This document shows positions 1-64,000 of a stretch of DNA of 64,000 nt, in pieces. Below the pieces are notes generated by a model, which was not told the DNA's origin, made no database searches, and saw only the letters and a program-made list of their open reading frames with translations. The DNA is from Candidatus Omnitrophica bacterium UBA6215 (GTDB lineage Bacteria > Omnitrophota > Gorgyraeia > Pluralincolimonadales > Pluralincolimonadaceae). Numbering within the stretch: the first letter of the stretch is position 1; the number at the start of each line of letters is the position of its first letter. Where the stretch lies: contig DISH01000007.1 of assembly GCA_002421665.1 (NCBI GenBank), forward strand, positions 81,278 to 145,277, given 5' to 3'. Made by a program: the position numbers and the translations under genes.

Positions 1-1642
1 TGGAAAGGGTCATAGCATGTTCCTGTTTACCTTTGAGCCCCGCCTCAAGTATGCTTTTTTCGGGCGGCTCAAGAGCCATGTCCGTAAGGAACGACTCCAG
101 GGACCTGTACCTGCCGGCTATACGCTCAAGCGAATTCAAATCCGGGGCGCGCTTATGGTAATCGTCATACCTGGCCTTAAGCAGCGGCTCGTAATATTTC
201 AGGAAATCCTTTATCAGCATGCCGGGGCTGTCACCCGGTTTGGCCGCTCTCAATATCCCAATAAGCTCCGAAAGGTCGGGGTGCTTTTCCAGTACCCCTT
301 CGTCGATATCCAAGCCCTGTTTCTTCTCGATGACCTGCCCGGTTATCTTCGCCGCGGTCTTTTCGCCTATCCCTCGCATGAGCATAAGGGCCCTGTGCCA
401 GCTTACCTGATCGTCGCGGTTGTGCGCTATGCGCAGGTATGATATGACGTCCTTTATGTGGGAGGACTCGACGAACCTCTGTCCGCCGTATTTAAGGAAC
501 GGAATATCGTGATTTGCCAGCTCTATCTCAAGGTCGTTGGAATGCCAGCCGGCGCGAAAAAGGACTGCTATGTCCCTTAGTGCCACGCCGTCATCGACAA
601 GTTCCATGACTTTTTGCACGATGTATTTGGATTGCACGTTCTCGTCGCGGGCTTCGACGAACACCGGAAAATGGCCTTCGGACTTTTTAGTAAAGAGAGC
701 CTTCTCGAACTTTTCTTGGGCGTTCTTAATGACCTCGTTGGTCAAATCGAGTATCGGCTGGGTGGAACGGTAATTCTCCTCCAGCATTATGACTTCCGCC
801 CCGTCGAATACCTTCGGAAAATCCATTATGTTCTTGAAGTTCGCCCCGCGGAAAGAATATATGCTCTGGGAATCGTCGCCTACGACCATGACGTTGCCGT
901 GTTCCGAAGCGAGCAGCCGCACTATCTCGGCCTGGAGCCTGTTGGTGTCCTGGTATTCGTCGACCATTATATACCTGTACTGCCCGGAGAGCCTCGACCT
1001 GACGTCCTTATGCTCATGCAGGAGTTTCCTAAGGAAGACGAGAAGGTCGTCGTAATCCATCAGCGCCTTTTCTTTTTTATACCTGATGTAGCCTTCTTTT
1101 ATCTTCTTTATCTCGCCTTCCCATTCCGAGAACTGCGGATACTCGAGCGCCAGCACCGTCGCTATGTCTTCCGACTTGTTGACTGACTTGGAAATCACAT
1201 CGAGGAGGGCTCCCTTCCTGGGAAAATGTTTGCTCGCATCCAGGTGATCGAGCCCGAGCTTGGAGCGCACGATATTGACTGCGCTCTCCGCGTCGGATTC
1301 GTCGGTAATGGTGAAATTGTTCGGGAAACCCACGAGGCCCGCATATTTGCGCAGGACCATATTGGCAAAGGAATGAAAAGTCCCGCCGGCGACCCTCTCG
1401 CAGCGGTCGTCAAGCAGCTTGGCGGCGCGGCGCAGCATCTCCTCGGAGGCCTTGCGGGTAAACGTGAGCAGCAGGATGTTGTCGGGTTTGACGCCCTTCT
1501 CGACGAGATAAGCGACGCGGTATACCAGCGTCCTCGTCTTGCCGCTTCCCGCGCCCGCTATAACCAGGTACGGGCCTTCGGTGGACTCCACGGCCTTTAA
1601 TTGACCGGGGTTAAGTTCTCTTTTGTAATCTATCTTGTGCAT
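1..1642 (-). CDS. UvrD/PcrA-family ATP-dependent DNA helicase (N-terminal ~545 aa; C-terminus runs off the window start)
   Basis: Minus-strand translation from ATG at 1640-1642 gives MHKIDYKRELNPGQLKAVESTEGPYLVIAGAGSGKT (helicase motif I/Walker A) and, from ~880-960, MVDEYQDTN (motif III). The plus-strand ORFs at 17-442, 614-1186 and 1226-1600 are antisense artefacts. Confidence 0.8.
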   Translation of the reverse strand, partial: MHKIDYKRELNPGQLKAVESTEGPYLVIAGAGSGKTRTLVYRVAYLVEKGVKPDNILLLTFTRKASEEMLRRAAKLLDDRCERVAGGTFHSFANMVLRKYAGLVGFPNNFTITDESDAESAVNIVRSKLGLDHLDASKHFPRKGALLDVISKSVNKSEDIATVLALEYPQFSEWEGEIKKIKEGYIRYKKEKALMDYDDLLVFLRKLLHEHKDVRSRLSGQYRYIMVDEYQDTNRLQAEIVRLLASEHGNVMVVGDDSQSIYSFRGANFKNIMDFPKVFDGAEVIMLEENYRSTQPILDLTNEVIKNAQEKFEKALFTKKSEGHFPVFVEARDENVQSKYIVQKVMELVDDGVALRDIAVLFRAGWHSNDLEIELANHDIPFLKYGGQRFVESSHIKDVISYLRIAHNRDDQVSWHRALMLMRGIGEKTAAKITGQVIEKKQGLDIDEGVLEKHPDLSELIGILRAAKPGDSPGMLIKDFLKYYEPLLKARYDDYHKRAPDLNSLERIAGRYRSLESFLTDMALEPPEKSILEAGLKGKQEHAMTLS

Positions 1643-2039
1643 TCTCTGCTATCTTGCGCTCGGAAGGATATGTCATTATCTTAAGGGCTTCACTCAACAA
1701 CAGCCACCTTACCTCTTCAGCATCGGTATCGTGGTCATTAGTGCTGCCGGAGATATATTTTACCAGGAAAAATGTTACCGTCTTATTTACCCGGACTCCA
1801 TCCTCTTCTGAATTGAAACGATACTTTATCGGCCCAAGCTCTTCCTCGATGGCCCCTGTAAGACCTGTCTCTTCCCGTATCTCGCGCAAGGCAGCCTGTT
1901 CGGGAGTTTCGGAACCTTCGATCTTACCCTTCGGCAGGCAAAATACTTTACCCCCATTGCGGGTAAGGATAACTATCTCGATACCCGAGGCAGTATTTTT
2001 GTATACCACGCCGCCTGCCGAAAATTGTGATTTATTCAT
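1611..2039 (-). CDS. NUDIX hydrolase
   Basis: 142-aa ORF containing a canonical Nudix box, GKIEGSETPEQAALREIREETGL. Confidence 0.8.
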   Translation of the reverse strand: MNKSQFSAGGVVYKNTASGIEIVILTRNGGKVFCLPKGKIEGSETPEQAALREIREETGLTGAIEEELGPIKYRFNSEEDGVRVNKTVTFFLVKYISGSTNDHDTDAEEVRWLLLSEALKIMTYPSERKIAENAQDRLQKRT

Positions 2040-2109
2040 ATTTGTGGGCCTCTTACGGCCGGCCTGCCGGCCGTCCGTGCTCGGTCTGCTATTTTATAGC
2101 GGACCTCGC

Positions 2110-2221
2110 AAAAAAAAGGCCTCCTTCATTACCTCTGAGGTGAGCCGACATTACTTCACCACCGGACGGCTTGAAACCGTCCGACCGTCGACATACTTGT
2201 CGAAGGCAATGAAGGAGGTCC
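2110..2221 (-). terminator. Complex structured element acting as an intrinsic terminator: 13-bp closing stem (GGCCTCCTTCATT...AATGAAGGAGGTCC) enclosing three internal hairpins, followed on the minus strand by U8
   Basis: Inverted repeat 2118-2130 / 2208-2221 seen directly. Internal hairpins GGTGA..TCACC, CGGACGG-cttgaaa-CCGTCCG and TCGACA-tact-TGTCGA. A8 at 2110-2117 gives U8 on the minus-strand transcript downstream of gene 2230-2439. Confidence 0.45.
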
Positions 2222-2229
2222 GGGGAGAC

Positions 2230-2439
2230 TTATTGTTTCTTCTCTTTCTTTTCCTCCAAGGAGTCTTTTATCTCGCCGATTCCTGCGAATAACGCCAGGA
2301 CACCGCCAAACAAAAGTATCAGGACAAGTCCGGATTTAAGGAAGCCTGCTATATAATCTTCCCACCAATTGACCAGGCCTGCAACTCCGAGGACGATGGC
2401 GATGAGTCCGCCTATCACAGAGAGATATTTGCTCACCAT
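2230..2439 (-). CDS. Small hydrophobic membrane protein (69 aa), hypothetical
   Basis: ORF with two predicted TM helices and a Lys/Glu-rich tail; followed by the terminator-like element. Confidence 0.45.
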   Translation of the reverse strand: MVSKYLSVIGGLIAIVLGVAGLVNWWEDYIAGFLKSGLVLILLFGGVLALFAGIGEIKDSLEEKKEKKQ

Positions 2440-2500
2440 CTACCTCCTAAACATGCATTTCAAAAGAACCAATAGAATTATATCACCGAAACCCGCTTTG

Positions 2501-2986
2501 TCAAGGGATTTTGTAGCCGATCTTTCTCAGGAATTCCTTGCGCCATTTCACGCCGGATTCATCCTCTATCCCCTTGGGTTTGGAACCGTCGACAACCCCG
2601 AGTATCCCCCTGCCCTGCTCGGTCTCCGCGATTATAAGTTCGACCGGGTTGGCCGTTGCGCAGAATATCCTGCAGACCTCCTGCACGCCTTTTATGGCAT
2701 TTAGGACATTTATCGGATATGAATCCTTCATTACGATCATGAAGCTGTGGCCCGCGCCGGCAGCCAGGGCATTCCTTTCGGCAAGCGCCTTAAGGCCTTC
2801 ATCCGTGCCGGTTGACCTCACCAGGCACGCTCCGGAAGACTCGCAGAAAGCCAGCCCGAATTTTATGCCCGGGACCGCGCCTACCATGGCTTCATGGATG
2901 TCCTCGACCGTCTTAATGAAATGCGACTGGCCGATAATCACATTATATTCGGCCGGCTTCTCTATCTTAATTATCTTCAATTCCAT
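2501..2986 (-). CDS. Conserved hypothetical protein (161 aa); possibly DUF355/'adenosine-specific kinase'-like family (uncertain)
   Basis: Clean ORF in a compact same-strand operon. The family assignment is from memory only and is not verifiable here. Confidence 0.5.
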   Translation of the reverse strand: MELKIIKIEKPAEYNVIIGQSHFIKTVEDIHEAMVGAVPGIKFGLAFCESSGACLVRSTGTDEGLKALAERNALAAGAGHSFMIVMKDSYPINVLNAIKGVQEVCRIFCATANPVELIIAETEQGRGILGVVDGSKPKGIEDESGVKWRKEFLRKIGYKIP

Positions 2987-2997
2987 GCCAAGCCCTC

Positions 2998-3453
2998 CTA
3001 ACCGAGTTTAGCGAGCTCTTCGGAGACCATGGCGCTGAGCATCTTGCCGTCCACGGCGCCTTTCGCCTCTTCCATAGCGGCTTTCATTACCTTGCCCATA
3101 TCCGAACGGCCCTTTGCTTCCGTCTTCTTTATCGCAGCGGCCACTATCGGTTTCAGATCATCCGCGGAAAGCATCGTGGGCATATAGGCCTCCAGGATCG
3201 CAAGCTCGGCCTTTTCCTTATCGACCAGGTCCTGCCTGTTGCCCTTGGTAAAACCTTCTATGGAATCTTTGTGCTGCTTTATCTGCTTGGAGATTATCGA
3301 GACCGTATCTTTATCTTCGAGTTTATCGGTCTTCTTATCTATCTCAAGGTTCTTCATGGCGGCACGCAGCATCCTGAGAGTGGAAACCTTTATCTCATCC
3401 TTCGCCTTCATCGCCCCTTTAAGCTCCGCGTCTATCTTCTCCTGAAGTGACAT
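2998..3453 (-). CDS. yqeY: GatB/YqeY domain protein
   Basis: MSLQEKIDAELKGAMKAKDEIKVSTLRMLRAAMKNLEIDK... matches the YqeY family. The start at 3451-3453 overlaps the tatC stop as ATGA. Confidence 0.8.
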   Translation of the reverse strand: MSLQEKIDAELKGAMKAKDEIKVSTLRMLRAAMKNLEIDKKTDKLEDKDTVSIISKQIKQHKDSIEGFTKGNRQDLVDKEKAELAILEAYMPTMLSADDLKPIVAAAIKKTEAKGRSDMGKVMKAAMEEAKGAVDGKMLSAMVSEELAKLG

Positions 3454-4112
3454 CACTGACGCTCCTTTCCGTTGGTTAACCTGCATATCAGTATCGATAT
3501 CTCATAAATGGCAGCCAAGGGTGCTGCCGTTACGGCCAAAGTAAGAACGTCGGCGGTCGGGTTCAGCGCCGCGGATAATATGAGTATTATCAGTATAGCG
3601 TGTTTCCTCTTTCCGTTCAAAAACTCCGGCTTCATCATGCCAGACCTGGAAAGGGAAAAAAAGGCCGCCGGTATAGCGAGGGCTGCTCCTGAGATCACCA
3701 GCAAAGAAATGACGAATGAAAGGTATCCGGATATCGAGATGACCGGCATGACCTCGGGACCGCCGAAATTTATAAGAAATTTCAGCGCCGGGGACAATAA
3801 GACATAAAAAGAAAAAGCGGCGCCGGCGGCAAAAAACCCTGCCGCCATCGACATCGCGGCAAATAACGGCTTCCTCAACCGGAAAAGCGCTGCGGGAACG
3901 GCAAGGACCAGGCCCGTAAACAGCGCTATCTTAAGGTGCCCTATAAAAGCTTCCGCGGGCGAAAAGAATACCAAATGGTCGACCGGATGTACCATGAGGA
4001 AAGCAAGGATATCAGACGCCTTCCAGAAGGCCAGGCACGAAAAAATGCCGGCTGCCGACGCGTATATCACAATGCGGCGCCCCGGCCCGCTTTTATCGCC
4101 GGCGATGGTCAT
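3453..4112 (-). CDS. tatC: Sec-independent (twin-arginine) protein translocase subunit TatC
   Basis: Six-TM protein with TatC-like segments PAEAFIGHLKIALF..., ISGYLSFVISLL... and ILILSAALNPTADVLTLAV (the TPPDV-region equivalent). Confidence 0.8.
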   Translation of the reverse strand: MTIAGDKSGPGRRIVIYASAAGIFSCLAFWKASDILAFLMVHPVDHLVFFSPAEAFIGHLKIALFTGLVLAVPAALFRLRKPLFAAMSMAAGFFAAGAAFSFYVLLSPALKFLINFGGPEVMPVISISGYLSFVISLLVISGAALAIPAAFFSLSRSGMMKPEFLNGKRKHAILIILILSAALNPTADVLTLAVTAAPLAAIYEISILICRLTNGKERQ

Positions 4113-4249
4113 TTTGTTATCAGCTTCCCGATCCCGACGGCCAACCGGCTGAAGAACCGGCCTATCGCGGGCAAGTTAACGGCAACCGCTATAAGAAAAG
4201 TGACCGCCAGGATAACGGCGAGTTCAGGCAAACCTATACCGAACATCAT
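4109..4249 (-). CDS. tatA: TatA/E-like small translocase subunit (46 aa, divergent hinge)
   Basis: Not in the ORF track (<60 aa). The reverse complement translates to MMFGIGLPELAVILAVTFLIAVAVNLPAIGRFFSRLAVGIGKLITK. A GGAGG RBS lies 6 nt upstream and the stop overlaps the tatC start. Confidence 0.55.
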   Translation of the reverse strand: MMFGIGLPELAVILAVTFLIAVAVNLPAIGRFFSRLAVGIGKLITK

Positions 4250-4271
4250 TACCTCCGATCCATTAAACGGG

Positions 4272-4280
4272 ATTATAACA
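4272..4280 (-). promoter_or_regulatory. Extended -10 promoter element (TGtTATAAT) upstream of tatA-tatC-yqeY
   Basis: Minus-strand sequence catgTTATAATcccg lies ~25 nt upstream of the tatA ATG, followed by a GGAGG RBS. Confidence 0.35.
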
Positions 4281-4315
4281 TGAAAAACGCGGACGGGCTA
4301 TTGATTTTCCGGAGA

Positions 4316-5026
4316 TCACTTAAAATGGCGGTCTATCCAGTCGGGTACCGGGGTTTCAAGGGCATTCGGATAGGCGTGACCTATGCCTTTGTTTACATGG
4401 ACCTTCACGTTATAGCCGTAACGCTTAAGCTCCTTTTCCTCTTTATACATCTCGTCCAGCGGGAAATACGGGTCCAACTCACCGTGCAATACATACACCG
4501 GTATCTTTTTAACGCTTTTTCTCCACGGAAAACCATCTAAATATGATGAGTTGCCGCTGCAAGGGGCAATGGCCGAAAAGACGTTGGAATACACCAGGCC
4601 TACAAGGTAACTGTATCTGGCGCCTCTGGAATTGCCCACAAGAATGATCCTCGATCTGTCGATGCGATAGGTCGATCTCATTTCTTTGACAACATCAAGC
4701 AAAAATACATCAAGCCGCAACCCTTTTTGCTTATAATAATCCTCGAAATTCGGCGCGGCGATTATATATCCCCTTTTGTCTGCCGCCTCGCGCCAGGCGT
4801 TATATATCTCCTCTCCGCTTTGTCCCGCACCGTGGCAGCCGACTATAAGAGGATATTTCCTTTCAACCGTATAATCGCCCGGCACGTAGACAAGGACCGT
4901 GACATTATCTATCTTGCGCTCAATAAGCCTGCCCCTCGAAGCGGCGGGCAACTGCGGTTGAGATAAAGATAGTAACACTACGACAGCCGATATTATAAAT
5001 ATTATTTTATTTTTATTTATATTCAT
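4316..5026 (-). CDS. Secreted alpha/beta-hydrolase (esterase/peptidase, PHB-depolymerase-like family)
   Basis: Signal peptide, then a GxSxG nucleophile elbow (LVGNSRGA) and a C-terminal His (GIGHAYP). Confidence 0.7.
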   Translation of the reverse strand: MNINKNKIIFIISAVVVLLSLSQPQLPAASRGRLIERKIDNVTVLVYVPGDYTVERKYPLIVGCHGAGQSGEEIYNAWREAADKRGYIIAAPNFEDYYKQKGLRLDVFLLDVVKEMRSTYRIDRSRIILVGNSRGARYSYLVGLVYSNVFSAIAPCSGNSSYLDGFPWRKSVKKIPVYVLHGELDPYFPLDEMYKEEKELKRYGYNVKVHVNKGIGHAYPNALETPVPDWIDRHFK

Positions 5027-5030
5027 ATTA

Positions 5031-5095
5031 TACTGCCCTGGATGTCCTGGTAGTAGTATACAACAGGAGAAGCCTTGCGGGAAAGGATTTCATCG
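5031..5095 (-). repeat. Short RHS-core boundary fragment (copy of the array's duplication boundary sequence)
   Basis: ctgccctggatgtcctggtagtagtatacaacaggagaagccttgcgggaaaggatttcatcgagg is near-identical to the upstream boundary of every orphan cassette and to 18900-18980 in the main rhs gene. Confidence 0.7.
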
Positions 5096-5518
5096 AGGGT
5101 TATTCGTATTTGTTCGCGTTCCCAAAAGACGTTTAACGAAAGTTTTGTTTAGTGACTTTGAGTATTTACCTAAAACAGGGTCATGAACTTCGAATATTAT
5201 GCTGTCATCCTTTATGTTTTCAATTCTCATTCCCCATTTTAATGTAAAGCGCCTATCCAAGTCCTCTTTATTCCAACGCATAGATAATTTCCTTTTATCA
5301 TGCCACGATACAAATTCGCCCCAATCACTCGGAAGCGTTCCTCCGTGCTCAGCTGAATACATTCTTATATCTTTAAAAAGAATGAGCGTTGTGTCAAAAT
5401 CCGTATAAACAACAAATTTCTTCATCCCGTAGTATGCTACGATCGCCGCTACGATAATAACCGATACAAGTGTAAATATTAAAATTTTATTACGAAATAT
5501 CACCATCCACCTCCACAT
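5090..5518 (-). CDS. Putative immunity protein for Rhs-CT cassette 5500-6597 (N-terminal TM anchor)
   Basis: Sits immediately downstream of, and overlapping, the toxin tip. A+T-rich with a single N-terminal TM helix. Confidence 0.5.
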   Translation of the reverse strand: MWRWMVIFRNKILIFTLVSVIIVAAIVAYYGMKKFVVYTDFDTTLILFKDIRMYSAEHGGTLPSDWGEFVSWHDKRKLSMRWNKEDLDRRFTLKWGMRIENIKDDSIIFEVHDPVLGKYSKSLNKTFVKRLLGTRTNTNNPR

Positions 5519-6597
5519 TTATCTTTCTTTTTCTTCAATGCTTCTTCAACATTTTCTTTTAATGCGTTAGGAGTGTTTATAAATTCCCAATCCAAGCCCA
5601 ATCCACTTGCTTCAATAATTTCCGACGCTGGACCTGTGCAGTTATTAAAACCCGGGTTATATGTTCCCGGGTTCTCCACAAATTCGTCACCTTTTTCTTT
5701 AGCAGCCTCGTCCTGCTTTTGCGTTGTGGGAATCCTTATACTATCCTCATCCGGGTTTGAATCAAATTTTTCCATTTCTCCTGGAGAATTAATTGTTGCC
5801 AAGGGATCATCGTATCCTCCATTCACGGGGTGATAGCTGTATTCGCTATAACCTGTGCTGCTTTCCGAGTCGGGTACAACCACAGACGCATGACCACCGT
5901 CAAAATAGTTATAGTAAATATCCATCCCCCACGGATCCACCCAGTTGACGGGGTTGTTTTGGCAATAGGAGTAGATATTAGGCCCTGGTAGCTGGCCTAA
6001 GGGGTCGGGCTGGAGGAAACGGCCTGTTTGGGGGTTGTAGTCCCTGTAGCGGTAGTAATAGAGGCCTGTTAGCTCTTCCTTGGGGCGGCCCGTGAAGCCG
6101 TAGGGCTGGTCTATTAGCTTATCAAGGAGCAGGAACTGCTTTGAGCGGCTCGATACATGACGCTCTCCGAAGGCGGTGTATTCGTAGGCCTGGATGGGCT
6201 TTGAGTCGCTTCCTGTAAGGCCTCTTATACTGCCCTGGATGTCCTGGTAGTAGTATACAACAGGAGAGGCCTTGCGGGAAAGGATTTCATCGAGGCGGGA
6301 ACCCAAAAGATACGATACCTTGCGCTTGCCTATGAAGCCGGTGGAGGATTCCCTTATTACGGAGAAGGAGTCGTAGGTGTATTTGACGTTGTTGCGGGCT
6401 ATCCTTCTTCCGAACGGGTCGTATTTGTAGGTTATATCCGAGAGACCAACGCGGGCGCCTGTTATCATGTTGCGACAGTTATAGGCGTATTCGGCGCGAT
6501 CGTCCTTTATGAGGTTGCCGAAGTCGTCGTACTTATATTCGGCTCCCCCGCACCAGGCGAAGTATATCTCCTTTCCCGATTGTCCGCCCCATGGCAC
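5500..6597 (-). CDS. Orphan Rhs C-terminal cassette: ~200 aa of RHS repeat-associated core ending in DPLGQ...DPWGM, plus ~150-aa variable toxin domain; 5' end fused to an esterase fragment
   Basis: Contains YRYRDYNPQTGRFLQPDPLGQLPGPNIYSYCQNNPVNWVDPWGM. The core part (5923-6545) is nearly identical at DNA level to 18605-19240 of the main rhs gene. The ORF's first residues derive from the esterase-paralog junction. Confidence 0.7.
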   Translation of the reverse strand: MPWGGQSGKEIYFAWCGGAEYKYDDFGNLIKDDRAEYAYNCRNMITGARVGLSDITYKYDPFGRRIARNNVKYTYDSFSVIRESSTGFIGKRKVSYLLGSRLDEILSRKASPVVYYYQDIQGSIRGLTGSDSKPIQAYEYTAFGERHVSSRSKQFLLLDKLIDQPYGFTGRPKEELTGLYYYRYRDYNPQTGRFLQPDPLGQLPGPNIYSYCQNNPVNWVDPWGMDIYYNYFDGGHASVVVPDSESSTGYSEYSYHPVNGGYDDPLATINSPGEMEKFDSNPDEDSIRIPTTQKQDEAAKEKGDEFVENPGTYNPGFNNCTGPASEIIEASGLGLDWEFINTPNALKENVEEALKKKKDKCGGGW

Positions 6598-6776
6598 CCC
6601 ACGATCAAAGGATACTTCTTTTTTGCGGGATCGTAGTTACCCGGGACATATACAAGCACCGTGACGCCGTCTATCTTCTCCTCGATAAGTTCGCCCTTCG
6701 GCGCGCAAAAAGCCGGAGGGATAAACAGCAACGACAGCGCGGCAACCACGAACACGGAACAGTAGTGTTTATTCAT
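6550..6776 (-). pseudogene. Truncated 5' fragment of an esterase paralog (signal peptide + ~75 aa) interrupted by an Rhs cassette
   Basis: MNKHYCSVFVVAALSLLFIPPAFCAPKGELIEEKIDGVTVLVYVPGNYDPAKKKYPLIVGCHGA parallels the N-terminus of the intact esterase at 4316-5026. The frame is lost at ~6550, where RHS-core sequence begins. Confidence 0.5.
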
Positions 6777-6783
6777 AACGGCT

Positions 6784-7944
6784 TTACAAGTTGACACTTT
6801 CGGTATTTCTATAACTAAAAACATCGGCTGTTTGACGGCGTTGATCCTGGATTCCTCCATATATGAGCGCCGGTTTAGCCCCATTCTTTTTATTCAGATT
6901 CCGGTAATATCGCAATCCCTTGAAATAATCCTCGTTTATCGTGCTCCCAAGTTTTATCTCAACCGGCCTAACGGATACGCCGTTCTCAAGAATAATATCA
7001 ACTTCGTTTCCGACATTGTCCCGGAAATAGTGTATATTGCTGTTTTTGCCGCGGTTCATTCGAGCTTTAAGAAGCTCCGCAACAACAAAATTTTCAAATA
7101 ACGCGCCTTTAAGGGGGTGATTCGCGATATGCCTGATATTTTGTATATCCAAAAGATACGCCGCCAATCCGCAATCGGTAAAGTACAGTTTTGGCGACTT
7201 GATGAGCCGTTTCCCGAAATTAGCATGATGTGGGCGCACAAAAAATATGATATAGCTTGCCTCAAGAACGCTTAGCCAACTCTTCGCGGTATTATGGCTA
7301 ATCCCGCAATCGTTGGCAAGGCTCGACATATTCATTATTTGCGCCACCCTGCCGGCGCACAGCTTTATGAATATTTCAAACTTCGTGAGGTCCGTCACAT
7401 TGATGAGCGAACGGATATCTCTCTCAATATATGTACTTACATAAAAAGATAGGGCTTCTGTCGGATTAAGCTTTTTATCATGAATACGCGGATAAAAACC
7501 GTTAAAAAGAACTTTATCTATTTGGATGGCCTTGTTTGAATATAATTCAGCATATGAGAACGGCAGGAGAACCGCCAATGCAGTCCTCCCGGCAAGGCTT
7601 TGGCTTACCGTATCCAAAAGATGGAAATTTTGGCTTCCGGTCAAAATAAAAAGCCCGGGCTTACCCTCCGAATCCGCAATCTCCTGTATATACGATACGA
7701 GCTCCGGAACTCTTTGGATCTCATCAATTACAGCGCCGCCCTTTAAGGTTCCGGAAAGAAAAGACCTTGGATCGTTCCTTGCGAAGTTGCGCGTATCGGT
7801 ATTCTCGAGGGAATAATATTTCAGCTTCGGGAATAACGCCTTGCACAAGGTGGTCTTCCCTGATTGACGCGGCCCTGTGATGGTGATGACCGGATACCGG
7901 CGCGCGTAATGTAATATTTTTTCTGCAATGGCCCGTTTTATCAT
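6784..7944 (-). CDS. AAA-superfamily ATPase (AAA_14 + DUF4143 type)
   Basis: Walker A motif ITGPRQSGKTTL and the typical DUF4143 architecture. Embedded between RHS fragments. Confidence 0.7.
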   Translation of the reverse strand: MIKRAIAEKILHYARRYPVITITGPRQSGKTTLCKALFPKLKYYSLENTDTRNFARNDPRSFLSGTLKGGAVIDEIQRVPELVSYIQEIADSEGKPGLFILTGSQNFHLLDTVSQSLAGRTALAVLLPFSYAELYSNKAIQIDKVLFNGFYPRIHDKKLNPTEALSFYVSTYIERDIRSLINVTDLTKFEIFIKLCAGRVAQIMNMSSLANDCGISHNTAKSWLSVLEASYIIFFVRPHHANFGKRLIKSPKLYFTDCGLAAYLLDIQNIRHIANHPLKGALFENFVVAELLKARMNRGKNSNIHYFRDNVGNEVDIILENGVSVRPVEIKLGSTINEDYFKGLRYYRNLNKKNGAKPALIYGGIQDQRRQTADVFSYRNTESVNL

Positions 7945-8021
7945 AGATTAAGTATACTTGCTGATTTACATTTTGTCAATCTAATTATCAATCTGTAAAA
8001 TGTATTACCAAACCTGCGGGA

Positions 8022-8158
8022 AAGGATTTCATCGAGGCGGGAACCCAAAAGATACGATACCTTGCGCTTGCCTATGAAGCCGGTGGAGGATTCCCTTATT
8101 ACGGAGAAGGAGTCGTAGGTGTATTTGACGTTGTTGCGGGCTATCCTTCTTCCGAATA
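8022..8158 (-). repeat. 137-nt RHS-core fragment identical to 6280-6415
   Basis: Direct comparison of the two stretches. Its 3' end supplies the last codons of the TPR gene. Confidence 0.7.
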
Positions 8159-9121
8159 TTTTTCCAAATCTTTAATTAATTTTGAATCAACTTTTGTTCC
8201 AAGCTCTTCCGCTTTATGAATATCCATCAAGGTTTTTTCATAGTTCTTAATTTGAAAATATGCGGATGCGCGGTTGGCATATACAGAGCCATACTTAGAA
8301 TTGAAGTTAATGGAATTGGTAAAATCAGAGATAGCTTGATTATAATCTCCTGTACGAGCATAGGCCAAGCCACGATTATTATAGGCAAGATAAAAATCGG
8401 GTTTTAATTCAATGGCTTTATTATAATCCAAAATTGCTCTAATAAAATCATTCCTATAATAATAAACAATACCGCGGTTATCATATGCTTCAGCGCATAG
8501 CGGATCAAGTTCAATTGTCTTTGTGTAGTCTCGCAATGCAAAATCGTAATCTTGTTTGAAATAATAAACGAGACCGCGGTTATAGTAGGCTTTGGCGTAT
8601 TTAGGATCGACTTCTATAGCTTTAGTAAAGTCTAAAATAGCTTTATCAAATTCATGCTTATCATAATAAATAAACCCGCGGTTATAGTAGGCTTTGGCGT
8701 ATTTAGGATCGACCTCTATAGCTTTAGTAAAGTCTAAAATAGCCTGATCATAATTATGCTTTATGTTATATGCAATGCCTCGATTATTATACGCATCGGC
8801 ACATTTTGGATTAATCTCAATAGCTATTGTAAAATCAGATATCGCCTGATTTAAATCTCCGATTTTGCGATAAGAAATTCCGCGGTTATTATATGCACCG
8901 TAATATTTAGGATCTATATCGATAGCTCTATTATAATCTAAAATGGCATTTTCAAAATCGCCTTTTCTGCGAAATGCGCCGCCTCGGTTATAAAATATCT
9001 TGGGGTTGGCAGGACTATCCTTTATCGCTTCTGTAAAATAATTTATAGCCTGATCATAATTTTTCTGATCAAGATATTCAAGGCCTTTTTCATAATTATT
9101 TTGGAATTTGCTATTAATCAT
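8141..9121 (-). CDS. TPR-repeat protein (at the immunity position of cassette 9136-9950)
   Basis: Nine or more 34-aa TPR units (AYYNRG...DYNKAIEL). Confidence 0.7.
   Translation of the reverse strand: MINSKFQNNYEKGLEYLDQKNYDQAINYFTEAIKDSPANPKIFYNRGGAFRRKGDFENAILDYNRAIDIDPKYYGAYNNRGISYRKIGDLNQAISDFTIAIEINPKCADAYNNRGIAYNIKHNYDQAILDFTKAIEVDPKYAKAYYNRGFIYYDKHEFDKAILDFTKAIEVDPKYAKAYYNRGLVYYFKQDYDFALRDYTKTIELDPLCAEAYDNRGIVYYYRNDFIRAILDYNKAIELKPDFYLAYNNRGLAYARTGDYNQAISDFTNSINFNSKYGSVYANRASAYFQIKNYEKTLMDIHKAEELGTKVDSKLIKDLEKYSEEG
8575..8750 (-). repeat. Intragenic tandem duplication (~100-nt period) inside the TPR gene
   Basis: gcggttatagtaggctttggcgtatttaggatcgac(t/c)tctatagctttagtaaagtctaaaatagc occurs twice, encoding duplicated KAIEVDPKYAKAYYNRG units. 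Confidence 0.5.
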
Positions 9122-9135
9122 ATTGCATTCTCCTT

Positions 9136-9950
9136 TTAATACGCATAAATTGGGATTCCCCCGCCAAATATCGGAGAGCCTCCGCCGCCAGGAAATGAGG
9201 AATTATTTGATTTTGGAAACGAATTTCCTATTTCTTCTAAAACACTATTTATTGCATTCACAACTGTCCCCCACACATTACTACTATAATCCGGCCTATC
9301 CTCTGCTGTAGGAGCTTCATCTTGTCCAAAAACTCCGTTTGGATACGGGCTACCGGGTGCCGGGATTGGAGAAGGAGGAAGCGGGTTCTGGTCCGGAGAA
9401 ACAGGTTTCGGACTTTCCTTTTGCTGATTTTTACTATTTTGTTTTGCAATATTCGCATCTTGCTGGGGATATTGAGAAGCTTCATATATACCAGAGGTCT
9501 CCGATTCTCCATTTACAATACCTTCAATAGCATCTATCATCTGCTGTATAGAATTTTCGCCTTCTTCCCTGCACATCCCCCACGGATCCACCCAGTTGAC
9601 GGGGTTGTTTTGGCAGTAGGAGTAGATGTTGGGGCCTGGTAGCTGGCCTAAGGGGTCGGGCTGCAGGAAACGGCCTGTTTCGGGGTTGTAGTCCCTGTAG
9701 CGGTAGTAATAGAGGCCTGTTAGCTCTTCCTTGGGGCGGCCCGTGAAGCCGTAGGGCTGGTCTATTAGCTTATCAAGGAGCAGGAACTGCTTTGAGCGGC
9801 TCGATACATGACGCTCTCCGAAGGCGGTGTATTCGTAGGCCTGGATGGGCTTTGAGTCGCTTCCTGTAAGGCCTCTTATACTGCCCTGGATGTCCTGGTA
9901 GTAGTATACAACAGGAGAGGCCTTGCGGGAAAGGATTTCATCGAGGCGGG
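9136..9950 (-). CDS. Orphan Rhs-CT cassette: 378-nt duplicated core (…DPLGQ…DPWGM) + ~146-aa Gln/Pro/Gly-rich toxin domain
   Basis: The core is near-identical to the main rhs gene and there is no start codon upstream of DPWGM. The ORF track shows only the part from the internal Met (9136-9591). Confidence 0.7.
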
Positions 9951-9962
9951 GGCCTAAAATGG

Positions 9963-11081
9963 TTAATTATTCGTTTCTTTCTCAAGTCTTTCAAGTTCTT
10001 TCCCGTAAACATCCTTAAATACACCCTTATAATTATCTTCGCTGATTTTTGAATATAACAACTTATACTTATCGATAGAATACCTATTTATTAAGTAATC
10101 ATAAAACAACAACAACTCCGCTTTTGCAACAGGATTATCCATATATAATGCCAAATTACTAAATATGTGCGATATTCCAATATGTTTGCCGGATCTTGCA
10201 ACGCAATCTTTTGCGTCTATAAGAGTTTTATTGTATTTCCACGTCATTTTAGATTCAATATAATCCGTAAATGTTTCGTTTAACAAAATTGGCGGATTTC
10301 CAATCTTTGAGGTTAAAATATGAGCAAGCTCGTGGGGATTATAGGAGAAATATGTTACTATCTTGTTTTTATCAGGATAAGCAACTCCAGCTGGCAACTC
10401 ATCATTAACTGAATATTTCGTAAACATGCAAAATTCTATTGCGGAAGTCACAATATAATAATCCACTTTACTATTAATAGTTATATTCAAATATTTACTT
10501 CCATATTCGAATTCTTTTTCAAGGATTTCAAATATCTTTTTATCATTTCCAAGAAATTTATATCTGGCTATTTTATCCTTATTTTGCGCGCCTTCAGATA
10601 CATCTGCAAATCTTTCTTTTTCATAATAAAATACTATTCTTCTTCCTTCGTAAGATTCCCACATTTTTGAATTTTTTATAACATACTCATCGTCAGTTAT
10701 AAGATATTTTCCATTATCATTAATGAACGGAATGGACATGATATATTCTTTCCCGCTGGGACGCAAACTTGCCTTAACTTGCAGTACAAAATAATCTCCT
10801 CTATTGCTTTCGCTTATAACAGTGAAATTTGAGGTTCTATACATAACGCTAATATCGTCAAACGCATTCCCTAAATACAACTTATAAATCCTGGATGATG
10901 GTAATATGCATTTGGAGACAATATCGCGATCTTTATTCTCCATGGCATGTACATAAGTTAGCCATGTTTCCGATGGAGTACCCAATTCAATCGCTCTATC
11001 ATGTCTACTCTGATGCTCAAACGCATTCAACACAATATAAATAGCGGCGAATATCAATAATACTGATAATATTTTTTTCAT
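9963..11081 (-). CDS. Secreted hypothetical protein with HExxH motif (HELAH), possible zinc-metallopeptidase-like; at the immunity position of cassette 11078-11572
   Basis: N-terminal signal/TM. An HELAH motif with a downstream Glu (LLNETF), A+T-rich. Its stop overlaps the upstream cassette start. Confidence 0.5.
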   Translation of the reverse strand: MKKILSVLLIFAAIYIVLNAFEHQSRHDRAIELGTPSETWLTYVHAMENKDRDIVSKCILPSSRIYKLYLGNAFDDISVMYRTSNFTVISESNRGDYFVLQVKASLRPSGKEYIMSIPFINDNGKYLITDDEYVIKNSKMWESYEGRRIVFYYEKERFADVSEGAQNKDKIARYKFLGNDKKIFEILEKEFEYGSKYLNITINSKVDYYIVTSAIEFCMFTKYSVNDELPAGVAYPDKNKIVTYFSYNPHELAHILTSKIGNPPILLNETFTDYIESKMTWKYNKTLIDAKDCVARSGKHIGISHIFSNLALYMDNPVAKAELLLFYDYLINRYSIDKYKLLYSKISEDNYKGVFKDVYGKELERLEKETNN

Positions 11082-11572
11082 TGCGATTTTACTCTATTGT
11101 TTTTTGTATCGTTCGTTTTCTCCCCATATGGAGTCTTATCATCATAGTTCCTTATTCCATCATTATCTGCATCATCATCGTATGGATTCACAATACCATC
11201 TCCATCCGTGTCAATAGGAACGGGTTCATTCGTCCAAGGATTTAAACCCCCGCTGTTATACTTTCTCCATATCTCATCAATGCCTCCTTCTCCTTCAATC
11301 CATTCTGGGTCATAGTTATTTTCTATATAGTTTTTTACATTCTTCTCGTATTGATTATCTGCCGGTCCTTGGCTTCCAACCTGCTGGTTTTGAAATGCTT
11401 CATACATGTCATTTAAACCAAATAACCCCCACGGATCCACCCAGTTGACGGGGTTGTTTTGGCAATAGGAGTAGATATTGGGCCCCGGTAGCTGGCCCAA
11501 GGGGTCTGGCTGGAGGAAGCGGCCTGTTTGGGGGTTGTAGTCCCTGTAGCGGTAGTAATAGAGGCCTGTCAT
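11078..11572 (-). CDS. Orphan Rhs-CT cassette with short core (LTGLYYYRYRDY…DPWGL) + Asp-rich CT (DTDGDGIVNPYDDDADNDG, Ca-binding-like)
   Basis: RHS core motif followed by DPWGL. The 5' end is fused directly to the stop of the previous immunity gene. Confidence 0.6.
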   Translation of the reverse strand: MTGLYYYRYRDYNPQTGRFLQPDPLGQLPGPNIYSYCQNNPVNWVDPWGLFGLNDMYEAFQNQQVGSQGPADNQYEKNVKNYIENNYDPEWIEGEGGIDEIWRKYNSGGLNPWTNEPVPIDTDGDGIVNPYDDDADNDGIRNYDDKTPYGEKTNDTKNNRVKSQ

Positions 11573-12222
11573 TCCTCATAAACGACTGGTGAATATTTTA
11601 GTGAGCTATCGATTAACGGCTTAGGCAAAGGTTTAAGACCTCTCTCATTACTTTTTCTGTTCCAACTAACATATAGATTTCGCGAAGCATACCAGTCATT
11701 AAATATTCTTAAAAACGGCTTGTTCTTATTTAGCAACTCGTTATCAACAAGGTTAGGGTCTTTTCCTTTTAAGGAAAAAACCGCACCTGGACTTGGAAAT
11801 CTAAGAAATTTTTTTATAGAGTAAAACAACACAAAATCGCCGGATTTTTCGGCCTTAAAACAACTGATCAATTGAAGTTTTTTGCCTAATTCTGCTATTT
11901 TATATTTTTCTTTCTCGTAAAATACGGGATAGCGCTCCTTTAACTTATTTGCAAAATACATGTTTTCGAGCATACTAAAATCTTCCCCGTTTATCTTAAC
12001 GTGGTTATGCGCAAATAGAACAATATCTTTATATTGAGGATATGAATTAAACAATCCAATGCACTCATTATATATAACAATCTTGTTACTGGTAAGCGTA
12101 TTCGATGAATAGACGTGCTTCATTACAGAATCAATAACCATTAATATTATGGGACTTGCTATAATAATTATGGTTAAAACTATTATTTTAACAACATCAC
12201 CTTTATGATTTTGAGTATCCAT
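11569..12222 (-). CDS. Putative immunity protein (N-terminal TM, 217 aa) for cassette 12227-12712
   Basis: Position, A+T-rich composition and N-terminal TM helix. Confidence 0.5.
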   Translation of the reverse strand: MDTQNHKGDVVKIIVLTIIIIASPIILMVIDSVMKHVYSSNTLTSNKIVIYNECIGLFNSYPQYKDIVLFAHNHVKINGEDFSMLENMYFANKLKERYPVFYEKEKYKIAELGKKLQLISCFKAEKSGDFVLFYSIKKFLRFPSPGAVFSLKGKDPNLVDNELLNKNKPFLRIFNDWYASRNLYVSWNRKSNERGLKPLPKPLIDSSLKYSPVVYEE

Positions 12223-12226
12223 TGTT

Positions 12227-12712
12227 CTATTCCTTTTTCTTTGCAGCGTTTTTCTGCTCCCTTAAATCCTCGAGAGCATCATTTGAACCATCATATATCA
12301 TGTCCCTGCTTATTGGATCATCAAAAAAATATTCCGGCCATTCACAATTAATTAATTCATTTACCGCATTGCCAATGGCATAATATTCTCCGCCAGCAAT
12401 AGTACCCAAATATCCAAATACACCATAATTATATACAGTTGCGTAGCTTGTAACATAATTCCCGAATTCCCCAGCACTTAGCTGCTGGCCATTAACTACA
12501 AAAGTTGAATCTGGTTCTGTTGAAGCAAAATCATATTCCGCATTGCCACTACCGCCAAAGCACTCGAAAGTTTTTGTAAAATAATCTATTATGCTGGTCC
12601 CTGAATCTCTTACTGCATTATTAATTATTTCGGTTGTTTCTTTCTCATTATAATCTTTTAACCCCCACGGAACAACCCAGTTGACGGGGTTGTTCCGGCA
12701 GTAGGAGTAGGA
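12227..12712 (-). CDS. Orphan Rhs-CT cassette lacking a start codon: 13 codons of core (SYSYCRNNPVNWVVPWGL) + ~150-aa CT
   Basis: Manual minus-strand translation is open from the TGA at ~12715 to the stop at 12227. DPxGL is replaced by VPWGL. The ORF track shows only the last 60 aa. Confidence 0.55.
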   Translation of the reverse strand, partial: SYSYCRNNPVNWVVPWGLKDYNEKETTEIINNAVRDSGTSIIDYFTKTFECFGGSGNAEYDFASTEPDSTFVVNGQQLSAGEFGNYVTSYATVYNYGVFGYLGTIAGGEYYAIGNAVNELINCEWPEYFFDDPISRDMIYDGSNDALEDLREQKNAAKKKE

Positions 12713-12760
12713 ACTGCTTCAAGCAGCTTGAGACCTGCCGCTATCCGAAGATGGTGTATC

Positions 12761-13399
12761 CTACTTCCTTCGACTTACTGCGATTGCAATAACAACTAGT
12801 ACAACGATTAGTATATCCGTTATGCCCCCTACAGCAGCAGGGTTCATCTTAACACTCAAATACTTATTTAAAACAAAAGTCAACCCTATAATTAACGATA
12901 TTACAACTACAGTAATAGAAATAAACAAGAATAATCCTTTTATCATCATCGCTTTGTTGAGTTTAACATATTTCTCTGATTTCCTGTTCTTTTTAGATAA
13001 AACCATAAGCGATATCAAAGCAAGAATTACCGCCTGTGATATAATTCCTATTTTATCGTTGATCAGCAGAAAATATTCTTTTATTCCCGTTTGTCTCATT
13101 GTATATATGACAATGCATAACAAGACCGTCACTATTATTGTTATAAATATTGTGGTGGCATATTTAAATTTCATGGATCTATATTTTTTTACCATAAATG
13201 ACATTATGAGAATTATGCTTATAGCAAGCAAGACAGGAGCAACGTATAAAGCGACTTTATTTACTATTCTTAATGAGTATCCGATAATCGTAAATATAAA
13301 TAAACAAATGAAAAATGTTCCTATGGCAATATGCCATTTCTCTTCTGTTGTCATATTACCATCTCCTATTTTTCGTTTAATGATATTTTTTAACGCCAT
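12761..13399 (-). CDS. Putative immunity protein, polytopic membrane protein (~6 TM)
   Basis: Multi-TM ORF immediately downstream of toxin tip 13401-13850. Start chosen at the Met that abuts the toxin stop. Confidence 0.55.
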   Translation of the reverse strand: MALKNIIKRKIGDGNMTTEEKWHIAIGTFFICLFIFTIIGYSLRIVNKVALYVAPVLLAISIILIMSFMVKKYRSMKFKYATTIFITIIVTVLLCIVIYTMRQTGIKEYFLLINDKIGIISQAVILALISLMVLSKKNRKSEKYVKLNKAMMIKGLFLFISITVVVISLIIGLTFVLNKYLSVKMNPAAVGGITDILIVVLVVIAIAVSRRK

Positions 13400-13400
13400 T

Positions 13401-14208
13401 TCATTGCTTTTTATTGTATATACCTTCTGAGGCATTATTAGCTAAATCGTGGATAAAGGACTGATATAGCTCATAAATATCTAAGGAGGTTGAGGCAAGA
13501 TCGATTAGATCATTTGTAGTATCTGCGGAAGGCATACTCATATCAACAATATTACCCAGTGTTTCGCTTCCTGATACTGTTTCAGCAACAATGCCTGGCA
13601 TCGTATCGCTCTCTGGCATTACCTGATCTCCAGAGTTTAAAAGACCTTCGAGAAAATTCGTAAAACCTATACTTACTGTTCCAACTCCAACATAAACACC
13701 TACAGCCGACGCTGGAGTCGAACTTCCAAAACTTGATAATTCTCCACCAACACTAAATAGAACAAGCGCAGTGCCACCCGCCATCTGTGCAATGCCCTTC
13801 AACGTTTGCCCTGCTTGATCCGCGATATTTCTCATCCCCCACGGATCCACCCAGTTGACGGGGTTGTTCCGGCAGTAGGAGTAGATATTAGGCCCTGGTA
13901 GCTGGCCTAAGGGGTCGGGCTGGAGGAAACGGCCTGTTTGGGGGTTGTAGTCCCTGTAGCGGTAGTAATAGAGGCCTGTTAGCTCTTCCTTGGGGCGGCC
14001 CGTGAAGCCGTAGGGCTGGTCTATTAGCTTATCAAGGAGCAGGAACTGCTTTGAGCGGCTCGATACATGACGCTCTCCGAAGGCGGTGTATTCGTAGGCC
14101 TGGATGGGCTTTGAGTCGCTTCCTGTAAGGCCTCTTATACTGCCCTGGATGTCCTGGTAGTAGTATACAACAGGAGAGGCCTTGCGGGAAAGGATTTCAT
14201 CGAGGCGG
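13401..14208 (-). CDS. Orphan Rhs-CT cassette: 378-nt core + ~143-aa Gly/Ala-rich hydrophobic CT (glycine-zipper-like, membrane-active candidate)
   Basis: Core identical to the other copies. The CT is AGQTLKGIAQMAGGTALVLFSVGGELSSFGSSTPASAVGVYVGVGTVSIGF... Confidence 0.7.
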
Positions 14209-14213
14209 GAGGA

Positions 14214-14591
14214 TTATTTTTTGTACTTTAATAACATTCTATCCACACATATTACAACAAGATAAGCAATGATAGGAATTATTACAAACACACATACAAC
14301 GCATGTTTCGCTTGATCTGAATATTGCAGAATATGCACTTTCAAGAATTAGTAATGCCGTTGAATATAACAATCCTAATAAGAATCTATTAATAGTATAT
14401 TTAAATCTAAATACTAACGATGCCATTGACAAAACATAATATGTAAGGACACAAAACAACGAATTAACCAGTAAATATATATGCAAATCATAGAGTTCCG
14501 GAACATAGCAATTTTTTAAATAAAACACATATGTTACGGTGAGGGATCCCGCAATAAGTCCTAATAGAGATGATATTAATTGTTTGATCAT
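14214..14591 (-). CDS. Putative immunity protein, 4-TM membrane protein (125 aa)
   Basis: Position and hydrophobicity. Confidence 0.55.
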   Translation of the reverse strand: MIKQLISSLLGLIAGSLTVTYVFYLKNCYVPELYDLHIYLLVNSLFCVLTYYVLSMASLVFRFKYTINRFLLGLLYSTALLILESAYSAIFRSSETCVVCVFVIIPIIAYLVVICVDRMLLKYKK

Positions 14592-14592
14592 T

Positions 14593-15062
14593 TTAATTAC
14601 ATTTTCCCTTATTTATCTCATTCTTTAATTTAACGTATTCTTCAATCATTTTCCATATAAACTCTTGACAGTCAAATTTACGCTCATCATCAAATACGGG
14701 ATGATGATACCTTTGCCCTGAATCATATTCGTTTTCCCACGCTTCACGGGCATTTATCTCTGCTTGTCTCATAAGATCATCATCATCTCCCTTCATGATA
14801 TAATCATCATCGTATTCAATACCCGAATAATCTGCCCCTATATTAGGTTCGCTTGGATTATCTTTATCATCTCCTAAATAACCTACATTCTCGTTGTTAT
14901 CATAGAACATTTGCCAATGTTGTCCCATGTTGGGATTTTCTTGATAAAGCCAGTTTTCGCCTAACCCGCTCAATATTTGACTCTCTAATCTTCTTGTTCT
15001 GATAACCCACATCCCCCACGGATCCACCCAGTTGACGGGGTTGTTTTGGCAGTAGGAGTAGA
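14593..15062 (-). CDS. Orphan Rhs-CT cassette with ~50-nt core remnant (IYSYCQNNPVNWVDPWGM) + ~138-aa acidic CT
   Basis: Core remnant 15010-15062, with an in-frame stop just upstream and no in-frame start before DPWGM. Confidence 0.55.
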
Positions 15063-15078
15063 TGCGGGATAGCCATAT

Positions 15079-15450
15079 TTATCTATCATTCTGAGCTTTA
15101 TAGGAATATACAAATCCTGATACAATTATAATACCAAATATGGCATTAAACGGAAATTTCCACCAAACAAGAACACTAAATATCACGAATGTGCAAGCCA
15201 TCGCATATTCATACATTCCGGCTTTGAGACATTTGATTTTTTTCTTTAACAAGGGTTTTATCCCTAAGCCTATTCCGACCCAACTAGCGTAGGCTATTAT
15301 GGCAGTAAATGATATTTTTGATCCGAATAAAGGCATGATTAGATAAACTGCGGTAAGAATAATTCCTAATGCCGCTATGCAGTTTGAAAGTAACGATGTT
15401 GCTTTGTATAATTCAGTTTTATTAATATTCTTAAAACCCCCTAATGACAT
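15079..15450 (-). CDS. Putative immunity protein, 4-TM membrane protein (123 aa)
   Basis: Position and hydrophobicity. Overlaps the stop of toxin tip 15441-15794. Confidence 0.55.
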   Translation of the reverse strand: MSLGGFKNINKTELYKATSLLSNCIAALGIILTAVYLIMPLFGSKISFTAIIAYASWVGIGLGIKPLLKKKIKCLKAGMYEYAMACTFVIFSVLVWWKFPFNAIFGIIIVSGFVYSYKAQNDR

Positions 15451-16092
15451 TCTGTACCCTCCTGTTGTAACCTGTCAATAGCGCTGCTTATCCTATTAAT
15501 GGCATCGGCTCCTGTAGATAAACTAACGGGACCTAGAGTTCCTGTCACTACCCACCCTTCCGGTCCGACAAGTAAACCTGCTCCTGCTGCTGCCCCCGTA
15601 GCAACAGACACTCCGGCTTCTATTCCTCCTACAACAGTATCCAGAACCGGTGCAACTATATTTGAATCAGGGAAACTCTCGGTAAAGGTTGGCAAATTGG
15701 GGAATGGATTTTCCCACATCCCCCACGGAGCCACCCAGTTGACGGGGTTGTTTTGGCAGTAGGAGTAGATATTAGGCCCTGGTAGCTGGCCCAAGGGGTC
15801 CGGCTGGAGGAAGCGGCCTGTTTGGGGGTTGTAGTCACGGTAGCGGTAGTAATAGAGGCCTGTCAGCTCTTCTTTGGGACGCCCCGTGAAGCCGTAGGGC
15901 TGGTCTATGAGCCTGTCAAGGAGCAGGAACTGCTTTGAGCGGCTCGATACATGCCGCTCTCCGAAGGCGGTGTATTCGTAGGCCTGGATGGGCTTTGAGT
16001 CGCTTCCTGTAAGGCCTCTTATACTGCCCTGGATGTCCTGGTAGTAGTATACAACAGGAGAAGCCCTGCGGGAAAGGATTTCATCGAGGCGG
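15441..16092 (-). CDS. Orphan Rhs-CT cassette: 376-nt core with DPxGL Asp->Ala (VAPWGM) + ~90-aa Gly-rich CT
   Basis: gctccg (Ala-Pro) replaces the gatccg (Asp-Pro) found in all other copies at ~15729-15731. The CT is GGIEAGVSVATGAAAGAGLLVGPEGWVVTG... Confidence 0.65.
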
Positions 16093-16101
16093 GGGCCTTG
16101 A

Positions 16102-16407
16102 CTATCTGTTAATATTATACGTATTGCCGCATTTCTTGCAGGTAACCTTGGCGTCTCTTGGGGAGGTTCGGTATATTTCGTATTCTCCGTTAAGAGGTTT
16201 TTTGCATATCGGGCAATTCCTCAAGGGATCTTTATACCAACCCCACCAATTTATAAAAATGATTATTGCGAATATGGTCACTGCGGCCAGCACTATGGCA
16301 AACATACCGATAGAATTAATCGAGTCCTTATTGGCTTGATAACGCTTGATAAATGCCACAACGGGAATAACCAACAATATTAATGTTAAGCCGTATTTGC
16401 CTTTCAT
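16102..16407 (-). CDS. Small membrane protein with C-terminal zinc-ribbon (CPICK…CKKCG)
   Basis: Two TM helices plus a CxxC…CxxC motif; A+T-rich. Confidence 0.5.
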   Translation of the reverse strand: MKGKYGLTLILLVIPVVAFIKRYQANKDSINSIGMFAIVLAAVTIFAIIIFINWWGWYKDPLRNCPICKKPLNGEYEIYRTSPRDAKVTCKKCGNTYNINR

Positions 16408-16420
16408 CTGAGCGTTCCTT

Positions 16421-16897
16421 TTATTTGAGCTTTTGCTCTCTCCAGCAATTATTTACGCTTTTACCTTCTACGATTATAGCATACAAACCTGTCCAATTTC
16501 CCTGCCACTTCCACCCTTTTTTTACCCCCGGCGAATTATCTTCAATATACTTAGCGGCAGATTCGGCGGATAACTCTTTTATGCAATGGGGGCAACGCGG
16601 AAAAGCATTATGCCTGTAACTACCTCCGCAATCGCATGGCATGATAAACTTTTCAAGATCTTCTGAGATTACATTATGCCTTGAATCATTATTAAATATG
16701 GCCTTTAGTGAGTCGGGTACCGCACTGGTATCAAATATCGCGGTCTTGCCGCATTTATCACAATATGCGTATGACGATTCATTAAATCCATTATGAACAA
16801 GCTTAAGATTAAACTCCAATAAGCAATTTTCGCATATTCCTTTATTAGTCATTATCATTTCCATTATGAGATTGGAGAATATTAAATCAATCGACAA
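16421..16897 (-). CDS. Cys-rich soluble protein with multiple CxxC zinc-ribbon motifs (158 aa)
   Basis: Motifs CENC, CDKCGK, CDCGG and CPHC. Confidence 0.5.
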   Translation of the reverse strand: MSIDLIFSNLIMEMIMTNKGICENCLLEFNLKLVHNGFNESSYAYCDKCGKTAIFDTSAVPDSLKAIFNNDSRHNVISEDLEKFIMPCDCGGSYRHNAFPRCPHCIKELSAESAAKYIEDNSPGVKKGWKWQGNWTGLYAIIVEGKSVNNCWREQKLK

Positions 16898-17465
16898 AAT
16901 AAAACCATTTCTGATTTTTTCTTTTGATATACCGAGATCTCTTATAAATATCAGAGTCTGACGATAACTGACCGTCTGAACGGTATATATATCCGGAGTG
17001 TTTTACAGGAAAACCGGCTCCTGTAAATAACTCTATGGTCAATACGCCTTCACTATCGCGCTTGCCAAATGCCACATATGCCAGTGTCTTATAATCATCG
17101 GGTAATTCAATCTTCTTCCTGCTCGTATCTATTTTTATTTCACCATAATCGATCATGCTTACTATCTTCTCGTACTTAGCTAGGTTCTTCTTAAATACAA
17201 TATCTTTGATCGCGGGTACGGCTATCACCATATATACAATGACAACCATATAAATTGTCAGAGGATAAAATGATTTCCATTTGCTTTCCTTCCAGCGCGT
17301 GAATAAAACTATGACACTGGCTATAAGCAAAACGAGGAACCCCATAATCATGAACGTTGTAACAAATTGCATTACCGGTGTTTGTTTAATTGAATACTTT
17401 GTATATATGGCAAGAAATATTAGCGAATAAACGAATACAATAACAGACGTTGTTCTATAGTTCAT
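16887..17465 (-). CDS. Membrane protein (3 TM + soluble C-terminal domain), hypothetical
   Basis: Hydrophobic N-terminal half; A+T-rich. Confidence 0.5.
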   Translation of the reverse strand: MNYRTTSVIVFVYSLIFLAIYTKYSIKQTPVMQFVTTFMIMGFLVLLIASVIVLFTRWKESKWKSFYPLTIYMVVIVYMVIAVPAIKDIVFKKNLAKYEKIVSMIDYGEIKIDTSRKKIELPDDYKTLAYVAFGKRDSEGVLTIELFTGAGFPVKHSGYIYRSDGQLSSDSDIYKRSRYIKRKNQKWFYFVD

Positions 17466-17553
17466 GTCCTGACCTTATATATGCTCTTATTGTCCAAGAT
17501 GCTTTTACACATAATATATCGCTAATTATTCGTATATATTCTCTGGGGTTTAT

Positions 17554-18186
17554 TTATATCTTATGTCTGCGTCTTAGCATAGATAATAAATCAACTATAA
17601 ATTTAAGCATAATTATTACAAACATAAATACCACAAACCAAGTCAGCATGCCATGAATATACCATAATCCAGATGTGACCCTAATTGGTTTGATCTCAAA
17701 TACTGTATCTCCGTCTGTTTTGTATCTATACTCATGCTGTCTGGCATGCTTTGAATCTTTCAATACCATAACAATAGAATACACTTTGCTATCCAAGGGC
17801 TTTATTACAAACTTCCCTGAAGTATATCCCTGATAATGCAATACATCTTCTAGATCCTTAATATACTTGGAGTAATTATCTGGTGGCAAGTACCTAAGAG
17901 TAGATAATTTCACATATCCGTCTTCTTTTTCGTTAACTATAATTTTCACTATGCCGGATTTGGCTTCCCTACATGATACTATTACTGCTCTTTCGGTTTT
18001 TCCTAATATCTCCGTATCTTTAAAGTATTTAGTTTTATACATATAGGATTGATCGGTGGGAAACATAAGGAACGATGAATTATCCTTTATATTTCTAGAG
18101 CTATCGGCGTTTCTTATAATGACGGCGCTAATAACAACGCTTATTAACACAGATATTACTATTAATGATTTGTAATTTCCTCTCAT
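17554..18186 (-). CDS. Putative immunity protein of the main Rhs toxin (N- and C-terminal TM segments)
   Basis: Starts 2 nt after the rhs stop; A+T-rich. Confidence 0.5.
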   Translation of the reverse strand: MRGNYKSLIVISVLISVVISAVIIRNADSSRNIKDNSSFLMFPTDQSYMYKTKYFKDTEILGKTERAVIVSCREAKSGIVKIIVNEKEDGYVKLSTLRYLPPDNYSKYIKDLEDVLHYQGYTSGKFVIKPLDSKVYSIVMVLKDSKHARQHEYRYKTDGDTVFEIKPIRVTSGLWYIHGMLTWFVVFMFVIIMLKFIVDLLSMLRRRHKI

Positions 18187-18187
18187 T

Positions 18188-21100
18188 CTACTCCCTTTTC
18201 GTATTGTCAGGAAAACAGTCCTTAAATTTCACTAAACCTATCCATAAATCGGTTGCCATTTCAATTGCGTTAATTTCCTCTTCAGAATAGTACTGATCAA
18301 GGTGATCGAAAATACCAACATTAGGATCAAAGATGGAATCAAATATGCTCCATCCTGGTTTTGCATAAAGATACGCTACGCTTGGAGGTACATTGGTTAA
18401 GTCTGCGAATCTTTCTAGCGTTAACGCCCAGTCTATATCGGTATCTCCATATATGGTCTCAGTGGTTAAATTAAATAGCTCGTAGCCGCTATCACCCCAC
18501 GTCGGATTATACTGTTCGGCAATCTCCTGATTCTCTAAACCCAAACCTATAATATGATTAATTATTTCCCTTTTTTCTTCTTCCGCCCAGATCCTTCTCT
18601 CTTCCATCCCCCACGGATCCACCCAGTTGACGGGGTTGTTTTGGCAGTAGGAGTAGATGTTAGGCCCCGGAAGCTGGCCTAAGGGGTCGGGCTGGAGGAA
18701 ACGGCCTGTTTCGGGGTTGTAGTCCCTGTAGCGGTAGTAATAGAGGCCTGTGAGGTCTTCTTTTGGTCTTCCCGTGAAGCCGTAGGGCTGGTCTATTAGC
18801 TTATCAAGGAGCAGGAACTGCTTTGAGCGGCTCGATACATGCCGCTCTCCGAAGGCGGTGTATTCGTAGGCCTGGATGGGCTTTGAATTGCCGTCAATAA
18901 GGCCTCTTATGCTGCCTTGGATGTCCTGGTAGTAGTATACAACAGGAGAAGCCTTGCGGGAAAGGATTTCATCGAGGCGGGGGCCCAATAGATACGATAC
19001 CTTGCGCTTGCCTATGAAGCCGGTGGAGGATTCGCGGATAACGGAGAAGTTATCATAAGTGTATTTGACGTTATTGCGGGCTATCCTTCTTCCGAAGGGG
19101 TCGTATTTGTAGGTTATATCCGAGAGGCCGACACGGGCGCCGGTCATCATATTGCGGCAGTTATAGGAGTATTCGGCGCGATCGTCCTTTATGAGGTTGC
19201 CGAGGGCGTCGTATTTATATTCCGCCGTGCCGCGCCTGATGAGCTGGTTGGCGGCGTTATACGTATAGGCGACCTCTTTGCCGCCGGCCGTCTCCTTTAC
19301 GCGGTTTCCGGCAGAGTCATAAGAATAAAACGCCGTTACGATGCCGGACTTCTCCGCGATAAGGCGGTATATTTTATCATATAGGTAATCCTTAACCCCG
19401 CCCGGGTTCTCTTCACTGACGATATTGCCGGCCGGATCGTAAGTATACTTGAAGAAATCCACGACCTTCTTGCCCGGGCCGGTTATTTCGATATTTTCAA
19501 GACGGCCGGACTTATCGTAAGAGTTGACCTGCGCTGTATCGTTAGGATAGAGCTTGGAGAGCAGTTTCCCGCCCGGGGTATAAGAATACCCGAACATCTC
19601 GTCGCCCTGGCGTATGCTAGACACGCGGTTGAGGGCGTCGTATTTATAAGCAACCTCATAACCTTCATCAAGGACGAGAGACGTCCTGTTGCCTTCGGCG
19701 TCGTAGGTATACGCGATCCTCTTGCGGGTATATGAATCCGCCTCCTCTATCAGCCGGTTCAGCGCGTCGTATTTGCGCGTGACTTCCGTTACCCCGTTCT
19801 TCGCCGACATGACGTTGCCGACGGCGTCGTAAGCATAGGTAACCGTATCATCGGGGTAGACGATCTTCGTGATCCTGCCGAATTCATCATATGAATAGGC
19901 CATCTTTCTGCCGTCCGCGAGGGCCTTCTCGGAAAGACGGCCCGCTGCATCATACGAAAACGCGGTCTTGCGTCCGAGCGGATCAGAGACGCTTTCTATC
20001 AAACCGAGTTTGTTGTAGGTGTAGCGCGTCGTGTTGCCGTTGCCATCGGTAACGGAAGCGAGCCTGCCGCCCTTGTCATAGGAATAGGCGGTCGTTATGC
20101 CTTCCGCGTCAAGCTTTTTCACTACCTTGCCGAGTTTATCATACTCGTAGCGGGTGGCGTTCCCGTTGGCGTCGATAATCCTGACGGCGCGCCCGGCAAG
20201 GTCGTATTCAACGCTCTTGTCCGTCCGGCCTTCCGTCTTGATCACGGTCAACCTGTCCAAGCCGTCGTATTCGAATTCTTTCTTTACCCCGTCAAAGTCG
20301 GCCTGCGCGACAATATTTCCGGAGAGGTCATAGCGCGCGGTCATCCTGCCGTTGGCCGGGTCTTTCACTGCGGTCAGGCGGCCGAGATGGTCGTATACGT
20401 AGCTCCATACATTATTATTGCGGTCGGCCTTCGATACTAAGTGCCCTGTTTCATCGTAACCGAGTTTAATGGTATTTCCGGACGGGTCTGTAACCTCCTC
20501 CATCCTGTTGAAGAAACCTTTCGTCCACTTGATTACGGTTACCCTTTTGAGCGGATCGGTTATTTTTGTCGGGTTCCCGAAAGCGTCGTACTCGTAAGAC
20601 ATCTCGTATGAACCGGACGCGGTTTCTTTAGCAACCTTGACGGGTTCATTATCCGCGTTGAAAGTATAAATTGTTACTAGCCCCGACGGCGAACACTCTT
20701 TGACAGCATTGCCTAAAGAGTCGTATTCGTATCTCGTAACGACGCCGTTGTTGTCTACGGAAAGCGCGTTGCCCAGGCCGTCCCTTTCGTAAGTTATTAC
20801 ACCGCCGTCCGGAATTACAGCGCGCGCGAGATACCCGTTAGCGTCATAAATAAATTCTGTTACGTTGCTTTCCGCATCGGTTATCTTCTCCGGCTTTCCG
20901 AGAGCGTTATAGGATATTTCCGTCGCATAGCCGAGCGGGTTCGTATATTTCAACAGGCGGCTGTTCGCATCATATGAATATTCTTCCTTGGCTCCGTCCG
21001 GGCGGGTCTTTCGTATGACATTGCCCCTGCCGTCATACTCAAATAACGTCACTCCGCCTCTTTGGTCAGTATATCTGGAAACGAGCTCTTTTTCGTTGTA

Positions 21101-23047
21101 TTCCTTCTGTTCGGCCCCGTTATCGAAGGCGGTTATCTTCACGAGGCATCTCTTATCATTGTAGTAGTAATTTTTGACGAGTTTGCCCAGTTCGTAGTAT
21201 TCGATATGGTTGTCTTTGTCGTTGTACTTGAACTCATAGACGGGTTTTTTATCGAGGAACTGCTTCAATACCCTGCGTGATTTGTCATATGCCGTGACAA
21301 GGGCCGTGCCGTCCGCGAATATCTTTTCCGACATATTGCCGCGCGAATCGTAAGAATACTTAACCAGCGAGCCGTCCGGCCGTTTGACATTCGTAACGGC
21401 GCCCGTCAAGGACGAATAACCGTAAGCGACCTCCCTGCCGGCATTGTCTTTCGCCTTGGTTATATGGCCGACATCGTTGTATTCGAATGCGATGGAGTTA
21501 CCGAGCTTATCCGTAACCTTCTCGAGAAAACCCGTTACCTTGCCGTATGAATAAACGAACCTGACGCCCTCGAGGTCCTCCATCCGGGCTATCCTGAAAT
21601 TGCCCTTCCTGCCGGAGGGTTCGAAACGGCACCTTACTCCGTCGGGATATTCCAGCGTGAAGTTTTCGCCGTCTTGTTTCAATAAAGCGAAATTCGACGG
21701 TTTCGCAGAAATATAAGCGTTCTTCGTGCCGTCGAATTCATAGACGAGCTCCTTCCAGTCGGAAGCCGTGACGACCGCCCTGCCGCGGGCTTCGACAGCC
21801 AAGTCCCACGAATAATCTGTGCTCCAGCCCTTGCCGAATCCCCTGTCCATTCGCCTCATGCTATTGTAATGGCGGGCAAGATTATGGCAGGGATAATTGC
21901 CGTTAAGATCGCGTTCGGTGGAGTAAAAATAACCGTCCGGCACGCATACCGGCTCGGCGACTTCATCGGTAGCTTCATTTTCAGCCGTTGTATCCTGCCC
22001 GGTCGAATCACCGGTTTCATCCGTCTGTTCCTCGGTCGTCTCGGTCTGCCCGTCAACCGTTTCTCCGTTGTTTTGCGGGCCGGCTCGCTCAGGCTCATTA
22101 ACATCAGTTATATTGTTTTCTACCTCATCAAATATACCAAGCTCTTGAAGATTTCCATATGTAAAACCCGCAGGTAAACCGTATTGTTCAACATATCCGT
22201 CAAGTGAAATACCGTAATAGTCCCCGACCTGCTCTTGCGCTCCGGAATAGCTTGGGCTAAAGTACGCCGTTCCGCTCTGGCTTTTCCCGCTTTCGCCGCT
22301 ATCCCCGCCACTGGAGCTTCCGGAAGATAACGAGACATTAACCGAGCTGCCCGATGAAGATGTTGAACCCGACGAAACTGTTGTCCCATCAATGCGTCTT
22401 TGCAAATTAACTATCCGGGCATCAAGCTCCTCTTCGGTCCATCCGTCCTGCAATTTTGCATGACGATATCTTAAATAGGCGGCCGCAGTTATGCCGTTAT
22501 TCATGAGTATTGTCATGAGCTCGGGATTACCGTTCATCAGTTCAGCAGTATCGGATAGCCCCACATTTATATATATATTAGCCGATATCTCATACTCCCG
22601 GACTTCATCGAGCACTTTATCCAGCAAAGACTGAGCCGTTCTCTTATAAGAATCATCCGTTTGCTGTTTTAAACTGAGTATCCAGTCATTAAGCGCCTGT
22701 TTTCCGCTTTCACCCTGGATCTGTGTATCGCGATAGTTCAAATATGTGCTTACCGATATGCCGTTGTTTTTTAAAATACTCGTTAAATCAGGGTTAGAGG
22801 TTTCAAAATTTTTTATCGTATCCGGGCTATAAGTAATCGTTCCTGAGGAAGACCCCTCATGTGTCTTTATATTGCCCAATATTTTGTCAAAAACCGCCGG
22901 AGCCTCTGTTGCTCCAGTTTTATTTCCCGAATTTTTCGCTTCTGTCGAGGAGAGAATAGCCGGCGAGGAATAAGCTAACGGAATAAGAATATATAAAGAA
23001 AAGATTGACATAATAATCGGGGTTACATAACGATTCACTCGTAACAT
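18188..23047 (-). CDS. rhs: Rhs/YD-repeat polymorphic toxin (1619 aa) with N-terminal Sec signal, tandem N-domains, YD repeats, RHS core (…DPLGQ…DPWGM) and ~138-aa C-terminal toxin domain
   Basis: Many YD repeats (YxYDxxGN/R…). A TIGR03696-like core, YRYRDYNPETGRFLQPDPLGQLPGPNIYSYCQNNPVNWVDPWGM, at ~18605-18740. Signal peptide MLRVNRYVTPIIMSIFSLYILIPLAYSSPA. Confidence 0.85.
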   Translation of the reverse strand: MLRVNRYVTPIIMSIFSLYILIPLAYSSPAILSSTEAKNSGNKTGATEAPAVFDKILGNIKTHEGSSSGTITYSPDTIKNFETSNPDLTSILKNNGISVSTYLNYRDTQIQGESGKQALNDWILSLKQQTDDSYKRTAQSLLDKVLDEVREYEISANIYINVGLSDTAELMNGNPELMTILMNNGITAAAYLRYRHAKLQDGWTEEELDARIVNLQRRIDGTTVSSGSTSSSGSSVNVSLSSGSSSGGDSGESGKSQSGTAYFSPSYSGAQEQVGDYYGISLDGYVEQYGLPAGFTYGNLQELGIFDEVENNITDVNEPERAGPQNNGETVDGQTETTEEQTDETGDSTGQDTTAENEATDEVAEPVCVPDGYFYSTERDLNGNYPCHNLARHYNSMRRMDRGFGKGWSTDYSWDLAVEARGRAVVTASDWKELVYEFDGTKNAYISAKPSNFALLKQDGENFTLEYPDGVRCRFEPSGRKGNFRIARMEDLEGVRFVYSYGKVTGFLEKVTDKLGNSIAFEYNDVGHITKAKDNAGREVAYGYSSLTGAVTNVKRPDGSLVKYSYDSRGNMSEKIFADGTALVTAYDKSRRVLKQFLDKKPVYEFKYNDKDNHIEYYELGKLVKNYYYNDKRCLVKITAFDNGAEQKEYNEKELVSRYTDQRGGVTLFEYDGRGNVIRKTRPDGAKEEYSYDANSRLLKYTNPLGYATEISYNALGKPEKITDAESNVTEFIYDANGYLARAVIPDGGVITYERDGLGNALSVDNNGVVTRYEYDSLGNAVKECSPSGLVTIYTFNADNEPVKVAKETASGSYEMSYEYDAFGNPTKITDPLKRVTVIKWTKGFFNRMEEVTDPSGNTIKLGYDETGHLVSKADRNNNVWSYVYDHLGRLTAVKDPANGRMTARYDLSGNIVAQADFDGVKKEFEYDGLDRLTVIKTEGRTDKSVEYDLAGRAVRIIDANGNATRYEYDKLGKVVKKLDAEGITTAYSYDKGGRLASVTDGNGNTTRYTYNKLGLIESVSDPLGRKTAFSYDAAGRLSEKALADGRKMAYSYDEFGRITKIVYPDDTVTYAYDAVGNVMSAKNGVTEVTRKYDALNRLIEEADSYTRKRIAYTYDAEGNRTSLVLDEGYEVAYKYDALNRVSSIRQGDEMFGYSYTPGGKLLSKLYPNDTAQVNSYDKSGRLENIEITGPGKKVVDFFKYTYDPAGNIVSEENPGGVKDYLYDKIYRLIAEKSGIVTAFYSYDSAGNRVKETAGGKEVAYTYNAANQLIRRGTAEYKYDALGNLIKDDRAEYSYNCRNMMTGARVGLSDITYKYDPFGRRIARNNVKYTYDNFSVIRESSTGFIGKRKVSYLLGPRLDEILSRKASPVVYYYQDIQGSIRGLIDGNSKPIQAYEYTAFGERHVSSRSKQFLLLDKLIDQPYGFTGRPKEDLTGLYYYRYRDYNPETGRFLQPDPLGQLPGPNIYSYCQNNPVNWVDPWGMEERRIWAEEEKREIINHIIGLGLENQEIAEQYNPTWGDSGYELFNLTTETIYGDTDIDWALTLERFADLTNVPPSVAYLYAKPGWSIFDSIFDPNVGIFDHLDQYYSEEEINAIEMATDLWIGLVKFKDCFPDNTKRE

Positions 23048-23056
23048 TTTATCTCC

Positions 23057-26000
23057 TCACTCCCGGATCAAGTATTCGCTTCCGGGTTTTTCAGACCTGA
23101 GTTTTTCGAAATATTTCTCGCTCTCTTCCAATAAACCCGCTTCCCTGTTTAACGTTCCCATATAATAAAGCGCGTCATCATAATAATCCGAATCCTTAAA
23201 TTGCAGCTCTATCCTCTTGAAAAGCGAATACGCGGCGGAATTTTCTCCCATCTTACGATCGCATAAAGCCATCTTGAACAATACCTCCGGGTTACCATCC
23301 GCATCCGGGTATTCGCGGTACTTGCGCAGCGCCGATTCATATTTACCGCTTTCCAGATATATGTTACCTACGGTCAAGAGGATATTCACATCCCTTGAAC
23401 TGTTATACGCCAATTCATATAGTTCTATAGATTCGGATGTCGAACCTTGTCTGTATAAAGCCGCGGCCTTATCTCTTATAAATCCCAATATTTCGGATTG
23501 GTCCGAAGCGTTATCAAGAGCGATTTTTAATCTTATGATCTCAAGGCGCCCCGAATAATACGGATAACCGCCTCGGAATAGATCTTCGAGTCTTTTCGAT
23601 TCCGCGGCGCACTTATCTCGTCCTTCCGAATCATAAACAGCTGCGAGATACTTCGAAAAAAACATATAAGCTATGGAAGGTCTTCCGGATTTTAAAGCGT
23701 ATTCCCCGGCTTCGCGGTAATAAATATTATCTTTTCCGTCCGAGGCCAAACCTGAAATCAGCGAATCCGCGGCTTTCTCGTAACCGGCGCCGCTTAAATA
23801 AACCACATCCTCGATAAACTTTCTCTTAACATCTTCGGAAAAGAACGTGTCTTTTACCGCGACAAGATAATCCTGCTCCGCCTTATCGGATGAAAGCAGG
23901 CCGGGCTTCCTTAATGATATCACAAAAAGAGTGAATAATTCATCCGCTCTATTTGAAGGGGATAATTTTGTGAAATCGAGAGAGGAAATGGCATCCGCCA
24001 TATTTTTATACACTTTATCCGATTCGTTAAAATATTCTTTAGCCGATTCTATGTCATCTGCGGTTAAAAGACCCTCTATGCGGGAAAATTTGGTTTTCGC
24101 ATTAGAAGAAATCGCGGGATCGGTCTGCCGCGGAACCGATTCTTCAACCGTCTGTCTGTTTAGCCCGGCTCTTTCCAGCCCCTTCTTGATTATTGGCGAG
24201 CGTCCTATCAACTTCCAGACAAGCCCGCTCCTGAAATTCTCCAGGGAAAGAAGCACAAGGCCGGTGTCTATCCCGAAGGACGTATCTGAAATCCATCTTT
24301 TATCGTCGTTGAACGCATTTTTAAGCCCGTACCTGCCCCATAATTCAGGCCGCGAGTAATAATACTTGGCGGCATTCATGGAATCAAACGGTGTAAATAT
24401 CATCGAACCGACAGATCCGCTTATGGAAACGGTTCCGTCGAACTCAGGCATGGGCTGCCCGCAAGGAACCGCCCCCATAGCCATAGTATAACCGTCTTCG
24501 GTCTCGCATGAGGATATCCCCCACGCGCCGTCTTTCAGGCTCCGGTATTTCCCGGAGTTATCAGCGCAATACGCTATTTGCGCCTTTATCGCGTTCCTGG
24601 AATTACCGTTCCAGTCTACGCCTTCTTTATCACGCATATCTCTGAGATCAAGCCAGATATTCGCGTACTGATAGGTAAAGAGCGAACCAGTCCAGCTTAC
24701 TACGAACCTTTTAGAATCTTTAAAAGATTTTTCTTGTCTTGTGAAACCGTAAAAAACTTCCTCGGGAGTTTTATCATCCGTTCCCAGAGCCAGCACAGAC
24801 ACCAATAATATCTCATCGGTATAATAATTCCATTTCGCCTTCATCATCTTGTCTTCAGGCGTCCATCCCATGAATATCCGGTTATCAGCACCGGTCATTT
24901 TGTGCCATTCCACGGCTTTCACTAACTTATATCCGAGTTCGGAGACATCTTCGCCAAAATACTCGGAAACGGCGATTATGCCGTACATTAGTATAGCGGT
25001 ATCTACGGTGGATATTTCGGCTGCGCCGGCTCTCCTGCCCGTATCCGCCTGCAAAAAGTGATAAAAGAAACCGTCCTTTCTGTTTTCAAGCGAGTCGAGC
25101 GTCTCCAGGCATTTTAGAGCGCGCGTCCGGGCCTCATCATGGGACATCCAACCGTTCTCCGCGCCGATACAAAGGGCGGCAAGACCAAAACCGGTGGAGG
25201 CTATGCTTGAATCGCCGCCGCCCGAGGCGTCTCTAAAAAGGCCCGTGTGCTTATTTTGCTCGCAGGCAAAATACAAAAAAGCCCTATTCTCTATATAAGA
25301 AAGGAATTCCATATCGTTTTCAAAACTTAACGGACGATTGGATACTTCTGACATATCCCCTACTCCTATCGCGCGTTCAAGCTCGCCTTTCCTCAGTCCG
25401 CACGAAGCATGCGCTTCCATCAGTTCGTATCCGGCCTTCGCATAAAGCGCTTCCGCGTCAAGTACATCCTGGTTGGTGGCCTGACCATTATTAAAACGCG
25501 AAAGCTGCTTGCTGAATTCCTCGCTAATACTGTTATAGAAACGTTTGGCAGCGACGATCTCTTTAAGGGAAATATCATAATTGGTATAAGCGTTCCTCAC
25601 TCCCAGGGCGAGCCTGTTGATTTCCGCTTCGCATTCCTTTTTTACCTGCAATCCTTCGATTTGGGATGCCTTCATCTCATTATAATTCCTGCCCCAATCC
25701 CATATATCAAAATTTATTGATACCCCTACGGACTTTTCTGTGCCGTCCTCGGACGAATCAAATTTATTCCCTATTTTGCCGTACGCGTCTATCTCGGGCA
25801 AAAGCCCCGCCCTGGCAATTGCGGTTTCCGTTCCGGCATTCTTCTCTTTGAGTGCAATCTCGGTCATCCCGGGATTCCTGGCAAGACATATGTTTGTCGC
25901 TTCTTCCATAGTAAGGCTTACATCCAGATTACGCGACGGGTATTCGATTTCGTAATCGGTATCCAGCGGAACGTTCAACACATAATTAAGGTGATTTCTG

Positions 26001-26617
26001 GACAAATAGTACCCGTTGAGGATTTGAACATGTTCAAGCTGGGCTTTATCAAGAATCGACTTTGTTTTAAGGACATCGACTTTTGGAACAAGCCCCTGTT
26101 TGTACATCTTGTTAACGTTTTCATAGTGGCTGCCTACTACTTTCTCTATCTCTTCGCTAACCTTCATCAGTTCGGAATATTTCATTGTTTCGAAAAATGC
26201 TTTTTTTACATCAAACGCCACATCAAGTTCTTTTATCAGGGCTTTTACGGAAGCGACATCTTTAAGGTTCCTGTATAATTCCTTTGTATAATAAAGCCGT
26301 CCGCCCTTCCATATCGGCTGTACTATCTCCTCGCTCACAAGCCAACCTTTATTGGCGGAATCACTTGAATATTCATCGCTGGAAAATCTGCTGTAGTTGC
26401 TGATCTTCGGGAACATCTCCGCAGATTTAGACTTGAATTTATAGTCCGATTTCTGTTTTTCAAGATTCGCTATATCTATATCGGGACTGTTTTTTACGGC
26501 AATATCTATAGCCTGCCGAAGCGTCAATTTCTCCGCGGCAACATCTCTTGCCGGGATCGCCGCCAATAAAACGAAAATGACCGCCGAGAATGTTATAAAT
26601 TTATAGTTTTGTTTCAT
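23057..26617 (-). CDS. Tripartite fusion protein: TolC-like outer-membrane efflux (OEP) domain + (alpha/alpha)-barrel glucoamylase-like (PF10091/GH144-like, putative beta-1,2-glucanase) domain + C-terminal TPR repeats
   Basis: N-terminal signal peptide, then TLRQAIDIAVKNSPDIDIANLE…, typical of OEP repeats. The middle region (aa ~450-830) is clearly homologous to the protein at 51088-53358 (SIASTGFGLAALC/ASIASVGFGLPALC, GFFYHFLQ/GFYYHFLD, NAAKYYYS/NAAKYMYS). The C-terminus has TPR units. Confidence 0.65.
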   Translation of the reverse strand: MKQNYKFITFSAVIFVLLAAIPARDVAAEKLTLRQAIDIAVKNSPDIDIANLEKQKSDYKFKSKSAEMFPKISNYSRFSSDEYSSDSANKGWLVSEEIVQPIWKGGRLYYTKELYRNLKDVASVKALIKELDVAFDVKKAFFETMKYSELMKVSEEIEKVVGSHYENVNKMYKQGLVPKVDVLKTKSILDKAQLEHVQILNGYYLSRNHLNYVLNVPLDTDYEIEYPSRNLDVSLTMEEATNICLARNPGMTEIALKEKNAGTETAIARAGLLPEIDAYGKIGNKFDSSEDGTEKSVGVSINFDIWDWGRNYNEMKASQIEGLQVKKECEAEINRLALGVRNAYTNYDISLKEIVAAKRFYNSISEEFSKQLSRFNNGQATNQDVLDAEALYAKAGYELMEAHASCGLRKGELERAIGVGDMSEVSNRPLSFENDMEFLSYIENRAFLYFACEQNKHTGLFRDASGGGDSSIASTGFGLAALCIGAENGWMSHDEARTRALKCLETLDSLENRKDGFFYHFLQADTGRRAGAAEISTVDTAILMYGIIAVSEYFGEDVSELGYKLVKAVEWHKMTGADNRIFMGWTPEDKMMKAKWNYYTDEILLVSVLALGTDDKTPEEVFYGFTRQEKSFKDSKRFVVSWTGSLFTYQYANIWLDLRDMRDKEGVDWNGNSRNAIKAQIAYCADNSGKYRSLKDGAWGISSCETEDGYTMAMGAVPCGQPMPEFDGTVSISGSVGSMIFTPFDSMNAAKYYYSRPELWGRYGLKNAFNDDKRWISDTSFGIDTGLVLLSLENFRSGLVWKLIGRSPIIKKGLERAGLNRQTVEESVPRQTDPAISSNAKTKFSRIEGLLTADDIESAKEYFNESDKVYKNMADAISSLDFTKLSPSNRADELFTLFVISLRKPGLLSSDKAEQDYLVAVKDTFFSEDVKRKFIEDVVYLSGAGYEKAADSLISGLASDGKDNIYYREAGEYALKSGRPSIAYMFFSKYLAAVYDSEGRDKCAAESKRLEDLFRGGYPYYSGRLEIIRLKIALDNASDQSEILGFIRDKAAALYRQGSTSESIELYELAYNSSRDVNILLTVGNIYLESGKYESALRKYREYPDADGNPEVLFKMALCDRKMGENSAAYSLFKRIELQFKDSDYYDDALYYMGTLNREAGLLEESEKYFEKLRSEKPGSEYLIRE

Positions 26618-26624
26618 AATGATT

Positions 26625-27581
26625 TCAGCTTGAAAGCATATATATCAGTTTATCCTTGATCGTCTTCCAAAAACAGGTTTTGCCCGTATTTATACTCACA
26701 AACGCGCTCATACCGGTCCTGAGATCTTTCGGAACTTCTTCCTTGAAATCTATAAGAACGTTTATAACATTCTCCTTTACTATCAACCTGTCCTCTTTTT
26801 CCCAAAAAATCGGCCTTATCTCCCTTAATTCCCCTTTGTATATCTTTTCAGGAAAAGCGTAGAATCTTACAGCCGCCGGTAATCCGATTTTTGCGTACTG
26901 GATCTTTTTTTCCTCTATCGGGAACTCCAATAGAAACTTTGAATTGTCGACAACCTGACATATTCTTTCGCCCTTTTCGACCACTGAAGCCGATTTATCC
27001 TTGAGCTTCCCGACAACAACCCCTCTCATAGGGCTTTTGACTCGCGTCATTTCAACGCATTTCAGCAGGTATTCCCTTCTCTTCAAAAGGATATCAAATT
27101 CCTGTTTATTTATTTCAAGCTCATGGCGCGCGTTATTGTACTTAAGACGGGTCAGCTCCATCTCGGCAGGGGCTATAACTTCGTCATTATAGAGATTGAG
27201 ATTCCTGTCCAGAACTTTCCTGTGCCAAGCTATCTCCTCTTCCAGTTTCTTAGTCTCTTCACTCAAAATTATCTCTTTTTTGTAAGATGTATCGAGTTCG
27301 GAAACAAGCTCCAGGTTCTTGATCTCCAGCAAATCATCCCCTTCTTTAACAAAGCTGCCTTCGTCCGCGAAAATACCCGAAATTATTCCGGATTGGAAAG
27401 CGTCAATATAGCAGTACCTTTCCGGCACCACTCTCGCGATACCGCTTATGCTCCTTCCAAAAGGAACAAAACCGCAAATCACGATAACAACAATAAATAC
27501 CAGGAATTTCCTGTTATATTCTCTTGCTATCTTTTTCTTTTCTTGTTCGGTAGATTTAAATAGATCGGGTTTTTCGTTCAT
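26625..27581 (-). CDS. HlyD-family membrane fusion protein (periplasmic adaptor)
   Basis: Single N-terminal TM, coiled-coil hairpin and a C-terminal beta domain. Confidence 0.65.
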   Translation of the reverse strand: MNEKPDLFKSTEQEKKKIAREYNRKFLVFIVVIVICGFVPFGRSISGIARVVPERYCYIDAFQSGIISGIFADEGSFVKEGDDLLEIKNLELVSELDTSYKKEIILSEETKKLEEEIAWHRKVLDRNLNLYNDEVIAPAEMELTRLKYNNARHELEINKQEFDILLKRREYLLKCVEMTRVKSPMRGVVVGKLKDKSASVVEKGERICQVVDNSKFLLEFPIEEKKIQYAKIGLPAAVRFYAFPEKIYKGELREIRPIFWEKEDRLIVKENVINVLIDFKEEVPKDLRTGMSAFVSINTGKTCFWKTIKDKLIYMLSS

Positions 27582-27582
27582 T

Positions 27583-29181
27583 TTATTCGCTCCTCATTGC
27601 GGTAAGGTAAACTACCGGTACTGCCGCTACAAAACTGATTATAAACGGGGAACTGATTATCAGCCAATGCGTTGAATATTTCAGGCCGAGATAAACACAT
27701 ATTAAACCGAATAAGGTCCCGGGGAGAAGGCTCTTGACGGTCTCGAATAAAGTAATCCCCTCGAGAGGATTCTTTTTCATGGGTTTCCAGTTAAACCTGT
27801 TAAAAGGCATCAACAGCAGATCCATTGTAATATAAAAAACATTATTTAACGCTACAAGGGTTGAGAACAATACTTCCAAAATCAAATTGGTAACATCTTT
27901 CATAGAACGGCAGGCAACCAGTTTATGAAAAGCCATTATAAGAAGTGAGCCTATAAGCATTGTCGAAAGTTCAAGGTCTATCATGGAATAACCGATAAAA
28001 GCGTATCTTTGAAAACTCAATAACTGCCCGCCAATTTCAGAAGCACAGAAGAACCCGGAAATAAGCCACAAAAGAAGGAGCACATGCGCAAGATAGGAAT
28101 AAACACAATAACCTATATGATATCTTGTGGCTAAGGATATGCCCGGCAAAAAAGGCAGACTCCACGCCTGAAAAGTTCCTTTTGCCCAACGGCTGTCTCG
28201 TTTTCTCGCCTCGAGGTAGTTGCCGGGAACTTCTTCATAGCTGACTATATCCTCGCAAAAACATGTTCTGTAACCTATTTGATCGAGATATGCGGTCTCC
28301 CAAATGTCGTGGCATATAATCCCTTTCCTAAGCCTGACCCTCGAGAACGGGTCAATCCGTATGATATTTCCATGGCCAACCGACATTGACCTCTCAAATA
28401 TTCTCCAGACCGCCGTTACATTAAACCTTTGAGAAGATTCGGTCGCAAGCGCTATAAACTTGCTAAAAAAAGTCTTAGCGTGTATTACCCTTATCCCTCC
28501 CTGAAAAATAGCTATGTCCGAATTATCAGGGTGTTCGGCTTTATCTATGAATTTTTGAACTGTACCCGCAGGCATTACACTGTCGGCATCGCACACTATC
28601 ATGTATTTGTAATACCCGCCTTTATCTCCGATCCAATCGCTTATATTGCCTTGTTTCTTCTCGACGGGGTCAGGTCGGTTCCTGTAATTGACGGGAACAT
28701 TTTTAAACTCTATGCGGAGTTTTTCGACTATGTCTTTCTCATATTCAAGAACCTGACCTTTTGAATCGCTAAGAATCCAAAAATGCACATTATCTTCTTT
28801 ATTATTCTCTATGGTATATCTTATCCTTTCGTACAAACCGAACGCCTCGTCTTTAACAGGATACACAACGGCAGTCATTGGATTGACGGCCGGCCTGGCT
28901 TCGGGCAATATATTAGGGCTTGAGAAGAAATAGAATATCGCCTGAGTTAAAGCGAGGCAAACGTTATACACAAGAACACAAAAACCGGATAACCACAATA
29001 GGGGGAACAACATATTCCCCTCTTCAAAAATTATCATCCCCGCCATTATATATGTAACTACGAAAGTCAAAATAAAGGCGGTGAAGACAAAAAGATATCC
29101 CCTTGTCGTATTTTTTCTTTTCATTTTATTATTATAAGGTGATTGGTTATACAAGTTTAGCATAAATCGGGGATTGTTCAA
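27583..29181 (-). CDS. opgH: OpgH/MdoH-family glucan biosynthesis glucosyltransferase (GT2, membrane-embedded)
   Basis: DxD motif (CDADS) and IICHDIWETAYL…SYEEVPGNYLEARKRDSRWAKGT align with E. coli MdoH ILSHDFVEAALM…[23 protein letters not shown]. Multiple TM helices flank the catalytic domain. Alternative starts exist at M7 and M20. Confidence 0.75.
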   Translation of the reverse strand: MNNPRFMLNLYNQSPYNNKMKRKNTTRGYLFVFTAFILTFVVTYIMAGMIIFEEGNMLFPLLWLSGFCVLVYNVCLALTQAIFYFFSSPNILPEARPAVNPMTAVVYPVKDEAFGLYERIRYTIENNKEDNVHFWILSDSKGQVLEYEKDIVEKLRIEFKNVPVNYRNRPDPVEKKQGNISDWIGDKGGYYKYMIVCDADSVMPAGTVQKFIDKAEHPDNSDIAIFQGGIRVIHAKTFFSKFIALATESSQRFNVTAVWRIFERSMSVGHGNIIRIDPFSRVRLRKGIICHDIWETAYLDQIGYRTCFCEDIVSYEEVPGNYLEARKRDSRWAKGTFQAWSLPFLPGISLATRYHIGYCVYSYLAHVLLLLWLISGFFCASEIGGQLLSFQRYAFIGYSMIDLELSTMLIGSLLIMAFHKLVACRSMKDVTNLILEVLFSTLVALNNVFYITMDLLLMPFNRFNWKPMKKNPLEGITLFETVKSLLPGTLFGLICVYLGLKYSTHWLIISSPFIISFVAAVPVVYLTAMRSE

Positions 29182-29256
29182 ATGAAATATATTGTTTTTA
29201 TATAGTAAATATTTATTATATTACGTTTTGAAATAAGGCGGGAAACGCCGGAACCG

Positions 29257-30228
29257 TCAATTCCTGCGTTCCAGGACGTAATCGGCGATGTCATAGAATG
29301 TCTTCCTTAACATGCCGTCCGACTCGGTGAGCTTCTTCTTGGCAAGCCTGATATAATTAAAGGCTATGGTCCTCGATCGGGATACCGCACCGGAAGTCAA
29401 GGCCCTTTGCTTCAATATGCGGTGGGATGATTTTCCCCCGGCAGTAATAAGGTCCATTATCTTTGCCCTCTCCCTGCGGCCGGCCCCCTCCAACATGAAT
29501 ATTATCGGGAGGGTAAGCTTGCCCTCGTCTATATCCTGCCACACGGACTTGCCGAGGCTCTTCTCCTGGCCTATCAGGTCGAGACAGTCATCGATGATCT
29601 GGAAAGCCATACCCAGGTAAAGACCGTATGCGGCCAGGCGGTCAACCTTCTCCCTGCTGAGCCCTCCAAGCATGGCCCCCGCAGTACAGCAATCGGATAT
29701 AAGATACGCGCTCTTGCGCTTGATTATGTCCAGGTATTCCTGTTCGGTCATCCCGAAATTATAGGTATTGGAAAGCTGGGCGAGTTCTCCTTCACACATG
29801 CGGGCGGCAGTCTTTGAGAAGACCTTCATTATCTCGGGCTCTTCTATCTTCGACACGATATCAAAAGCCCTTGCCAGGAGGTAATCGCCGGCTATTACCG
29901 ATATGGCATTACCCCATTTTCTGTTGAGGGTCTTCTGCCTGCGGCGCAGGACGGCGTCATCGATGATATCATCGTGGATAAGGCTTGCGGCATGTATGAG
30001 TTCGATAGCGACACCGACAGATATTGCCTTATCCATCTTGGCACCGTCGCCCATTTTCGCGGAAAGCAGGACAAGCATTGGCCTGAAGAATTTGCCGTGC
30101 GTCCTGGAAAGGTATTTGCCTATGCCTTTTATAGGTTCCGCCTGCCATCTGAGCTGGTGGGCGTAATTGCTTTTAACAACGGCAAGTTCGGCTTTTACGG
30201 GCCTGACTATATCTTCGAGGTCGTTCAA
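29257..30228 (-). CDS. ispB: Polyprenyl diphosphate synthase (IspB/heptaprenyl-type)
   Basis: Two DDxxD motifs (LIHDDIIDDA, FQIIDDCLD). Confidence 0.8.
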   Translation of the reverse strand: MNDLEDIVRPVKAELAVVKSNYAHQLRWQAEPIKGIGKYLSRTHGKFFRPMLVLLSAKMGDGAKMDKAISVGVAIELIHAASLIHDDIIDDAVLRRRQKTLNRKWGNAISVIAGDYLLARAFDIVSKIEEPEIMKVFSKTAARMCEGELAQLSNTYNFGMTEQEYLDIIKRKSAYLISDCCTAGAMLGGLSREKVDRLAAYGLYLGMAFQIIDDCLDLIGQEKSLGKSVWQDIDEGKLTLPIIFMLEGAGRRERAKIMDLITAGGKSSHRILKQRALTSGAVSRSRTIAFNYIRLAKKKLTESDGMLRKTFYDIADYVLERRN

Positions 30229-30248
30229 ATTTGCCTCTGTAACCAGAA

Positions 30249-31646
30249 TTATTCTTCGGAATCATCCCCAAAAAGATCGGGCAGGAACTTCTTGGCCTTC
30301 CTTATCATCTCCTGCTTCGATATCGATGTGGTCCTGCCTTTCGCGTACTCCGAATCCACCCATTCTTTTATCTTCAGGACCCCGGGGTTATCCTTTCCGA
30401 CTTCTTTTTCTTTATCAAGATTTAGATTCAGATTAAGCCATTTGGCTATACCCGCGACCCCGGACTTGTCGTTTATGGCGACAGCGACCCTTTTCTTGAG
30501 GATCTTTTCGGTATTGAAGACATTATATATCTCCTCATCCTTCATCAGCCCGTCCGCATGGATGCCGGCGCTGGTCGTGTTAAAACCCCTGCCGACGAAC
30601 GGCTGGTTATTCGGGATCTCGTAGCCTATCTCTTTCTCAAAATATTCAGCTATATCGGTAATAACGGTCGTATCTATGCCGTCCTTGACCCCGCGAAGCG
30701 CGAGGTATTCCATGACTAGGGCCTCAACCGGGGTATTGCCAGTCCTCTCCCCGATGCCCAGCAGTGCGCCGTTGGCGGCGCAACATCCGTAAAGCCATGA
30801 GGTCGTCGCGTTTATAAGGCCATGGTAAAAATCGTTATGGCCGTGCCATTCAAGCTGCTCCGGAGGGACCTCGGCAAGATTTACGAGCCCGTATATGATC
30901 CCTTTTACGCTTCGCGGAAGCGCGGTACCCGGGTAGGTAACGCCGTATCCGAGCGTATCGCAGGCCCTTATCTTTATGGGTATGCCGGATTCCTTCGACA
31001 GTTCCATCAACTCCTGCACAAAAGGCACCACAAACCCGTAGAAATCGGCGCGCGTTATGTCCTCCAGGTGGCACCTCGGCACGATACCCAGGTCAAGCGC
31101 GGCTTTGACAACACCAAGATACATGTCCATCGCCTGCTTCCTGGTCTTCTTCAGCTTTAGGAATATGTGGTAATCGGAAGCGGACGTTAATATGCCCGTC
31201 TCCTTCAGGCCCATCTCCTTAACCAGCTTAAAATCTTCCTTAACGGGCCTTATCCAGCCGGTGATCTGCGGAAACTTATACCCCAGGCTCATGCATTTCC
31301 TGACGGCTTCCTTATCCTTTTCGGTATAGAGGAAAAACTCGCACTGCCGTATTAGGCCGTCTGAGCCCCCGAGTTTGTGCATCATCGTATAAAGGTCAAC
31401 TATCTGCTTTGCGGTAAAAGGCGGTAAAGACTGCTGCCCGTCCCTGAAAGTGGTATCGGTGATCCATACGTCATCCGGAGGGTTCATCGGGACTATACGG
31501 TGATTAAATACCACCTTCGGGACATCCGAATAATTATATATCTCCCTGAAAAGGTTCGGTTCATCAATGTCCTGAAGCTCATATCTGTAATATTCTTCTT
31601 CGAGGGTGTTGGTCTTCTTGTTGAACTTTATTTCGCCTTTTCTCAT
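30249..31646 (-). CDS. HMGL-like 2-oxoacid:acetyl-CoA condensing enzyme (isopropylmalate/citramalate/homocitrate/Re-citrate synthase family)
   Basis: DTTFRDGQQS and HGHNDFYHGLINATTS (HxH metal site) are characteristic of the LeuA/NifV family. The exact substrate cannot be decided. Confidence 0.6.
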   Translation of the reverse strand: MRKGEIKFNKKTNTLEEEYYRYELQDIDEPNLFREIYNYSDVPKVVFNHRIVPMNPPDDVWITDTTFRDGQQSLPPFTAKQIVDLYTMMHKLGGSDGLIRQCEFFLYTEKDKEAVRKCMSLGYKFPQITGWIRPVKEDFKLVKEMGLKETGILTSASDYHIFLKLKKTRKQAMDMYLGVVKAALDLGIVPRCHLEDITRADFYGFVVPFVQELMELSKESGIPIKIRACDTLGYGVTYPGTALPRSVKGIIYGLVNLAEVPPEQLEWHGHNDFYHGLINATTSWLYGCCAANGALLGIGERTGNTPVEALVMEYLALRGVKDGIDTTVITDIAEYFEKEIGYEIPNNQPFVGRGFNTTSAGIHADGLMKDEEIYNVFNTEKILKKRVAVAINDKSGVAGIAKWLNLNLNLDKEKEVGKDNPGVLKIKEWVDSEYAKGRTTSISKQEMIRKAKKFLPDLFGDDSEE

Positions 31647-31662
31647 CTTCGGTCCCTCTCCG

Positions 31663-32604
31663 TTATATCATCCGGGATTTTCTAAGATATTCTATTCCTT
31701 CTTTCACCTGCGCGGCCGATCTCTTCAAAGCTTCTGACTCCTCTGCGGAAAGAGCTATCTCAAGGGTCTCCTCGATGCCGTCCTCGCCTATCCTTGCCGG
31801 AACGCCGCAATAAACATCATTCAATCCATACTTCCCTTCAAGGTATACGCTTGCCGGCATGACCAGCGACTTATCCATAAGAACGGCCTCAAGCATTTCG
31901 CAGGCCGCGCTTGAAGGCGCATAATAGGCGCTTCCAGTCTTAAGCAGCGATACTATCTCGGCACCGCCATCCCTTGTCCTCTGGATAAGGGCATCTATCT
32001 CTTCCTTTGGCAACAACTCCGCAATAGGCCTGCCTTTTACCTTCGTGGACCCCATCACCGGGACCATCGAATCCCCGTGCCCGCCAAGGACCATGGTATC
32101 GACCTCGGACGGCAGGATATTAAGTTTCCCCGATATAAAATACTTTAATCTCGCCGTATCAAGGACACCGGCCATGCCGAATACCTTCTTGCTCTCGAAA
32201 CCCGACAGCTTCCAGGCCAGGTATGTCATTATATCCAGTGGATTGGTAACCATTATTATAACGGCATCCGGGCAATACCTCTTTACGTTCCCGATTATCC
32301 CGGATATGATCTCCGCATTCCTGGCAAGAAGGTCCTCGCGCGTCATCCCGGGTTTCCTGGCCAGGCCGGCTGTAACCACTACCGCGCCGGAACCCTTTAT
32401 TATCGAGTAATCCGAGCCTCCCTCTATCTTGAAATTGTATTCCTCGATAGAACTTGCCTGCGCCAGGTCAAGGGCCTTGCCTCTTGCCAGGCCGTCGGCT
32501 ATATCGACGATAGCGACATCGGCAAGCTTGCGTTCGACTATCCTCTGGGCGCATGTGCCTCCGACCTGCCCGGCGCCTATCACGGCTACCTTCATATTAT
32601 TCAA
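31663..32604 (-). CDS. mdh: Malate dehydrogenase (LDH-like MDH family)
   Basis: MKVAVIGAGQVGG Rossmann motif, GLARKPGMTR (Arg at the substrate-specificity position) and LDH/MDH family features. Confidence 0.75.
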   Translation of the reverse strand: MNNMKVAVIGAGQVGGTCAQRIVERKLADVAIVDIADGLARGKALDLAQASSIEEYNFKIEGGSDYSIIKGSGAVVVTAGLARKPGMTREDLLARNAEIISGIIGNVKRYCPDAVIIMVTNPLDIMTYLAWKLSGFESKKVFGMAGVLDTARLKYFISGKLNILPSEVDTMVLGGHGDSMVPVMGSTKVKGRPIAELLPKEEIDALIQRTRDGGAEIVSLLKTGSAYYAPSSAACEMLEAVLMDKSLVMPASVYLEGKYGLNDVYCGVPARIGEDGIEETLEIALSAEESEALKRSAAQVKEGIEYLRKSRMI

Positions 32605-33097
32605 TCTTGAAATCCCCGTGTTTCTTTATGTGCTCCACCAACCCACCGTCGCCCAATATCCGGGTCATGGCCTTGGGAAGCGGCGCGAATTTCAACTCTA
32701 TCTTTTTGGTAAGGTCCTTTATGACACCTTTCTCAAGGTCCACTTCAAGCTCGTCGCCCGCGGCGATCTTGTCGGTATCGCATTCTATTACGGGCAAACC
32801 TATGTTTATCGCATTCCTGAAAAATATCCTCGCGAAAGACTTGGCAATTACACATGAGACGCCCGCCAGCTTGATTATAGTCGGGGCGTGTTCCCTGGAA
32901 GAACCCAGGCCGAAATTCCTGCCGCCGACTATGAAATCACCACCTGAGACCTTCTTTGCGAATTCCGCGTCAGCATCTTCGAGAACGTGTTTCGCCAGTT
33001 CGGGGAGATCGGAACGCAGGTGAAAATATCTTCCAGGCGCTATAAGGTCGGTCGATATGTCGTCCCCGAATTTCCAGGATCTTCCATGAAGTATCAT
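32597..33097 (-). CDS. leuD: 3-isopropylmalate/(homo)aconitate dehydratase small subunit (LeuD-like)
   Basis: Aconitase swivel-domain family; 166 aa. Confidence 0.7.
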   Translation of the reverse strand: MILHGRSWKFGDDISTDLIAPGRYFHLRSDLPELAKHVLEDADAEFAKKVSGGDFIVGGRNFGLGSSREHAPTIIKLAGVSCVIAKSFARIFFRNAINIGLPVIECDTDKIAAGDELEVDLEKGVIKDLTKKIELKFAPLPKAMTRILGDGGLVEHIKKHGDFKIE

Positions 33098-34351
33098 TTA
33101 AAAATACTCCCTGGGGTCGGTCAATTCCCCTTTTATGGCTGAAGCCGCGGCCGTAGCCGGAGAAACCAGGTAGACAAAGCCTTTAGGATTACCCATCCGT
33201 CCCAGGAAATTCCTGTTGGACGTAGAAACACAATTTTCCCCGTCGCCGAGTATGCCTCCGTGGACGCCAACGCAAGCGCCGCATCCAGGGGTAGTGACCG
33301 TCGCGCCGAAATCTATGAATATCTCGACAAGCCCTTCTTTCGCGGCCTGGAGATAGACCTCCTTGGAAGCCGGGGTCACTATTACTCTGGTATCAGGATC
33401 GCGCTTTTTGCCCTTCCATATCTCCGCCGCTATCCTGAGATCCTCGATCCTGCCGTTCGTGCACGAGCCTATGAAAACCTGGTGTACCTTTACCTCCCCC
33501 GCCTTGTCTATAGGTTTGGTATTGTCCACGGTATGCGGCATCGACACCATGGGGACAAGTTTGTCGACTTCGATATTTATTTCCCTGTCGTATTTCGCAT
33601 CTTTATCGGGCAGAACGGGCTTGAACTTGTCTTCCCTGCCATGCTGTTTAAGATACGATTTGGTCACCTTATCCGAAGCGAATATGCCTGCTTTAGCACC
33701 CGCCTCAACGGCCATATTGGATATAACGAGACGTTCCGGCATCGACAAAGACTCCATGGCGTCCCCGGTGAATTCCAAGGCCTTATAGGTAGCGCCCTCG
33801 GCGCCAAGCGTACCGATAAGGAACAATATAAAATCTTTCGCGAAAACACCCGGCTGGAATTTACCCGTGACTGACACTTTTATGGTCTTGGGCACCCGGA
33901 ACCAGGTCTTGCCGAGACCCATCGCAACAGCCACATCCGTGGAACCCATGCCGGTAGCGAACGCTCCGAGGGCACCGCCCGTGCAGGTATGGGAATCGGC
34001 CCCTACGAGTACGTCGCCCGGTGAAGTAAAAAGTTCGCTCATGATCTGGTGGCAAACCCCTTCGCCGATCTCAAACAGGTAGCAGCCGGTCTTACGGGCA
34101 AAGTTCCTGAGTGTTATATGGTCGTTCGAAAGCTCTTTTCTTGGCGAAGGCGCGGCATGGTCCAGGAATACCGCTATGCCTTGCGGATTCACCACTTCTT
34201 TTATTCCCAACTTATCCAACTGCCTGACCGCCAATGGACCCGTGCCGTCCTGTAACAGGCACAGATCTACCTTTACAATGGCAAAATCGTCTGCTTTTAA
34301 GTCCTTCCCGGAATGCTCGGAAAGGATCTTTTCCGATATAGTTTTTCCCAT
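33098..34351 (-). CDS. leuC: 3-isopropylmalate/(homo)aconitate dehydratase large subunit (LeuC-like, archaeal-type)
   Basis: Aconitase-family catalytic domain with Cys ligands (…DSHTCTGGALG…, …GSCTNGR…). Confidence 0.75.
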   Translation of the reverse strand: MGKTISEKILSEHSGKDLKADDFAIVKVDLCLLQDGTGPLAVRQLDKLGIKEVVNPQGIAVFLDHAAPSPRKELSNDHITLRNFARKTGCYLFEIGEGVCHQIMSELFTSPGDVLVGADSHTCTGGALGAFATGMGSTDVAVAMGLGKTWFRVPKTIKVSVTGKFQPGVFAKDFILFLIGTLGAEGATYKALEFTGDAMESLSMPERLVISNMAVEAGAKAGIFASDKVTKSYLKQHGREDKFKPVLPDKDAKYDREINIEVDKLVPMVSMPHTVDNTKPIDKAGEVKVHQVFIGSCTNGRIEDLRIAAEIWKGKKRDPDTRVIVTPASKEVYLQAAKEGLVEIFIDFGATVTTPGCGACVGVHGGILGDGENCVSTSNRNFLGRMGNPKGFVYLVSPATAAASAIKGELTDPREYF

Positions 34352-34376
34352 ATATTTTTTATCTGATTAGAGACAA

Positions 34377-34402
34377 AGCCCGGGAGTTTCGAAGGTCCCG
34401 GG
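34377..34402 (-). terminator. Rho-independent terminator hairpin (GCCCGGGA…TCCCGGGC) after gene 34434-34796
   Basis: 8-bp GC stem with a moderately U-rich 3' tail on the minus-strand transcript. Confidence 0.45.
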
Positions 34403-34433
34403 CTTATCTGTCTGGATTAATTCCGCTGCGATG

Positions 34434-34796
34434 TTACTTATCGGCGGGCCAGGATTCCTCGGTGGCTTTGCCGGGCATCTCTCCTGCACCGACAACTCCG
34501 GTCTTGATCGTATCGGCCGTTCCGGTAACGGGATTGGTTACCATATCTTTGGCCGCGCCTTCCTCTCCGGTCAGCGTTCCGCCGATGGCTTTACCTTCAT
34601 CGGCTACGGTATTTACGGCCTTGACTCCGGTATCACCGACCGCTTTGGCGCTGTCCTTAGCGGCATTGAAAGGCCACTGGAACACCCCGCGCCAGAACTT
34701 TACGAAACCGTTCTCCTGCTGATCCGCTGCAAAAACGTTTATAGACATAGCCGAAGCAACAAACACTACAACAAGCACCAACGCCAGCTTTTTCAT
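34434..34796 (-). CDS. Secreted hypothetical protein (signal peptide, Gly/Thr/Ala-rich)
   Basis: MKKLALVLVVVFVASAMSINVFA signal peptide. Confidence 0.5.
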   Translation of the reverse strand: MKKLALVLVVVFVASAMSINVFAADQQENGFVKFWRGVFQWPFNAAKDSAKAVGDTGVKAVNTVADEGKAIGGTLTGEEGAAKDMVTNPVTGTADTIKTGVVGAGEMPGKATEESWPADK

Positions 34797-34813
34797 TACT
34801 TGGCTCCTTTTTA

Positions 34814-34999
34814 TTATTCTATGGATATAGCCTCAACCGGACAGCTGTCCTTGGCTTCCTTGCAGGTCTCCTCAGCAGCTTTCGGCACAGGATCCACCTT
34901 AGCCGAAGCTGTATCACCTTTCATCTCAAATACATCCGGGCATATGTTTGTGCAAAGCTCGCATCCCGTGCAAAGGTTCGGGTCTACCTTAGCCTTCAT
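34814..34999 (-). CDS. 4Fe-4S ferredoxin (single-cluster, 61 aa)
   Basis: CTGCELCTNICP…C cluster-binding motif. Confidence 0.75.
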   Translation of the reverse strand: MKAKVDPNLCTGCELCTNICPDVFEMKGDTASAKVDPVPKAAEETCKEAKDSCPVEAISIE

Positions 35000-35679
35000 C
35001 TGTTCACCTCCTCAGTGCGCTCCACAAACAGTTCCCCGGCCAGTTTTTTTTCCTTTTCCGAAACCCGGCTTTCGATGAACCTAGCGTTCAAGCGTTCGGA
35101 CAAGCTGTTTATGAATGCGGTTTGAAGTACATTATACGACCATTTCCGAAAGACGTCAAGACATAAACTGACTTCCCCCTGGTGCAAAACTACATCTTTC
35201 CGGCGCCTTTGGGCCGCGCCGGCAACTTTCCTGCCGCATGCCATGACATCCGATATTACCGGAGATTCAAAACACTGCCCGGAAGATCTAGCGGGCGTTG
35301 AGGAAGACTTGTATATATGGGCCTGTATCCCGAGAGAGGCCAGCGCAGAAACTATAGCCTCGTGCACCTGAAGGTATGAAGCTGCCACACCCTTATCAAC
35401 GCACCCGGAAGATTCCCTGTATATGAGCGAATAAGTAAAGCCCTCCCCCCCGTGGGATACCGAACCGCCTCCCGTAGGCCTGCGGATTACGGGAACCTGC
35501 AACCCCGTAGGGGCGCGCCGGAACCTGCCAAAGGACATGCAGGGCTTGAGCCATTTGTAGACGCGAAGGGTGGGCATTGCCGCGTCGTCGGCCATTATTA
35601 TCATAATGGCCTCGTCTACGGCCATGTTCATAACCGGATCAAGGGCAGGGTCTATTATCAGGCGCCAGTCTTTTTCCAT
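34996..35679 (-). CDS. Lipoate-protein ligase / octanoyltransferase family protein (BPL_LplA_LipB)
   Basis: Family features and placement directly after the gcv operon. Confidence 0.65.
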   Translation of the reverse strand: MEKDWRLIIDPALDPVMNMAVDEAIMIIMADDAAMPTLRVYKWLKPCMSFGRFRRAPTGLQVPVIRRPTGGGSVSHGGEGFTYSLIYRESSGCVDKGVAASYLQVHEAIVSALASLGIQAHIYKSSSTPARSSGQCFESPVISDVMACGRKVAGAAQRRRKDVVLHQGEVSLCLDVFRKWSYNVLQTAFINSLSERLNARFIESRVSEKEKKLAGELFVERTEEVNR

Positions 35680-37112
35680 CTCAAGTTGAGTTCCCTCGCC
35701 GCCGCAACCTCGTCAAGCCTGCGTACCGGAGTAGTATGCGGGGCGCTTGTTACAAGGGACGGATCGGAGGCCGCCTCGCCGGTTATTTTGATCATGACAT
35801 CGGCAAAGGCATCAAGGGTCTGTTTCGACTCGGTCTCGGTGGGTTCTATCATTATAGCCTCCTCGACTATGAGCGGGAAATATATCGTAGGGGCGTAATA
35901 ACCGTAGTCGAGAAGCCGCTTGGCTATGTCGAGGGTCCTGACACCCATCGGTTTCTTGTCCTTGCCGGTCAATACGAATTCATGCATGCACGGTTCCCCG
36001 TCAAAAGCCGGGGTATAATTACCGCGCAGCTTCGCTTTCAGGTAATTGGCATTAAGCACCGCTTCAAAAGCGGCATCCCTTAGGCCCTCGCCGCCAAGGG
36101 ACCTTATATAGCAATACGCCTTGATAACCACTCCTATATTACCGTAAAAGGCCTTGACCTTTCCTATGGACTTCTTGCAATCACTGTCCAGGGTAAATTT
36201 ATTCCTTTTGATCTTTATCCTGGGAGCGGGAAGATAGTCGGCAAGGGCAGCCTTGACCCCGACCGGACCGGACCCGGGGCCTCCTCCGCCATGCGGGGTA
36301 GAAAAAGTTTTATGAAGGTTTACGTGGCATATATCGAAACCCATGTCCCCCGGCCTGGACACTCCCGCAAGAGCATTCATGTTCGCGCCGTCAAGATACA
36401 GCAACGCACCGGACCCGTGGATTATATCGGCTATCTTCTTGATATCCTTTTCGAAAAGACCCAGTGTGTTGGGATTGGTAAGCATCATGACGGCAACATC
36501 CTGGCCCGCGGCATCTTTCAATGCGCCGATATCTATCCTGCCGTCCGGCCCGGACTTGACGGTTACCACCTCGTATCCGCATAGCGCCGCGCTGGCGGGA
36601 TTTGTCCCGTGCGCGGAATCGGGTATCAGGACTTTTTTGCGGGGATCTCCTTTTGAAACATGGTAGGCGCGGGCTATAAGCATACCCGTAAGCTCGCCGT
36701 GCGCTCCCGCGGCCGGCTGAAGAGTAAAAGCATCCATACCGCATATACGGCAAAGCATCTGTTCGGTATCGTAAAGAAGCTTAAGCATCCCCTGGACACT
36801 GCTCTCGGGCTGATAAGGATGCAGCGCCGAGAACTGCGGCAAAGAGGCAATCTTCTCGTTGATCCTCGGATTATATTTCATCGTACAGGAACCCAAAGGA
36901 TAAAAATTCGTATCTACGGAATAATTCAGCCTGGACAACCTGGTAAAATGACGGATGCAATCCAACTCGCTTACTTCCGGCAGAAGCGCTTCTTTCCTGC
37001 GCAAAAGGTTTCCCGGGATAAAAGAACTTTCCGCAGCGTCCGGTACATCAAGCTTAGGAAGCGAACAACCATTCCTGCCCTCGGACCCCGTCTCGAATAT
37101 AAGTTTTTCCAT
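35658..37112 (-). CDS. gcvPB: Glycine dehydrogenase (decarboxylating) subunit 2
   Basis: 484-aa PLP enzyme within the gcvT-H-PA-PB order. Confidence 0.85.
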   Translation of the reverse strand: MEKLIFETGSEGRNGCSLPKLDVPDAAESSFIPGNLLRRKEALLPEVSELDCIRHFTRLSRLNYSVDTNFYPLGSCTMKYNPRINEKIASLPQFSALHPYQPESSVQGMLKLLYDTEQMLCRICGMDAFTLQPAAGAHGELTGMLIARAYHVSKGDPRKKVLIPDSAHGTNPASAALCGYEVVTVKSGPDGRIDIGALKDAAGQDVAVMMLTNPNTLGLFEKDIKKIADIIHGSGALLYLDGANMNALAGVSRPGDMGFDICHVNLHKTFSTPHGGGGPGSGPVGVKAALADYLPAPRIKIKRNKFTLDSDCKKSIGKVKAFYGNIGVVIKAYCYIRSLGGEGLRDAAFEAVLNANYLKAKLRGNYTPAFDGEPCMHEFVLTGKDKKPMGVRTLDIAKRLLDYGYYAPTIYFPLIVEEAIMIEPTETESKQTLDAFADVMIKITGEAASDPSLVTSAPHTTPVRRLDEVAAARELNLRWKKTGA

Positions 37113-37120
37113 TGTCGCTT

Positions 37121-38455
37121 TCAGTGTTTGCCTAATACTTCCACGAACTTATCCAAATCGGCCCTGGACTTGGTCTCGGTCACGCATATAGACATGCAAT
37201 TCCTCATATCGGGATAAAACCTGCCTAACGGCAAACCCCCGATTATGCCATGCTTCAAAAGGTCGCTTATTATCTTCTCCGGGTCCCTGCCGCATTTTAC
37301 TACGAACTCATTGAAAAAAGGCGTGTTAAAGACCGGCTCAAAACCTCCCAATTTCGATATCTGTACGGCCAAATAGTGGCTCTTCAGCAGGTTTTGCCTG
37401 GCTATCTCCTTCAGCCCCTTTTTCCCGATAAGAGAAAGATATACAGTCGCAGCCAGGGCCATAAGTCCCTCGTTAGAGCATATGTTTGAAGTGGCCTTCT
37501 CCCTGCGTATATGCTGTTCCCTCGCCTGCAAGGTCAGCACAAACCCCGGTTTGCCTTCCGAATCCCTTGTCATGCCTACTACCCTTCCCGGGATCTTCCT
37601 CATATATTTTTCCTTCACGGCAAAGAATCCCAGGTACGGCCCTCCATAACTTAAAGGTATGCCGAGAGGCTGGCCCTCGCCGACAGCTATATCCGCACCG
37701 TATTCGCCGGGCGAGCTGAGCAAACCGAGCGAAAGCGGGTTTACGCAGGCTATGAAAATGGCGCCCTTCGAGTGGCATATCTGGCCGATTGCCGAGCAGT
37801 CTTCTATACACCCGAAGAAATTAGGGTTCTGCGCTATGACACACGCGGTGCCGTCGCTAATCTGTCTTTCAAGGACTTCCGTATCATAAATACCGGCCGC
37901 GTGGGGAATCTCTATAAATTCGACTTTAATGCCTTCCATATATGTCTTAAGGACCTGCTTATACTCGGGATGAAGGGACGCGGGATAGACGACCTGTTTC
38001 CTGCCTGTATCCCTTACGGCAAGCAGGGCGGCCTCTGCAAGCGAGGAAGCCCCGTCATACATGGAAGCATTTGCGACATCCATTCCGGTAAGCTCGCATA
38101 TCAGGCTTTGGTATTCGTATATCGACTGGAGCGTGCCCTGGCTGGCCTCCGCCTGGTAAGGGGTATAAGCAGTAAGGAATTCGCCGCGGGATATTATGCT
38201 CTCGACCGCCTGCGGGATATAATGTTCATAAGCTCCTCCGCCGAGGAAAGATATAAGTTTATTGGTAGAATAATTATCACCGGCCATCTCCATGACGGAC
38301 CTTTTAAGTTCCATCTCCGAAATTCCATCAGGCAGATCAACCTTCCCCAGGCGCAGGTCCGAAGGTATGGCGGAAAACAGTTCTTCTTCCGACGCGGCCC
38401 CGATCGCCTCGAGCATCTGTTCCTTGTCTTTACTTGTATGGGGCGAGTATTTCAA
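37121..38455 (-). CDS. gcvPA: Glycine dehydrogenase (decarboxylating) subunit 1
   Basis: 444 aa, typical GcvPA. Confidence 0.85.
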   Translation of the reverse strand: MKYSPHTSKDKEQMLEAIGAASEEELFSAIPSDLRLGKVDLPDGISEMELKRSVMEMAGDNYSTNKLISFLGGGAYEHYIPQAVESIISRGEFLTAYTPYQAEASQGTLQSIYEYQSLICELTGMDVANASMYDGASSLAEAALLAVRDTGRKQVVYPASLHPEYKQVLKTYMEGIKVEFIEIPHAAGIYDTEVLERQISDGTACVIAQNPNFFGCIEDCSAIGQICHSKGAIFIACVNPLSLGLLSSPGEYGADIAVGEGQPLGIPLSYGGPYLGFFAVKEKYMRKIPGRVVGMTRDSEGKPGFVLTLQAREQHIRREKATSNICSNEGLMALAATVYLSLIGKKGLKEIARQNLLKSHYLAVQISKLGGFEPVFNTPFFNEFVVKCGRDPEKIISDLLKHGIIGGLPLGRFYPDMRNCMSICVTETKSRADLDKFVEVLGKH

Positions 38456-38845
38456 TCAATGGGCTCCGCTCTTTATGAACTCTTCATAATCTTTAAGCGA
38501 CATAAGTGACGCCGTCTCTTCCGGATCCTTCATCTCTATAGCAAAAAACCAGCCGTCGTCATACGGGGACTTATTGACTATCGAGGGGTCCTTCTCTACC
38601 GCATCATTTGCTTTTATCACTCTTCCCGACACCGGCGCGTATATGGAAAATGCCGCCTTCACGGATTCGACTACCGCGGCCTCTCCTTCTTTAGATACCT
38701 CTTTGCCGACCTTGGGAAGCTCCACGAACACCACATCCGTTATCTCCTTCTGGGCATGGTCGGTTATGCCTACATACCCGATATTCCCTTCCACCCTGAG
38801 CCATTCGTGCGTCTTCGCAAAAAGCAGTTTTCCTGTGTCAGCCAT
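38456..38845 (-). CDS. gcvH: Glycine cleavage system H protein
   Basis: 129 aa with lipoyl-lysine motif (…VESVKAA…). Confidence 0.85.
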   Translation of the reverse strand: MADTGKLLFAKTHEWLRVEGNIGYVGITDHAQKEITDVVFVELPKVGKEVSKEGEAAVVESVKAAFSIYAPVSGRVIKANDAVEKDPSIVNKSPYDDGWFFAIEMKDPEETASLMSLKDYEEFIKSGAH

Positions 38846-39939
38846 TATTTTGCTCTCCTGTAAAATGGGGCCTTGACAACAACGGCCTTCTTAATATCCG
38901 AGTGGACAATTATGTCTATTACGGCGCCGGACACCGCGTTAGGCGGCGTAACATAAGCAAATCCGATATTCTTTTTAAGCGTAGGTGAATATGAACCGCT
39001 CGTGACCGCCCCTATTGCACAGCCTTCCTTTTCGATCCTGCATCCGGCACGGGGGATGGCTCTGTCGGTCATCTCAAAAGGCACCAGTATTTCGCTTGCG
39101 CCACGGGCAATGTGTTCGGCGATCGCTTTCTTTCCGACAAAATCCTTGGTCATATCAACAGCCCACATTATATTCGTCTCAAAAGGGGTCTTCGTCTCGT
39201 CGGTATCGTTGCCATATAGCGGGCAACCCGCCTCAAGGCGCAATGTATCGCGCGCGCCGAGACCGGCCGGAAGCAGGCCGCGAGGTTTCCCGGCATTCAA
39301 TAACGCATCCCATATTTCTATGCCGTTCCCGGAAGGGACAAAAAGCTCAAAACCGTCTTCACCCGTATATCCGGTCCTCGAAACCAGGGCATAATGTCCG
39401 CAAACCCTGGTCTCTACGAAACGGCGGTGTTTAATTCCCGCAAGGTCGGTCTCGCAAAACCCCGACAAAATACCCTCGGACAACGGCCCCTGCAAGGCAA
39501 TGCCGGCAAGCGAATCGTTAATATCCTTTATGGCAGAGCCGTTATTATGCGATACGATCCAGGCAAGGTCTTTCTCGAACGTCGAGGCGTTGACTATGAG
39601 TATATACCTGTCCCCGCCGGGATTGTAAATAAAGACATCATCGAGTATACCCCCCTGTTCGTTGCACAACGGGGAATATACGATCCCGCCTTCTTTGGCC
39701 TTATCGACGTTATTGGTAAATACCTTCTGGAGCAGCGGCCGGGCTCCCTTGCCGGAGATCTCAAGTTTGCCAAGGTGTGAGATATCGAAAAGTCCGGCCT
39801 TAGTGCGCGTAGCCGTGTGCTCTTCGATAATGCCGGTATATTGTATAGGCAGAAGCCAGCCGTGAAAAGACACGATCTTCGCATTCAGGCGCGTATGCGC
39901 CCCGTAAAGAGGGGTCTTCCTGTCTTCTGTTGGGGTCAT
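38845..39939 (-). CDS. gcvT: Aminomethyltransferase (glycine cleavage T protein)
   Basis: 364 aa GcvT family. Confidence 0.85.
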   Translation of the reverse strand: MTPTEDRKTPLYGAHTRLNAKIVSFHGWLLPIQYTGIIEEHTATRTKAGLFDISHLGKLEISGKGARPLLQKVFTNNVDKAKEGGIVYSPLCNEQGGILDDVFIYNPGGDRYILIVNASTFEKDLAWIVSHNNGSAIKDINDSLAGIALQGPLSEGILSGFCETDLAGIKHRRFVETRVCGHYALVSRTGYTGEDGFELFVPSGNGIEIWDALLNAGKPRGLLPAGLGARDTLRLEAGCPLYGNDTDETKTPFETNIMWAVDMTKDFVGKKAIAEHIARGASEILVPFEMTDRAIPRAGCRIEKEGCAIGAVTSGSYSPTLKKNIGFAYVTPPNAVSGAVIDIIVHSDIKKAVVVKAPFYRRAK

Positions 39940-42056
39940 CTATTGTTTTTCTAGTTCTATGCTTATCCTGGCATCGATAGCGACCGCTCCGCCCTTCCCC
40001 TCTGCGGGGAAGACCTTAAGCGGGTTGATGTCAAGTTCTTTGATCACGGGGAAATCCGTCACCAGCTGGGACAGCCTTAGCAGTCCTTCCTTTATGGAAT
40101 CTATATCCGCGGGCTTCTCTCCGCGGGCGCCTTTTAACAAAGCTATCGATTTTATCGAGTTGATCATCTCATCCGCTTCGCGCGGTATTATCGGGGCGAT
40201 CCTGAAAGATACATCCTTGAGCACTTCAACGTAGATGCCGCCGAGGCCGAACATGAGCATCGGACCGAACTGCGGGTCCTTTGACATGCCAAGAATGACC
40301 TCTTTGCCTCCGGATACCATCTCCTGGACCAGGACGCCCAGGATATTAGCGTTGGGAACCGCGGCTTTCGACTTCTTCATTATCTCCTCAAAGGCCGCTT
40401 CAATTTCTTTCGCGTCCTTGAGCCCCACTTTTACGCCTCCTACATCCGACTTATGGAGTATATCAGGTGAAGCTATCTTCATAACGACCGGATAACCCGC
40501 TTTCTCCGCAGCGACCTTCGCTTCCTCGGCGTTCTTTGCCAGGATGCTCTTGGGCAGCCTGAACCCGTAGCTTTCGATTATATCGCGCGCGGTATATTCG
40601 GGAATCTCCTTCTGCCCGGATCTCGCTGCTTCTTCGAGTATCTTCTTCACCTTGGCCTTATCAACCGGAAAATCCTTAGCGCCCTCTTTCGGAAGATCGA
40701 TGGAGTTCTTGTACTTTACCATGGCGTTGAATGATGATATCGCACGTTCCGGGAAACGGTAATTGGGTATCTTGTTATCCTGCAATATATCCCTGCCTTT
40801 ATCGACAAGTTTCCCGCCGATAAAGCTTGCGAATATAGGCTTACCGTCCCGGGTCTCTACAAGCACGTCGGCGGTCTCTTTTATCTTGCTGTTGCTCTGC
40901 GGAGTCAATATGACTATAAGGCCGTTGACGTTGGGGTCTTTTAACAGGCCGTTTACCGCTATCTTGTATCTCTGGTCATCGGCATCTCCCATGACATCAA
41001 CGGGATTATTAAGCGCCGAACCTTTGGGCAGGGAAACCTTAAAGGTATCTATAGTCTCCTTGCTTATAGCCGCTACTTTCGCGAATTTCGACCGTTCCAC
41101 GGCGTCCGCGGCTATAATACCGGGTCCGCCGGCGTTCGTTATTATAGCGAGGTTCGGGCCCTGGGGGAGTTTCTGGAAAGAAAAAGCTACGGCATAATCG
41201 AAAAGGTCTTCTATGGATGCGGCTCGAATGATACCGGTCTGCGCGAAAGCAGCGTCAAAAGCCACCTCTGAACCTGCAAGGCTTCCCGTATGGCTGGAAG
41301 CGGCCTTGGCGCCGGCTTTGGTCCCGCCGGATTTACAGATTATGACGGGTTTCTTAGCCGTGACCTCCCTGGCTATCTTCATGAACTCCTTGCCATCCTT
41401 TACATCCTCTATATATCCGAGTATTACTTTCGTATCGGGGTCATCGGCCAGGTAACGCAGCAACGCCGTTTCTGAAACATCCGACTTGTTCCCAAGGCTT
41501 ACAAATTTTGAGAAACCTATCTTCTCCTTGATCGCCCAATCGAGGATCGCAGCGCATAAGGCGCCTGACTGGGAGAAGAACGCGATATCACCGGGAAGCG
41601 GCGATATCGCAGCAAAAGAAGCGTTCACGTTCGAGGCGGTGTTCATAAAACCAAGGCAGTTGGGCCCGAGAACCCTTATACCGTATTTTTTAGCTATATC
41701 TACGAGGTCCATTTCAAGCTTCTTGCCTTCAGGACCGGTCTCCTTGAAACCTGCGGTTATCACTATGACGGCCTTTATACCTTTCTTGCCGCACTCTTCC
41801 ATTATCCCCAGCACCAACGACGACGGGACTGCGAAGACCGCCAGGTCTATCTCGCCTTTTACGTCAAGGACCGAAGGATAGCACTTATATCCCATCAACT
41901 CCTTGTCCTTGGGGTTTATGGGGTAGACCTCCCCCTTGAAACCGAATTCCTTTATATTATTGAGTATGTCGTGGCCTATCTTACCCTTGTGCTGCGAGGC
42001 GCCGATAACGGCGATTGAACGCGGAGAGAACAGCTTGTCCAACCCTTCTGAGTTCA
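39940..42056 (-). CDS. Acetyl-CoA synthetase (ADP-forming), fused alpha+beta subunits
   Basis: CoA-binding LFSPRSIAVIGAS plus succinyl-CoA-synthetase-like and ATP-grasp domains. Start placed at MNSEGLDKLF. The track ORF extends further upstream over a terminator hairpin. Confidence 0.75.
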
Positions 42057-42098
42057 TGTTTTGTTCCTTAAAATTTTTAGTTTTGGTTGTTAAAGAAA

Positions 42099-42113
42099 TC
42101 CCGCAAGGCGGGA
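42099..42113 (-). terminator. Hairpin (TCCCGC-aag-GCGGGA) followed by a U-rich tract, between the response-regulator gene and acd
   Basis: Seen directly; weak terminator or attenuator. Confidence 0.35.
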
Positions 42114-42184
42114 CATGCCTTTCCGACAACGAAAAGGTGGGATGGAAGTATTTTATTAGGAAGGCATGAAAAAGTCAATCAAAA

Positions 42185-42541
42185 TCATCCCAGAACGTCT
42201 TTAATTATCTGCAATATCTCTTCTTTCTTTACGGGTTTGTTCACGAATTTCGAAACACCCTTTTCTATGGCCTTGGCATAGATGTCCCAGTCCCCGAAGG
42301 CGGTTACCATCACCACCGGAAGGCCGGGAAATTCATTTTTGGCCTTCTCGAGCAGGACCAGACCGTTCTCGCCCGGCATGGAAAGGTCGGCAAATACGAT
42401 GTCGAATCCATGGCTGCGTATCTCCTTGAGGCCGCCTTCGGTATTGAGAGCCACGGATACCTCGTGCCCCTCGGCCTTGAGTATCTTTGAAAGGGCTATA
42501 CCGAACTCCGTGTCATCATCGACCAGCAATATCTTAGCCAT
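42185..42541 (-). CDS. Response regulator, receiver domain only (CheY-like)
   Basis: MAKILLVDDD…; 118 aa with no output domain. Confidence 0.8.
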   Translation of the reverse strand: MAKILLVDDDTEFGIALSKILKAEGHEVSVALNTEGGLKEIRSHGFDIVFADLSMPGENGLVLLEKAKNEFPGLPVVMVTAFGDWDIYAKAIEKGVSKFVNKPVKKEEILQIIKDVLG

Positions 42542-42559
42542 GCGTGCCTCCTCTTTTTT

Positions 42560-43765
42560 CTAATAAACAGCAAAAGGTATCCTTATCTTCACCGTAGTCC
42601 CCTTGCCTTTCCTGCTCTCGCAGGATATTCCCCCTCCGCTGTCAAGGACTATGTCCCTCGCTATATACAGGCCCAGCCCCGTGCCGACATCCTTGGTCGT
42701 AAAGAAGGGATCGAAGATCCTCTTCAGGTTTTCCTTGGATATGCCTGCTCCCGTATCTTCGATCGCGAGCTCGGCTTCCCCCTTGAGCCTGCGGGAGGTT
42801 ATCTTTATAGTGCCTCCCGAAGGCATGGCGTCAAACGAGTTCCTGATAACGTTCAAAAGCGCCTGCCTCAAATAGCTCTCTTCCATAGCTATGTCCGGAA
42901 GACTCCCGTCCAGGACCTTGGCAAAAGAGATGCCCTTCCTTTCTCCCTCCTTATCAAGGAATTTCACCAAGGCCTCCGAAACGGCGTTGATATTGGATTT
43001 TCCCGATGAGGTCTTGGATCGTTTCATAAAACTCAAATGTTCCTCCACGACATCGTTAACCCTGTAGACCTCATTGACTATAGATCTTATAAGCGTATCG
43101 GCCTCCGACTTGTCCCCGCCCAATTTTTTGACCTCATCCAAAAGCAGCTCGGCGCTCAGGCTTATCGTACTCAAGGGATTCCTTACCGAATGGGCCAATT
43201 GCGAAGACATCATGCCTATCGCGGCAAGTTGTTCCGTATTAACAAGCTTCCGGTGCATCTCCCTCTCCCTGTCCGACAGGTATCCAAGCATGATGGAAAA
43301 CAGCAGCAGGAAGGCGATCCTTAGGGAGATGTCGGTCCAATGCATGCTATACAGGCACACTGGGCACGAGAATATATATACCAATGAGGTCGTAAAACCT
43401 ATAAAAAAACTTCCGATCAGCCCGTAATAAAATGACTGGGCAGCCGCGATAAGAAAATACCCCAAGACAAAAGTAGAATTTAAGCCGCCGGTCATAGGCA
43501 CTATTATCGAAAGGAAGGTAAGGTCGACCAGGAACTCGATAAGGTATATGCGCGACGCTTTATCGGGGAACCTGAACACGTTCAGGTATATTAAAAGGTT
43601 ATAAATGAAAAAAGATGCTATCATCCAAAGGAAGGCCGCCCTTTCGTGAGGTGAAAAAGGATGGTAAATTCCCCATAAAAGCGCGCCGAAAGCGGCAAAA
43701 AGTTTTATCACTGCAAAAGTAAAGTCGGTAGGATTTATGCCGCCACTCCTTACTTTTGTCCTCAT
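42560..43765 (-). CDS. Membrane sensor histidine kinase
   Basis: N-terminal TM helices, an H-box (QLAHSVRNPL) and HATPase_c G-boxes. Confidence 0.8.
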   Translation of the reverse strand: MRTKVRSGGINPTDFTFAVIKLFAAFGALLWGIYHPFSPHERAAFLWMIASFFIYNLLIYLNVFRFPDKASRIYLIEFLVDLTFLSIIVPMTGGLNSTFVLGYFLIAAAQSFYYGLIGSFFIGFTTSLVYIFSCPVCLYSMHWTDISLRIAFLLLFSIMLGYLSDREREMHRKLVNTEQLAAIGMMSSQLAHSVRNPLSTISLSAELLLDEVKKLGGDKSEADTLIRSIVNEVYRVNDVVEEHLSFMKRSKTSSGKSNINAVSEALVKFLDKEGERKGISFAKVLDGSLPDIAMEESYLRQALLNVIRNSFDAMPSGGTIKITSRRLKGEAELAIEDTGAGISKENLKRIFDPFFTTKDVGTGLGLYIARDIVLDSGGGISCESRKGKGTTVKIRIPFAVY

Positions 43766-45774
43766 TGCAACCCTTCCTTATATATCCTTAATATCTCAGC
43801 CACGCTCCAGGCCTGCGATACCGCGCCTTTGGCATTATAGGGCGGATCGCCGTCAAATATTTCGGATATGGTGCCGAGCCCGGCCTCCTTAAGGTGGCTT
43901 ATCAGCGGGAGGAGAAACCTCCTGGCCTCTTGCCGGGTATTCTTGTTCCTGCCGTAAACATTAAGGTATGCCTCTATAAAATGCGCAAGCAGCCACGGCC
44001 ACACCGTCCCCTGGTGGTAGCAGGCATCCCTCATCCTCTGGTCTCCGGAATATATGCCCCTGTAATTCCTGTCGCCTGGAGCCAGGGAGCGCAATCCGTA
44101 GGGCGTAAGGAGCTCTTTCCCGATGATATCGAGGACCCGCTTCTCCCTGTCCTTAGAGATTATCCTGTATGGGAGGCTCAGCGCCAGCACCTGGTTCGGC
44201 CTGAGGCTCCTGTCCACACCGTCCTCGCCTACACAATCGTAAAGATATCCCCCGCCCTCGTTCCAAAAAACCATCTCAAAACTCTTTTTCGCCAGGTGGG
44301 CGAGCCTGGCGCACTCATGCTTGTATTTCAGGTTCAGCTTATCACAGATATCTTCCATTATCTTCAACGAATTATACCAAAGGGCATTGACCTCTACCGC
44401 TTTACCGCTCCTCGGGGTCACCACCCACCCGCCTATCTTCGCGTCCATCCAGGTAAGCTGGACGTCGGGATCCGAGGTTGAGATCAGGCCGTCACGGTCC
44501 ATCTTTATCCCGTAGCGGGTACCGTTGATATAGTATTTTATTATCTCCTCCAGACAATCGAGGAGATTGGATTCCACGAAATCGTAATCGTTGGTATACT
44601 CCAGGAACTTATGGACCGCCCAAAAGTACCACAGCGATGAGTCGACGCTGTTATATTCGGGTTCCTTCGACCTTTCGGGAAACCTGTTTGGCAGCATCCC
44701 CTCATCGCAGTATTTCGCAAAAGATAAAAGTATCTCCCTTGCTTCCTCATACCTGCCCAGAGTAAGGGTTATACCGGGAAGGGACATGAGCGCGTCCCTG
44801 CTCCAGTCCCAAAACCAATGATATCCTGCCAATATAGCCGGTATACCGTCCGGCCTCCTTATCAGGAATGAGTCCGCGCTGTTGGCCAGGCTCACGGCAA
44901 AGCTGTCGCGGACACCTACCGCCTCGGCTATCTCGTTATGCCTTAGGACCTCGCTGGATTCCAGGACCTCCACGGAACGCATCTTGCGGCCTTCCGTCGA
45001 AGCGACCACATAGGCCTTCTCCCCCTCCTTTAACAGGAAACCCATCTCTCCGGGGCTGTAAAGGTCTTCCCTGAATTCCAGACCCCTTTCGCGCTCCCGC
45101 TGGTACTCGAAACTCTTATACCAGTAACCGGCGGCCTCGAACCTGTCCGCGTTGTTCGCCAGATACAATATAGGGGATTCGTTATAGGGCTTTATCTTAA
45201 TATAACCTTCGAGACATTCAGCCTTCTTGTCGAAACTCGAGTTCTCTATAGACAGCCAATGGTAGTCCCGGGCCGCTATAAGCGGCCTGACCAGTAATTC
45301 CAGGTAGCCGGGGGATCTCAATATCTTATAGGTTATTACGGTGGTGTTCTCACCCCTTACCATGAACACCGCCTTCTCGACTTCGATATCTCCGACGCGG
45401 TAAGTGAATATTGGGAACGGATCAAGCCTGAATTCCTCAAGGTATCTGTGGCCTTCGGGGTGTATTATGCCGGGATACCTGTTGCTGGAAAGGTTGTAAC
45501 GGCTGCCATCCTTGAGAACAAGCGTCTCCTCAAGCTTGGAAAGCATCACCATGCGCGAGAGCGACGGCCTGGCAGAAGCCACAAGCAGGCCGTGATACCT
45601 GCGGGAATTGGCCCCGATTATAGTAGAGGACGCGTAGCCCCCGAGGCCGTTGGTCTCTATCCATTCCTTGGAGATAGCAGTCTGAAAATCCCCGCAAATA
45701 TCCTTACCGAAGCGGATGATCTCTGCCGCCGCGCAAGACGGTTTACTCGATCCTTCTTTAGTTATGACCGTCAT
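43762..45774 (-). CDS. Glycogen debranching enzyme (archaeal-type amylo-alpha-1,6-glucosidase, GDE_N + GDE_C)
   Basis: GYHWFWDWSRDALMSLPG and overall GDE_C-like (alpha/alpha)6 features. Confidence 0.6.
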   Translation of the reverse strand: MTVITKEGSSKPSCAAAEIIRFGKDICGDFQTAISKEWIETNGLGGYASSTIIGANSRRYHGLLVASARPSLSRMVMLSKLEETLVLKDGSRYNLSSNRYPGIIHPEGHRYLEEFRLDPFPIFTYRVGDIEVEKAVFMVRGENTTVITYKILRSPGYLELLVRPLIAARDYHWLSIENSSFDKKAECLEGYIKIKPYNESPILYLANNADRFEAAGYWYKSFEYQRERERGLEFREDLYSPGEMGFLLKEGEKAYVVASTEGRKMRSVEVLESSEVLRHNEIAEAVGVRDSFAVSLANSADSFLIRRPDGIPAILAGYHWFWDWSRDALMSLPGITLTLGRYEEAREILLSFAKYCDEGMLPNRFPERSKEPEYNSVDSSLWYFWAVHKFLEYTNDYDFVESNLLDCLEEIIKYYINGTRYGIKMDRDGLISTSDPDVQLTWMDAKIGGWVVTPRSGKAVEVNALWYNSLKIMEDICDKLNLKYKHECARLAHLAKKSFEMVFWNEGGGYLYDCVGEDGVDRSLRPNQVLALSLPYRIISKDREKRVLDIIGKELLTPYGLRSLAPGDRNYRGIYSGDQRMRDACYHQGTVWPWLLAHFIEAYLNVYGRNKNTRQEARRFLLPLISHLKEAGLGTISEIFDGDPPYNAKGAVSQAWSVAEILRIYKEGLQ

Positions 45775-46286
45775 TCCATGCCGCTTTCGGTTCTGCCGCC
45801 ATCTTCGTCGAGTTTCTTGAAGAACTCTTCCGGATGGAGGTTTTCCATCTCTTTTTCGAAGGCCTTTACCTCATCGCCGGTAATGGGCTTGTTGATCACC
45901 GGGCAAAGCTCCAGGACCTTCTCTTCTATGAATATAGGGGAATTGGTCCTGACGGCAAGGGCCATCGCATCGGATGGACGGGAATCAATCTCCAGCGTCC
46001 TGTCCGCCTTTTTAATGAATATACTGGCATAATAGGCATTATCGCGCACGTCGCATATGACCACTTTTTCGATCTTGCCTCCCAGCGAACCTATAAGGCT
46101 GACCGCAAGGTCATGGGTCAACGGGCGGATGAATTTTTCGCCTTCAAGGGCCGCGGCAATAGACGTCCCCTCGCCTGCACCGACCCATATAGGTAAAAGC
46201 CTGGAGCCATCCGTCTCCTCCAACGTCACCACATACTGGGCAAGCGCCGGAATGAATATAACCGAATATATCCTGGCGGCTCTCAT
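45771..46286 (-). CDS. Bifunctional nuclease family protein (DUF151/BFN)
   Basis: RPSDAMALAVRT motif typical of DUF151. Confidence 0.6.
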   Translation of the reverse strand: MRAARIYSVIFIPALAQYVVTLEETDGSRLLPIWVGAGEGTSIAAALEGEKFIRPLTHDLAVSLIGSLGGKIEKVVICDVRDNAYYASIFIKKADRTLEIDSRPSDAMALAVRTNSPIFIEEKVLELCPVINKPITGDEVKAFEKEMENLHPEEFFKKLDEDGGRTESGME

Positions 46287-46357
46287 GACAACCTCCTATA
46301 AGACAATATTAGACCACTAAACGCCGGTTGTCAACGCTATGAGGAAAAATCGTAAGA

Positions 46358-47674
46358 CTATATGTCCATCTCTCCTTCTACTTCTATGGGACGCAACCTT
46401 GTGACGCTGAAGAAGAGGTCTATGCTCCTGACTTTTTCAACGCGCCGGACCTCTTTTATTCGGGGAAGGAATAACATAGAAAAGATCGCGCGCAATATGC
46501 CCGATAACGCGAACAAGGTAAGCAGATTATAACCCAATACCGGAGGAAGGGCCCTGGCGAGAAAGCCGCCCAATAGCGCCCCGGCGCAGATGGCGGAACC
46601 GTTTATAACGTTCAGGTAAGAAACGCAGCGGGTCCTCTTTTCGGGCATAACGGCGTCATATACGAAGTTAAAGACCGACAGGTTGTAGCCTGCCCAGATA
46701 AAGCCCGCGAAGATCTGTATTATAACCAGGTACGCAAAGGTGTGCCCGAAGAGCCACAGGACAGGTATAACGGGGATAAAGAACGACGTGAGACGGATTA
46801 TCTTCATGTTGCCGACAACATCGGCATGCCTTCCCCAGATACCCATGGTCAGGAGGGTGGCTATCGTTGGGCTTATGGCGACTGCCGTATATGCCGCGTA
46901 ATTCATGTTAAGGTCCCTGAGCATATATAACGCAAAGAAAGGCCCTGAGATGTTGACCGCGAAACTGATACTGGCCACATAAAAAACGAACTTGGCAAAG
47001 TTGGATTCCCGGAACCTCCTGACAAAATCCCAAAAAGTGAAGTAATGTTCTTTCGTAACTTTTATCGCAGGCTCGTACATCTTCTTCAGGAAATACCAGG
47101 ACGTGAACCTCGACAGGAACGCGAGGCCTATTATGACCATGAACCCGGACAACTTATCTTTTCCGAACACATTAAGGATAAAACCAGCGATGAAAGCACA
47201 GGATATCGTTATGGTGCCGAGCACCCTGTTCCTCCAGCCGAAGTATTTTCCCCTCCTGCGCGCGGGAATATGGTCCGACATAAGGCTTGTCCACGCCGGC
47301 CCGGGAAAAGCATTGAAAGATGCCGCAAGCGTCACGAATATTATAAGCCAAAATACCCTGTTGCCCGGGAAGATCGCCGGGATAAGCGCTATCGGAAGGA
47401 ACATCATCGCATGGAGGAAAACAAAGATGGTAATTATGCGTATGCGGCTCTTCATGTGCTCTGTAACGTCAGCCGACTTAAGCTGGATAAGGGAAGCGAC
47501 CAGGTTCGGGAAAGCGGTAAGCATGCCTATCTGCTCGCTCGAGGCCTTGAGCGCGACGGCAAAAGGGGTTATGTACTGTTCGGTAAACCCCATCATTGCC
47601 GAACAGAACGCGCCGTCTATGAAAGAGTTTTTAAGGCTCTGCCTTATCTTGCCTTCTTTTCTCATTGCAGGCAT
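46358..47674 (-). CDS. MFS transporter
   Basis: 12-TM profile. Start placed at MPAMRKEGK. The longer track ORF would overlap the divergent promoter and rlmI. Confidence 0.7.
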   Translation of the reverse strand: MPAMRKEGKIRQSLKNSFIDGAFCSAMMGFTEQYITPFAVALKASSEQIGMLTAFPNLVASLIQLKSADVTEHMKSRIRIITIFVFLHAMMFLPIALIPAIFPGNRVFWLIIFVTLAASFNAFPGPAWTSLMSDHIPARRRGKYFGWRNRVLGTITISCAFIAGFILNVFGKDKLSGFMVIIGLAFLSRFTSWYFLKKMYEPAIKVTKEHYFTFWDFVRRFRESNFAKFVFYVASISFAVNISGPFFALYMLRDLNMNYAAYTAVAISPTIATLLTMGIWGRHADVVGNMKIIRLTSFFIPVIPVLWLFGHTFAYLVIIQIFAGFIWAGYNLSVFNFVYDAVMPEKRTRCVSYLNVINGSAICAGALLGGFLARALPPVLGYNLLTLFALSGILRAIFSMLFLPRIKEVRRVEKVRSIDLFFSVTRLRPIEVEGEMDI

Positions 47675-47696
47675 ATTATAGCACAACCCTCTAAGA

Positions 47697-47725
47697 TTGA
47701 CACGCGGACCGCGGGCTGTTAAAAT
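47697..47725 (+). promoter_or_regulatory. Sigma70-type promoter TTGACA-N17-TAAAAT with palindromic spacer (CGCGGaCCGCG); ATG only 6 nt downstream, implying a leaderless transcript
   Basis: Hexamers and spacing read directly from the sequence. Confidence 0.4.
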
Positions 47726-47731
47726 CTTCAC

Positions 47732-48898
47732 ATGGACGAACCCGCGATCAAGCTCACCAAGAAAGGCACGGCATGGAACAGGACGGGTCATCCCTGGGTA
47801 TACAGGGACGACCTCGAAAAATATGACCCTTCCCTCTCAGGCAATATAGTGGCAGTCACCGATAACAACGGGAAATTCCTCGGTAAGGCCTTCTTCAACG
47901 AAAGATCCAAGATATCGCTGCGCATGATAACGGACGATGACATTGCCATCGACGCCTCATTCTGGCGTGAAAGGATATCAAGGTGCATAGAATCAAGGAG
48001 GAAGACGGTAAATGACTCGGATGCGTACCGCATCGCGCATGCCGAATCGGACGGATTGCCGTCATTGATAATAGACAAATATGCCGAACACCTGTCTATC
48101 CAGACTCTTTCGCTGGGCATGGACAGGATCAAACCGGTTATCGTGGAAGCGCTCATAGACCTGCTAAAGCCCGACTCCGTAACCGCCAGGAACGATTCTT
48201 CCACCAGGAAACTTGAAGGGCTCGCTGAGGTCAAAGAGACGCTATACGGGACAACTCCCGCCGCCTTTGATGTAAAGGAAGGCCGTATACGATATTTTGT
48301 GGACATATTGAACGGCCAGAAGACCGGCGCTTACCTGGACCAGCGGGAGAACCGTATAGCCGCGGAAAAATATTCGAGAGGATCGGTGCTGGACTGTTTC
48401 TGCTACCAGGGCCTATTCTCTCTCCATGCGGCGCTGTCCGCGGAAGATGTGACCGCCGTAGATTCATCCGGGCAGGCCCTGGAAAAATCAGGGCAGAACG
48501 CTATACTGAACGGCCTGTCAAACATAAAGACCATAGAAGGAAAGGTTCCCGAGGTCCTGAGAGATCTTCAAAAAGAAGGCAGGTTATTCGATTTCATAAT
48601 ATTAGACCCTCCGGCTTATGCGAAATCCAAGAGGGACCTCCAGGCCGCCGCCAGGGGATACATCGATATAAACTTCAGGGCGATGAAACTCCTGAAAAAA
48701 GGCGGGTACCTGATGACATCCTCATGCTCCCATAACCTCTCCGAAGGGCAATTCATGGATATCATGGACGAATCGCTCTGGGAATCCAGGCGAAAGGCGA
48801 AGCTCGTAGAAAAACGCATCCAGCCGGCGGACCACCCTATACTGCTGAATTTCCCCGAATCGAACTACCTTAAATGTTTTGTCCTTGAACTCTTGTAA
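47732..48898 (+). CDS. rlmI: Class I SAM-dependent rRNA methyltransferase (RlmI/RlmK-like, PUA + MTase)
   Basis: N-terminal RTGHPWVYRDD aligns with E. coli RlmI RRHPWVFSGA. SAM motif VLDCFCYQG. The only plus-strand gene. Its 3' end overlaps the convergent GH116 gene by 34 nt. Confidence 0.7.
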   Translation: MDEPAIKLTKKGTAWNRTGHPWVYRDDLEKYDPSLSGNIVAVTDNNGKFLGKAFFNERSKISLRMITDDDIAIDASFWRERISRCIESRRKTVNDSDAYRIAHAESDGLPSLIIDKYAEHLSIQTLSLGMDRIKPVIVEALIDLLKPDSVTARNDSSTRKLEGLAEVKETLYGTTPAAFDVKEGRIRYFVDILNGQKTGAYLDQRENRIAAEKYSRGSVLDCFCYQGLFSLHAALSAEDVTAVDSSGQALEKSGQNAILNGLSNIKTIEGKVPEVLRDLQKEGRLFDFIILDPPAYAKSKRDLQAAARGYIDINFRAMKLLKKGGYLMTSSCSHNLSEGQFMDIMDESLWESRRKAKLVEKRIQPADHPILLNFPESNYLKCFVLELL

Positions 48899-51087
48899 GG
48901 ATCGTATATCTCAAGAAGGAATTCCCATACGGCGCGGGCGCGCTGGTACTGCTCCGGACCGGTCGGCCTGGGGGTTTGGCCCCCGTCATGCCACGCCTCA
49001 GGGGTGTTGAACCAGTAGGCGCTCTTATCATATCCGTAAACCATATAATAGCATCCGTAGGCCGTCTTTAATGCCTCTTCCTTCAGGCCCATACGGTACA
49101 TGGTAGCGGCAAGAAAATAGGTAGAGCCCGGCCATATCTCCCTTGCCATATTTATATCTATATCAGAACCGTCGGCATTCTTGCTGTTCATCGCTCCGCA
49201 ATCACCCACGCCGTCGGCATTGAAATCGCTCAGCGGCACGACGCACATCTCGTATACCTTCCTGAGGTATTTTATCATCCGGGCACGGGGTAAAATGTCA
49301 TCAAGCCCCATCACCTCGCAGTATCTCTGTCCGTTAAGCCCGTCGGCCATTATCGCGTCCGAGTGCTTTCCGGCAGTATCTATCCTGTAATACTGTTTCT
49401 CCTCCGACCACAGCTGCTTATCGAGGTTCGCCCTGGCCTTTGCCAGGATACCTGAGATCTCCCCTAAAACAGGGTCTTCCTCCGCGCGGGCAAGCATCTC
49501 CATTGCCTCGAGTGCGCCGACCCAAAGCCCGCCGCACAGGAGGCTTGTCCCGTAAAGCCCCCACGCGTCATAGGTATTGTCCGGACCGTTATTGTTGGGA
49601 AGGCTGTCACCGTCCGTGTCCTGCGACTTCATGTATTCATACGTCATCTTAACAGCCGGCCAGCAGTAATCGAGAAACTCCCTGTCGCGGGAAGCATGGT
49701 AATATCTCGCGACCTGCTGTATGAACTTCGCGTGCAGGTCTTTCCAGTGCAGCTTGTTCGTCCCGTAGGCATCGAACCTGAAGAACGGGTCTTCCGTCGG
49801 CATTCCGAAATCATGCGGGGTCTGGTGCAGGCTGTCAAAATACATTATCCCGTCGGCAAAGCACCTTAATATGTCGCGCTCGATCTCGGGCCAGAATCTC
49901 AGGGTCAATACGGCGCAGTAGTGGCGGACATCGAAGGTCTCGCAAAAAGGATAGCCCATCGATTCCATCACAAAGAACTTATGGTCGTCCTCATGAAGGC
50001 CCATGTATTCCTTGTCATGGCCCGATTTCAGTCCCGACTCATAAAAAGTCCCGCCGAACTGGGTATAATATAATTCGTTGAACGCCGCGGTTTTGAGCCA
50101 CTCCGGGTACTTTTTACTTTTGATCACGGGTTCCATCCACGCGTCAACCTGCTTCTCCCATTTTGGATAATCGGAAAGGGAGACCCTTGCAATATTAAAC
50201 GACTGGGCCGAATCCCGCCCGAAGTATTCGGTATACTTCCTCCACCATTCGGTACCGGACTTACGGGGATCGCCGAATTTTACGACCGGGAAATCCCAGG
50301 CTATGACAACAGGCACTATCTTCGACTCACCAGGCTTAAGGGAGAAACTTACGTTCAACGCGGCTACGGAATGGGAATTATCCTTCTTCCAGTCCAGCTC
50401 ATGATCGATCTTCAATCCGGGAGATCTTGCGGAGGCAATGCACCATTCGGAATTCTGGGTCTCTGGAATATTGTCCGGATGGTCGGCCTTCATGACAACG
50501 GCGGTGATGCCGTCCTCCTGCCTGAGACGGTTCACAAATCCCTTCCTGGGCAGGGAACCGCCGAATGGGGGATGCTGCCAGGTAAGGATAACGGATGCTT
50601 CCGCCCTGCTGCCGGTAGGATTGGAGACCTTGAACTGCCATACGGCCGCAGGATAAGAGGTTTCCCTGTAATTATGCGCTATTACCGGAGAGAAGAATTT
50701 CTGCGAGACATCGAGCTCGAAGCAGTCGTATGCAACCCATCCTTTGGGCTGAAGGGCATGATACACTGCATCGCCCTTTTTGAGTTTCTCCCATTTTGAT
50801 TTCAGGTAAGGGCTGGTCGACAGGGTCTTTATCCTTTCGCAGCCGTCGCCGATCTTTTCGCGTATATGGAACGCTGCCTGGTCCAGCCACACTTGATCAT
50901 AAGAGCCGCATTTCAACGCCCACGGGCCGAAAGAACCGGATATCGAATACATGAACGAGCCCGCGCCAAATCCTCCCAGAGCGATCCCCCTGTCCGGGCT
51001 TGTGCTGGCGCAATCGGCGGGCACATCCCCGAGAGGCCTCTTCCAGGCGCAAACGGGTATCTCGAAATGGTCCCTTTTCCTGCCCAT
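48865..51087 (-). CDS. GH116-family beta-glucosidase (GBA2-type), cytoplasmic
   Basis: 740 aa, no signal peptide, GBA2_N-like N-domain and (alpha/alpha)6 catalytic domain. Family call from overall resemblance only. Confidence 0.5.
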   Translation of the reverse strand: MGRKRDHFEIPVCAWKRPLGDVPADCASTSPDRGIALGGFGAGSFMYSISGSFGPWALKCGSYDQVWLDQAAFHIREKIGDGCERIKTLSTSPYLKSKWEKLKKGDAVYHALQPKGWVAYDCFELDVSQKFFSPVIAHNYRETSYPAAVWQFKVSNPTGSRAEASVILTWQHPPFGGSLPRKGFVNRLRQEDGITAVVMKADHPDNIPETQNSEWCIASARSPGLKIDHELDWKKDNSHSVAALNVSFSLKPGESKIVPVVIAWDFPVVKFGDPRKSGTEWWRKYTEYFGRDSAQSFNIARVSLSDYPKWEKQVDAWMEPVIKSKKYPEWLKTAAFNELYYTQFGGTFYESGLKSGHDKEYMGLHEDDHKFFVMESMGYPFCETFDVRHYCAVLTLRFWPEIERDILRCFADGIMYFDSLHQTPHDFGMPTEDPFFRFDAYGTNKLHWKDLHAKFIQQVARYYHASRDREFLDYCWPAVKMTYEYMKSQDTDGDSLPNNNGPDNTYDAWGLYGTSLLCGGLWVGALEAMEMLARAEEDPVLGEISGILAKARANLDKQLWSEEKQYYRIDTAGKHSDAIMADGLNGQRYCEVMGLDDILPRARMIKYLRKVYEMCVVPLSDFNADGVGDCGAMNSKNADGSDIDINMAREIWPGSTYFLAATMYRMGLKEEALKTAYGCYYMVYGYDKSAYWFNTPEAWHDGGQTPRPTGPEQYQRARAVWEFLLEIYDPYKSSRTKHLR

Positions 51088-53358
51088 CTATTCTATGGCT
51101 TCTTCCTTTACCACCTTTATCTCGACGGGTCCCTTATATATACCCCCTACCCTGGCAGAATCGTAGACCCTTACCGCTATATAGTTATCCGACTTGAAGT
51201 TTATCGTATTGATGGGAAGCACATATTCCCTGGGCTTCTCCCAGACCGACTGGTGTTTCGGCGGGAACAGTCCGCTCTGGCCGATCAGGTTCTTATTGAA
51301 GAACGTCATGTCGCAATCATCTATGCCGCCGAATCTGAGCACTATCTTGGCGCCTTTTTCGCTCCAAATGTCCTTCTTGCCCTTCGGCAGTTTGAAGCTG
51401 TACCAATACCAGGCATAACCGTCGTAATTGTCAAAACCCTGCGTCTCCCACCCGGCAGGCACCGAGACCTGTTTCCATCCCCTGGTAGCCGAAGTCATCT
51501 TGGCCCACTTGAAATCATCACCCGTCCTGAAGTACCACTTGCCGGAAAGGTCGACCGTATCGAGCACCTTCTTGGGTTTTGTAAATCCGCATATCTTCAT
51601 GGCAGCCCTTATGTTCCCGTTCTTCATGAAGGTCTTCCAGATAAGGCCGGTCCTGTAATTCTCTATCATCTCGACGATCGGGCCCTGGTCTATACCTATG
51701 TACTTGTTGGAGACCCAGTCCCTGTCCCAGTTGAATGCGTCTACGAAACCGTACCTTCCCCAGATCCTGTCCTTGTGGTTCGAGTACATGTATTTCGCCG
51801 CGTTTATAGATAACTCGGGAGTGAATGTTATTGAAGATATCGCAGCGGTCGGGGCTATGGTACCGTCATTATCGCCGTTGGGTGCGCCGTAAGCCCTGTA
51901 ACCGTCGGGGCCGTCGCATGCGGTCAGACCCCAGCAGTCGGGCCCATAGGTCTTGCTGCGGTTCATGTTATCTATGCACCACTGCCTGTCAGCCAGCGTG
52001 GCCTGGACGGAATTCTTGAAGTAATCCATGTACGCGTCCTCTTTGTCCTTGAAATCCACATAGCAATGGGAGTACTGGTGGGTAAAAAGCGCGGGAGGGC
52101 CCGAGAACCTGTAATCCTTATAGGTATTCATGCCCCTGCTGAACGAACTCCATGAATCGGGAGACATCGGATGGGTAGTCGAGCCTATGCCCATGAAATA
52201 CAGGACAAGATGTTCCGAAGTGTAACCCGACCACCTATACGGCAGGAAACCCTTGTCAGGGAACCATCCCATACTCGGGGTAGTCCCGTTATCCATCATC
52301 CACGCCCAATCTACCCTGTCGTAGAGTTCCTTACAAATCTTCTCTATCTCGGTACCCTTGAAATACTCTCCGGTGAACACCACTCCGGCCATCAAAAGCG
52401 CGGTATCTATGGACGAAAGTTCGCAATCTCCCCAGCGCTGTCCCGTATTCATATCGAGGAAGTGATAATAGAAACCGTGGACGCATTCAGCCTTGTCCCT
52501 GAAGAATTTAAGTGTCGTGGTTATCCTCTCTTCTACTTTGTCCTTGGCCAGCCAACCGCGCTCTACCGCAACGCATAACGCAGGCAAACCGAAACCTACG
52601 GATGCAATGCTGGCCATCGGGGCATCATCTTCCATGAAAGCCGAACAGTTATCTTTTATAAGTCCGTTCTCGGGATTGGCCTCATCCCAGAAGAACATGC
52701 ACGCCGAATGCTCTATAAGGTCCAGGAATTGATCATCGGTCATCGTGGAGAGTTCTGGGGATTCCCACTTCAGCACAGGCTGCTTCTCCACCCCGCTCCT
52801 CTCGCCGCCGAAGGCGAGGCTGTCGATATACACGGTCCCTTTCGAGGGCTGTCCGTAATCATTGCGGAACGTTATGGAAAAATTATCCATATTGAACCAG
52901 TTCTTTACGGACGTGAAATCGGACAACGGTATGGTCACTTCCTGCCATTCGGTAGTCACTCCGGAGGGCAAGTAATTCTTTATGTCGAACTTATCCTCGA
53001 AATACGAACTGTCCTTAAGACCTACGGTAAATATCTCCCCGCCGTTTCCGCCCTTGACCCAAAAACTCACATCACCCAGCTTGCTGAGGTCCCTGCCGAT
53101 AAGACCGAACCAGAAACCCGCTTCCTGCCCCTGCCCGTTAACGTCATATTCCACTTGCACTGCCTGGACGCCTTCGACACGAGCGCCCTGGGAAATATAT
53201 GCATGTTTTGCCGTGCCGCCGTTATTGCTCCAGGTCCCCTGCATGGCCCTCGGCAAAAGAAGATTATTCCCGGCCGCCTCCTGGGCAAGGCCCTGGTTCA
53301 TCAGGGATGCCGATATCAAAGAAAACACCAGACCCCACGCCCATTTCCTAATCACCAT
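51088..53358 (-). CDS. Secreted glucoamylase-like (PF10091/GH144-like) putative endo-beta-1,2-glucanase, with N-terminal CBM-like and C-terminal galactose-binding-like domains
   Basis: Signal peptide. The central domain shares conserved blocks with the middle domain of 23057-26617. The C-terminus resembles sugar-binding beta-sandwich domains. Confidence 0.55.
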   Translation of the reverse strand: MVIRKWAWGLVFSLISASLMNQGLAQEAAGNNLLLPRAMQGTWSNNGGTAKHAYISQGARVEGVQAVQVEYDVNGQGQEAGFWFGLIGRDLSKLGDVSFWVKGGNGGEIFTVGLKDSSYFEDKFDIKNYLPSGVTTEWQEVTIPLSDFTSVKNWFNMDNFSITFRNDYGQPSKGTVYIDSLAFGGERSGVEKQPVLKWESPELSTMTDDQFLDLIEHSACMFFWDEANPENGLIKDNCSAFMEDDAPMASIASVGFGLPALCVAVERGWLAKDKVEERITTTLKFFRDKAECVHGFYYHFLDMNTGQRWGDCELSSIDTALLMAGVVFTGEYFKGTEIEKICKELYDRVDWAWMMDNGTTPSMGWFPDKGFLPYRWSGYTSEHLVLYFMGIGSTTHPMSPDSWSSFSRGMNTYKDYRFSGPPALFTHQYSHCYVDFKDKEDAYMDYFKNSVQATLADRQWCIDNMNRSKTYGPDCWGLTACDGPDGYRAYGAPNGDNDGTIAPTAAISSITFTPELSINAAKYMYSNHKDRIWGRYGFVDAFNWDRDWVSNKYIGIDQGPIVEMIENYRTGLIWKTFMKNGNIRAAMKICGFTKPKKVLDTVDLSGKWYFRTGDDFKWAKMTSATRGWKQVSVPAGWETQGFDNYDGYAWYWYSFKLPKGKKDIWSEKGAKIVLRFGGIDDCDMTFFNKNLIGQSGLFPPKHQSVWEKPREYVLPINTINFKSDNYIAVRVYDSARVGGIYKGPVEIKVVKEEAIE

Positions 53359-53367
53359 GTGCTCCTC

Positions 53368-54279
53368 CTATTTTCTCCCCCACATGTATGACAGTGTAAA
53401 CAGCAGCCCGAAAGAAAAATGCACGATAACGGTCAACGCATTGGCAGGCAGCAGCTCTTTTATCTTCCCGTAATTAGACCTGGCCGTAACGGCTGCCGTA
53501 ACGGCCATAGGCAGGGTCAGCAGGATTATAAGAGAAGCTGCGGGAAATACCCCCGCAGCTGCGCCGGCTACCAGAACGGCATAGGCCGACATTATAAGCC
53601 ATGCGTATATGTTCGAAGCCCTGTACTTCCCTATCGAGACAACCGTATTCCTCTTGCCGGTCGCTTTGTCCGCTTCATAATCCGGGAATTCGTTTATAAA
53701 GAGCACCAATGCTATAAGTATCCCTACCGGCAGGGAAGCAAAAAAAGGCTCCCACGACAATTTACCTGTCTGGACATAATATGAACCGAGTACCATCAGC
53801 GGGCCGAAACCTATTCCCGTAGCTGCCTCGCCCATTTTAGTATACCCTATCTTCAGCGGTGATGCGGTATAAAAAAAAGCAAGGAATATCCCTATGCCTC
53901 CGAACAGGAAAAGCAGGTAACCTTTCGTGGCATATACCAGGTATAATCCTATGGCTGCCGTAAGAAAAAAACAGGTGATACCTGCCGTAAGCACTTGCGC
54001 GGGCTTAAGGACCCCGTTAGGAAGCAATCTGCTCCCGCCGCTGAAAGGCGTAGGGGTTTTGTTAATTACGTCATCCCCGCTCAAAAAATCATAATAGTCG
54101 TTGGTGAGGTTCAGGCCGGCCTGTGAAAGCACGGCACCTGCCATGGTCAGGTAGAAATTCGCCCAACTCACGGAGCCCGTGCGGTCCCACGCTATGGCTG
54201 TGCCAAGCGCAACCGGTATAACTGCCGCCGTAAAGAACTGGGGACGCGGCGCCGCTAACCATACAAGCATCTTCTTCAT
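53368..54279 (-). CDS. menA: UbiA-family prenyltransferase, MenA-like (1,4-dihydroxy-2-naphthoate polyprenyltransferase)
   Basis: NDYYDFLSGDD Asp-rich motif, with 8-9 TM helices. Confidence 0.65.
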   Translation of the reverse strand: MKKMLVWLAAPRPQFFTAAVIPVALGTAIAWDRTGSVSWANFYLTMAGAVLSQAGLNLTNDYYDFLSGDDVINKTPTPFSGGSRLLPNGVLKPAQVLTAGITCFFLTAAIGLYLVYATKGYLLFLFGGIGIFLAFFYTASPLKIGYTKMGEAATGIGFGPLMVLGSYYVQTGKLSWEPFFASLPVGILIALVLFINEFPDYEADKATGKRNTVVSIGKYRASNIYAWLIMSAYAVLVAGAAAGVFPAASLIILLTLPMAVTAAVTARSNYGKIKELLPANALTVIVHFSFGLLFTLSYMWGRK

Positions 54280-54284
54280 GTCTT

Positions 54285-54986
54285 TTAACGCCTTGCCGTT
54301 GAATAAATTCCGGCCGCGCCGAAAGCAAGCGGCTCATACCTGCATTCCGAAAACCCGGCGCCGGCCAATTTCGCTTTTACCTCATCCGGGCCGTAAAAAT
54401 CCAGTATCGACCGCGCTAAATAGCGGAACGGGGATATCTTTCCGTACAACGTGAGACCTATGGCAGGAATGACGGCCCTGAGATATACCCTGTAAAGGAA
54501 CTTCGCCAGCGGATTGACCGGCCTTGTAAGGTCCAGCGCGATCAGGGTCCCGCCGTCCCTGAGGACCCTGTAGCATTCGGAAAAGACCCCGTCAAGTTCA
54601 TCTGACAGGTTCCGTAAAGCAAACCCGCATACAATAATATCAAATGTCGCATCGGGATACGGCATTTTACCGGCTTCCCCGCAAGTCCAGTTTATGGCCC
54701 GGCCCGCGCCCTGAATCAGCGCCTTCCTTTTGCCTTCTTCCAGCATCTCAGGGCAAAAATCCAGCGCTTCTATCCTGCAACCTTTATGCTTCCTGGCTAC
54801 CTCCAGGCAAAGGTCGCCTGTGCCCGCGCAAAGATCGAGTACCCGCGAGCCGTCCCTGACCATGCCGGATACTTTTCCCCTCCAGCCGCGGTCCATCCCG
54901 AGGCTCGCCAACATGTTGAAAAGGTCATACCTGCGCGCGAGGAAACTGAACATACCGCATATGTCGGCCTGGGAACCCGTCGGCAT
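54285..54986 (-). CDS. ubiE: Demethylmenaquinone/ubiquinone C-methyltransferase (UbiE/MenG)
   Basis: FSFLARRYDLFNMLASLGMDRGWR aligns with the UbiE N-terminus, plus SAM motif VLDLCAGTGD. Start chosen to abut the upstream gene's stop. Confidence 0.7.
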   Translation of the reverse strand: MPTGSQADICGMFSFLARRYDLFNMLASLGMDRGWRGKVSGMVRDGSRVLDLCAGTGDLCLEVARKHKGCRIEALDFCPEMLEEGKRKALIQGAGRAINWTCGEAGKMPYPDATFDIIVCGFALRNLSDELDGVFSECYRVLRDGGTLIALDLTRPVNPLAKFLYRVYLRAVIPAIGLTLYGKISPFRYLARSILDFYGPDEVKAKLAGAGFSECRYEPLAFGAAGIYSTARR

Positions 54987-54987
54987 A

Positions 54988-55491
54988 TCAGATTTTTGCC
55001 TCGTATAACGCAAAGATGAACAACAGGTCGGAAAGCCTGTTCAAGTAAGCCAGCATACAGGGGGATATCTTCGTCTTACCGCTTAATCCCACTGTTGCGC
55101 ATTCGGCGCGCCGGGCTATGGCCCTTGAAACATGCAACAGCGCCGAACTTTCGTTCTCCCCCGGGATCACGAAACCCGAGGGCGTCCCCGACTTCTTTTC
55201 TATCTCATCGCCGAACTGCTCAAGCATCCTGATATCGTTTTCCGTTATCACAGGCGATTTGCAGCGGCTTCCCGCCGATATCGAGCCGCTTATCTTCATC
55301 AGGTCCTTCTGGATAAGGCCTATCTTCGCCTTTATCGCGGCGTCGGAGGCCTTTATCTTAGCCAAACCCAGGAAAGATACCAGCTCATCAAGGGAACCCT
55401 GAGTTATTATCCTGGGGTCGCACTTGCTGACCTGCCTGCCGCCGCAGAGCCTGGTCGCGCCCTTATCGCCTTTTTTCGTGGTTATCTTCAC
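54988..55491 (-). CDS. ATP:cob(I)alamin adenosyltransferase, PduO-type
   Basis: MKITTKKGDKGATRL N-terminus typical of PduO/MMAB. Confidence 0.7.
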   Translation of the reverse strand: MKITTKKGDKGATRLCGGRQVSKCDPRIITQGSLDELVSFLGLAKIKASDAAIKAKIGLIQKDLMKISGSISAGSRCKSPVITENDIRMLEQFGDEIEKKSGTPSGFVIPGENESSALLHVSRAIARRAECATVGLSGKTKISPCMLAYLNRLSDLLFIFALYEAKI

Positions 55492-55835
55492 TATTTGATC
55501 CGGTATTTAGCTATTACGTTAGTCCTTATGCCTCCGCGCGCGCTGAATTCGCCGGTCACTATACACCACTTCGGTTTACATGCGTCGATGACATCCTTGA
55601 GTATCTTATTGACCACATTTTCATAGAATATACCCATATTGCGGTAGCCTATTATGTAATATTTGAGGGATTTCAGCTCGATGCACGACTTGTCCGGCAT
55701 ATACCTTATCTTTATCGTACCGAAATCCGGAAGGCCCGTCTTGGGGCATACAGAGGTATATTCGGGTATCTCGATATCGACTTCATAACCTTTATGTTTG
55801 TTGGGGAACACTTCTATCTTGAAGTTGTCTTTCAT
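55491..55835 (-). CDS. queF: NADPH-dependent 7-cyano-7-deazaguanine reductase (YkvM-type QueF)
   Basis: EYTSVCPKTGLPDFGTI matches the QueF catalytic Cys motif. Confidence 0.75.
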   Translation of the reverse strand: MKDNFKIEVFPNKHKGYEVDIEIPEYTSVCPKTGLPDFGTIKIRYMPDKSCIELKSLKYYIIGYRNMGIFYENVVNKILKDVIDACKPKWCIVTGEFSARGGIRTNVIAKYRIK

Positions 55836-55857
55836 CGGTACCTCCTAAGGTTTGCCG

Positions 55858-64000: not shown

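Follow-up and report, generated by a model that had tools for sequence, protein, structure and literature searches.

Tip switching in Rhs polymorphic toxins is described in the Rhs loci of Salmonella Typhimurium LT2, Dickeya dadantii 3937, Xanthomonas and Pectobacterium, where a full-length gene is followed by same-strand modules in which only the 3′ core with its DPxGL motif is retained, joined to another tip and to the immunity gene that matches it. A given tip can be active in one strain and orphan in another, with recombination as the switch (PMC3967940; bioRxiv 10.1101/2025.05.08.652813), and recombinants joining the main rhs gene to an orphan were obtained by experimental selection in Salmonella (PMC3967940). 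The median is one active toxin per three cassettes (PMC3482391), the survey maximum per genome is eight orphan modules in Xanthomonas hyacinthi (bioRxiv 10.1101/2025.05.08.652813), and long orphan arrays occur in bee-gut Snodgrassella (PMC8125069). The Rhs proteins of the enterobacterial and plant-pathogen loci are T6SS cargo with PAAR, VgrG or chaperone links, and the Snodgrassella alvi and Gilliamella arrays, in cultured Proteobacteria, are likewise T6SS-linked.

The logic of a constant gene with downstream tip-immunity cassettes also applies to the Neisseria MafB cassettes, and the characterised tips of WapA proteins are nucleases that act in the cytoplasm. In WapA of Bacillus subtilis and Streptococcus suis a signal peptide at the N-terminus precedes the RHS repeats, the C-terminal toxin varies, and the immunity gene lies downstream (PMC3482391 Table 1; PMC12704120). 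Cassette recombination and a T2SS/Sec-dependent class of polymorphic toxins, RHS toxins among them, were described by Zhang et al. 2012 (PMC3482391). Snodgrassella alvi and Gilliamella arrays present one core domain with many tips, together with orphan immunity genes that have no toxin (PMC8125069), and CdiA-CT/CdiI orphan arrays couple a constant delivery gene to tip-immunity cassettes that keep short recombination homology (PMC4927057, PMC9086364).

The locus analysed here lies in a window of 64,000 nucleotides (the whole stretch of DNA examined) from an uncultured Omnitrophota-like bacterium. Like these systems, it combines a constant core with varied tips and downstream partner ORFs, its predicted leader would be shared with WapA, and it is a deep member of the known Rhs tip-switching type, extending this classic architecture to an Omnitrophota-like lineage in which no type VI context was found. 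Unlike the enterobacterial and plant-pathogen loci, it has a probable Sec-type leader and none of their T6SS links, and no tip fits a described toxin family. Its seven orphans in one array stand at the high end of reports; an initial annotation had called the repertoire unusually deep, a description that is only relative given the eight modules of the Xanthomonas hyacinthi genome and the long Snodgrassella arrays. The WapA hosts are monoderm and WapA is wall-associated, whereas the present host is probably diderm and its immunity partners are mostly envelope proteins. In contrast to the Snodgrassella alvi and Gilliamella arrays, the arms here are unusually even in length (377-384 nt) and share one junction, and hardly any intergenic DNA separates the parts of the array. 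The scaffold is a YD shell, not the TpsA filaments of CdiA or MafB, and there is no sequence relationship to either.

The full-length rhs gene

The full-length gene (18188-23047, minus strand) encodes a protein of 1619 aa. A leader-like segment (aa 1-28) precedes a lineage-specific N-terminal region, the DUF6531 plug (aa 365-436, Pfam) lies upstream of the YD/RHS shell, RHS_repeat matches 19 stretches (E 6.7e-105, Pfam), TEN_YD-shell matches are also recorded, and the Rhs_assc_core domain occupies aa ~1396-1481 with the end ...NWVDPWGM, in keeping with the PxxxxDPxG(L/M) motif that marks the border of core and tip. TIGR03696 is complete (model positions 1-76 of 76, E 2.7e-26) with a score of 91.9 bits against a cut-off of 32.5 bits. 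The core terminates in ...DPLGQLPGPNIYSYCQNNPVNWVDPWGM and is followed at the C-terminal end of the ORF by a 138-aa tip, CT0 (aa 1482-1619; 18191-18604, minus strand). The ORF translation thus bears out the initial annotation, which had placed here a gene with a core ending in DPWGM and a 138-aa tip. Shell repeats, core domain and variable tip point to an Rhs/YD-repeat polymorphic toxin, and 13 unrelated tip families follow this core end, counting the window together with its close relatives.

A Sec signal had also been claimed for this protein. The N-terminus reads MLRVNR-YVTPIIMSIFSLYILIPLAYS|SP, with a positive n-region and an A-x-S site (read by eye), and hydropathy gives a 19-aa hydrophobic segment at aa 7-25; judged by inspection and hydropathy, the claim is softened to a probable Sec-type leader. 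Delivery by the T6SS was rejected because the protein has no PAAR or related Pfam match at E <= 0.01 and no VgrG or other T6SS family occurs among the ~30 window ORFs scanned with Pfam. The possibility of a TcC subunit of an ABC (Tc) toxin was rejected because no TcB (SpvB, TcdB_mid, FG-GAP) or TcA domains are found in the protein or its neighbours. A distant homologue of the CT0 family, P0103, does show a Tc (TcB/TcA) architecture. The genes upstream of rhs encode GT2, HlyD-like and OEP-glucoamylase-TPR fusion proteins (Pfam). The TolC-like outer-membrane protein encoded next door indicates that the organism is probably diderm, and the toxin must then cross the outer membrane as well.

Architecture of the orphan array

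Core copies were located by a BLASTN search of the window with the main gene and by a repeat search, which reproduced the repeat coordinates reported earlier within a few bases. The array lies on the minus strand and consists of the full-length gene, seven ORFs in which a core fragment is joined in frame to a new tip (o1 to o7), two scraps of core alone and three immunity-type ORFs that have no toxin. By BLASTN the core copies are 76-100% identical to the main gene, with E values down to 1e-168. Each cassette is promoter-distal and is built from a 3′ core arm of 49-623 nt, a distinct tip of 91-145 aa and an overlapping or abutting ORF; the CT stop and the next start overlap by up to 35 nt or are at most 14 nt apart (ORF coordinates). 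At least seven displaced tip cassettes had been proposed, and seven were found, each with a closely coupled downstream ORF; none of the seven tips is broken by a stop or frameshift, and each continues the frame of its own arm. By sequence these are orphan (displaced) rhs-CT/immunity modules, seven of them downstream of the full-length gene on the same strand.

The arms begin a few bases from the preceding immunity stop codon, intergenic DNA is nearly absent across the array, and a shared arm junction is common to at least six different upstream genes. This junction had been described as an identical upstream breakpoint; the region is indeed shared, but the starts are not exact, since homology on the main gene begins at 18988 (o6), 18985 (o1), 18981 (o3) and 18977 (fragment 5028-5098), positions that scatter over 12 nt. 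The arms of o1, o3, o6 and o7 contain a complete TIGR03696 domain and those of o5, o2 and o4 a partial one. G+C in 1-kb bins between 5 and 19 kb is mostly 32-46%, with 51% in the core-rich 6-7 kb bin and ~51-53% in the core and flanks, in agreement with the earlier remark that the tips are A+T-rich. An integron-type cassette array was rejected: the cassette boundaries are Rhs core sequence, and no integrase was found among the larger, complete ORFs of the locus that were scanned.

The cassettes (all on the minus strand)

One nucleotide past the CT0 stop lies imm0 (17554-18186), a putative CT0 immunity protein of 210 aa that has a predicted TM segment at either terminus and no Pfam match, and whose homologues stand behind CT0-type tips in the related contigs L013 (52% aa) and L015 (44%). 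Three toxin-less ORFs that the first reading had passed over follow: 192 aa with three TM segments (16887-17465), 158 aa, Cys-rich and zinc-ribbon-like (16421-16897), and 101 aa with two TM segments and a zinc ribbon (16102-16407). Homologues of the latter two in L015 and L018 lie behind a C(K/R)EED...FWSRWPDYVTDP tip that is not present in the window, and a homologue of the 192-aa ORF in L014 lies behind a CT4-family tip; the three are read as orphan immunity genes of cassettes that lost their toxin.

Cassette o1 (15079-16097) has a 381-nt arm (15717-16097; 92.4%, E 8e-160), the Gly-rich, hydrophobic CT1 (15441-15716; 91 aa) and imm1 (15079-15450; 123 aa, ~4 TM), which overlaps CT1 by 10 nt; the pair recurs in L010 (CT 93% aa). 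The 55-nt arm of o2 (14214-15064) is 100% identical to the main gene (15010-15064) and is followed by CT2 (14593-15009; 138 aa) and imm2 (14214-14591; 125 aa, 3-4 TM). After the Rhs protein P0008 comes a 128-aa ORF, multi-TM as judged by eye and weakly similar to imm2 (E 2e-4). Cassette o3 (12761-14209) carries a 377-nt arm (13833-14209; 93.6%), CT3 (13401-13832; 143 aa, with a Gly/Ser-rich and hydrophobic N-terminal half) and the six-TM imm3 (12761-13435; 224 aa), which overlaps CT3 by 35 nt; this stretch is 100% identical in contigs L026, L032 and L033. The most decayed cassette, o4 (11569-12759), retains core remnants at 12659-12759 with the motif VPWGL (BLASTN copies 12617-12710 and 12703-12759, 76-82%, with an internal deletion), CT4 (12227-12658; 143 aa) and imm4 (11569-12222; 217 aa, N-terminal TM).

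Cassette o5 (9963-11572) has a 144-nt arm (11426-11569; 94.4%), CT5 (11078-11422; 114 aa) with thrombospondin-type Asp-rich repeats, and imm5 (9963-11081; 372 aa) with an N-terminal leader and a weak Peptidase_MA_2 match; the CT5-imm5 pair is 97% identical (nt) in L017, there with CT3 next instead of CT6. In o6 (8141-9957) a 384-nt arm (9574-9957; 93.8%, E 2e-168) leads into the Pro/Gly-rich CT6 (9136-9573; 145 aa) and a 326-aa TPR protein (8141-9121), the putative CT6 immunity protein; the entire module is 97.4% identical in L010, and contigs L034 and L035 match o6 at 100%. A core-only scrap (8015-8156; main 18955-19096) overlaps the end of the TPR gene and is 100% identical to 6273-6414; in L010 and L017 its junction runs on as an intact 492-nt arm and tip.

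Between two 142-nt exact repeats sits a non-Rhs insert (6546-8014) that had also escaped the first reading, with an AAA_14/DUF4143 ATPase (6784-7944; Pfam) and a 5′ fragment of an esterase paralogue (~6546-6884) that runs out of frame into the o7 arm; 6546-6700 matches 4786-4938 at 70.5% (nt). Cassette o7 (5090-6543) comprises a 623-nt arm (5921-6543; 92.1%), CT7 (5500-5922; 140 aa, motifs GGHAS...NNC) and imm7 (5090-5518; 142 aa, N-terminal TM or leader), which overlaps CT7 by 19 nt and is retained in L016 and L018. The terminal 71-nt core scrap (5028-5098; main 18907-18977) starts at the common junction (main 18977) and is cut short where the flanking esterase gene (4316-5026) begins. An extra cassette lies in L018 between imm7 and the counterpart of this scrap.

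Toxin tips and putative immunity partners

All eight tips, CT0 included, are without a match in Pfam, NCBIfam or PDB sequences, as expected from the earlier comment that the toxin domains were unrecognisable. A HMMER search of 1.84 billion representative proteins found homologues for all eight, nearly all directly behind a DPxGL-type Rhs core end and some on proteins of 1312-4257 aa with RHS or YD-shell domains; this marks the tips as genuine Rhs cargo. CT1 has 30 homologues, the majority behind DPxGL core ends; CT2 has 23, three of them on Rhs proteins of 1366-1371 aa; CT3 has four; CT4 has 52, with the motif FGNY.AGY and several on Rhs proteins of 820-1473 aa; and CT7 has 18 behind DPxGL ends. 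AlphaFold gave confident models for CT0 and CT2 (pLDDT ~89-90; CT2, 88.9), and Foldseek searches of the PDB returned no match for either, so that the activities proposed for the tips are guesses from motifs. CT1 and CT3 look like glycine-rich membrane-inserting peptides, and CT2 and CT7 look like Cys/His enzymes.

The downstream ORFs are putative immunity genes by gene linkage, and the CT-ORF pairs stay linked in L010, L013, L015, L017 and L018; a lack of such linkage in relatives, which would have spoken against the initial interpretation, was looked for and the linkage was found to be kept. A TM segment or leader is predicted in seven of the eight cassette partners, an indication that the toxins most likely act on the cell envelope, at the membrane or in the periplasm. 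The earlier description of the partners as small, mostly membrane proteins holds for five of the seven orphans and fails for the 372-aa leader protein and the 326-aa TPR protein. The eight toxin families and their partners lie beyond Pfam, NCBIfam and PDB-sequence coverage, and the tips are candidates for new antibacterial activities, probably directed at the envelope.

Strain comparison and cassette order

Related metagenome contigs carry the same cassettes in other orders. L013 has CT0-imm0 in orphan position, following a 464-nt arm (CT 96% aa), and in L010 a full-length core that is 92% identical bears a different 195-aa tip and is followed by o6 and o1 in another order. Additional permutations are found in L017 and L018, the latter with one extra cassette, and L011 has lost the full-length gene. 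Exchange between orphan and active position is thus visible in CT0, active in the window and orphan in L013, and in the other tip on the L010 core. The claim of recombinational tip switching is supported by this comparison between strains (L013, L010, L017, L018), as distinct from switching within one population, and whole cassettes appear at the population level to be shuffled between co-existing strains. The arms of o3, o6 and o7 are exactly identical over their 5′ 269 nt, an identity that the first reading had not reported, and their differences are confined to the last ~107 nt beside the tip; this pattern is a probable recombination footprint. Each long arm departs by 6-8% from the last 380 nt of the main gene, with the differences at shared positions, and hence there has been no recent exchange between the main gene and these arms in this strain.

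The same repeats bear on the assembly. The sequence is metagenome-derived, and short-read contigs end in the 269-nt and 142-nt exact repeats; the stretch 6546-8014 is a separate contig bounded by repeats in short-read assemblies, which illustrates why such assemblies systematically break loci of this kind. The cassettes of several strains could have been threaded together through the repeated arms, making the depth and order of the array an artefact. The 269-nt repeat, the 142-nt repeats around the ATPase insert, the public contigs that stop within them and the other-order variants in related samples all speak for this, yet it is distinctly unlikely: contigs of 100% identity, all found in the single sample ERZ27315056 and also in JGI samples, span main gene to o1, o2 and the o3 arm, the o3 arm through CT3..imm5 to the o6 arm, and CT6-TPR to the scrap, whereas contigs of variant order are 2-10% diverged. 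With the array ends fixed, only one alternative order of two blocks is left, with the same cassette count. Because of the exact repeats, the relative order of [CT3..imm5] and [CT6..esterase fragment] rests on this assembly, as does the position of the ATPase insert; the cassette count does not hinge on it.

Proposed function of the array

Taken together, the locus is quite probably a bacterial contact weapon, a Sec-exported Rhs (YD-shell) polymorphic toxin with a store of alternative warheads. By analogy with established Rhs biology, the shell would enclose the tip, the core domain would act as an aspartyl protease and cut it free at DPWGM, the released tip would poison neighbouring cells that have no matching immunity protein, and the downstream ORFs would shield the producing cell together with its kin. 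A stored tip would be joined to the delivery module when the 3′ core of the main gene recombines homologously with any arm, or two arms with each other, a scheme that the strain comparison supports. The same recombination could delete, duplicate and reorder cassettes and move them between co-occurring strains.

It is doubtful that the array is mainly a defensive immunity island, in which immunity genes read through from the main gene guard against the toxins of neighbouring strains and the tips are hitch-hiking remnants, never redeployed. The three immunity-type ORFs at 16102-17465 that have no toxin, the intact partner ORF of every cassette and L011, with one orphan and immunity-type ORFs kept in the absence of a full-length gene, are all in line with a defensive role, as are Gilliamella apicola genomes with only orphaned domains, which were interpreted as defensive (PMC8125069). 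Against it stand the intact, in-frame state of seven of seven tips, the complete Rhs_assc_core in the long arms, and a tip that is active in one strain and orphan in another. Defence and storage of warheads do not exclude each other.

That some orphans are self-expressed intracellular toxin-antitoxin-like pairs, stabilising the island instead of serving as spare parts, is very unlikely. Possible starts exist: in o5 an ATG that overlaps the stop codon of imm4 (ATGA) opens a 164-aa ORF, GTG codons occur at MDPWGM in o2, o3 and o6, and the L011 orphan is a 317-aa ORF with an ATG start. Yet these ORFs have neither export signal nor shell, promoter-like sites show no excess (51, against 49 +/- 8 in shuffled sequence), and the immunity partners are for the most part envelope proteins, as would suit exported and not cytoplasmic toxins.

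Storage of warheads for an exported toxin remains the preferred account, and a bolder version of it would join a compact homologous-recombination cassette system, undescribed envelope toxins and a non-T6SS Sec delivery route, a combination that is on the whole unlikely. Units of arm, tip and immunity gene may have fixed boundaries and homogenised 5′ arm parts, and they could be cut out, put back and exchanged between Omnitrophota strains that occur together, in an integron-like manner without an integrase. The tips may represent at least eight undescribed envelope-directed toxin families, two with folds not in the PDB. A Sec-dependent route might perhaps run through the neighbouring TolC-like/glycoside-hydrolase export module, which is syntenic beside rhs within the clade.

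The main Rhs gene and its delivery

The relevant genes of this locus all lie on the minus strand. The main open reading frame (ORF), at 23047..18188, encodes a protein of 1619 amino acids in which Pfam recognizes RHS repeats in 19 stretches (E 6.7e-105) and, at residues 365-436, a DUF6531 domain. The TIGR03696 core domain is complete (E 2.7e-26), ends in ...DPLGQLPGPNIYSYCQNNPVNWVDPWGM, and is followed by a C-terminal tip of 138 residues, CT0. By hydropathy and inspection the N-terminus, MLRVNR-YVTPIIMSIFSLYILIPLAYS followed by SP, resembles a Sec leader, which would agree with the Sec/T2SS class of RHS toxins (PMC3482391, Table 1). The stretch of about 330 residues between the leader and DUF6531 matched no family, and the N-terminal region used as a query retrieved a single distant homologue, a fragment of 35% identity. 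Neither a PAAR match in the main protein nor any T6SS family in its neighbours and the rest of the scanned window ORFs was found, and delivery is accordingly judged not to be type VI. The locus is classed as a polymorphic-toxin locus of the Rhs family that has orphan modules, every sequence-level hallmark looked for being present. The defining features of a T6SS-type Rhs locus, of a TcC subunit (for the main protein) and of an integron (for the array) were likewise looked for and not found, and these identities were rejected.

Orphan cassettes and their partner genes

The last 50-620 nt of the main gene recur downstream of it, with E-values down to 1e-168 that exclude chance; the copies were located by BLASTN of the main gene against the window, and a repeat search returned the same families. 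Each of the seven orphan cassettes (o1 to o7) begins with such a copy, or arm, on the minus strand. Long arms are carried by o1 (15717-16097, 381 nt, 92.4% identical to the main gene), o3 (13833-14209, 377 nt, 93.6%), o6 (9574-9957, 384 nt, 93.8%) and o7 (5921-6543, 623 nt, 92.1%), and TIGR03696 is whole in all four by NCBIfam search. The arms of o5 (11426-11569, 144 nt, 94.4%), o2 (15010-15064, 55 nt, 100%) and o4 (12617-12759, two pieces of 76-82% identity with an internal deletion) retain only the last 49 or 18 positions of that domain. Scraps of internal core that carry no tip are found between o6 and o7 (142 nt, 8015-8156, minus strand) and at the distal end of the array (71 nt, 5028-5098, minus strand). 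On stop-to-stop translation each of the seven fragments whose end is the core motif continues in frame into a domain of its own, of 91-145 amino acids (CT1 to CT7). The G+C content from 5 to 19 kb is mostly 32-46% per 1-kb bin, with 51% in the core-rich bin at 6-7 kb, and that of the Rhs core and its flanks is 51-53%. By BLASTN, repeat search, translation and G+C content, the repeated core ends of the initial annotation proved to be correctly described and, but for a few bases, correctly placed.

Tip and partner ORFs are closely coupled throughout, overlapping by up to 35 nt or standing at most 14 nt apart. The partner of CT0, imm0 (210 aa), has two predicted transmembrane segments; imm1 (123 aa) has about four, imm2 (125 aa) three to four and imm3 (224 aa) six, imm4 (217 aa) has a predicted N-terminal transmembrane segment, imm5 (372 aa) a leader and a weak match to Peptidase_MA_2, and imm7 (142 aa) a predicted N-terminal transmembrane segment or leader. 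The partner in o6 is a soluble TPR protein of 326 aa. Membrane or leader-bearing proteins make up seven of the eight partners, and the targets of the toxins therefore probably lie in the envelope. Between imm0 and o1 (16102-17465, minus strand) lie three immunity-type ORFs of 192, 158 and 101 aa that have no toxin. A tip family with the motif C(K/R)EED..FWSRWPDYVTDP, cognate to the 158-/101-aa pair, is carried by the related contigs L015 and L018, and in another, L014, the 192-aa ORF is located downstream of a CT4-family tip; no similarity was detected between imm4 and the 192-aa ORF.

Toxin tips

None of the eight tips matched Pfam at E < 0.05, the tips and partner ORFs gave no significant Pfam match, and NCBIfam recognized only the core domain in the tip ORFs. 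A HMMER search with the eight tips concatenated against 1.84 billion representative proteins yielded at least 150 matches at E <= 1e-3. Re-mapped to single tips, with self matches included in the counts, these comprise at least 22 for CT0, 30 for CT1, 23 for CT2, 4 for CT3, 52 for CT4, 2 each for CT5 and CT6, and 18 for CT7. Nearly all of the matches listed have a core end of the ...N.P.N..DP.GL type directly before the homologous region, and several are full-length RHS or YD-shell proteins of 1312-4257 aa. The longest, P0103 (4257 aa), has a CT0-family C-terminus on a SpvB/TcdB_mid/FG-GAP/RHS protein, a fused TcB-TcC-like architecture, and the CT0 family is thus common to Sec-type Rhs and ABC-toxin-like carriers. 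No similarity was found between imm0 and the ORF after a distant CT0-type Rhs protein, P0049. Another homologue, the 1366-aa Rhs protein P0008, has a tip 52% identical to CT2 and is followed by a 128-aa ORF with weak similarity to imm2 (E 2e-4), whose alignment suggests several transmembrane segments.

Alignments define family motifs for CT0 (Y.PT...G.TD.DWALTL...Y..GK..W...E.NAI.MA...FP), CT1 (NPFP.LP.F..FP.S..AP.ADI..GG.E.G...GPE.W), CT2 (HWQ.FY.DG.N.GY.G...DD..M..AE...Y.HP..DCQ), CT4 (FGNY.AGY) and CT7 (GGHAS...TGY...P..GG...QD...PG.YN..NNC). His and Cys positions are near-invariant in the CT2 and CT7 families, which suggests that both are candidate Cys/His hydrolases or transferases, with H31 and C114 of CT2 and H11 and C95 of CT7 as the candidate residues; comparison of the two profiles with hhalign detected no homology past the local Y..NC/DC motif. 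Family profiles of CT2, CT7 and CT0 found nothing below E 0.02 among PDB sequences. AlphaFold models of CT2 (pLDDT 88.9, pTM 0.84) and CT0 (pLDDT 90.2, pTM 0.85) are confident, and neither has a Foldseek match in the PDB at E < 1. The only suggestive matches to the CT2 model are weak ones (E about 7.6) to two 2A proteins of picornaviruses, 7zv1 and 7zu4. These are H-box/NC proteins related to the LRAT/PLAAT family; they would agree with the H...C motifs of CT2 and are only a hint, a lead rather than evidence. Rich in glycine and hydrophobic, CT1 and CT3 have polytopic membrane proteins as partners, a combination reminiscent of T6SS effectors that form pores, such as Tse4 and Ssp6.

Recombination footprints and cassette boundaries

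The 5′ 269 nt of the arms of o3, o6 and o7 are exactly identical (13941-14209, 9682-9950 and 6031-6299), and their differences are confined to the last 107 nt or so beside the tip. This gradient is the expected product of crossovers within arms, in which the tip-proximal part stays with its tip and the rest is homogenized. It also resembles gene conversion. The main gene differs from all long arms by 6-8% at shared positions, which means that some time has passed since it last exchanged sequence with them. The SNPs private to the main core fall at nt 63-312 from its DPWGM end.

The arms begin at closely similar positions of the main gene: 18988 (o6), 18985 (o1), 18981 (o3) and 18977 (the terminal scrap). 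The junction at main-gene positions 18973-18988 recurs behind at least six different upstream genes, including in the related contigs L010, L015 and L019; a second junction class is found at 19063-19069 (L011, L013 and L016) and a third at 19096. In the window, arms start near the preceding stop at 16097, 15064, 14209, 12759, 11569, 9957, 8156 and 5098 (minus strand). Across these and the arms of contigs L005-L023, the start lies -37 to +23 nt from the stop of the preceding ORF, mostly at 1-5 nt and in one case at +57, whatever the arm length, and the stop is sometimes inside the arm. The array consequently contains almost no intergenic DNA. Arm-by-arm recombination would explain the spread of these junctions, not their origin.

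Evidence for tip switching from related strains

The main Rhs protein is found exactly in two public metagenome contigs, both of which end inside the array. The order polyprenyl synthase, GT2, HlyD-like protein, OEP/glucoamylase(/TPR) and Rhs is kept in related genomes. These are metagenome-assembled genomes that carry the labels Planctomycetia, Omnitrophota or UBP3, and NCBI gives the name Candidatus Omnitrophota to several homologues of the OEP fusion. Arms of 82-96% identity are present on ten metagenome contigs. In L010 a full-length core (92% nucleotide identity) ends in a different tip of 195 aa, and this rhs gene is followed by the o6 module (97%) and next by CT1-imm1 on a 492-nt arm. 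The order in L017 is TPR, a 492-nt arm, CT5, imm5 (97%), a 384-nt arm and CT3. L018 carries imm7, an arm, a new tip, homologues of the 158-/101-aa ORFs, a 79-nt scrap and the esterase, between flanks 98-99% identical to the window, and thus has one extra distal cassette. L013 holds CT0 (96% amino acid identity), imm0 (52%) and the 192-aa ORF behind a 464-nt arm that starts 3 nt past the stop of another ORF, so CT0 is an orphan there. The discordant divergence of CT0 (96%) and imm0 (52%) between window positions 17554-18604 and L013 positions 2393-3437 reflects either a breakpoint between toxin and immunity gene or very fast evolution of the immunity gene. L011 lacks the segment from GT2 through most of rhs, and has a 467-nt arm and tip behind a spermine-synthase-like gene; this gene lies just upstream of GT2 in L040, which marks L011 as a deletion derivative.

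In the window and its relatives, 13 unrelated tip families occur on one core lineage. A tip that is active in one strain can be stored in another, and tips move together with their partners, so that linkage to downstream ORFs persists across relatives. Together with the permuted cassettes, the active and stored copies support the tip switching initially proposed; the strain comparison shows the footprint that would be expected of recombinational tip switching and cassette exchange.

The ATPase insert and the distal flank

A gene for an AAA_14/DUF4143 ATPase and the 5′ portion of an esterase paralogue lie between o6 and o7, bracketed by an exact direct repeat of 142 nt (6273-6414 and 8015-8156). 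The ATPase block forms a separate repeat-bounded contig in several assemblies, and may be a single-crossover insertion or a strain-specific variant. The esterase fragment (6546-6884, minus strand), a diverged partial copy (70% nucleotide identity) of the 5′ end of the flanking esterase, is joined out of frame to the 623-nt o7 arm; the start codon of the intact esterase (4316-5026, minus strand; tatC is next) abuts the 71-nt core scrap. The array has thus recombined repeatedly against its esterase flank.

Contigs 100% identical to the window run from 33047 to 14070, 14081 to 9682 and 9898 to 8016, and the ATPase insert was found in a contig by exact protein match rather than by window alignment. 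Source samples include ERZ27315056 and JGI 3300001592 and 3300001594. All of these contigs end inside exact repeats, the 269-nt identity of the o3, o6 and o7 arms being the reason that the recovered short-read assemblies break there. The order of the blocks from CT3 to imm5 and from CT6 to the esterase fragment, and the presence of the ATPase insert in the same strain, rest on the assembly of the metagenome-derived window; the number of cassettes is unaffected by either.

Mechanism and comparison with other Rhs arrays

To the architecture, linkage and between-strain rearrangements observed here, established Rhs biology (PMC3482391, PMC3967940, PMC8125069) would add the steps of activity. The YD shell would enclose the tip and the core domain would cleave at DPWGM, releasing a tip that would poison neighbours in which its cognate immunity protein is missing; a stored tip would be deployed, along with its immunity gene, when the main core recombined homologously with an arm. 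The array was initially called unusually deep. It does exceed the median reported in PMC3482391, one active toxin to three cassettes, but falls within the known range: a genome of Xanthomonas hyacinthi has eight orphan modules (bioRxiv 10.1101/2025.05.08.652813), and Snodgrassella has long Rhs arrays (PMC8125069). New here are the host lineage, the lack of a T6SS context and eight toxin families that have not been curated, two of which have confident models without a match in the PDB. Also new are the bias of the partners towards the envelope and the cassette boundaries, which are uniform and very compact.

Genomic neighbourhood

Promoter and terminator consensus sites in the locus are not above chance, and Rfam gave no match in the whole window. 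Upstream of rhs, across a 9-nt gap, a module of three genes (23057-29181, minus strand) encodes a GT2 glycosyltransferase (532 aa), an HlyD-type membrane-fusion protein (318 aa) and a protein of 1186 aa in which a TolC-like OEP domain is fused to a 'putative glucoamylase' (PF10091) and TPR repeats; the TPR part is a separate gene in the related contigs L040 and L041. The module looks like a tripartite system for polysaccharide synthesis and export whose outer-membrane channel bears a fused glycoside hydrolase. No functional link of Rhs with GT2/HlyD/OEP is claimed, since synteny is kept within the clade but a distant relative of the module has no Rhs next to it. The G+C content is lower (40-47%) at 22-29 kb. 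Elsewhere in the window, a 756-aa protein with PF10091 'glucoamylase' and CBM30 domains adjoins a GH116 beta-glucosidase-like protein of 740 aa (48865-53358, minus strand), and a glycogen debranching enzyme is encoded at 43762-45774, near this second PF10091 protein. The region of the genome is rich in glucan-active enzymes.

Follow-up and report, generated by a model that had tools for sequence, protein, structure and literature searches.

A putative synthase-adaptor-TolC locus for glucan secretion with a channel-borne glucanase-like domain in an Omnitrophica genome

We analyzed a 64,000-nt stretch of contig DISH01000007.1 (GCA_002421665.1, Candidatus Omnitrophica bacterium UBA6215, an uncultured member of the Omnitrophota), hereafter the window, whose positions serve as coordinates throughout. 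It contains a locus that we interpret, at a probability of about 60%, as a synthase-dependent, tripartite synthase-adaptor-TolC system for polysaccharide secretion, probably of beta-1,2-glucan, with a periplasmic glucanase built in. Its parts are an OpgH-like family-2 glycosyltransferase (GT2), an HlyD-type membrane fusion protein (MFP) and a single polypeptide in which a TolC-type outer-membrane channel (OEP) domain is followed by a GH144-type domain and a TPR module.

The gene run and its synthase-adaptor pair

The sequence-only reading had described three co-directional, tightly spaced genes, and this arrangement holds: the ORFs of the GT2, the MFP and the fusion protein lie exactly where they had been placed, all on the same strand, with gaps of 1 nt (GT2-MFP) and 7 nt (MFP-fusion). 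However, the same-strand run comprises five genes rather than three, since that reading missed an RHS gene, which starts 9 nt beyond the end of the fusion gene, and a gene for a 210-aa protein, a further 1 nt 3' of the RHS gene (Table 1).

Table 1. Genes and domains of the five-gene run, in window positions
Feature	Position	Strand	Evidence
OpgH/MdoH-like GT2, putative inner-membrane synthase-translocase	27583..29181	-	Pfam, NCBIfam, E. coli OpgH alignment, TM scan
HlyD/EmrA-type MFP (putative periplasmic adaptor)	26625..27581	-	Pfam, NCBIfam, TM scan, gene linkage
Fusion protein, 1186 aa	23057..26617	-	ORF, Pfam
Sec signal peptide of fusion protein	26534..26617	-	sequence read directly, hydrophobic segment
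TolC-type OEP domain of fusion protein	25358..26533	-	Pfam, TIGR01844, AF2, Foldseek
GH144-type domain of fusion protein	24152..25336	-	PF10091, PDB matches, Foldseek, residue mapping
TPR module of fusion protein	23057..24106	-	Pfam TPR families, AF2, stand-alone homologs
RHS/YD-repeat polymorphic toxin, 1619 aa	18188..23047	-	Pfam, NCBIfam, synteny
210-aa two-TM protein, candidate immunity protein	17554..18186	-	ORF, TM scan, position

The GT2 ORF begins with TTG and encodes 532 aa; because relatives start at internal ATGs (526 or 513 aa), the true start is probably at 29163 or 29124. The product had been called an unmistakable OpgH/MdoH homolog. Consistent with this, its NCBIfam matches were to MdoH models only (best E 1e-57), its tblastn matches on plasmids were all annotated as mdoH, and the CDADS and SYEEVPGNYLEARKRDSRWAKGT motifs both occur in it, in alignment with E. 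coli OpgH (25% identity over 521 residues, E 3e-22). However, the score is below every curated MdoH cut-off in NCBIfam (196 bits vs 419), and the label has to be softened accordingly: judging from its sequence, the protein is an OpgH-like processive family-2 glycosyltransferase rather than an OpgH equivalog, and, given the low identity and sub-threshold scores, its linkage specificity is not secured. Pfam assigned it to Glyco_trans_2_3 (E 3e-10) and returned no PilZ domain; in the TM scan, 2 hydrophobic segments lie in the N-terminal part and at least 5 in the C-terminal part, and the residues D198xD200, H291-D292 and R328xxR331-W332 are invariant in 24 homologs. In fold comparisons, the match to Cgs was just marginally ahead of that to BcsA.

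The distance from characterized OpgH and the nearly equal fold match to BcsA would also fit the same tripartite exporter handling another beta-glucan or a heteropolymer, with this polymer or a foreign glycan as the substrate of the PF10091 domain of the fusion protein. We regard a different polymer as unlikely, given that NCBIfam and tblastn point to MdoH alone and that the fused domain is closest to the proven beta-1,2-glucanases XcSGL and CpSGL, as detailed below.

The second gene had been assigned to an HlyD adaptor, in agreement with the Pfam matches of its 318-aa product to HlyD_3 (E 1.4e-12) and HlyD_D23 (E 1.8e-11); the NCBIfam models RND_mfp and type_I_hlyD matched as well, both under their cut-offs. 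The protein has a single N-terminal TM helix (~aa 27-45, TM scan), a lipoyl domain, an alpha-hairpin and a beta-barrel domain.

A TolC-type channel fused to glucanase-like and TPR modules

The fusion protein starts with a signal peptide (~aa 1-28, cleavage ...ARDVAA/EK), in which direct reading of the sequence revealed no lipobox cysteine; the only hydrophobic segment in the TM scan was N-terminal (5-23). The OEP domain that follows (~aa 29-420) consists of two structural repeats, each with 2 beta-strands, one long helix and one half-length helix. Pfam matches both repeats (E 7e-46), and TIGR01844 (TolC family) matches at E 1e-30, under its cut-off. In the AF2 model (pLDDT ~90), the repeats comprise E71-104/H107-173/H179-214 and E275-302/H305-376/H382-417, and Foldseek recovered TolC, CusC, OprM and others with TMt of 0.68-0.76 over 400-440 columns. 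Pfam, AF2 and Foldseek thus agree with the TolC-type N-terminus proposed earlier, which in the model is a complete TolC fold, predicted to be 12-strand-competent.

The middle part (~aa 428-822) is a GH144-type domain of the SGL clan with an (alpha/alpha)6 fold. PF10091 (Glycoamylase) matches at 596-806 (E 2.6e-50), sequence matches in the PDB include XcSGL (8xul, E 5e-40), CpSGL (5gzh, E 7e-32) and BDI_3064 (5z06), and Foldseek matches have TMt of 0.70-0.73. Both the PF10091/GH144-like nature of this domain and its homology to the protein encoded at 51088-53358 (31% identity, E 2e-72) had been correctly recognized. In the alignment, E211, E142, D135, F268, Y330 and D400 of CpSGL correspond to E602, D539, E534, F647, Y710 and D784 of the fusion protein, respectively, and D139 to S536, the same pattern as in active XcSGL. 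The domain keeps the catalytic and subsite residues of both enzymes, and fusion homologs with identity down to 28-33% invariably retain E602 (general acid), D539 (candidate base) and the clan-defining F647 and Y710. By these criteria it looks like a catalytically competent, beta-1,2-glucanase-like domain. Sophorohydrolase is another activity of the GH144-type family, and the only activities that we know of in this family are on beta-1,2-glucans or beta-1,2-glucooligosaccharides. Its endo-glucanases act on beta-1,2-glucans, and relatives in the SGL clan, for the glucanases of which residue roles have been described, include the GH189 transglycosylase of Cgs (PMC12102758).

The C-terminal TPR repeats noted earlier are borne out by matches of TPR_2, TPR_6, TPR_14 and TPR_19 at 1050-1180 (Pfam) and by an all-helical module (~aa 838-1186), modeled by AF2 as helix-turn-helix repeats at 838-1185, after a low-confidence linker (823-837). 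Whether fused or separate, this module is always secreted. Relatives at 57-79% identity and one 33% relative encode it as a separate secreted protein, with a stand-alone TPR gene, carrying its own signal peptide, following OEP::GH144 at loci L001, L002, L093 and L099; a shorter module is again fused in L162 and P0139. The OEP::GH144 fusion itself is rare, occurring in about 8 clusters among 1.84 billion representatives. The triple fusion highlighted by the sequence-only reading is thus present in the window but not fixed, the TPR module being separate in many relatives and most members of the GT2 family having a plain OEP without a glucanase.

The C-terminus of TolC lies at the equatorial level, outside of the periplasmic barrel. 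By this topology, the GH144 domain would leave the OEP at the equatorial level and be periplasmic, outside the channel lumen, which would place three glucanase/TPR units per trimer beside the conduit and, if the conduit is sealed, out of contact with the exported chain. Together with the AF2 model, such a placement would suit an OPG-like system, in which beta-1,2-glucan is kept periplasmic, the GH144 domain replaces OpgG/OpgD as hydrolase, transglycosylase or cyclase, and the OEP is an anchor or an exit for small oligosaccharides. Canonical OpgH has a periplasmic beta-1,2-glucanase-type partner (opgG adjoins E. coli opgH, and OpgD adjoins Leptospira mdoH), the roles of OpgG/OpgD-type partners being described in PMC10514313, and the GH189 transglycosylase within the SGL clan points in the same direction. 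Nevertheless, an OPG-like system appears improbable: the complete TolC fold that has been kept is more than a simple anchor, and periplasmic retention leaves unexplained the MFP beside nearly every GT2, the TolC-like gene in most of the loci described below and the lack of a glucanase in most family members. We infer export across the outer membrane instead.

Conservation of the cassette and the linked RHS gene

The neighborhood was compared among 80 metagenomic loci with a GT2 homolog (35-100% GT2 identity). In 71 of 72 testable loci, the gene directly downstream of the GT2 encodes an MFP homolog, and in 41 of 63 the gene directly upstream encodes a plain TolC-like OEP; most of the other loci that extend far enough have OEP::GH144 or a giant RHS protein instead. 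Clades of the GT2 tree match partner architecture, and in the clade of the window the OEP carries GH144, with the TPR module fused or separate. Moreover, OEP::GH144 adjoins GT2-MFP in at least four deep lineages (the window clade and, at 33-47% identity, L003, L103 and L162), in two different gene orders; in the L006-L008 lineage, the 3.2 kb upstream of OEP::GH144 contain neither a GT2 nor an MFP. The co-conservation of GT2, MFP and OEP-GH genes, on which the earlier interpretation depended, is therefore strong. Because the cassettes of most family members, namely the plain-OEP clade, do not include a glucanase, this enzyme is not obligatory. In the same clade, a sugar-1-phosphate nucleotidylyltransferase gene is located 3' of the MFP in 35/59 loci; it is assignable to no single sugar, which would be compatible with a polymer other than beta-1,2-glucan.

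Public annotations ('multidrug resistance efflux pump' for the adaptor, and 'outer membrane protein TolC' or 'glucoamylase family protein' for the fusion) might suggest an ordinary efflux adaptor and channel pair lying by chance beside an unrelated glycosyltransferase. An ABC, RND or MFS pump is the usual partner of an MFP and an OEP, and no such gene was found in the GT2-MFP-OEP cassette. With adjacency recurring across independent loci and partners tracking the GT2 phylogeny, chance juxtaposition is effectively refuted by the neighborhood statistics.

The RHS protein consists of an N-terminal signal/anchor segment, a conserved N-terminal domain of ~330 aa, DUF6531, an RHS core and a variable C-terminus (Pfam RHS_repeat, E 7e-105, and DUF6531; NCBIfam YD_repeat and Rhs_assc_core). 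From the sequence, its gene is probably co-transcribed with the fusion gene. An RHS gene with the same N-terminal domain lies 3' of the TPR module in every window-clade locus (L001, L002, L093, L095, L096, L097 and L099), overlapping by 4 nt in L093. The 210-aa protein, which has two hydrophobic segments (TM scan) and no match in the Pfam search, is, from its position, a candidate cognate immunity protein. In a separate GT2 clade, GT2-MFP is directly followed by RHS/YD proteins of >2200 aa (L143, RHS_repeat E 4e-158), inside which there is a weak, profile-only GH144-like match. No RHS gene was found in the L003, L103 and L162 lineages or in the large plain-OEP clade.

The linkage in the window clade and the giant-protein clade could mean that the operon serves primarily to deploy RHS toxins, with the glucan, the channel-borne glucanase and the TPR module displaying, tethering or releasing a Sec-exported RHS protein against host or prey. 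We consider this very unlikely, because synteny within one clade may reflect inheritance rather than function, the deeper lineages and the plain-OEP clade do without the RHS gene, and the GH144-like match in the giant proteins is weak. In addition, we know of no mechanism by which an RHS protein would be linked to glucans or, where an ATPase is lacking, to TolC.

Proposed export route and relation to known systems

In the synthase-adaptor-TolC machine that we favor, the inner-membrane GT2 would, by homology, polymerize a glucan, most likely beta-1,2-linked, from NDP-glucose and thread it through its own TM channel. Gene linkage and family knowledge suggest that the single-TM adaptor would sit over the synthase, bridging the periplasm to the trimeric TolC-like channel, through which the polymer would leave the cell; to our knowledge, GT2-MFP docking has no structural demonstration, even for the Xcs and Bgs systems discussed below. 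The glucanase may act like BcsZ, AlgL, PelA, XcsC or OpgG/OpgD, trimming or releasing chains and clearing stray periplasmic polymer, and could perhaps set chain length, whereas the TPR part might be a scaffold for assembly or polysaccharide handling.

The OPG systems of E. coli and Leptospira (OpgH/MdoH with OpgG/OpgD) contain the nearest synthase sequence family and likewise couple a synthase for beta-1,2-glucan to a beta-1,2-glucanase-type protein in the periplasm. However, E. coli OpgH has 847 aa, and the GT2 described here is without its N-terminal cytoplasmic region and C-terminal extension; the partner is GH186 there and GH144 here; and classical OPG systems, the products of which are periplasmic, are without the MFP and TolC channel added here. 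The endo-beta-1,2-glucanases CpSGL (5gzh) and XcSGL (8xul) (PMC12102758) share fold, sequence family, and catalytic and clan-defining residues with the fused domain, but are soluble, stand-alone and degradative, whereas the predicted glucanase is carried C-terminally by an outer-membrane channel protein that belongs to a biosynthetic operon. Bcs, Pga, Alg and Pel, too, combine a synthase in the inner membrane with a TPR scaffold and a glycoside hydrolase or lyase in the periplasm and with an exit in the outer membrane. There, the polymer leaves through a monomeric beta-barrel porin of 16-18 strands with the TPR fused or bound (BcsC, PgaA, AlgK/E, PelB/C), whereas here the exit would be a trimeric TolC-fold channel reached via an MFP, with both TPR and hydrolase fused to the channel.

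The sequence-only reading considered a synthase coupled through an HlyD adaptor to TolC to be undescribed, but there are precedents in XcsA-XcsB-XcsC/TolC (PMC12430437) and BgsA-BgsB-TolC (PMC13438883); in the literature we found no such system described with an OpgH-type synthase, with TolC encoded in the operon or with a TolC::glucanase::TPR fusion. For the rhizobial mixed-linkage beta-glucan, BgsA and BgsB genetically require TolC for polymer production and a tripartite complex has been proposed, although a direct role of TolC is still unproven according to the authors (PMC13438883). As here, a GT2 synthase and an MFP share an operon, but BgsA is cellulose-synthase-like and c-di-GMP-activated, TolC is the housekeeping channel common to other systems, and neither a glycanase nor a TPR module is dedicated to the system. 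The cyanobacterial cellulose system, XcsA (GT2), XcsB (HlyD) and XcsC (endoglucanase) with TolC (Maeda et al. 2018, reviewed in PMC12430437, where the Xcs-TolC model is termed unvalidated), similarly combines a processive membrane GT2, an adjoining HlyD-type adaptor, a cognate endoglycanase encoded in the same cluster and, as proposed, a TolC-type exit instead of a BcsC-type beta-barrel porin. Its synthase, however, is BcsA-like, carries PilZ (c-di-GMP) and makes beta-1,4-glucan, and its TolC is encoded elsewhere; here, the synthase is OpgH-like without PilZ, and the TolC gene lies within the cassette, fused to GH144, rather than a cellulase, and to TPR. The operon thus lends genomic support to the still-unproven synthase-adaptor-TolC route of polysaccharide secretion.

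Layout of the locus and identity of the synthase

Five co-directional open reading frames (ORFs) run along the minus strand of the window from 29181 down to 17554, with gaps of 1, 7, 9 and 1 nt. They encode an OpgH/MdoH-like synthase (GT2), an HlyD-type adaptor (MFP), a fusion protein that joins a TolC-type channel domain (OEP) to a GH144-type glucanase-like domain and a TPR module, an RHS/YD-repeat protein and a small protein with two hydrophobic segments. The ORF check returned exactly the coordinates claimed for the first three genes in the sequence-only reading, and the three-gene observation itself (GT2, MFP, OEP::GH144::TPR) was borne out. The GT2 ORF opens with a TTG codon; because close relatives measure 526 or 513 aa, an internal ATG is probably the true start. 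Scans for promoter and terminator consensus sequences, which are not informative for the host phylum, gave results at or near shuffle expectation, and the 1-9 nt spacing is the basis on which co-transcription of the operon is predicted.

Features of the operon and of other loci in the window
Feature	Position	Strand	Length
OpgH/MdoH-like synthase (GT2)	27583-29181	-	532 aa
HlyD-type adaptor (MFP)	26625-27581	-	318 aa
OEP::GH144::TPR fusion protein	23057-26617	-	1186 aa
TPR module of the fusion protein	23057-24106		
RHS/YD-repeat protein	18188-23047	-	1619 aa
Protein with two hydrophobic segments	17554-18186	-	210 aa
Polyprenyl synthase	29257-30228		
Orphan RHS C-terminal cassette	11078-11572	-	
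Protein with weak Peptidase_MA_2 match	9963-11081	-	372 aa
Protein of TPR repeats	8141-9121	-	326 aa
GH116 beta-glucosidase	48865-51087	-	740 aa
Secreted CBM30-GH144 protein	51088-53358	-	756 aa
Nucleotidylyltransferase-like ORF	62032-62781	-	

The low G+C content of the 8-30 kb region raised the question of a mobile island bearing the operon. This was rejected: relatives conserve the leuCD-mdh-citramalate synthase synteny on the flanks, and the operon itself is therefore chromosomal and stable. The part with very low G+C is the region of the RHS gene and the orphan cassettes, and the 8-23 kb stretch has a G+C content of 0.35-0.45, compared with 0.51 in the flanks. The polyprenyl synthase gene upstream of GT2 was likewise rejected as a member of the system, since other genes separate it from GT2 in the related locus L001.

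All nine NCBIfam matches of GT2 were to MdoH models and to no other family, each under its curated cut-off; the best, NF003958, reached 195.7 bits against a cut-off of 419 (E 1e-57, GT2 residues 20-530). BLASTP aligned GT2 with E. coli OpgH from OpgH residue 112 at 25% identity over 521 residues (E 3e-22), and every tblastn match of GT2 in the plasmid collection was annotated mdoH. The protein is polytopic, with two N-terminal and at least five C-terminal hydrophobic segments, and carries the motifs of processive GT2 enzymes (D, DxD, catalytic-base D, R/QxxRW); D198xD200, H291-D292 and R328xxR331-W332 are invariant across 24 GT2 homologs and align with E. coli OpgH. Neither a PilZ nor another regulatory domain was found in the 532 residues with Pfam and NCBIfam, the family matches being to MdoH and not to BcsA. 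The sequence had no match among PDB chains at E<=1e-3. Its AlphaFold2 (AF2) model (pTM 0.87) has a membrane synthase fold, for which Foldseek matched Cgs, followed by BcsA and hyaluronan synthases (HAS). As judged from sequence and model, GT2 belongs to a broadly defined OpgH family and is a predicted processive synthase that forms a channel. The earlier identification as an OpgH homolog thus holds for the family, to which all NCBIfam matches lead, but not for the equivalog, scores lying below the MdoH equivalog cut-offs.

Adaptor, channel and fused glucanase-like domain

Pfam assigned HlyD_3, HlyD_D23 and a weak Biotin_lipoyl match to the adaptor, which scored under the cut-offs of the curated NCBIfam subfamilies. 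It has a single transmembrane anchor (residues 27-45) and the lipoyl/barrel-sandwich, alpha-hairpin and beta-barrel domains of HlyD/EmrA-type proteins. In the fusion protein, Pfam found two OEP repeats (E 7e-46), PF10091 'Glycoamylase' at residues 596-806 (E 2.6e-50) and TPR families at 1050-1180, so that the OEP, PF10091/GH144, TPR and HlyD matches foreseen from sequence were all recovered. A Sec signal peptide without lipobox precedes the channel domain, which scored 106.9 against TIGR01844, below the cut-off of 225.

The AF2 model of the fusion protein, built on 11 homologs (mean pLDDT 77.7), gives the OEP part the topology of a TolC protomer, with beta-barrel and long alpha-barrel portions, at a pLDDT of about 90. 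Each of its two repeats consists of a beta-hairpin, a helix of ~70 residues and one of ~36 residues (E71-104/H107-173/H179-214 and E275-302/H305-376/H382-417). Behind them the model places a mixed helical domain at 435-820, then a disordered linker at 823-837, and it ends in helix-turn-helix repeats that reach the C-terminus. Foldseek matched the model in the PDB to TolC, CusC, OprM and related channels (target-normalised TM-score 0.68-0.76) and to the GH144 structures 4gl3, 8xul (XcSGL) and 5gzk (CpSGL) (0.70-0.73). No outer-membrane 16-18-strand beta-barrel porin domain was found in the operon with Pfam, AF2 or Foldseek. The last half-length helix of TolC ends in the equatorial domain (structure 1EK9); therefore, according to the model, the glucanase and TPR parts must sit in the periplasm on the outer side of the alpha-barrel, three per predicted trimer.

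The glucanase-like part is a PF10091-type (alpha/alpha)6 domain, nearest to characterised GH144 enzymes; its closest solved relatives by sequence are two beta-1,2-glucanases, XcSGL (E 5e-40) and CpSGL (E 7e-32), and the sophorohydrolase BDI_3064. Residues with roles assigned in CpSGL (Nakajima et al. 2025, PMC12102758) were mapped through a sequence alignment of the two domains.

Residues of CpSGL and their counterparts in the fusion protein
CpSGL residue	Role in CpSGL	Fusion protein residue
E211	General acid	E602
E142	Most plausible general base	D539
D135	Candidate acidic residue	E534
D139	Candidate acidic residue	S536
F268	Clan-defining Phe near nucleophilic water	F647
Y330	Clan-defining subsite -3 Tyr	Y710
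D400	Conserved acidic residue	D784

Active XcSGL shows the E534/S536 pattern as well, and every OEP::GH144 homolog, including those at 28-33% identity, keeps E602, D539, F647 and Y710. With its catalytic and clan-defining residues kept, the domain looks catalytically competent. As the sequence-only reading had proposed, it is homologous to the secreted CBM30-GH144 protein encoded elsewhere in the window (31% identity, E 2e-72). The latter has a CBM30-like N-terminus and a GH2_N-like sugar-binding C-terminus around its GH144 domain, and its gene abuts, stop to start, that of a GH116 beta-glucosidase; by domain content the two look like a pair for degradation of beta-1,2-glucan or sophoro-oligosaccharides in the same genome.

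Conservation of the cassette and linkage to RHS genes

The exact fusion protein is present on 13 public contigs, and fused versions of 1186-1189 aa occur in several independent assemblies; an assembly artefact is thereby excluded. The gene order GT2-MFP-OEP::GH144-TPR-RHS is retained in relatives at 57-92% identity. At the loci L001, L002, L093 and L099, a gene of its own encodes the TPR module, complete with a signal peptide, and overlaps the stop before it. Separate modules lie at 12468-13607 in L001, 5276-6430 in L093 and 600-1439 (-) in L003, the overlap with the upstream stop being 4-14 nt. The DNA at the OEP::GH144/TPR junction cannot be aligned between fused and split forms, so that fusion or fission replaced the linker and signal-peptide segment. 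More distant loci have GT2-MFP-OEP::GH144 (L103), the same with a short fused TPR (L162), a TPR gene two genes past MFP (L102) or, in a 33% relative (L003), GT2-MFP-TPR divergent from OEP::GH144.

We surveyed 80 metagenomic loci carrying a GT2 homolog (35-100% identity), annotated with profiles built from the window proteins; the scan query was a 9-sequence subset of the GT2 alignment, the full 24-sequence alignment being too diverse. MFP lies directly downstream of GT2 on the same strand, the adjacency of Xcs/Bgs-type tripartite secretion, in 71 of the 72 loci with at least 1.2 kb of downstream sequence; in the single exception it lies directly upstream. A plain TolC-like gene of ~450 aa directly precedes GT2 in 41 of the 63 loci with at least 1.5 kb of upstream sequence, and most of the remaining loci with enough sequence have OEP::GH144 or an RHS/YD protein of >2200 aa directly after MFP. 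These three architectures correspond to three clades in the neighbour-joining tree of GT2, all separated from E. coli OpgH by a long branch. None of the cassettes examined contains an ABC, RND or MFS pump.

The full OEP+GH144 architecture is rare: HMMER, run exhaustively on 1.84 billion cluster representatives, found it in only about eight clusters, two of them also with TPR, and the representatives P0134-P0139 and P0155 come without contig placement. A further profile-based homolog search gave no new fusion members. Among the matches listed in a genome-contig scan with the OEP::GH144 alignment (two GH144 motifs) there were GH144-only proteins and no fusion; the window's own genome is not among them, and the scan is no taxonomic census of the fusion. 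As a counter-example, three loci (L006-L008) have OEP::GH144 with neither GT2 nor MFP in the 3.2 kb visible upstream.

The commonest cassette, found in the plain-OEP clade (L011, L104 and about 33 more loci), reads VirB10/TrbI-like - OEP - GT2 - MFP - sugar-1-phosphate nucleotidylyltransferase. In L011 it closes a T4SS-like cluster (VirB4/TraC, CagX/VirB9, TrbI) and is followed by DUF1016, HTH_17 and an integrase, a neighbourhood that suggests a link of this cassette to type IV secretion or a conjugative element. The window contains no VirB10-like gene. About 33 kb from the operon, it has an ORF similar to the nucleotidylyltransferase of the plain-OEP clade (E 4.5e-10), which could supply the NDP-sugar donor.

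In every window-clade locus, the TPR module is followed by an RHS gene with a conserved ~330-aa N-terminal domain. The RHS/YD-repeat toxin of the window has a signal-like N-terminus and starts 9 nt past the fusion gene; the two-TM protein encoded after it is possibly its immunity protein. Further along, the orphan RHS C-terminal cassette repeats the core-end motif GLYYYRYRDYNP.TGRFLQPDPLGQLPGPNIYSYCQNNPVNWVDPWG; a protein made almost wholly of 8 canonical TPR repeats and the Peptidase_MA_2-like protein are also encoded among RHS orphan cassettes.

A separate GT2 clade with no OEP nearby (L113, L135, L141, L143, L148, L153, L165 and L168) has an ORF of >2200 aa directly after GT2-MFP, running off the contig. 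These giant ORFs have ~1400 N-terminal residues that are unknown or Big/Glucodextran_B-like, followed by DUF6531 and an RHS core (RHS_repeat E 4e-158 in L143). A GH144-like segment in L113 and L165 was detected with our own HMM (E 1e-12 and 1e-7) and in Pfam at 24.8 bits, below cut-off. BLASTP of this segment against the window GH144 domain gave no match, and with a profile-only signal we do not claim a GH144::RHS fusion.

The synteny of RHS genes and the glucan system may be inherited or reflect a functional link, the latter being unlikely. We consider it quite improbable that the five genes, from synthase to small membrane protein, form one unit for glycan-assisted toxin display or delivery. 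If they did, an RHS toxin exported by Sec would be tethered, coated or released on the surface of ultra-small Omnitrophota cells by beta-1,2-glucan that passes through the TolC-type channel and is cut by its glucanase, with host or prey cells as targets. The sister clade with RHS proteins of >2200 aa right after GT2-MFP would then represent another form of this arrangement.

Proposed secretion model and comparison with known systems

From the observed anatomy and gene linkage, the simplest model using every part is synthase-dependent secretion by three components in series, for which we infer product, assembly and export. The OpgH-like GT2 would make and translocate the glucan, the single-TM adaptor would bridge to the TolC-like channel, and the polymer would exit through the latter, with the channel-borne GH144 and TPR parts in the roles played elsewhere by BcsZ/BcsC-TPR, AlgL/AlgK, PelA/PelB or XcsC. 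For a beta-1,2-glucan backbone made from UDP-glucose, the support is indirect and comes from the fused GH144 and from the match to the Cgs fold; two independent lines, the OpgH/Cgs affinity of the synthase and the GH144 identity of the hydrolase, point to the beta-1,2 linkage. A physical assembly of GT2, MFP and TolC, and a need for TolC in polymer production, are predictions from gene linkage, namely OEP in 41/63 cassettes and the fused forms.

A real difficulty for the export model is that the GH144 hydrolase lies outside the TolC tunnel; its substrate would be chains in the periplasm, whether polymer that took a wrong route, chain ends or a pool released on purpose. The position leaves some, though low, probability for an alternative, a system resembling that of osmoregulated periplasmic glucans in which the glucan stays in the periplasm. 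The operon and the cassettes of its relatives contain no OpgG/OpgD-like gene (GH186); the neighbours there are MFP and OEP.

Under the secretion model, the OpgH family would probably extend from periplasmic-glucan synthesis to a secretion system, and extracellular or surface beta-1,2-glucan is predicted in Omnitrophota, an uncultured phylum whose members are suspected to depend on hosts. The system goes unseen in public annotation, which is generic ('multidrug efflux pump', 'glucoamylase family protein'). The compact three-gene cassettes could be tried in E. coli.

Coupling of a synthase to TolC through HlyD, part of what the sequence-only reading took to be undescribed, has precedents. That reading is partly supported: its domain identities hold and the genes are co-conserved, but the synthase-adaptor-TolC concept is not new. 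For cyanobacterial cellulose (Xcs), XcsA-XcsB(HlyD)-TolC with the endoglucanase XcsC was proposed by Maeda et al. 2018 (per PMC12430437), a model called unvalidated partly because the TolC gene lies apart from that of the synthase (PMC12430437). For the rhizobial mixed-linkage beta-glucan (Bgs), TolC is required along with BgsA/BgsB (Ruiz-Saez et al. 2026, PMC13438883), and an indirect role of TolC was not excluded (PMC13438883). A direct TolC role is stressed as unproven for both (PMC12430437, PMC13438883).

Our literature search, directed at OpgH in combination with membrane fusion proteins and TolC and at giant proteins of Omnitrophota, found no description of the system, nor of an OpgH-type synthase in a synthase-adaptor-TolC system, a TolC gene as a constant cassette member, or a covalent fusion of channel, glucan hydrolase and TPR scaffold. 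To the question whether TolC-type channels export polysaccharides directly, this locus and its family contribute the missing genomic argument: a dedicated TolC-like gene in the synthase-adaptor cassette across dozens of lineages in several phyla and, in one clade, a Rosetta-stone fusion that puts the channel, a predicted glucan-specific hydrolase and a TPR scaffold on one polypeptide. Strong comparative-genomic support and a tractable test case for TolC-mediated polysaccharide export would be its main value.

Whereas TolC is encoded elsewhere in Xcs and Bgs, the TolC-like gene here lies inside the cassette; their synthases are BcsA-like with a c-di-GMP-binding PilZ or C-terminal domain, and the window GT2 has neither. 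Canonical mdoH loci are paired with opgG or opgD, the window-type GT2 instead with MFP and OEP. In the classical Bcs, Pga, Alg and Pel systems a porin bears or binds the TPR, whereas here the TPR is joined to, or encoded after, a protein of TolC fold.
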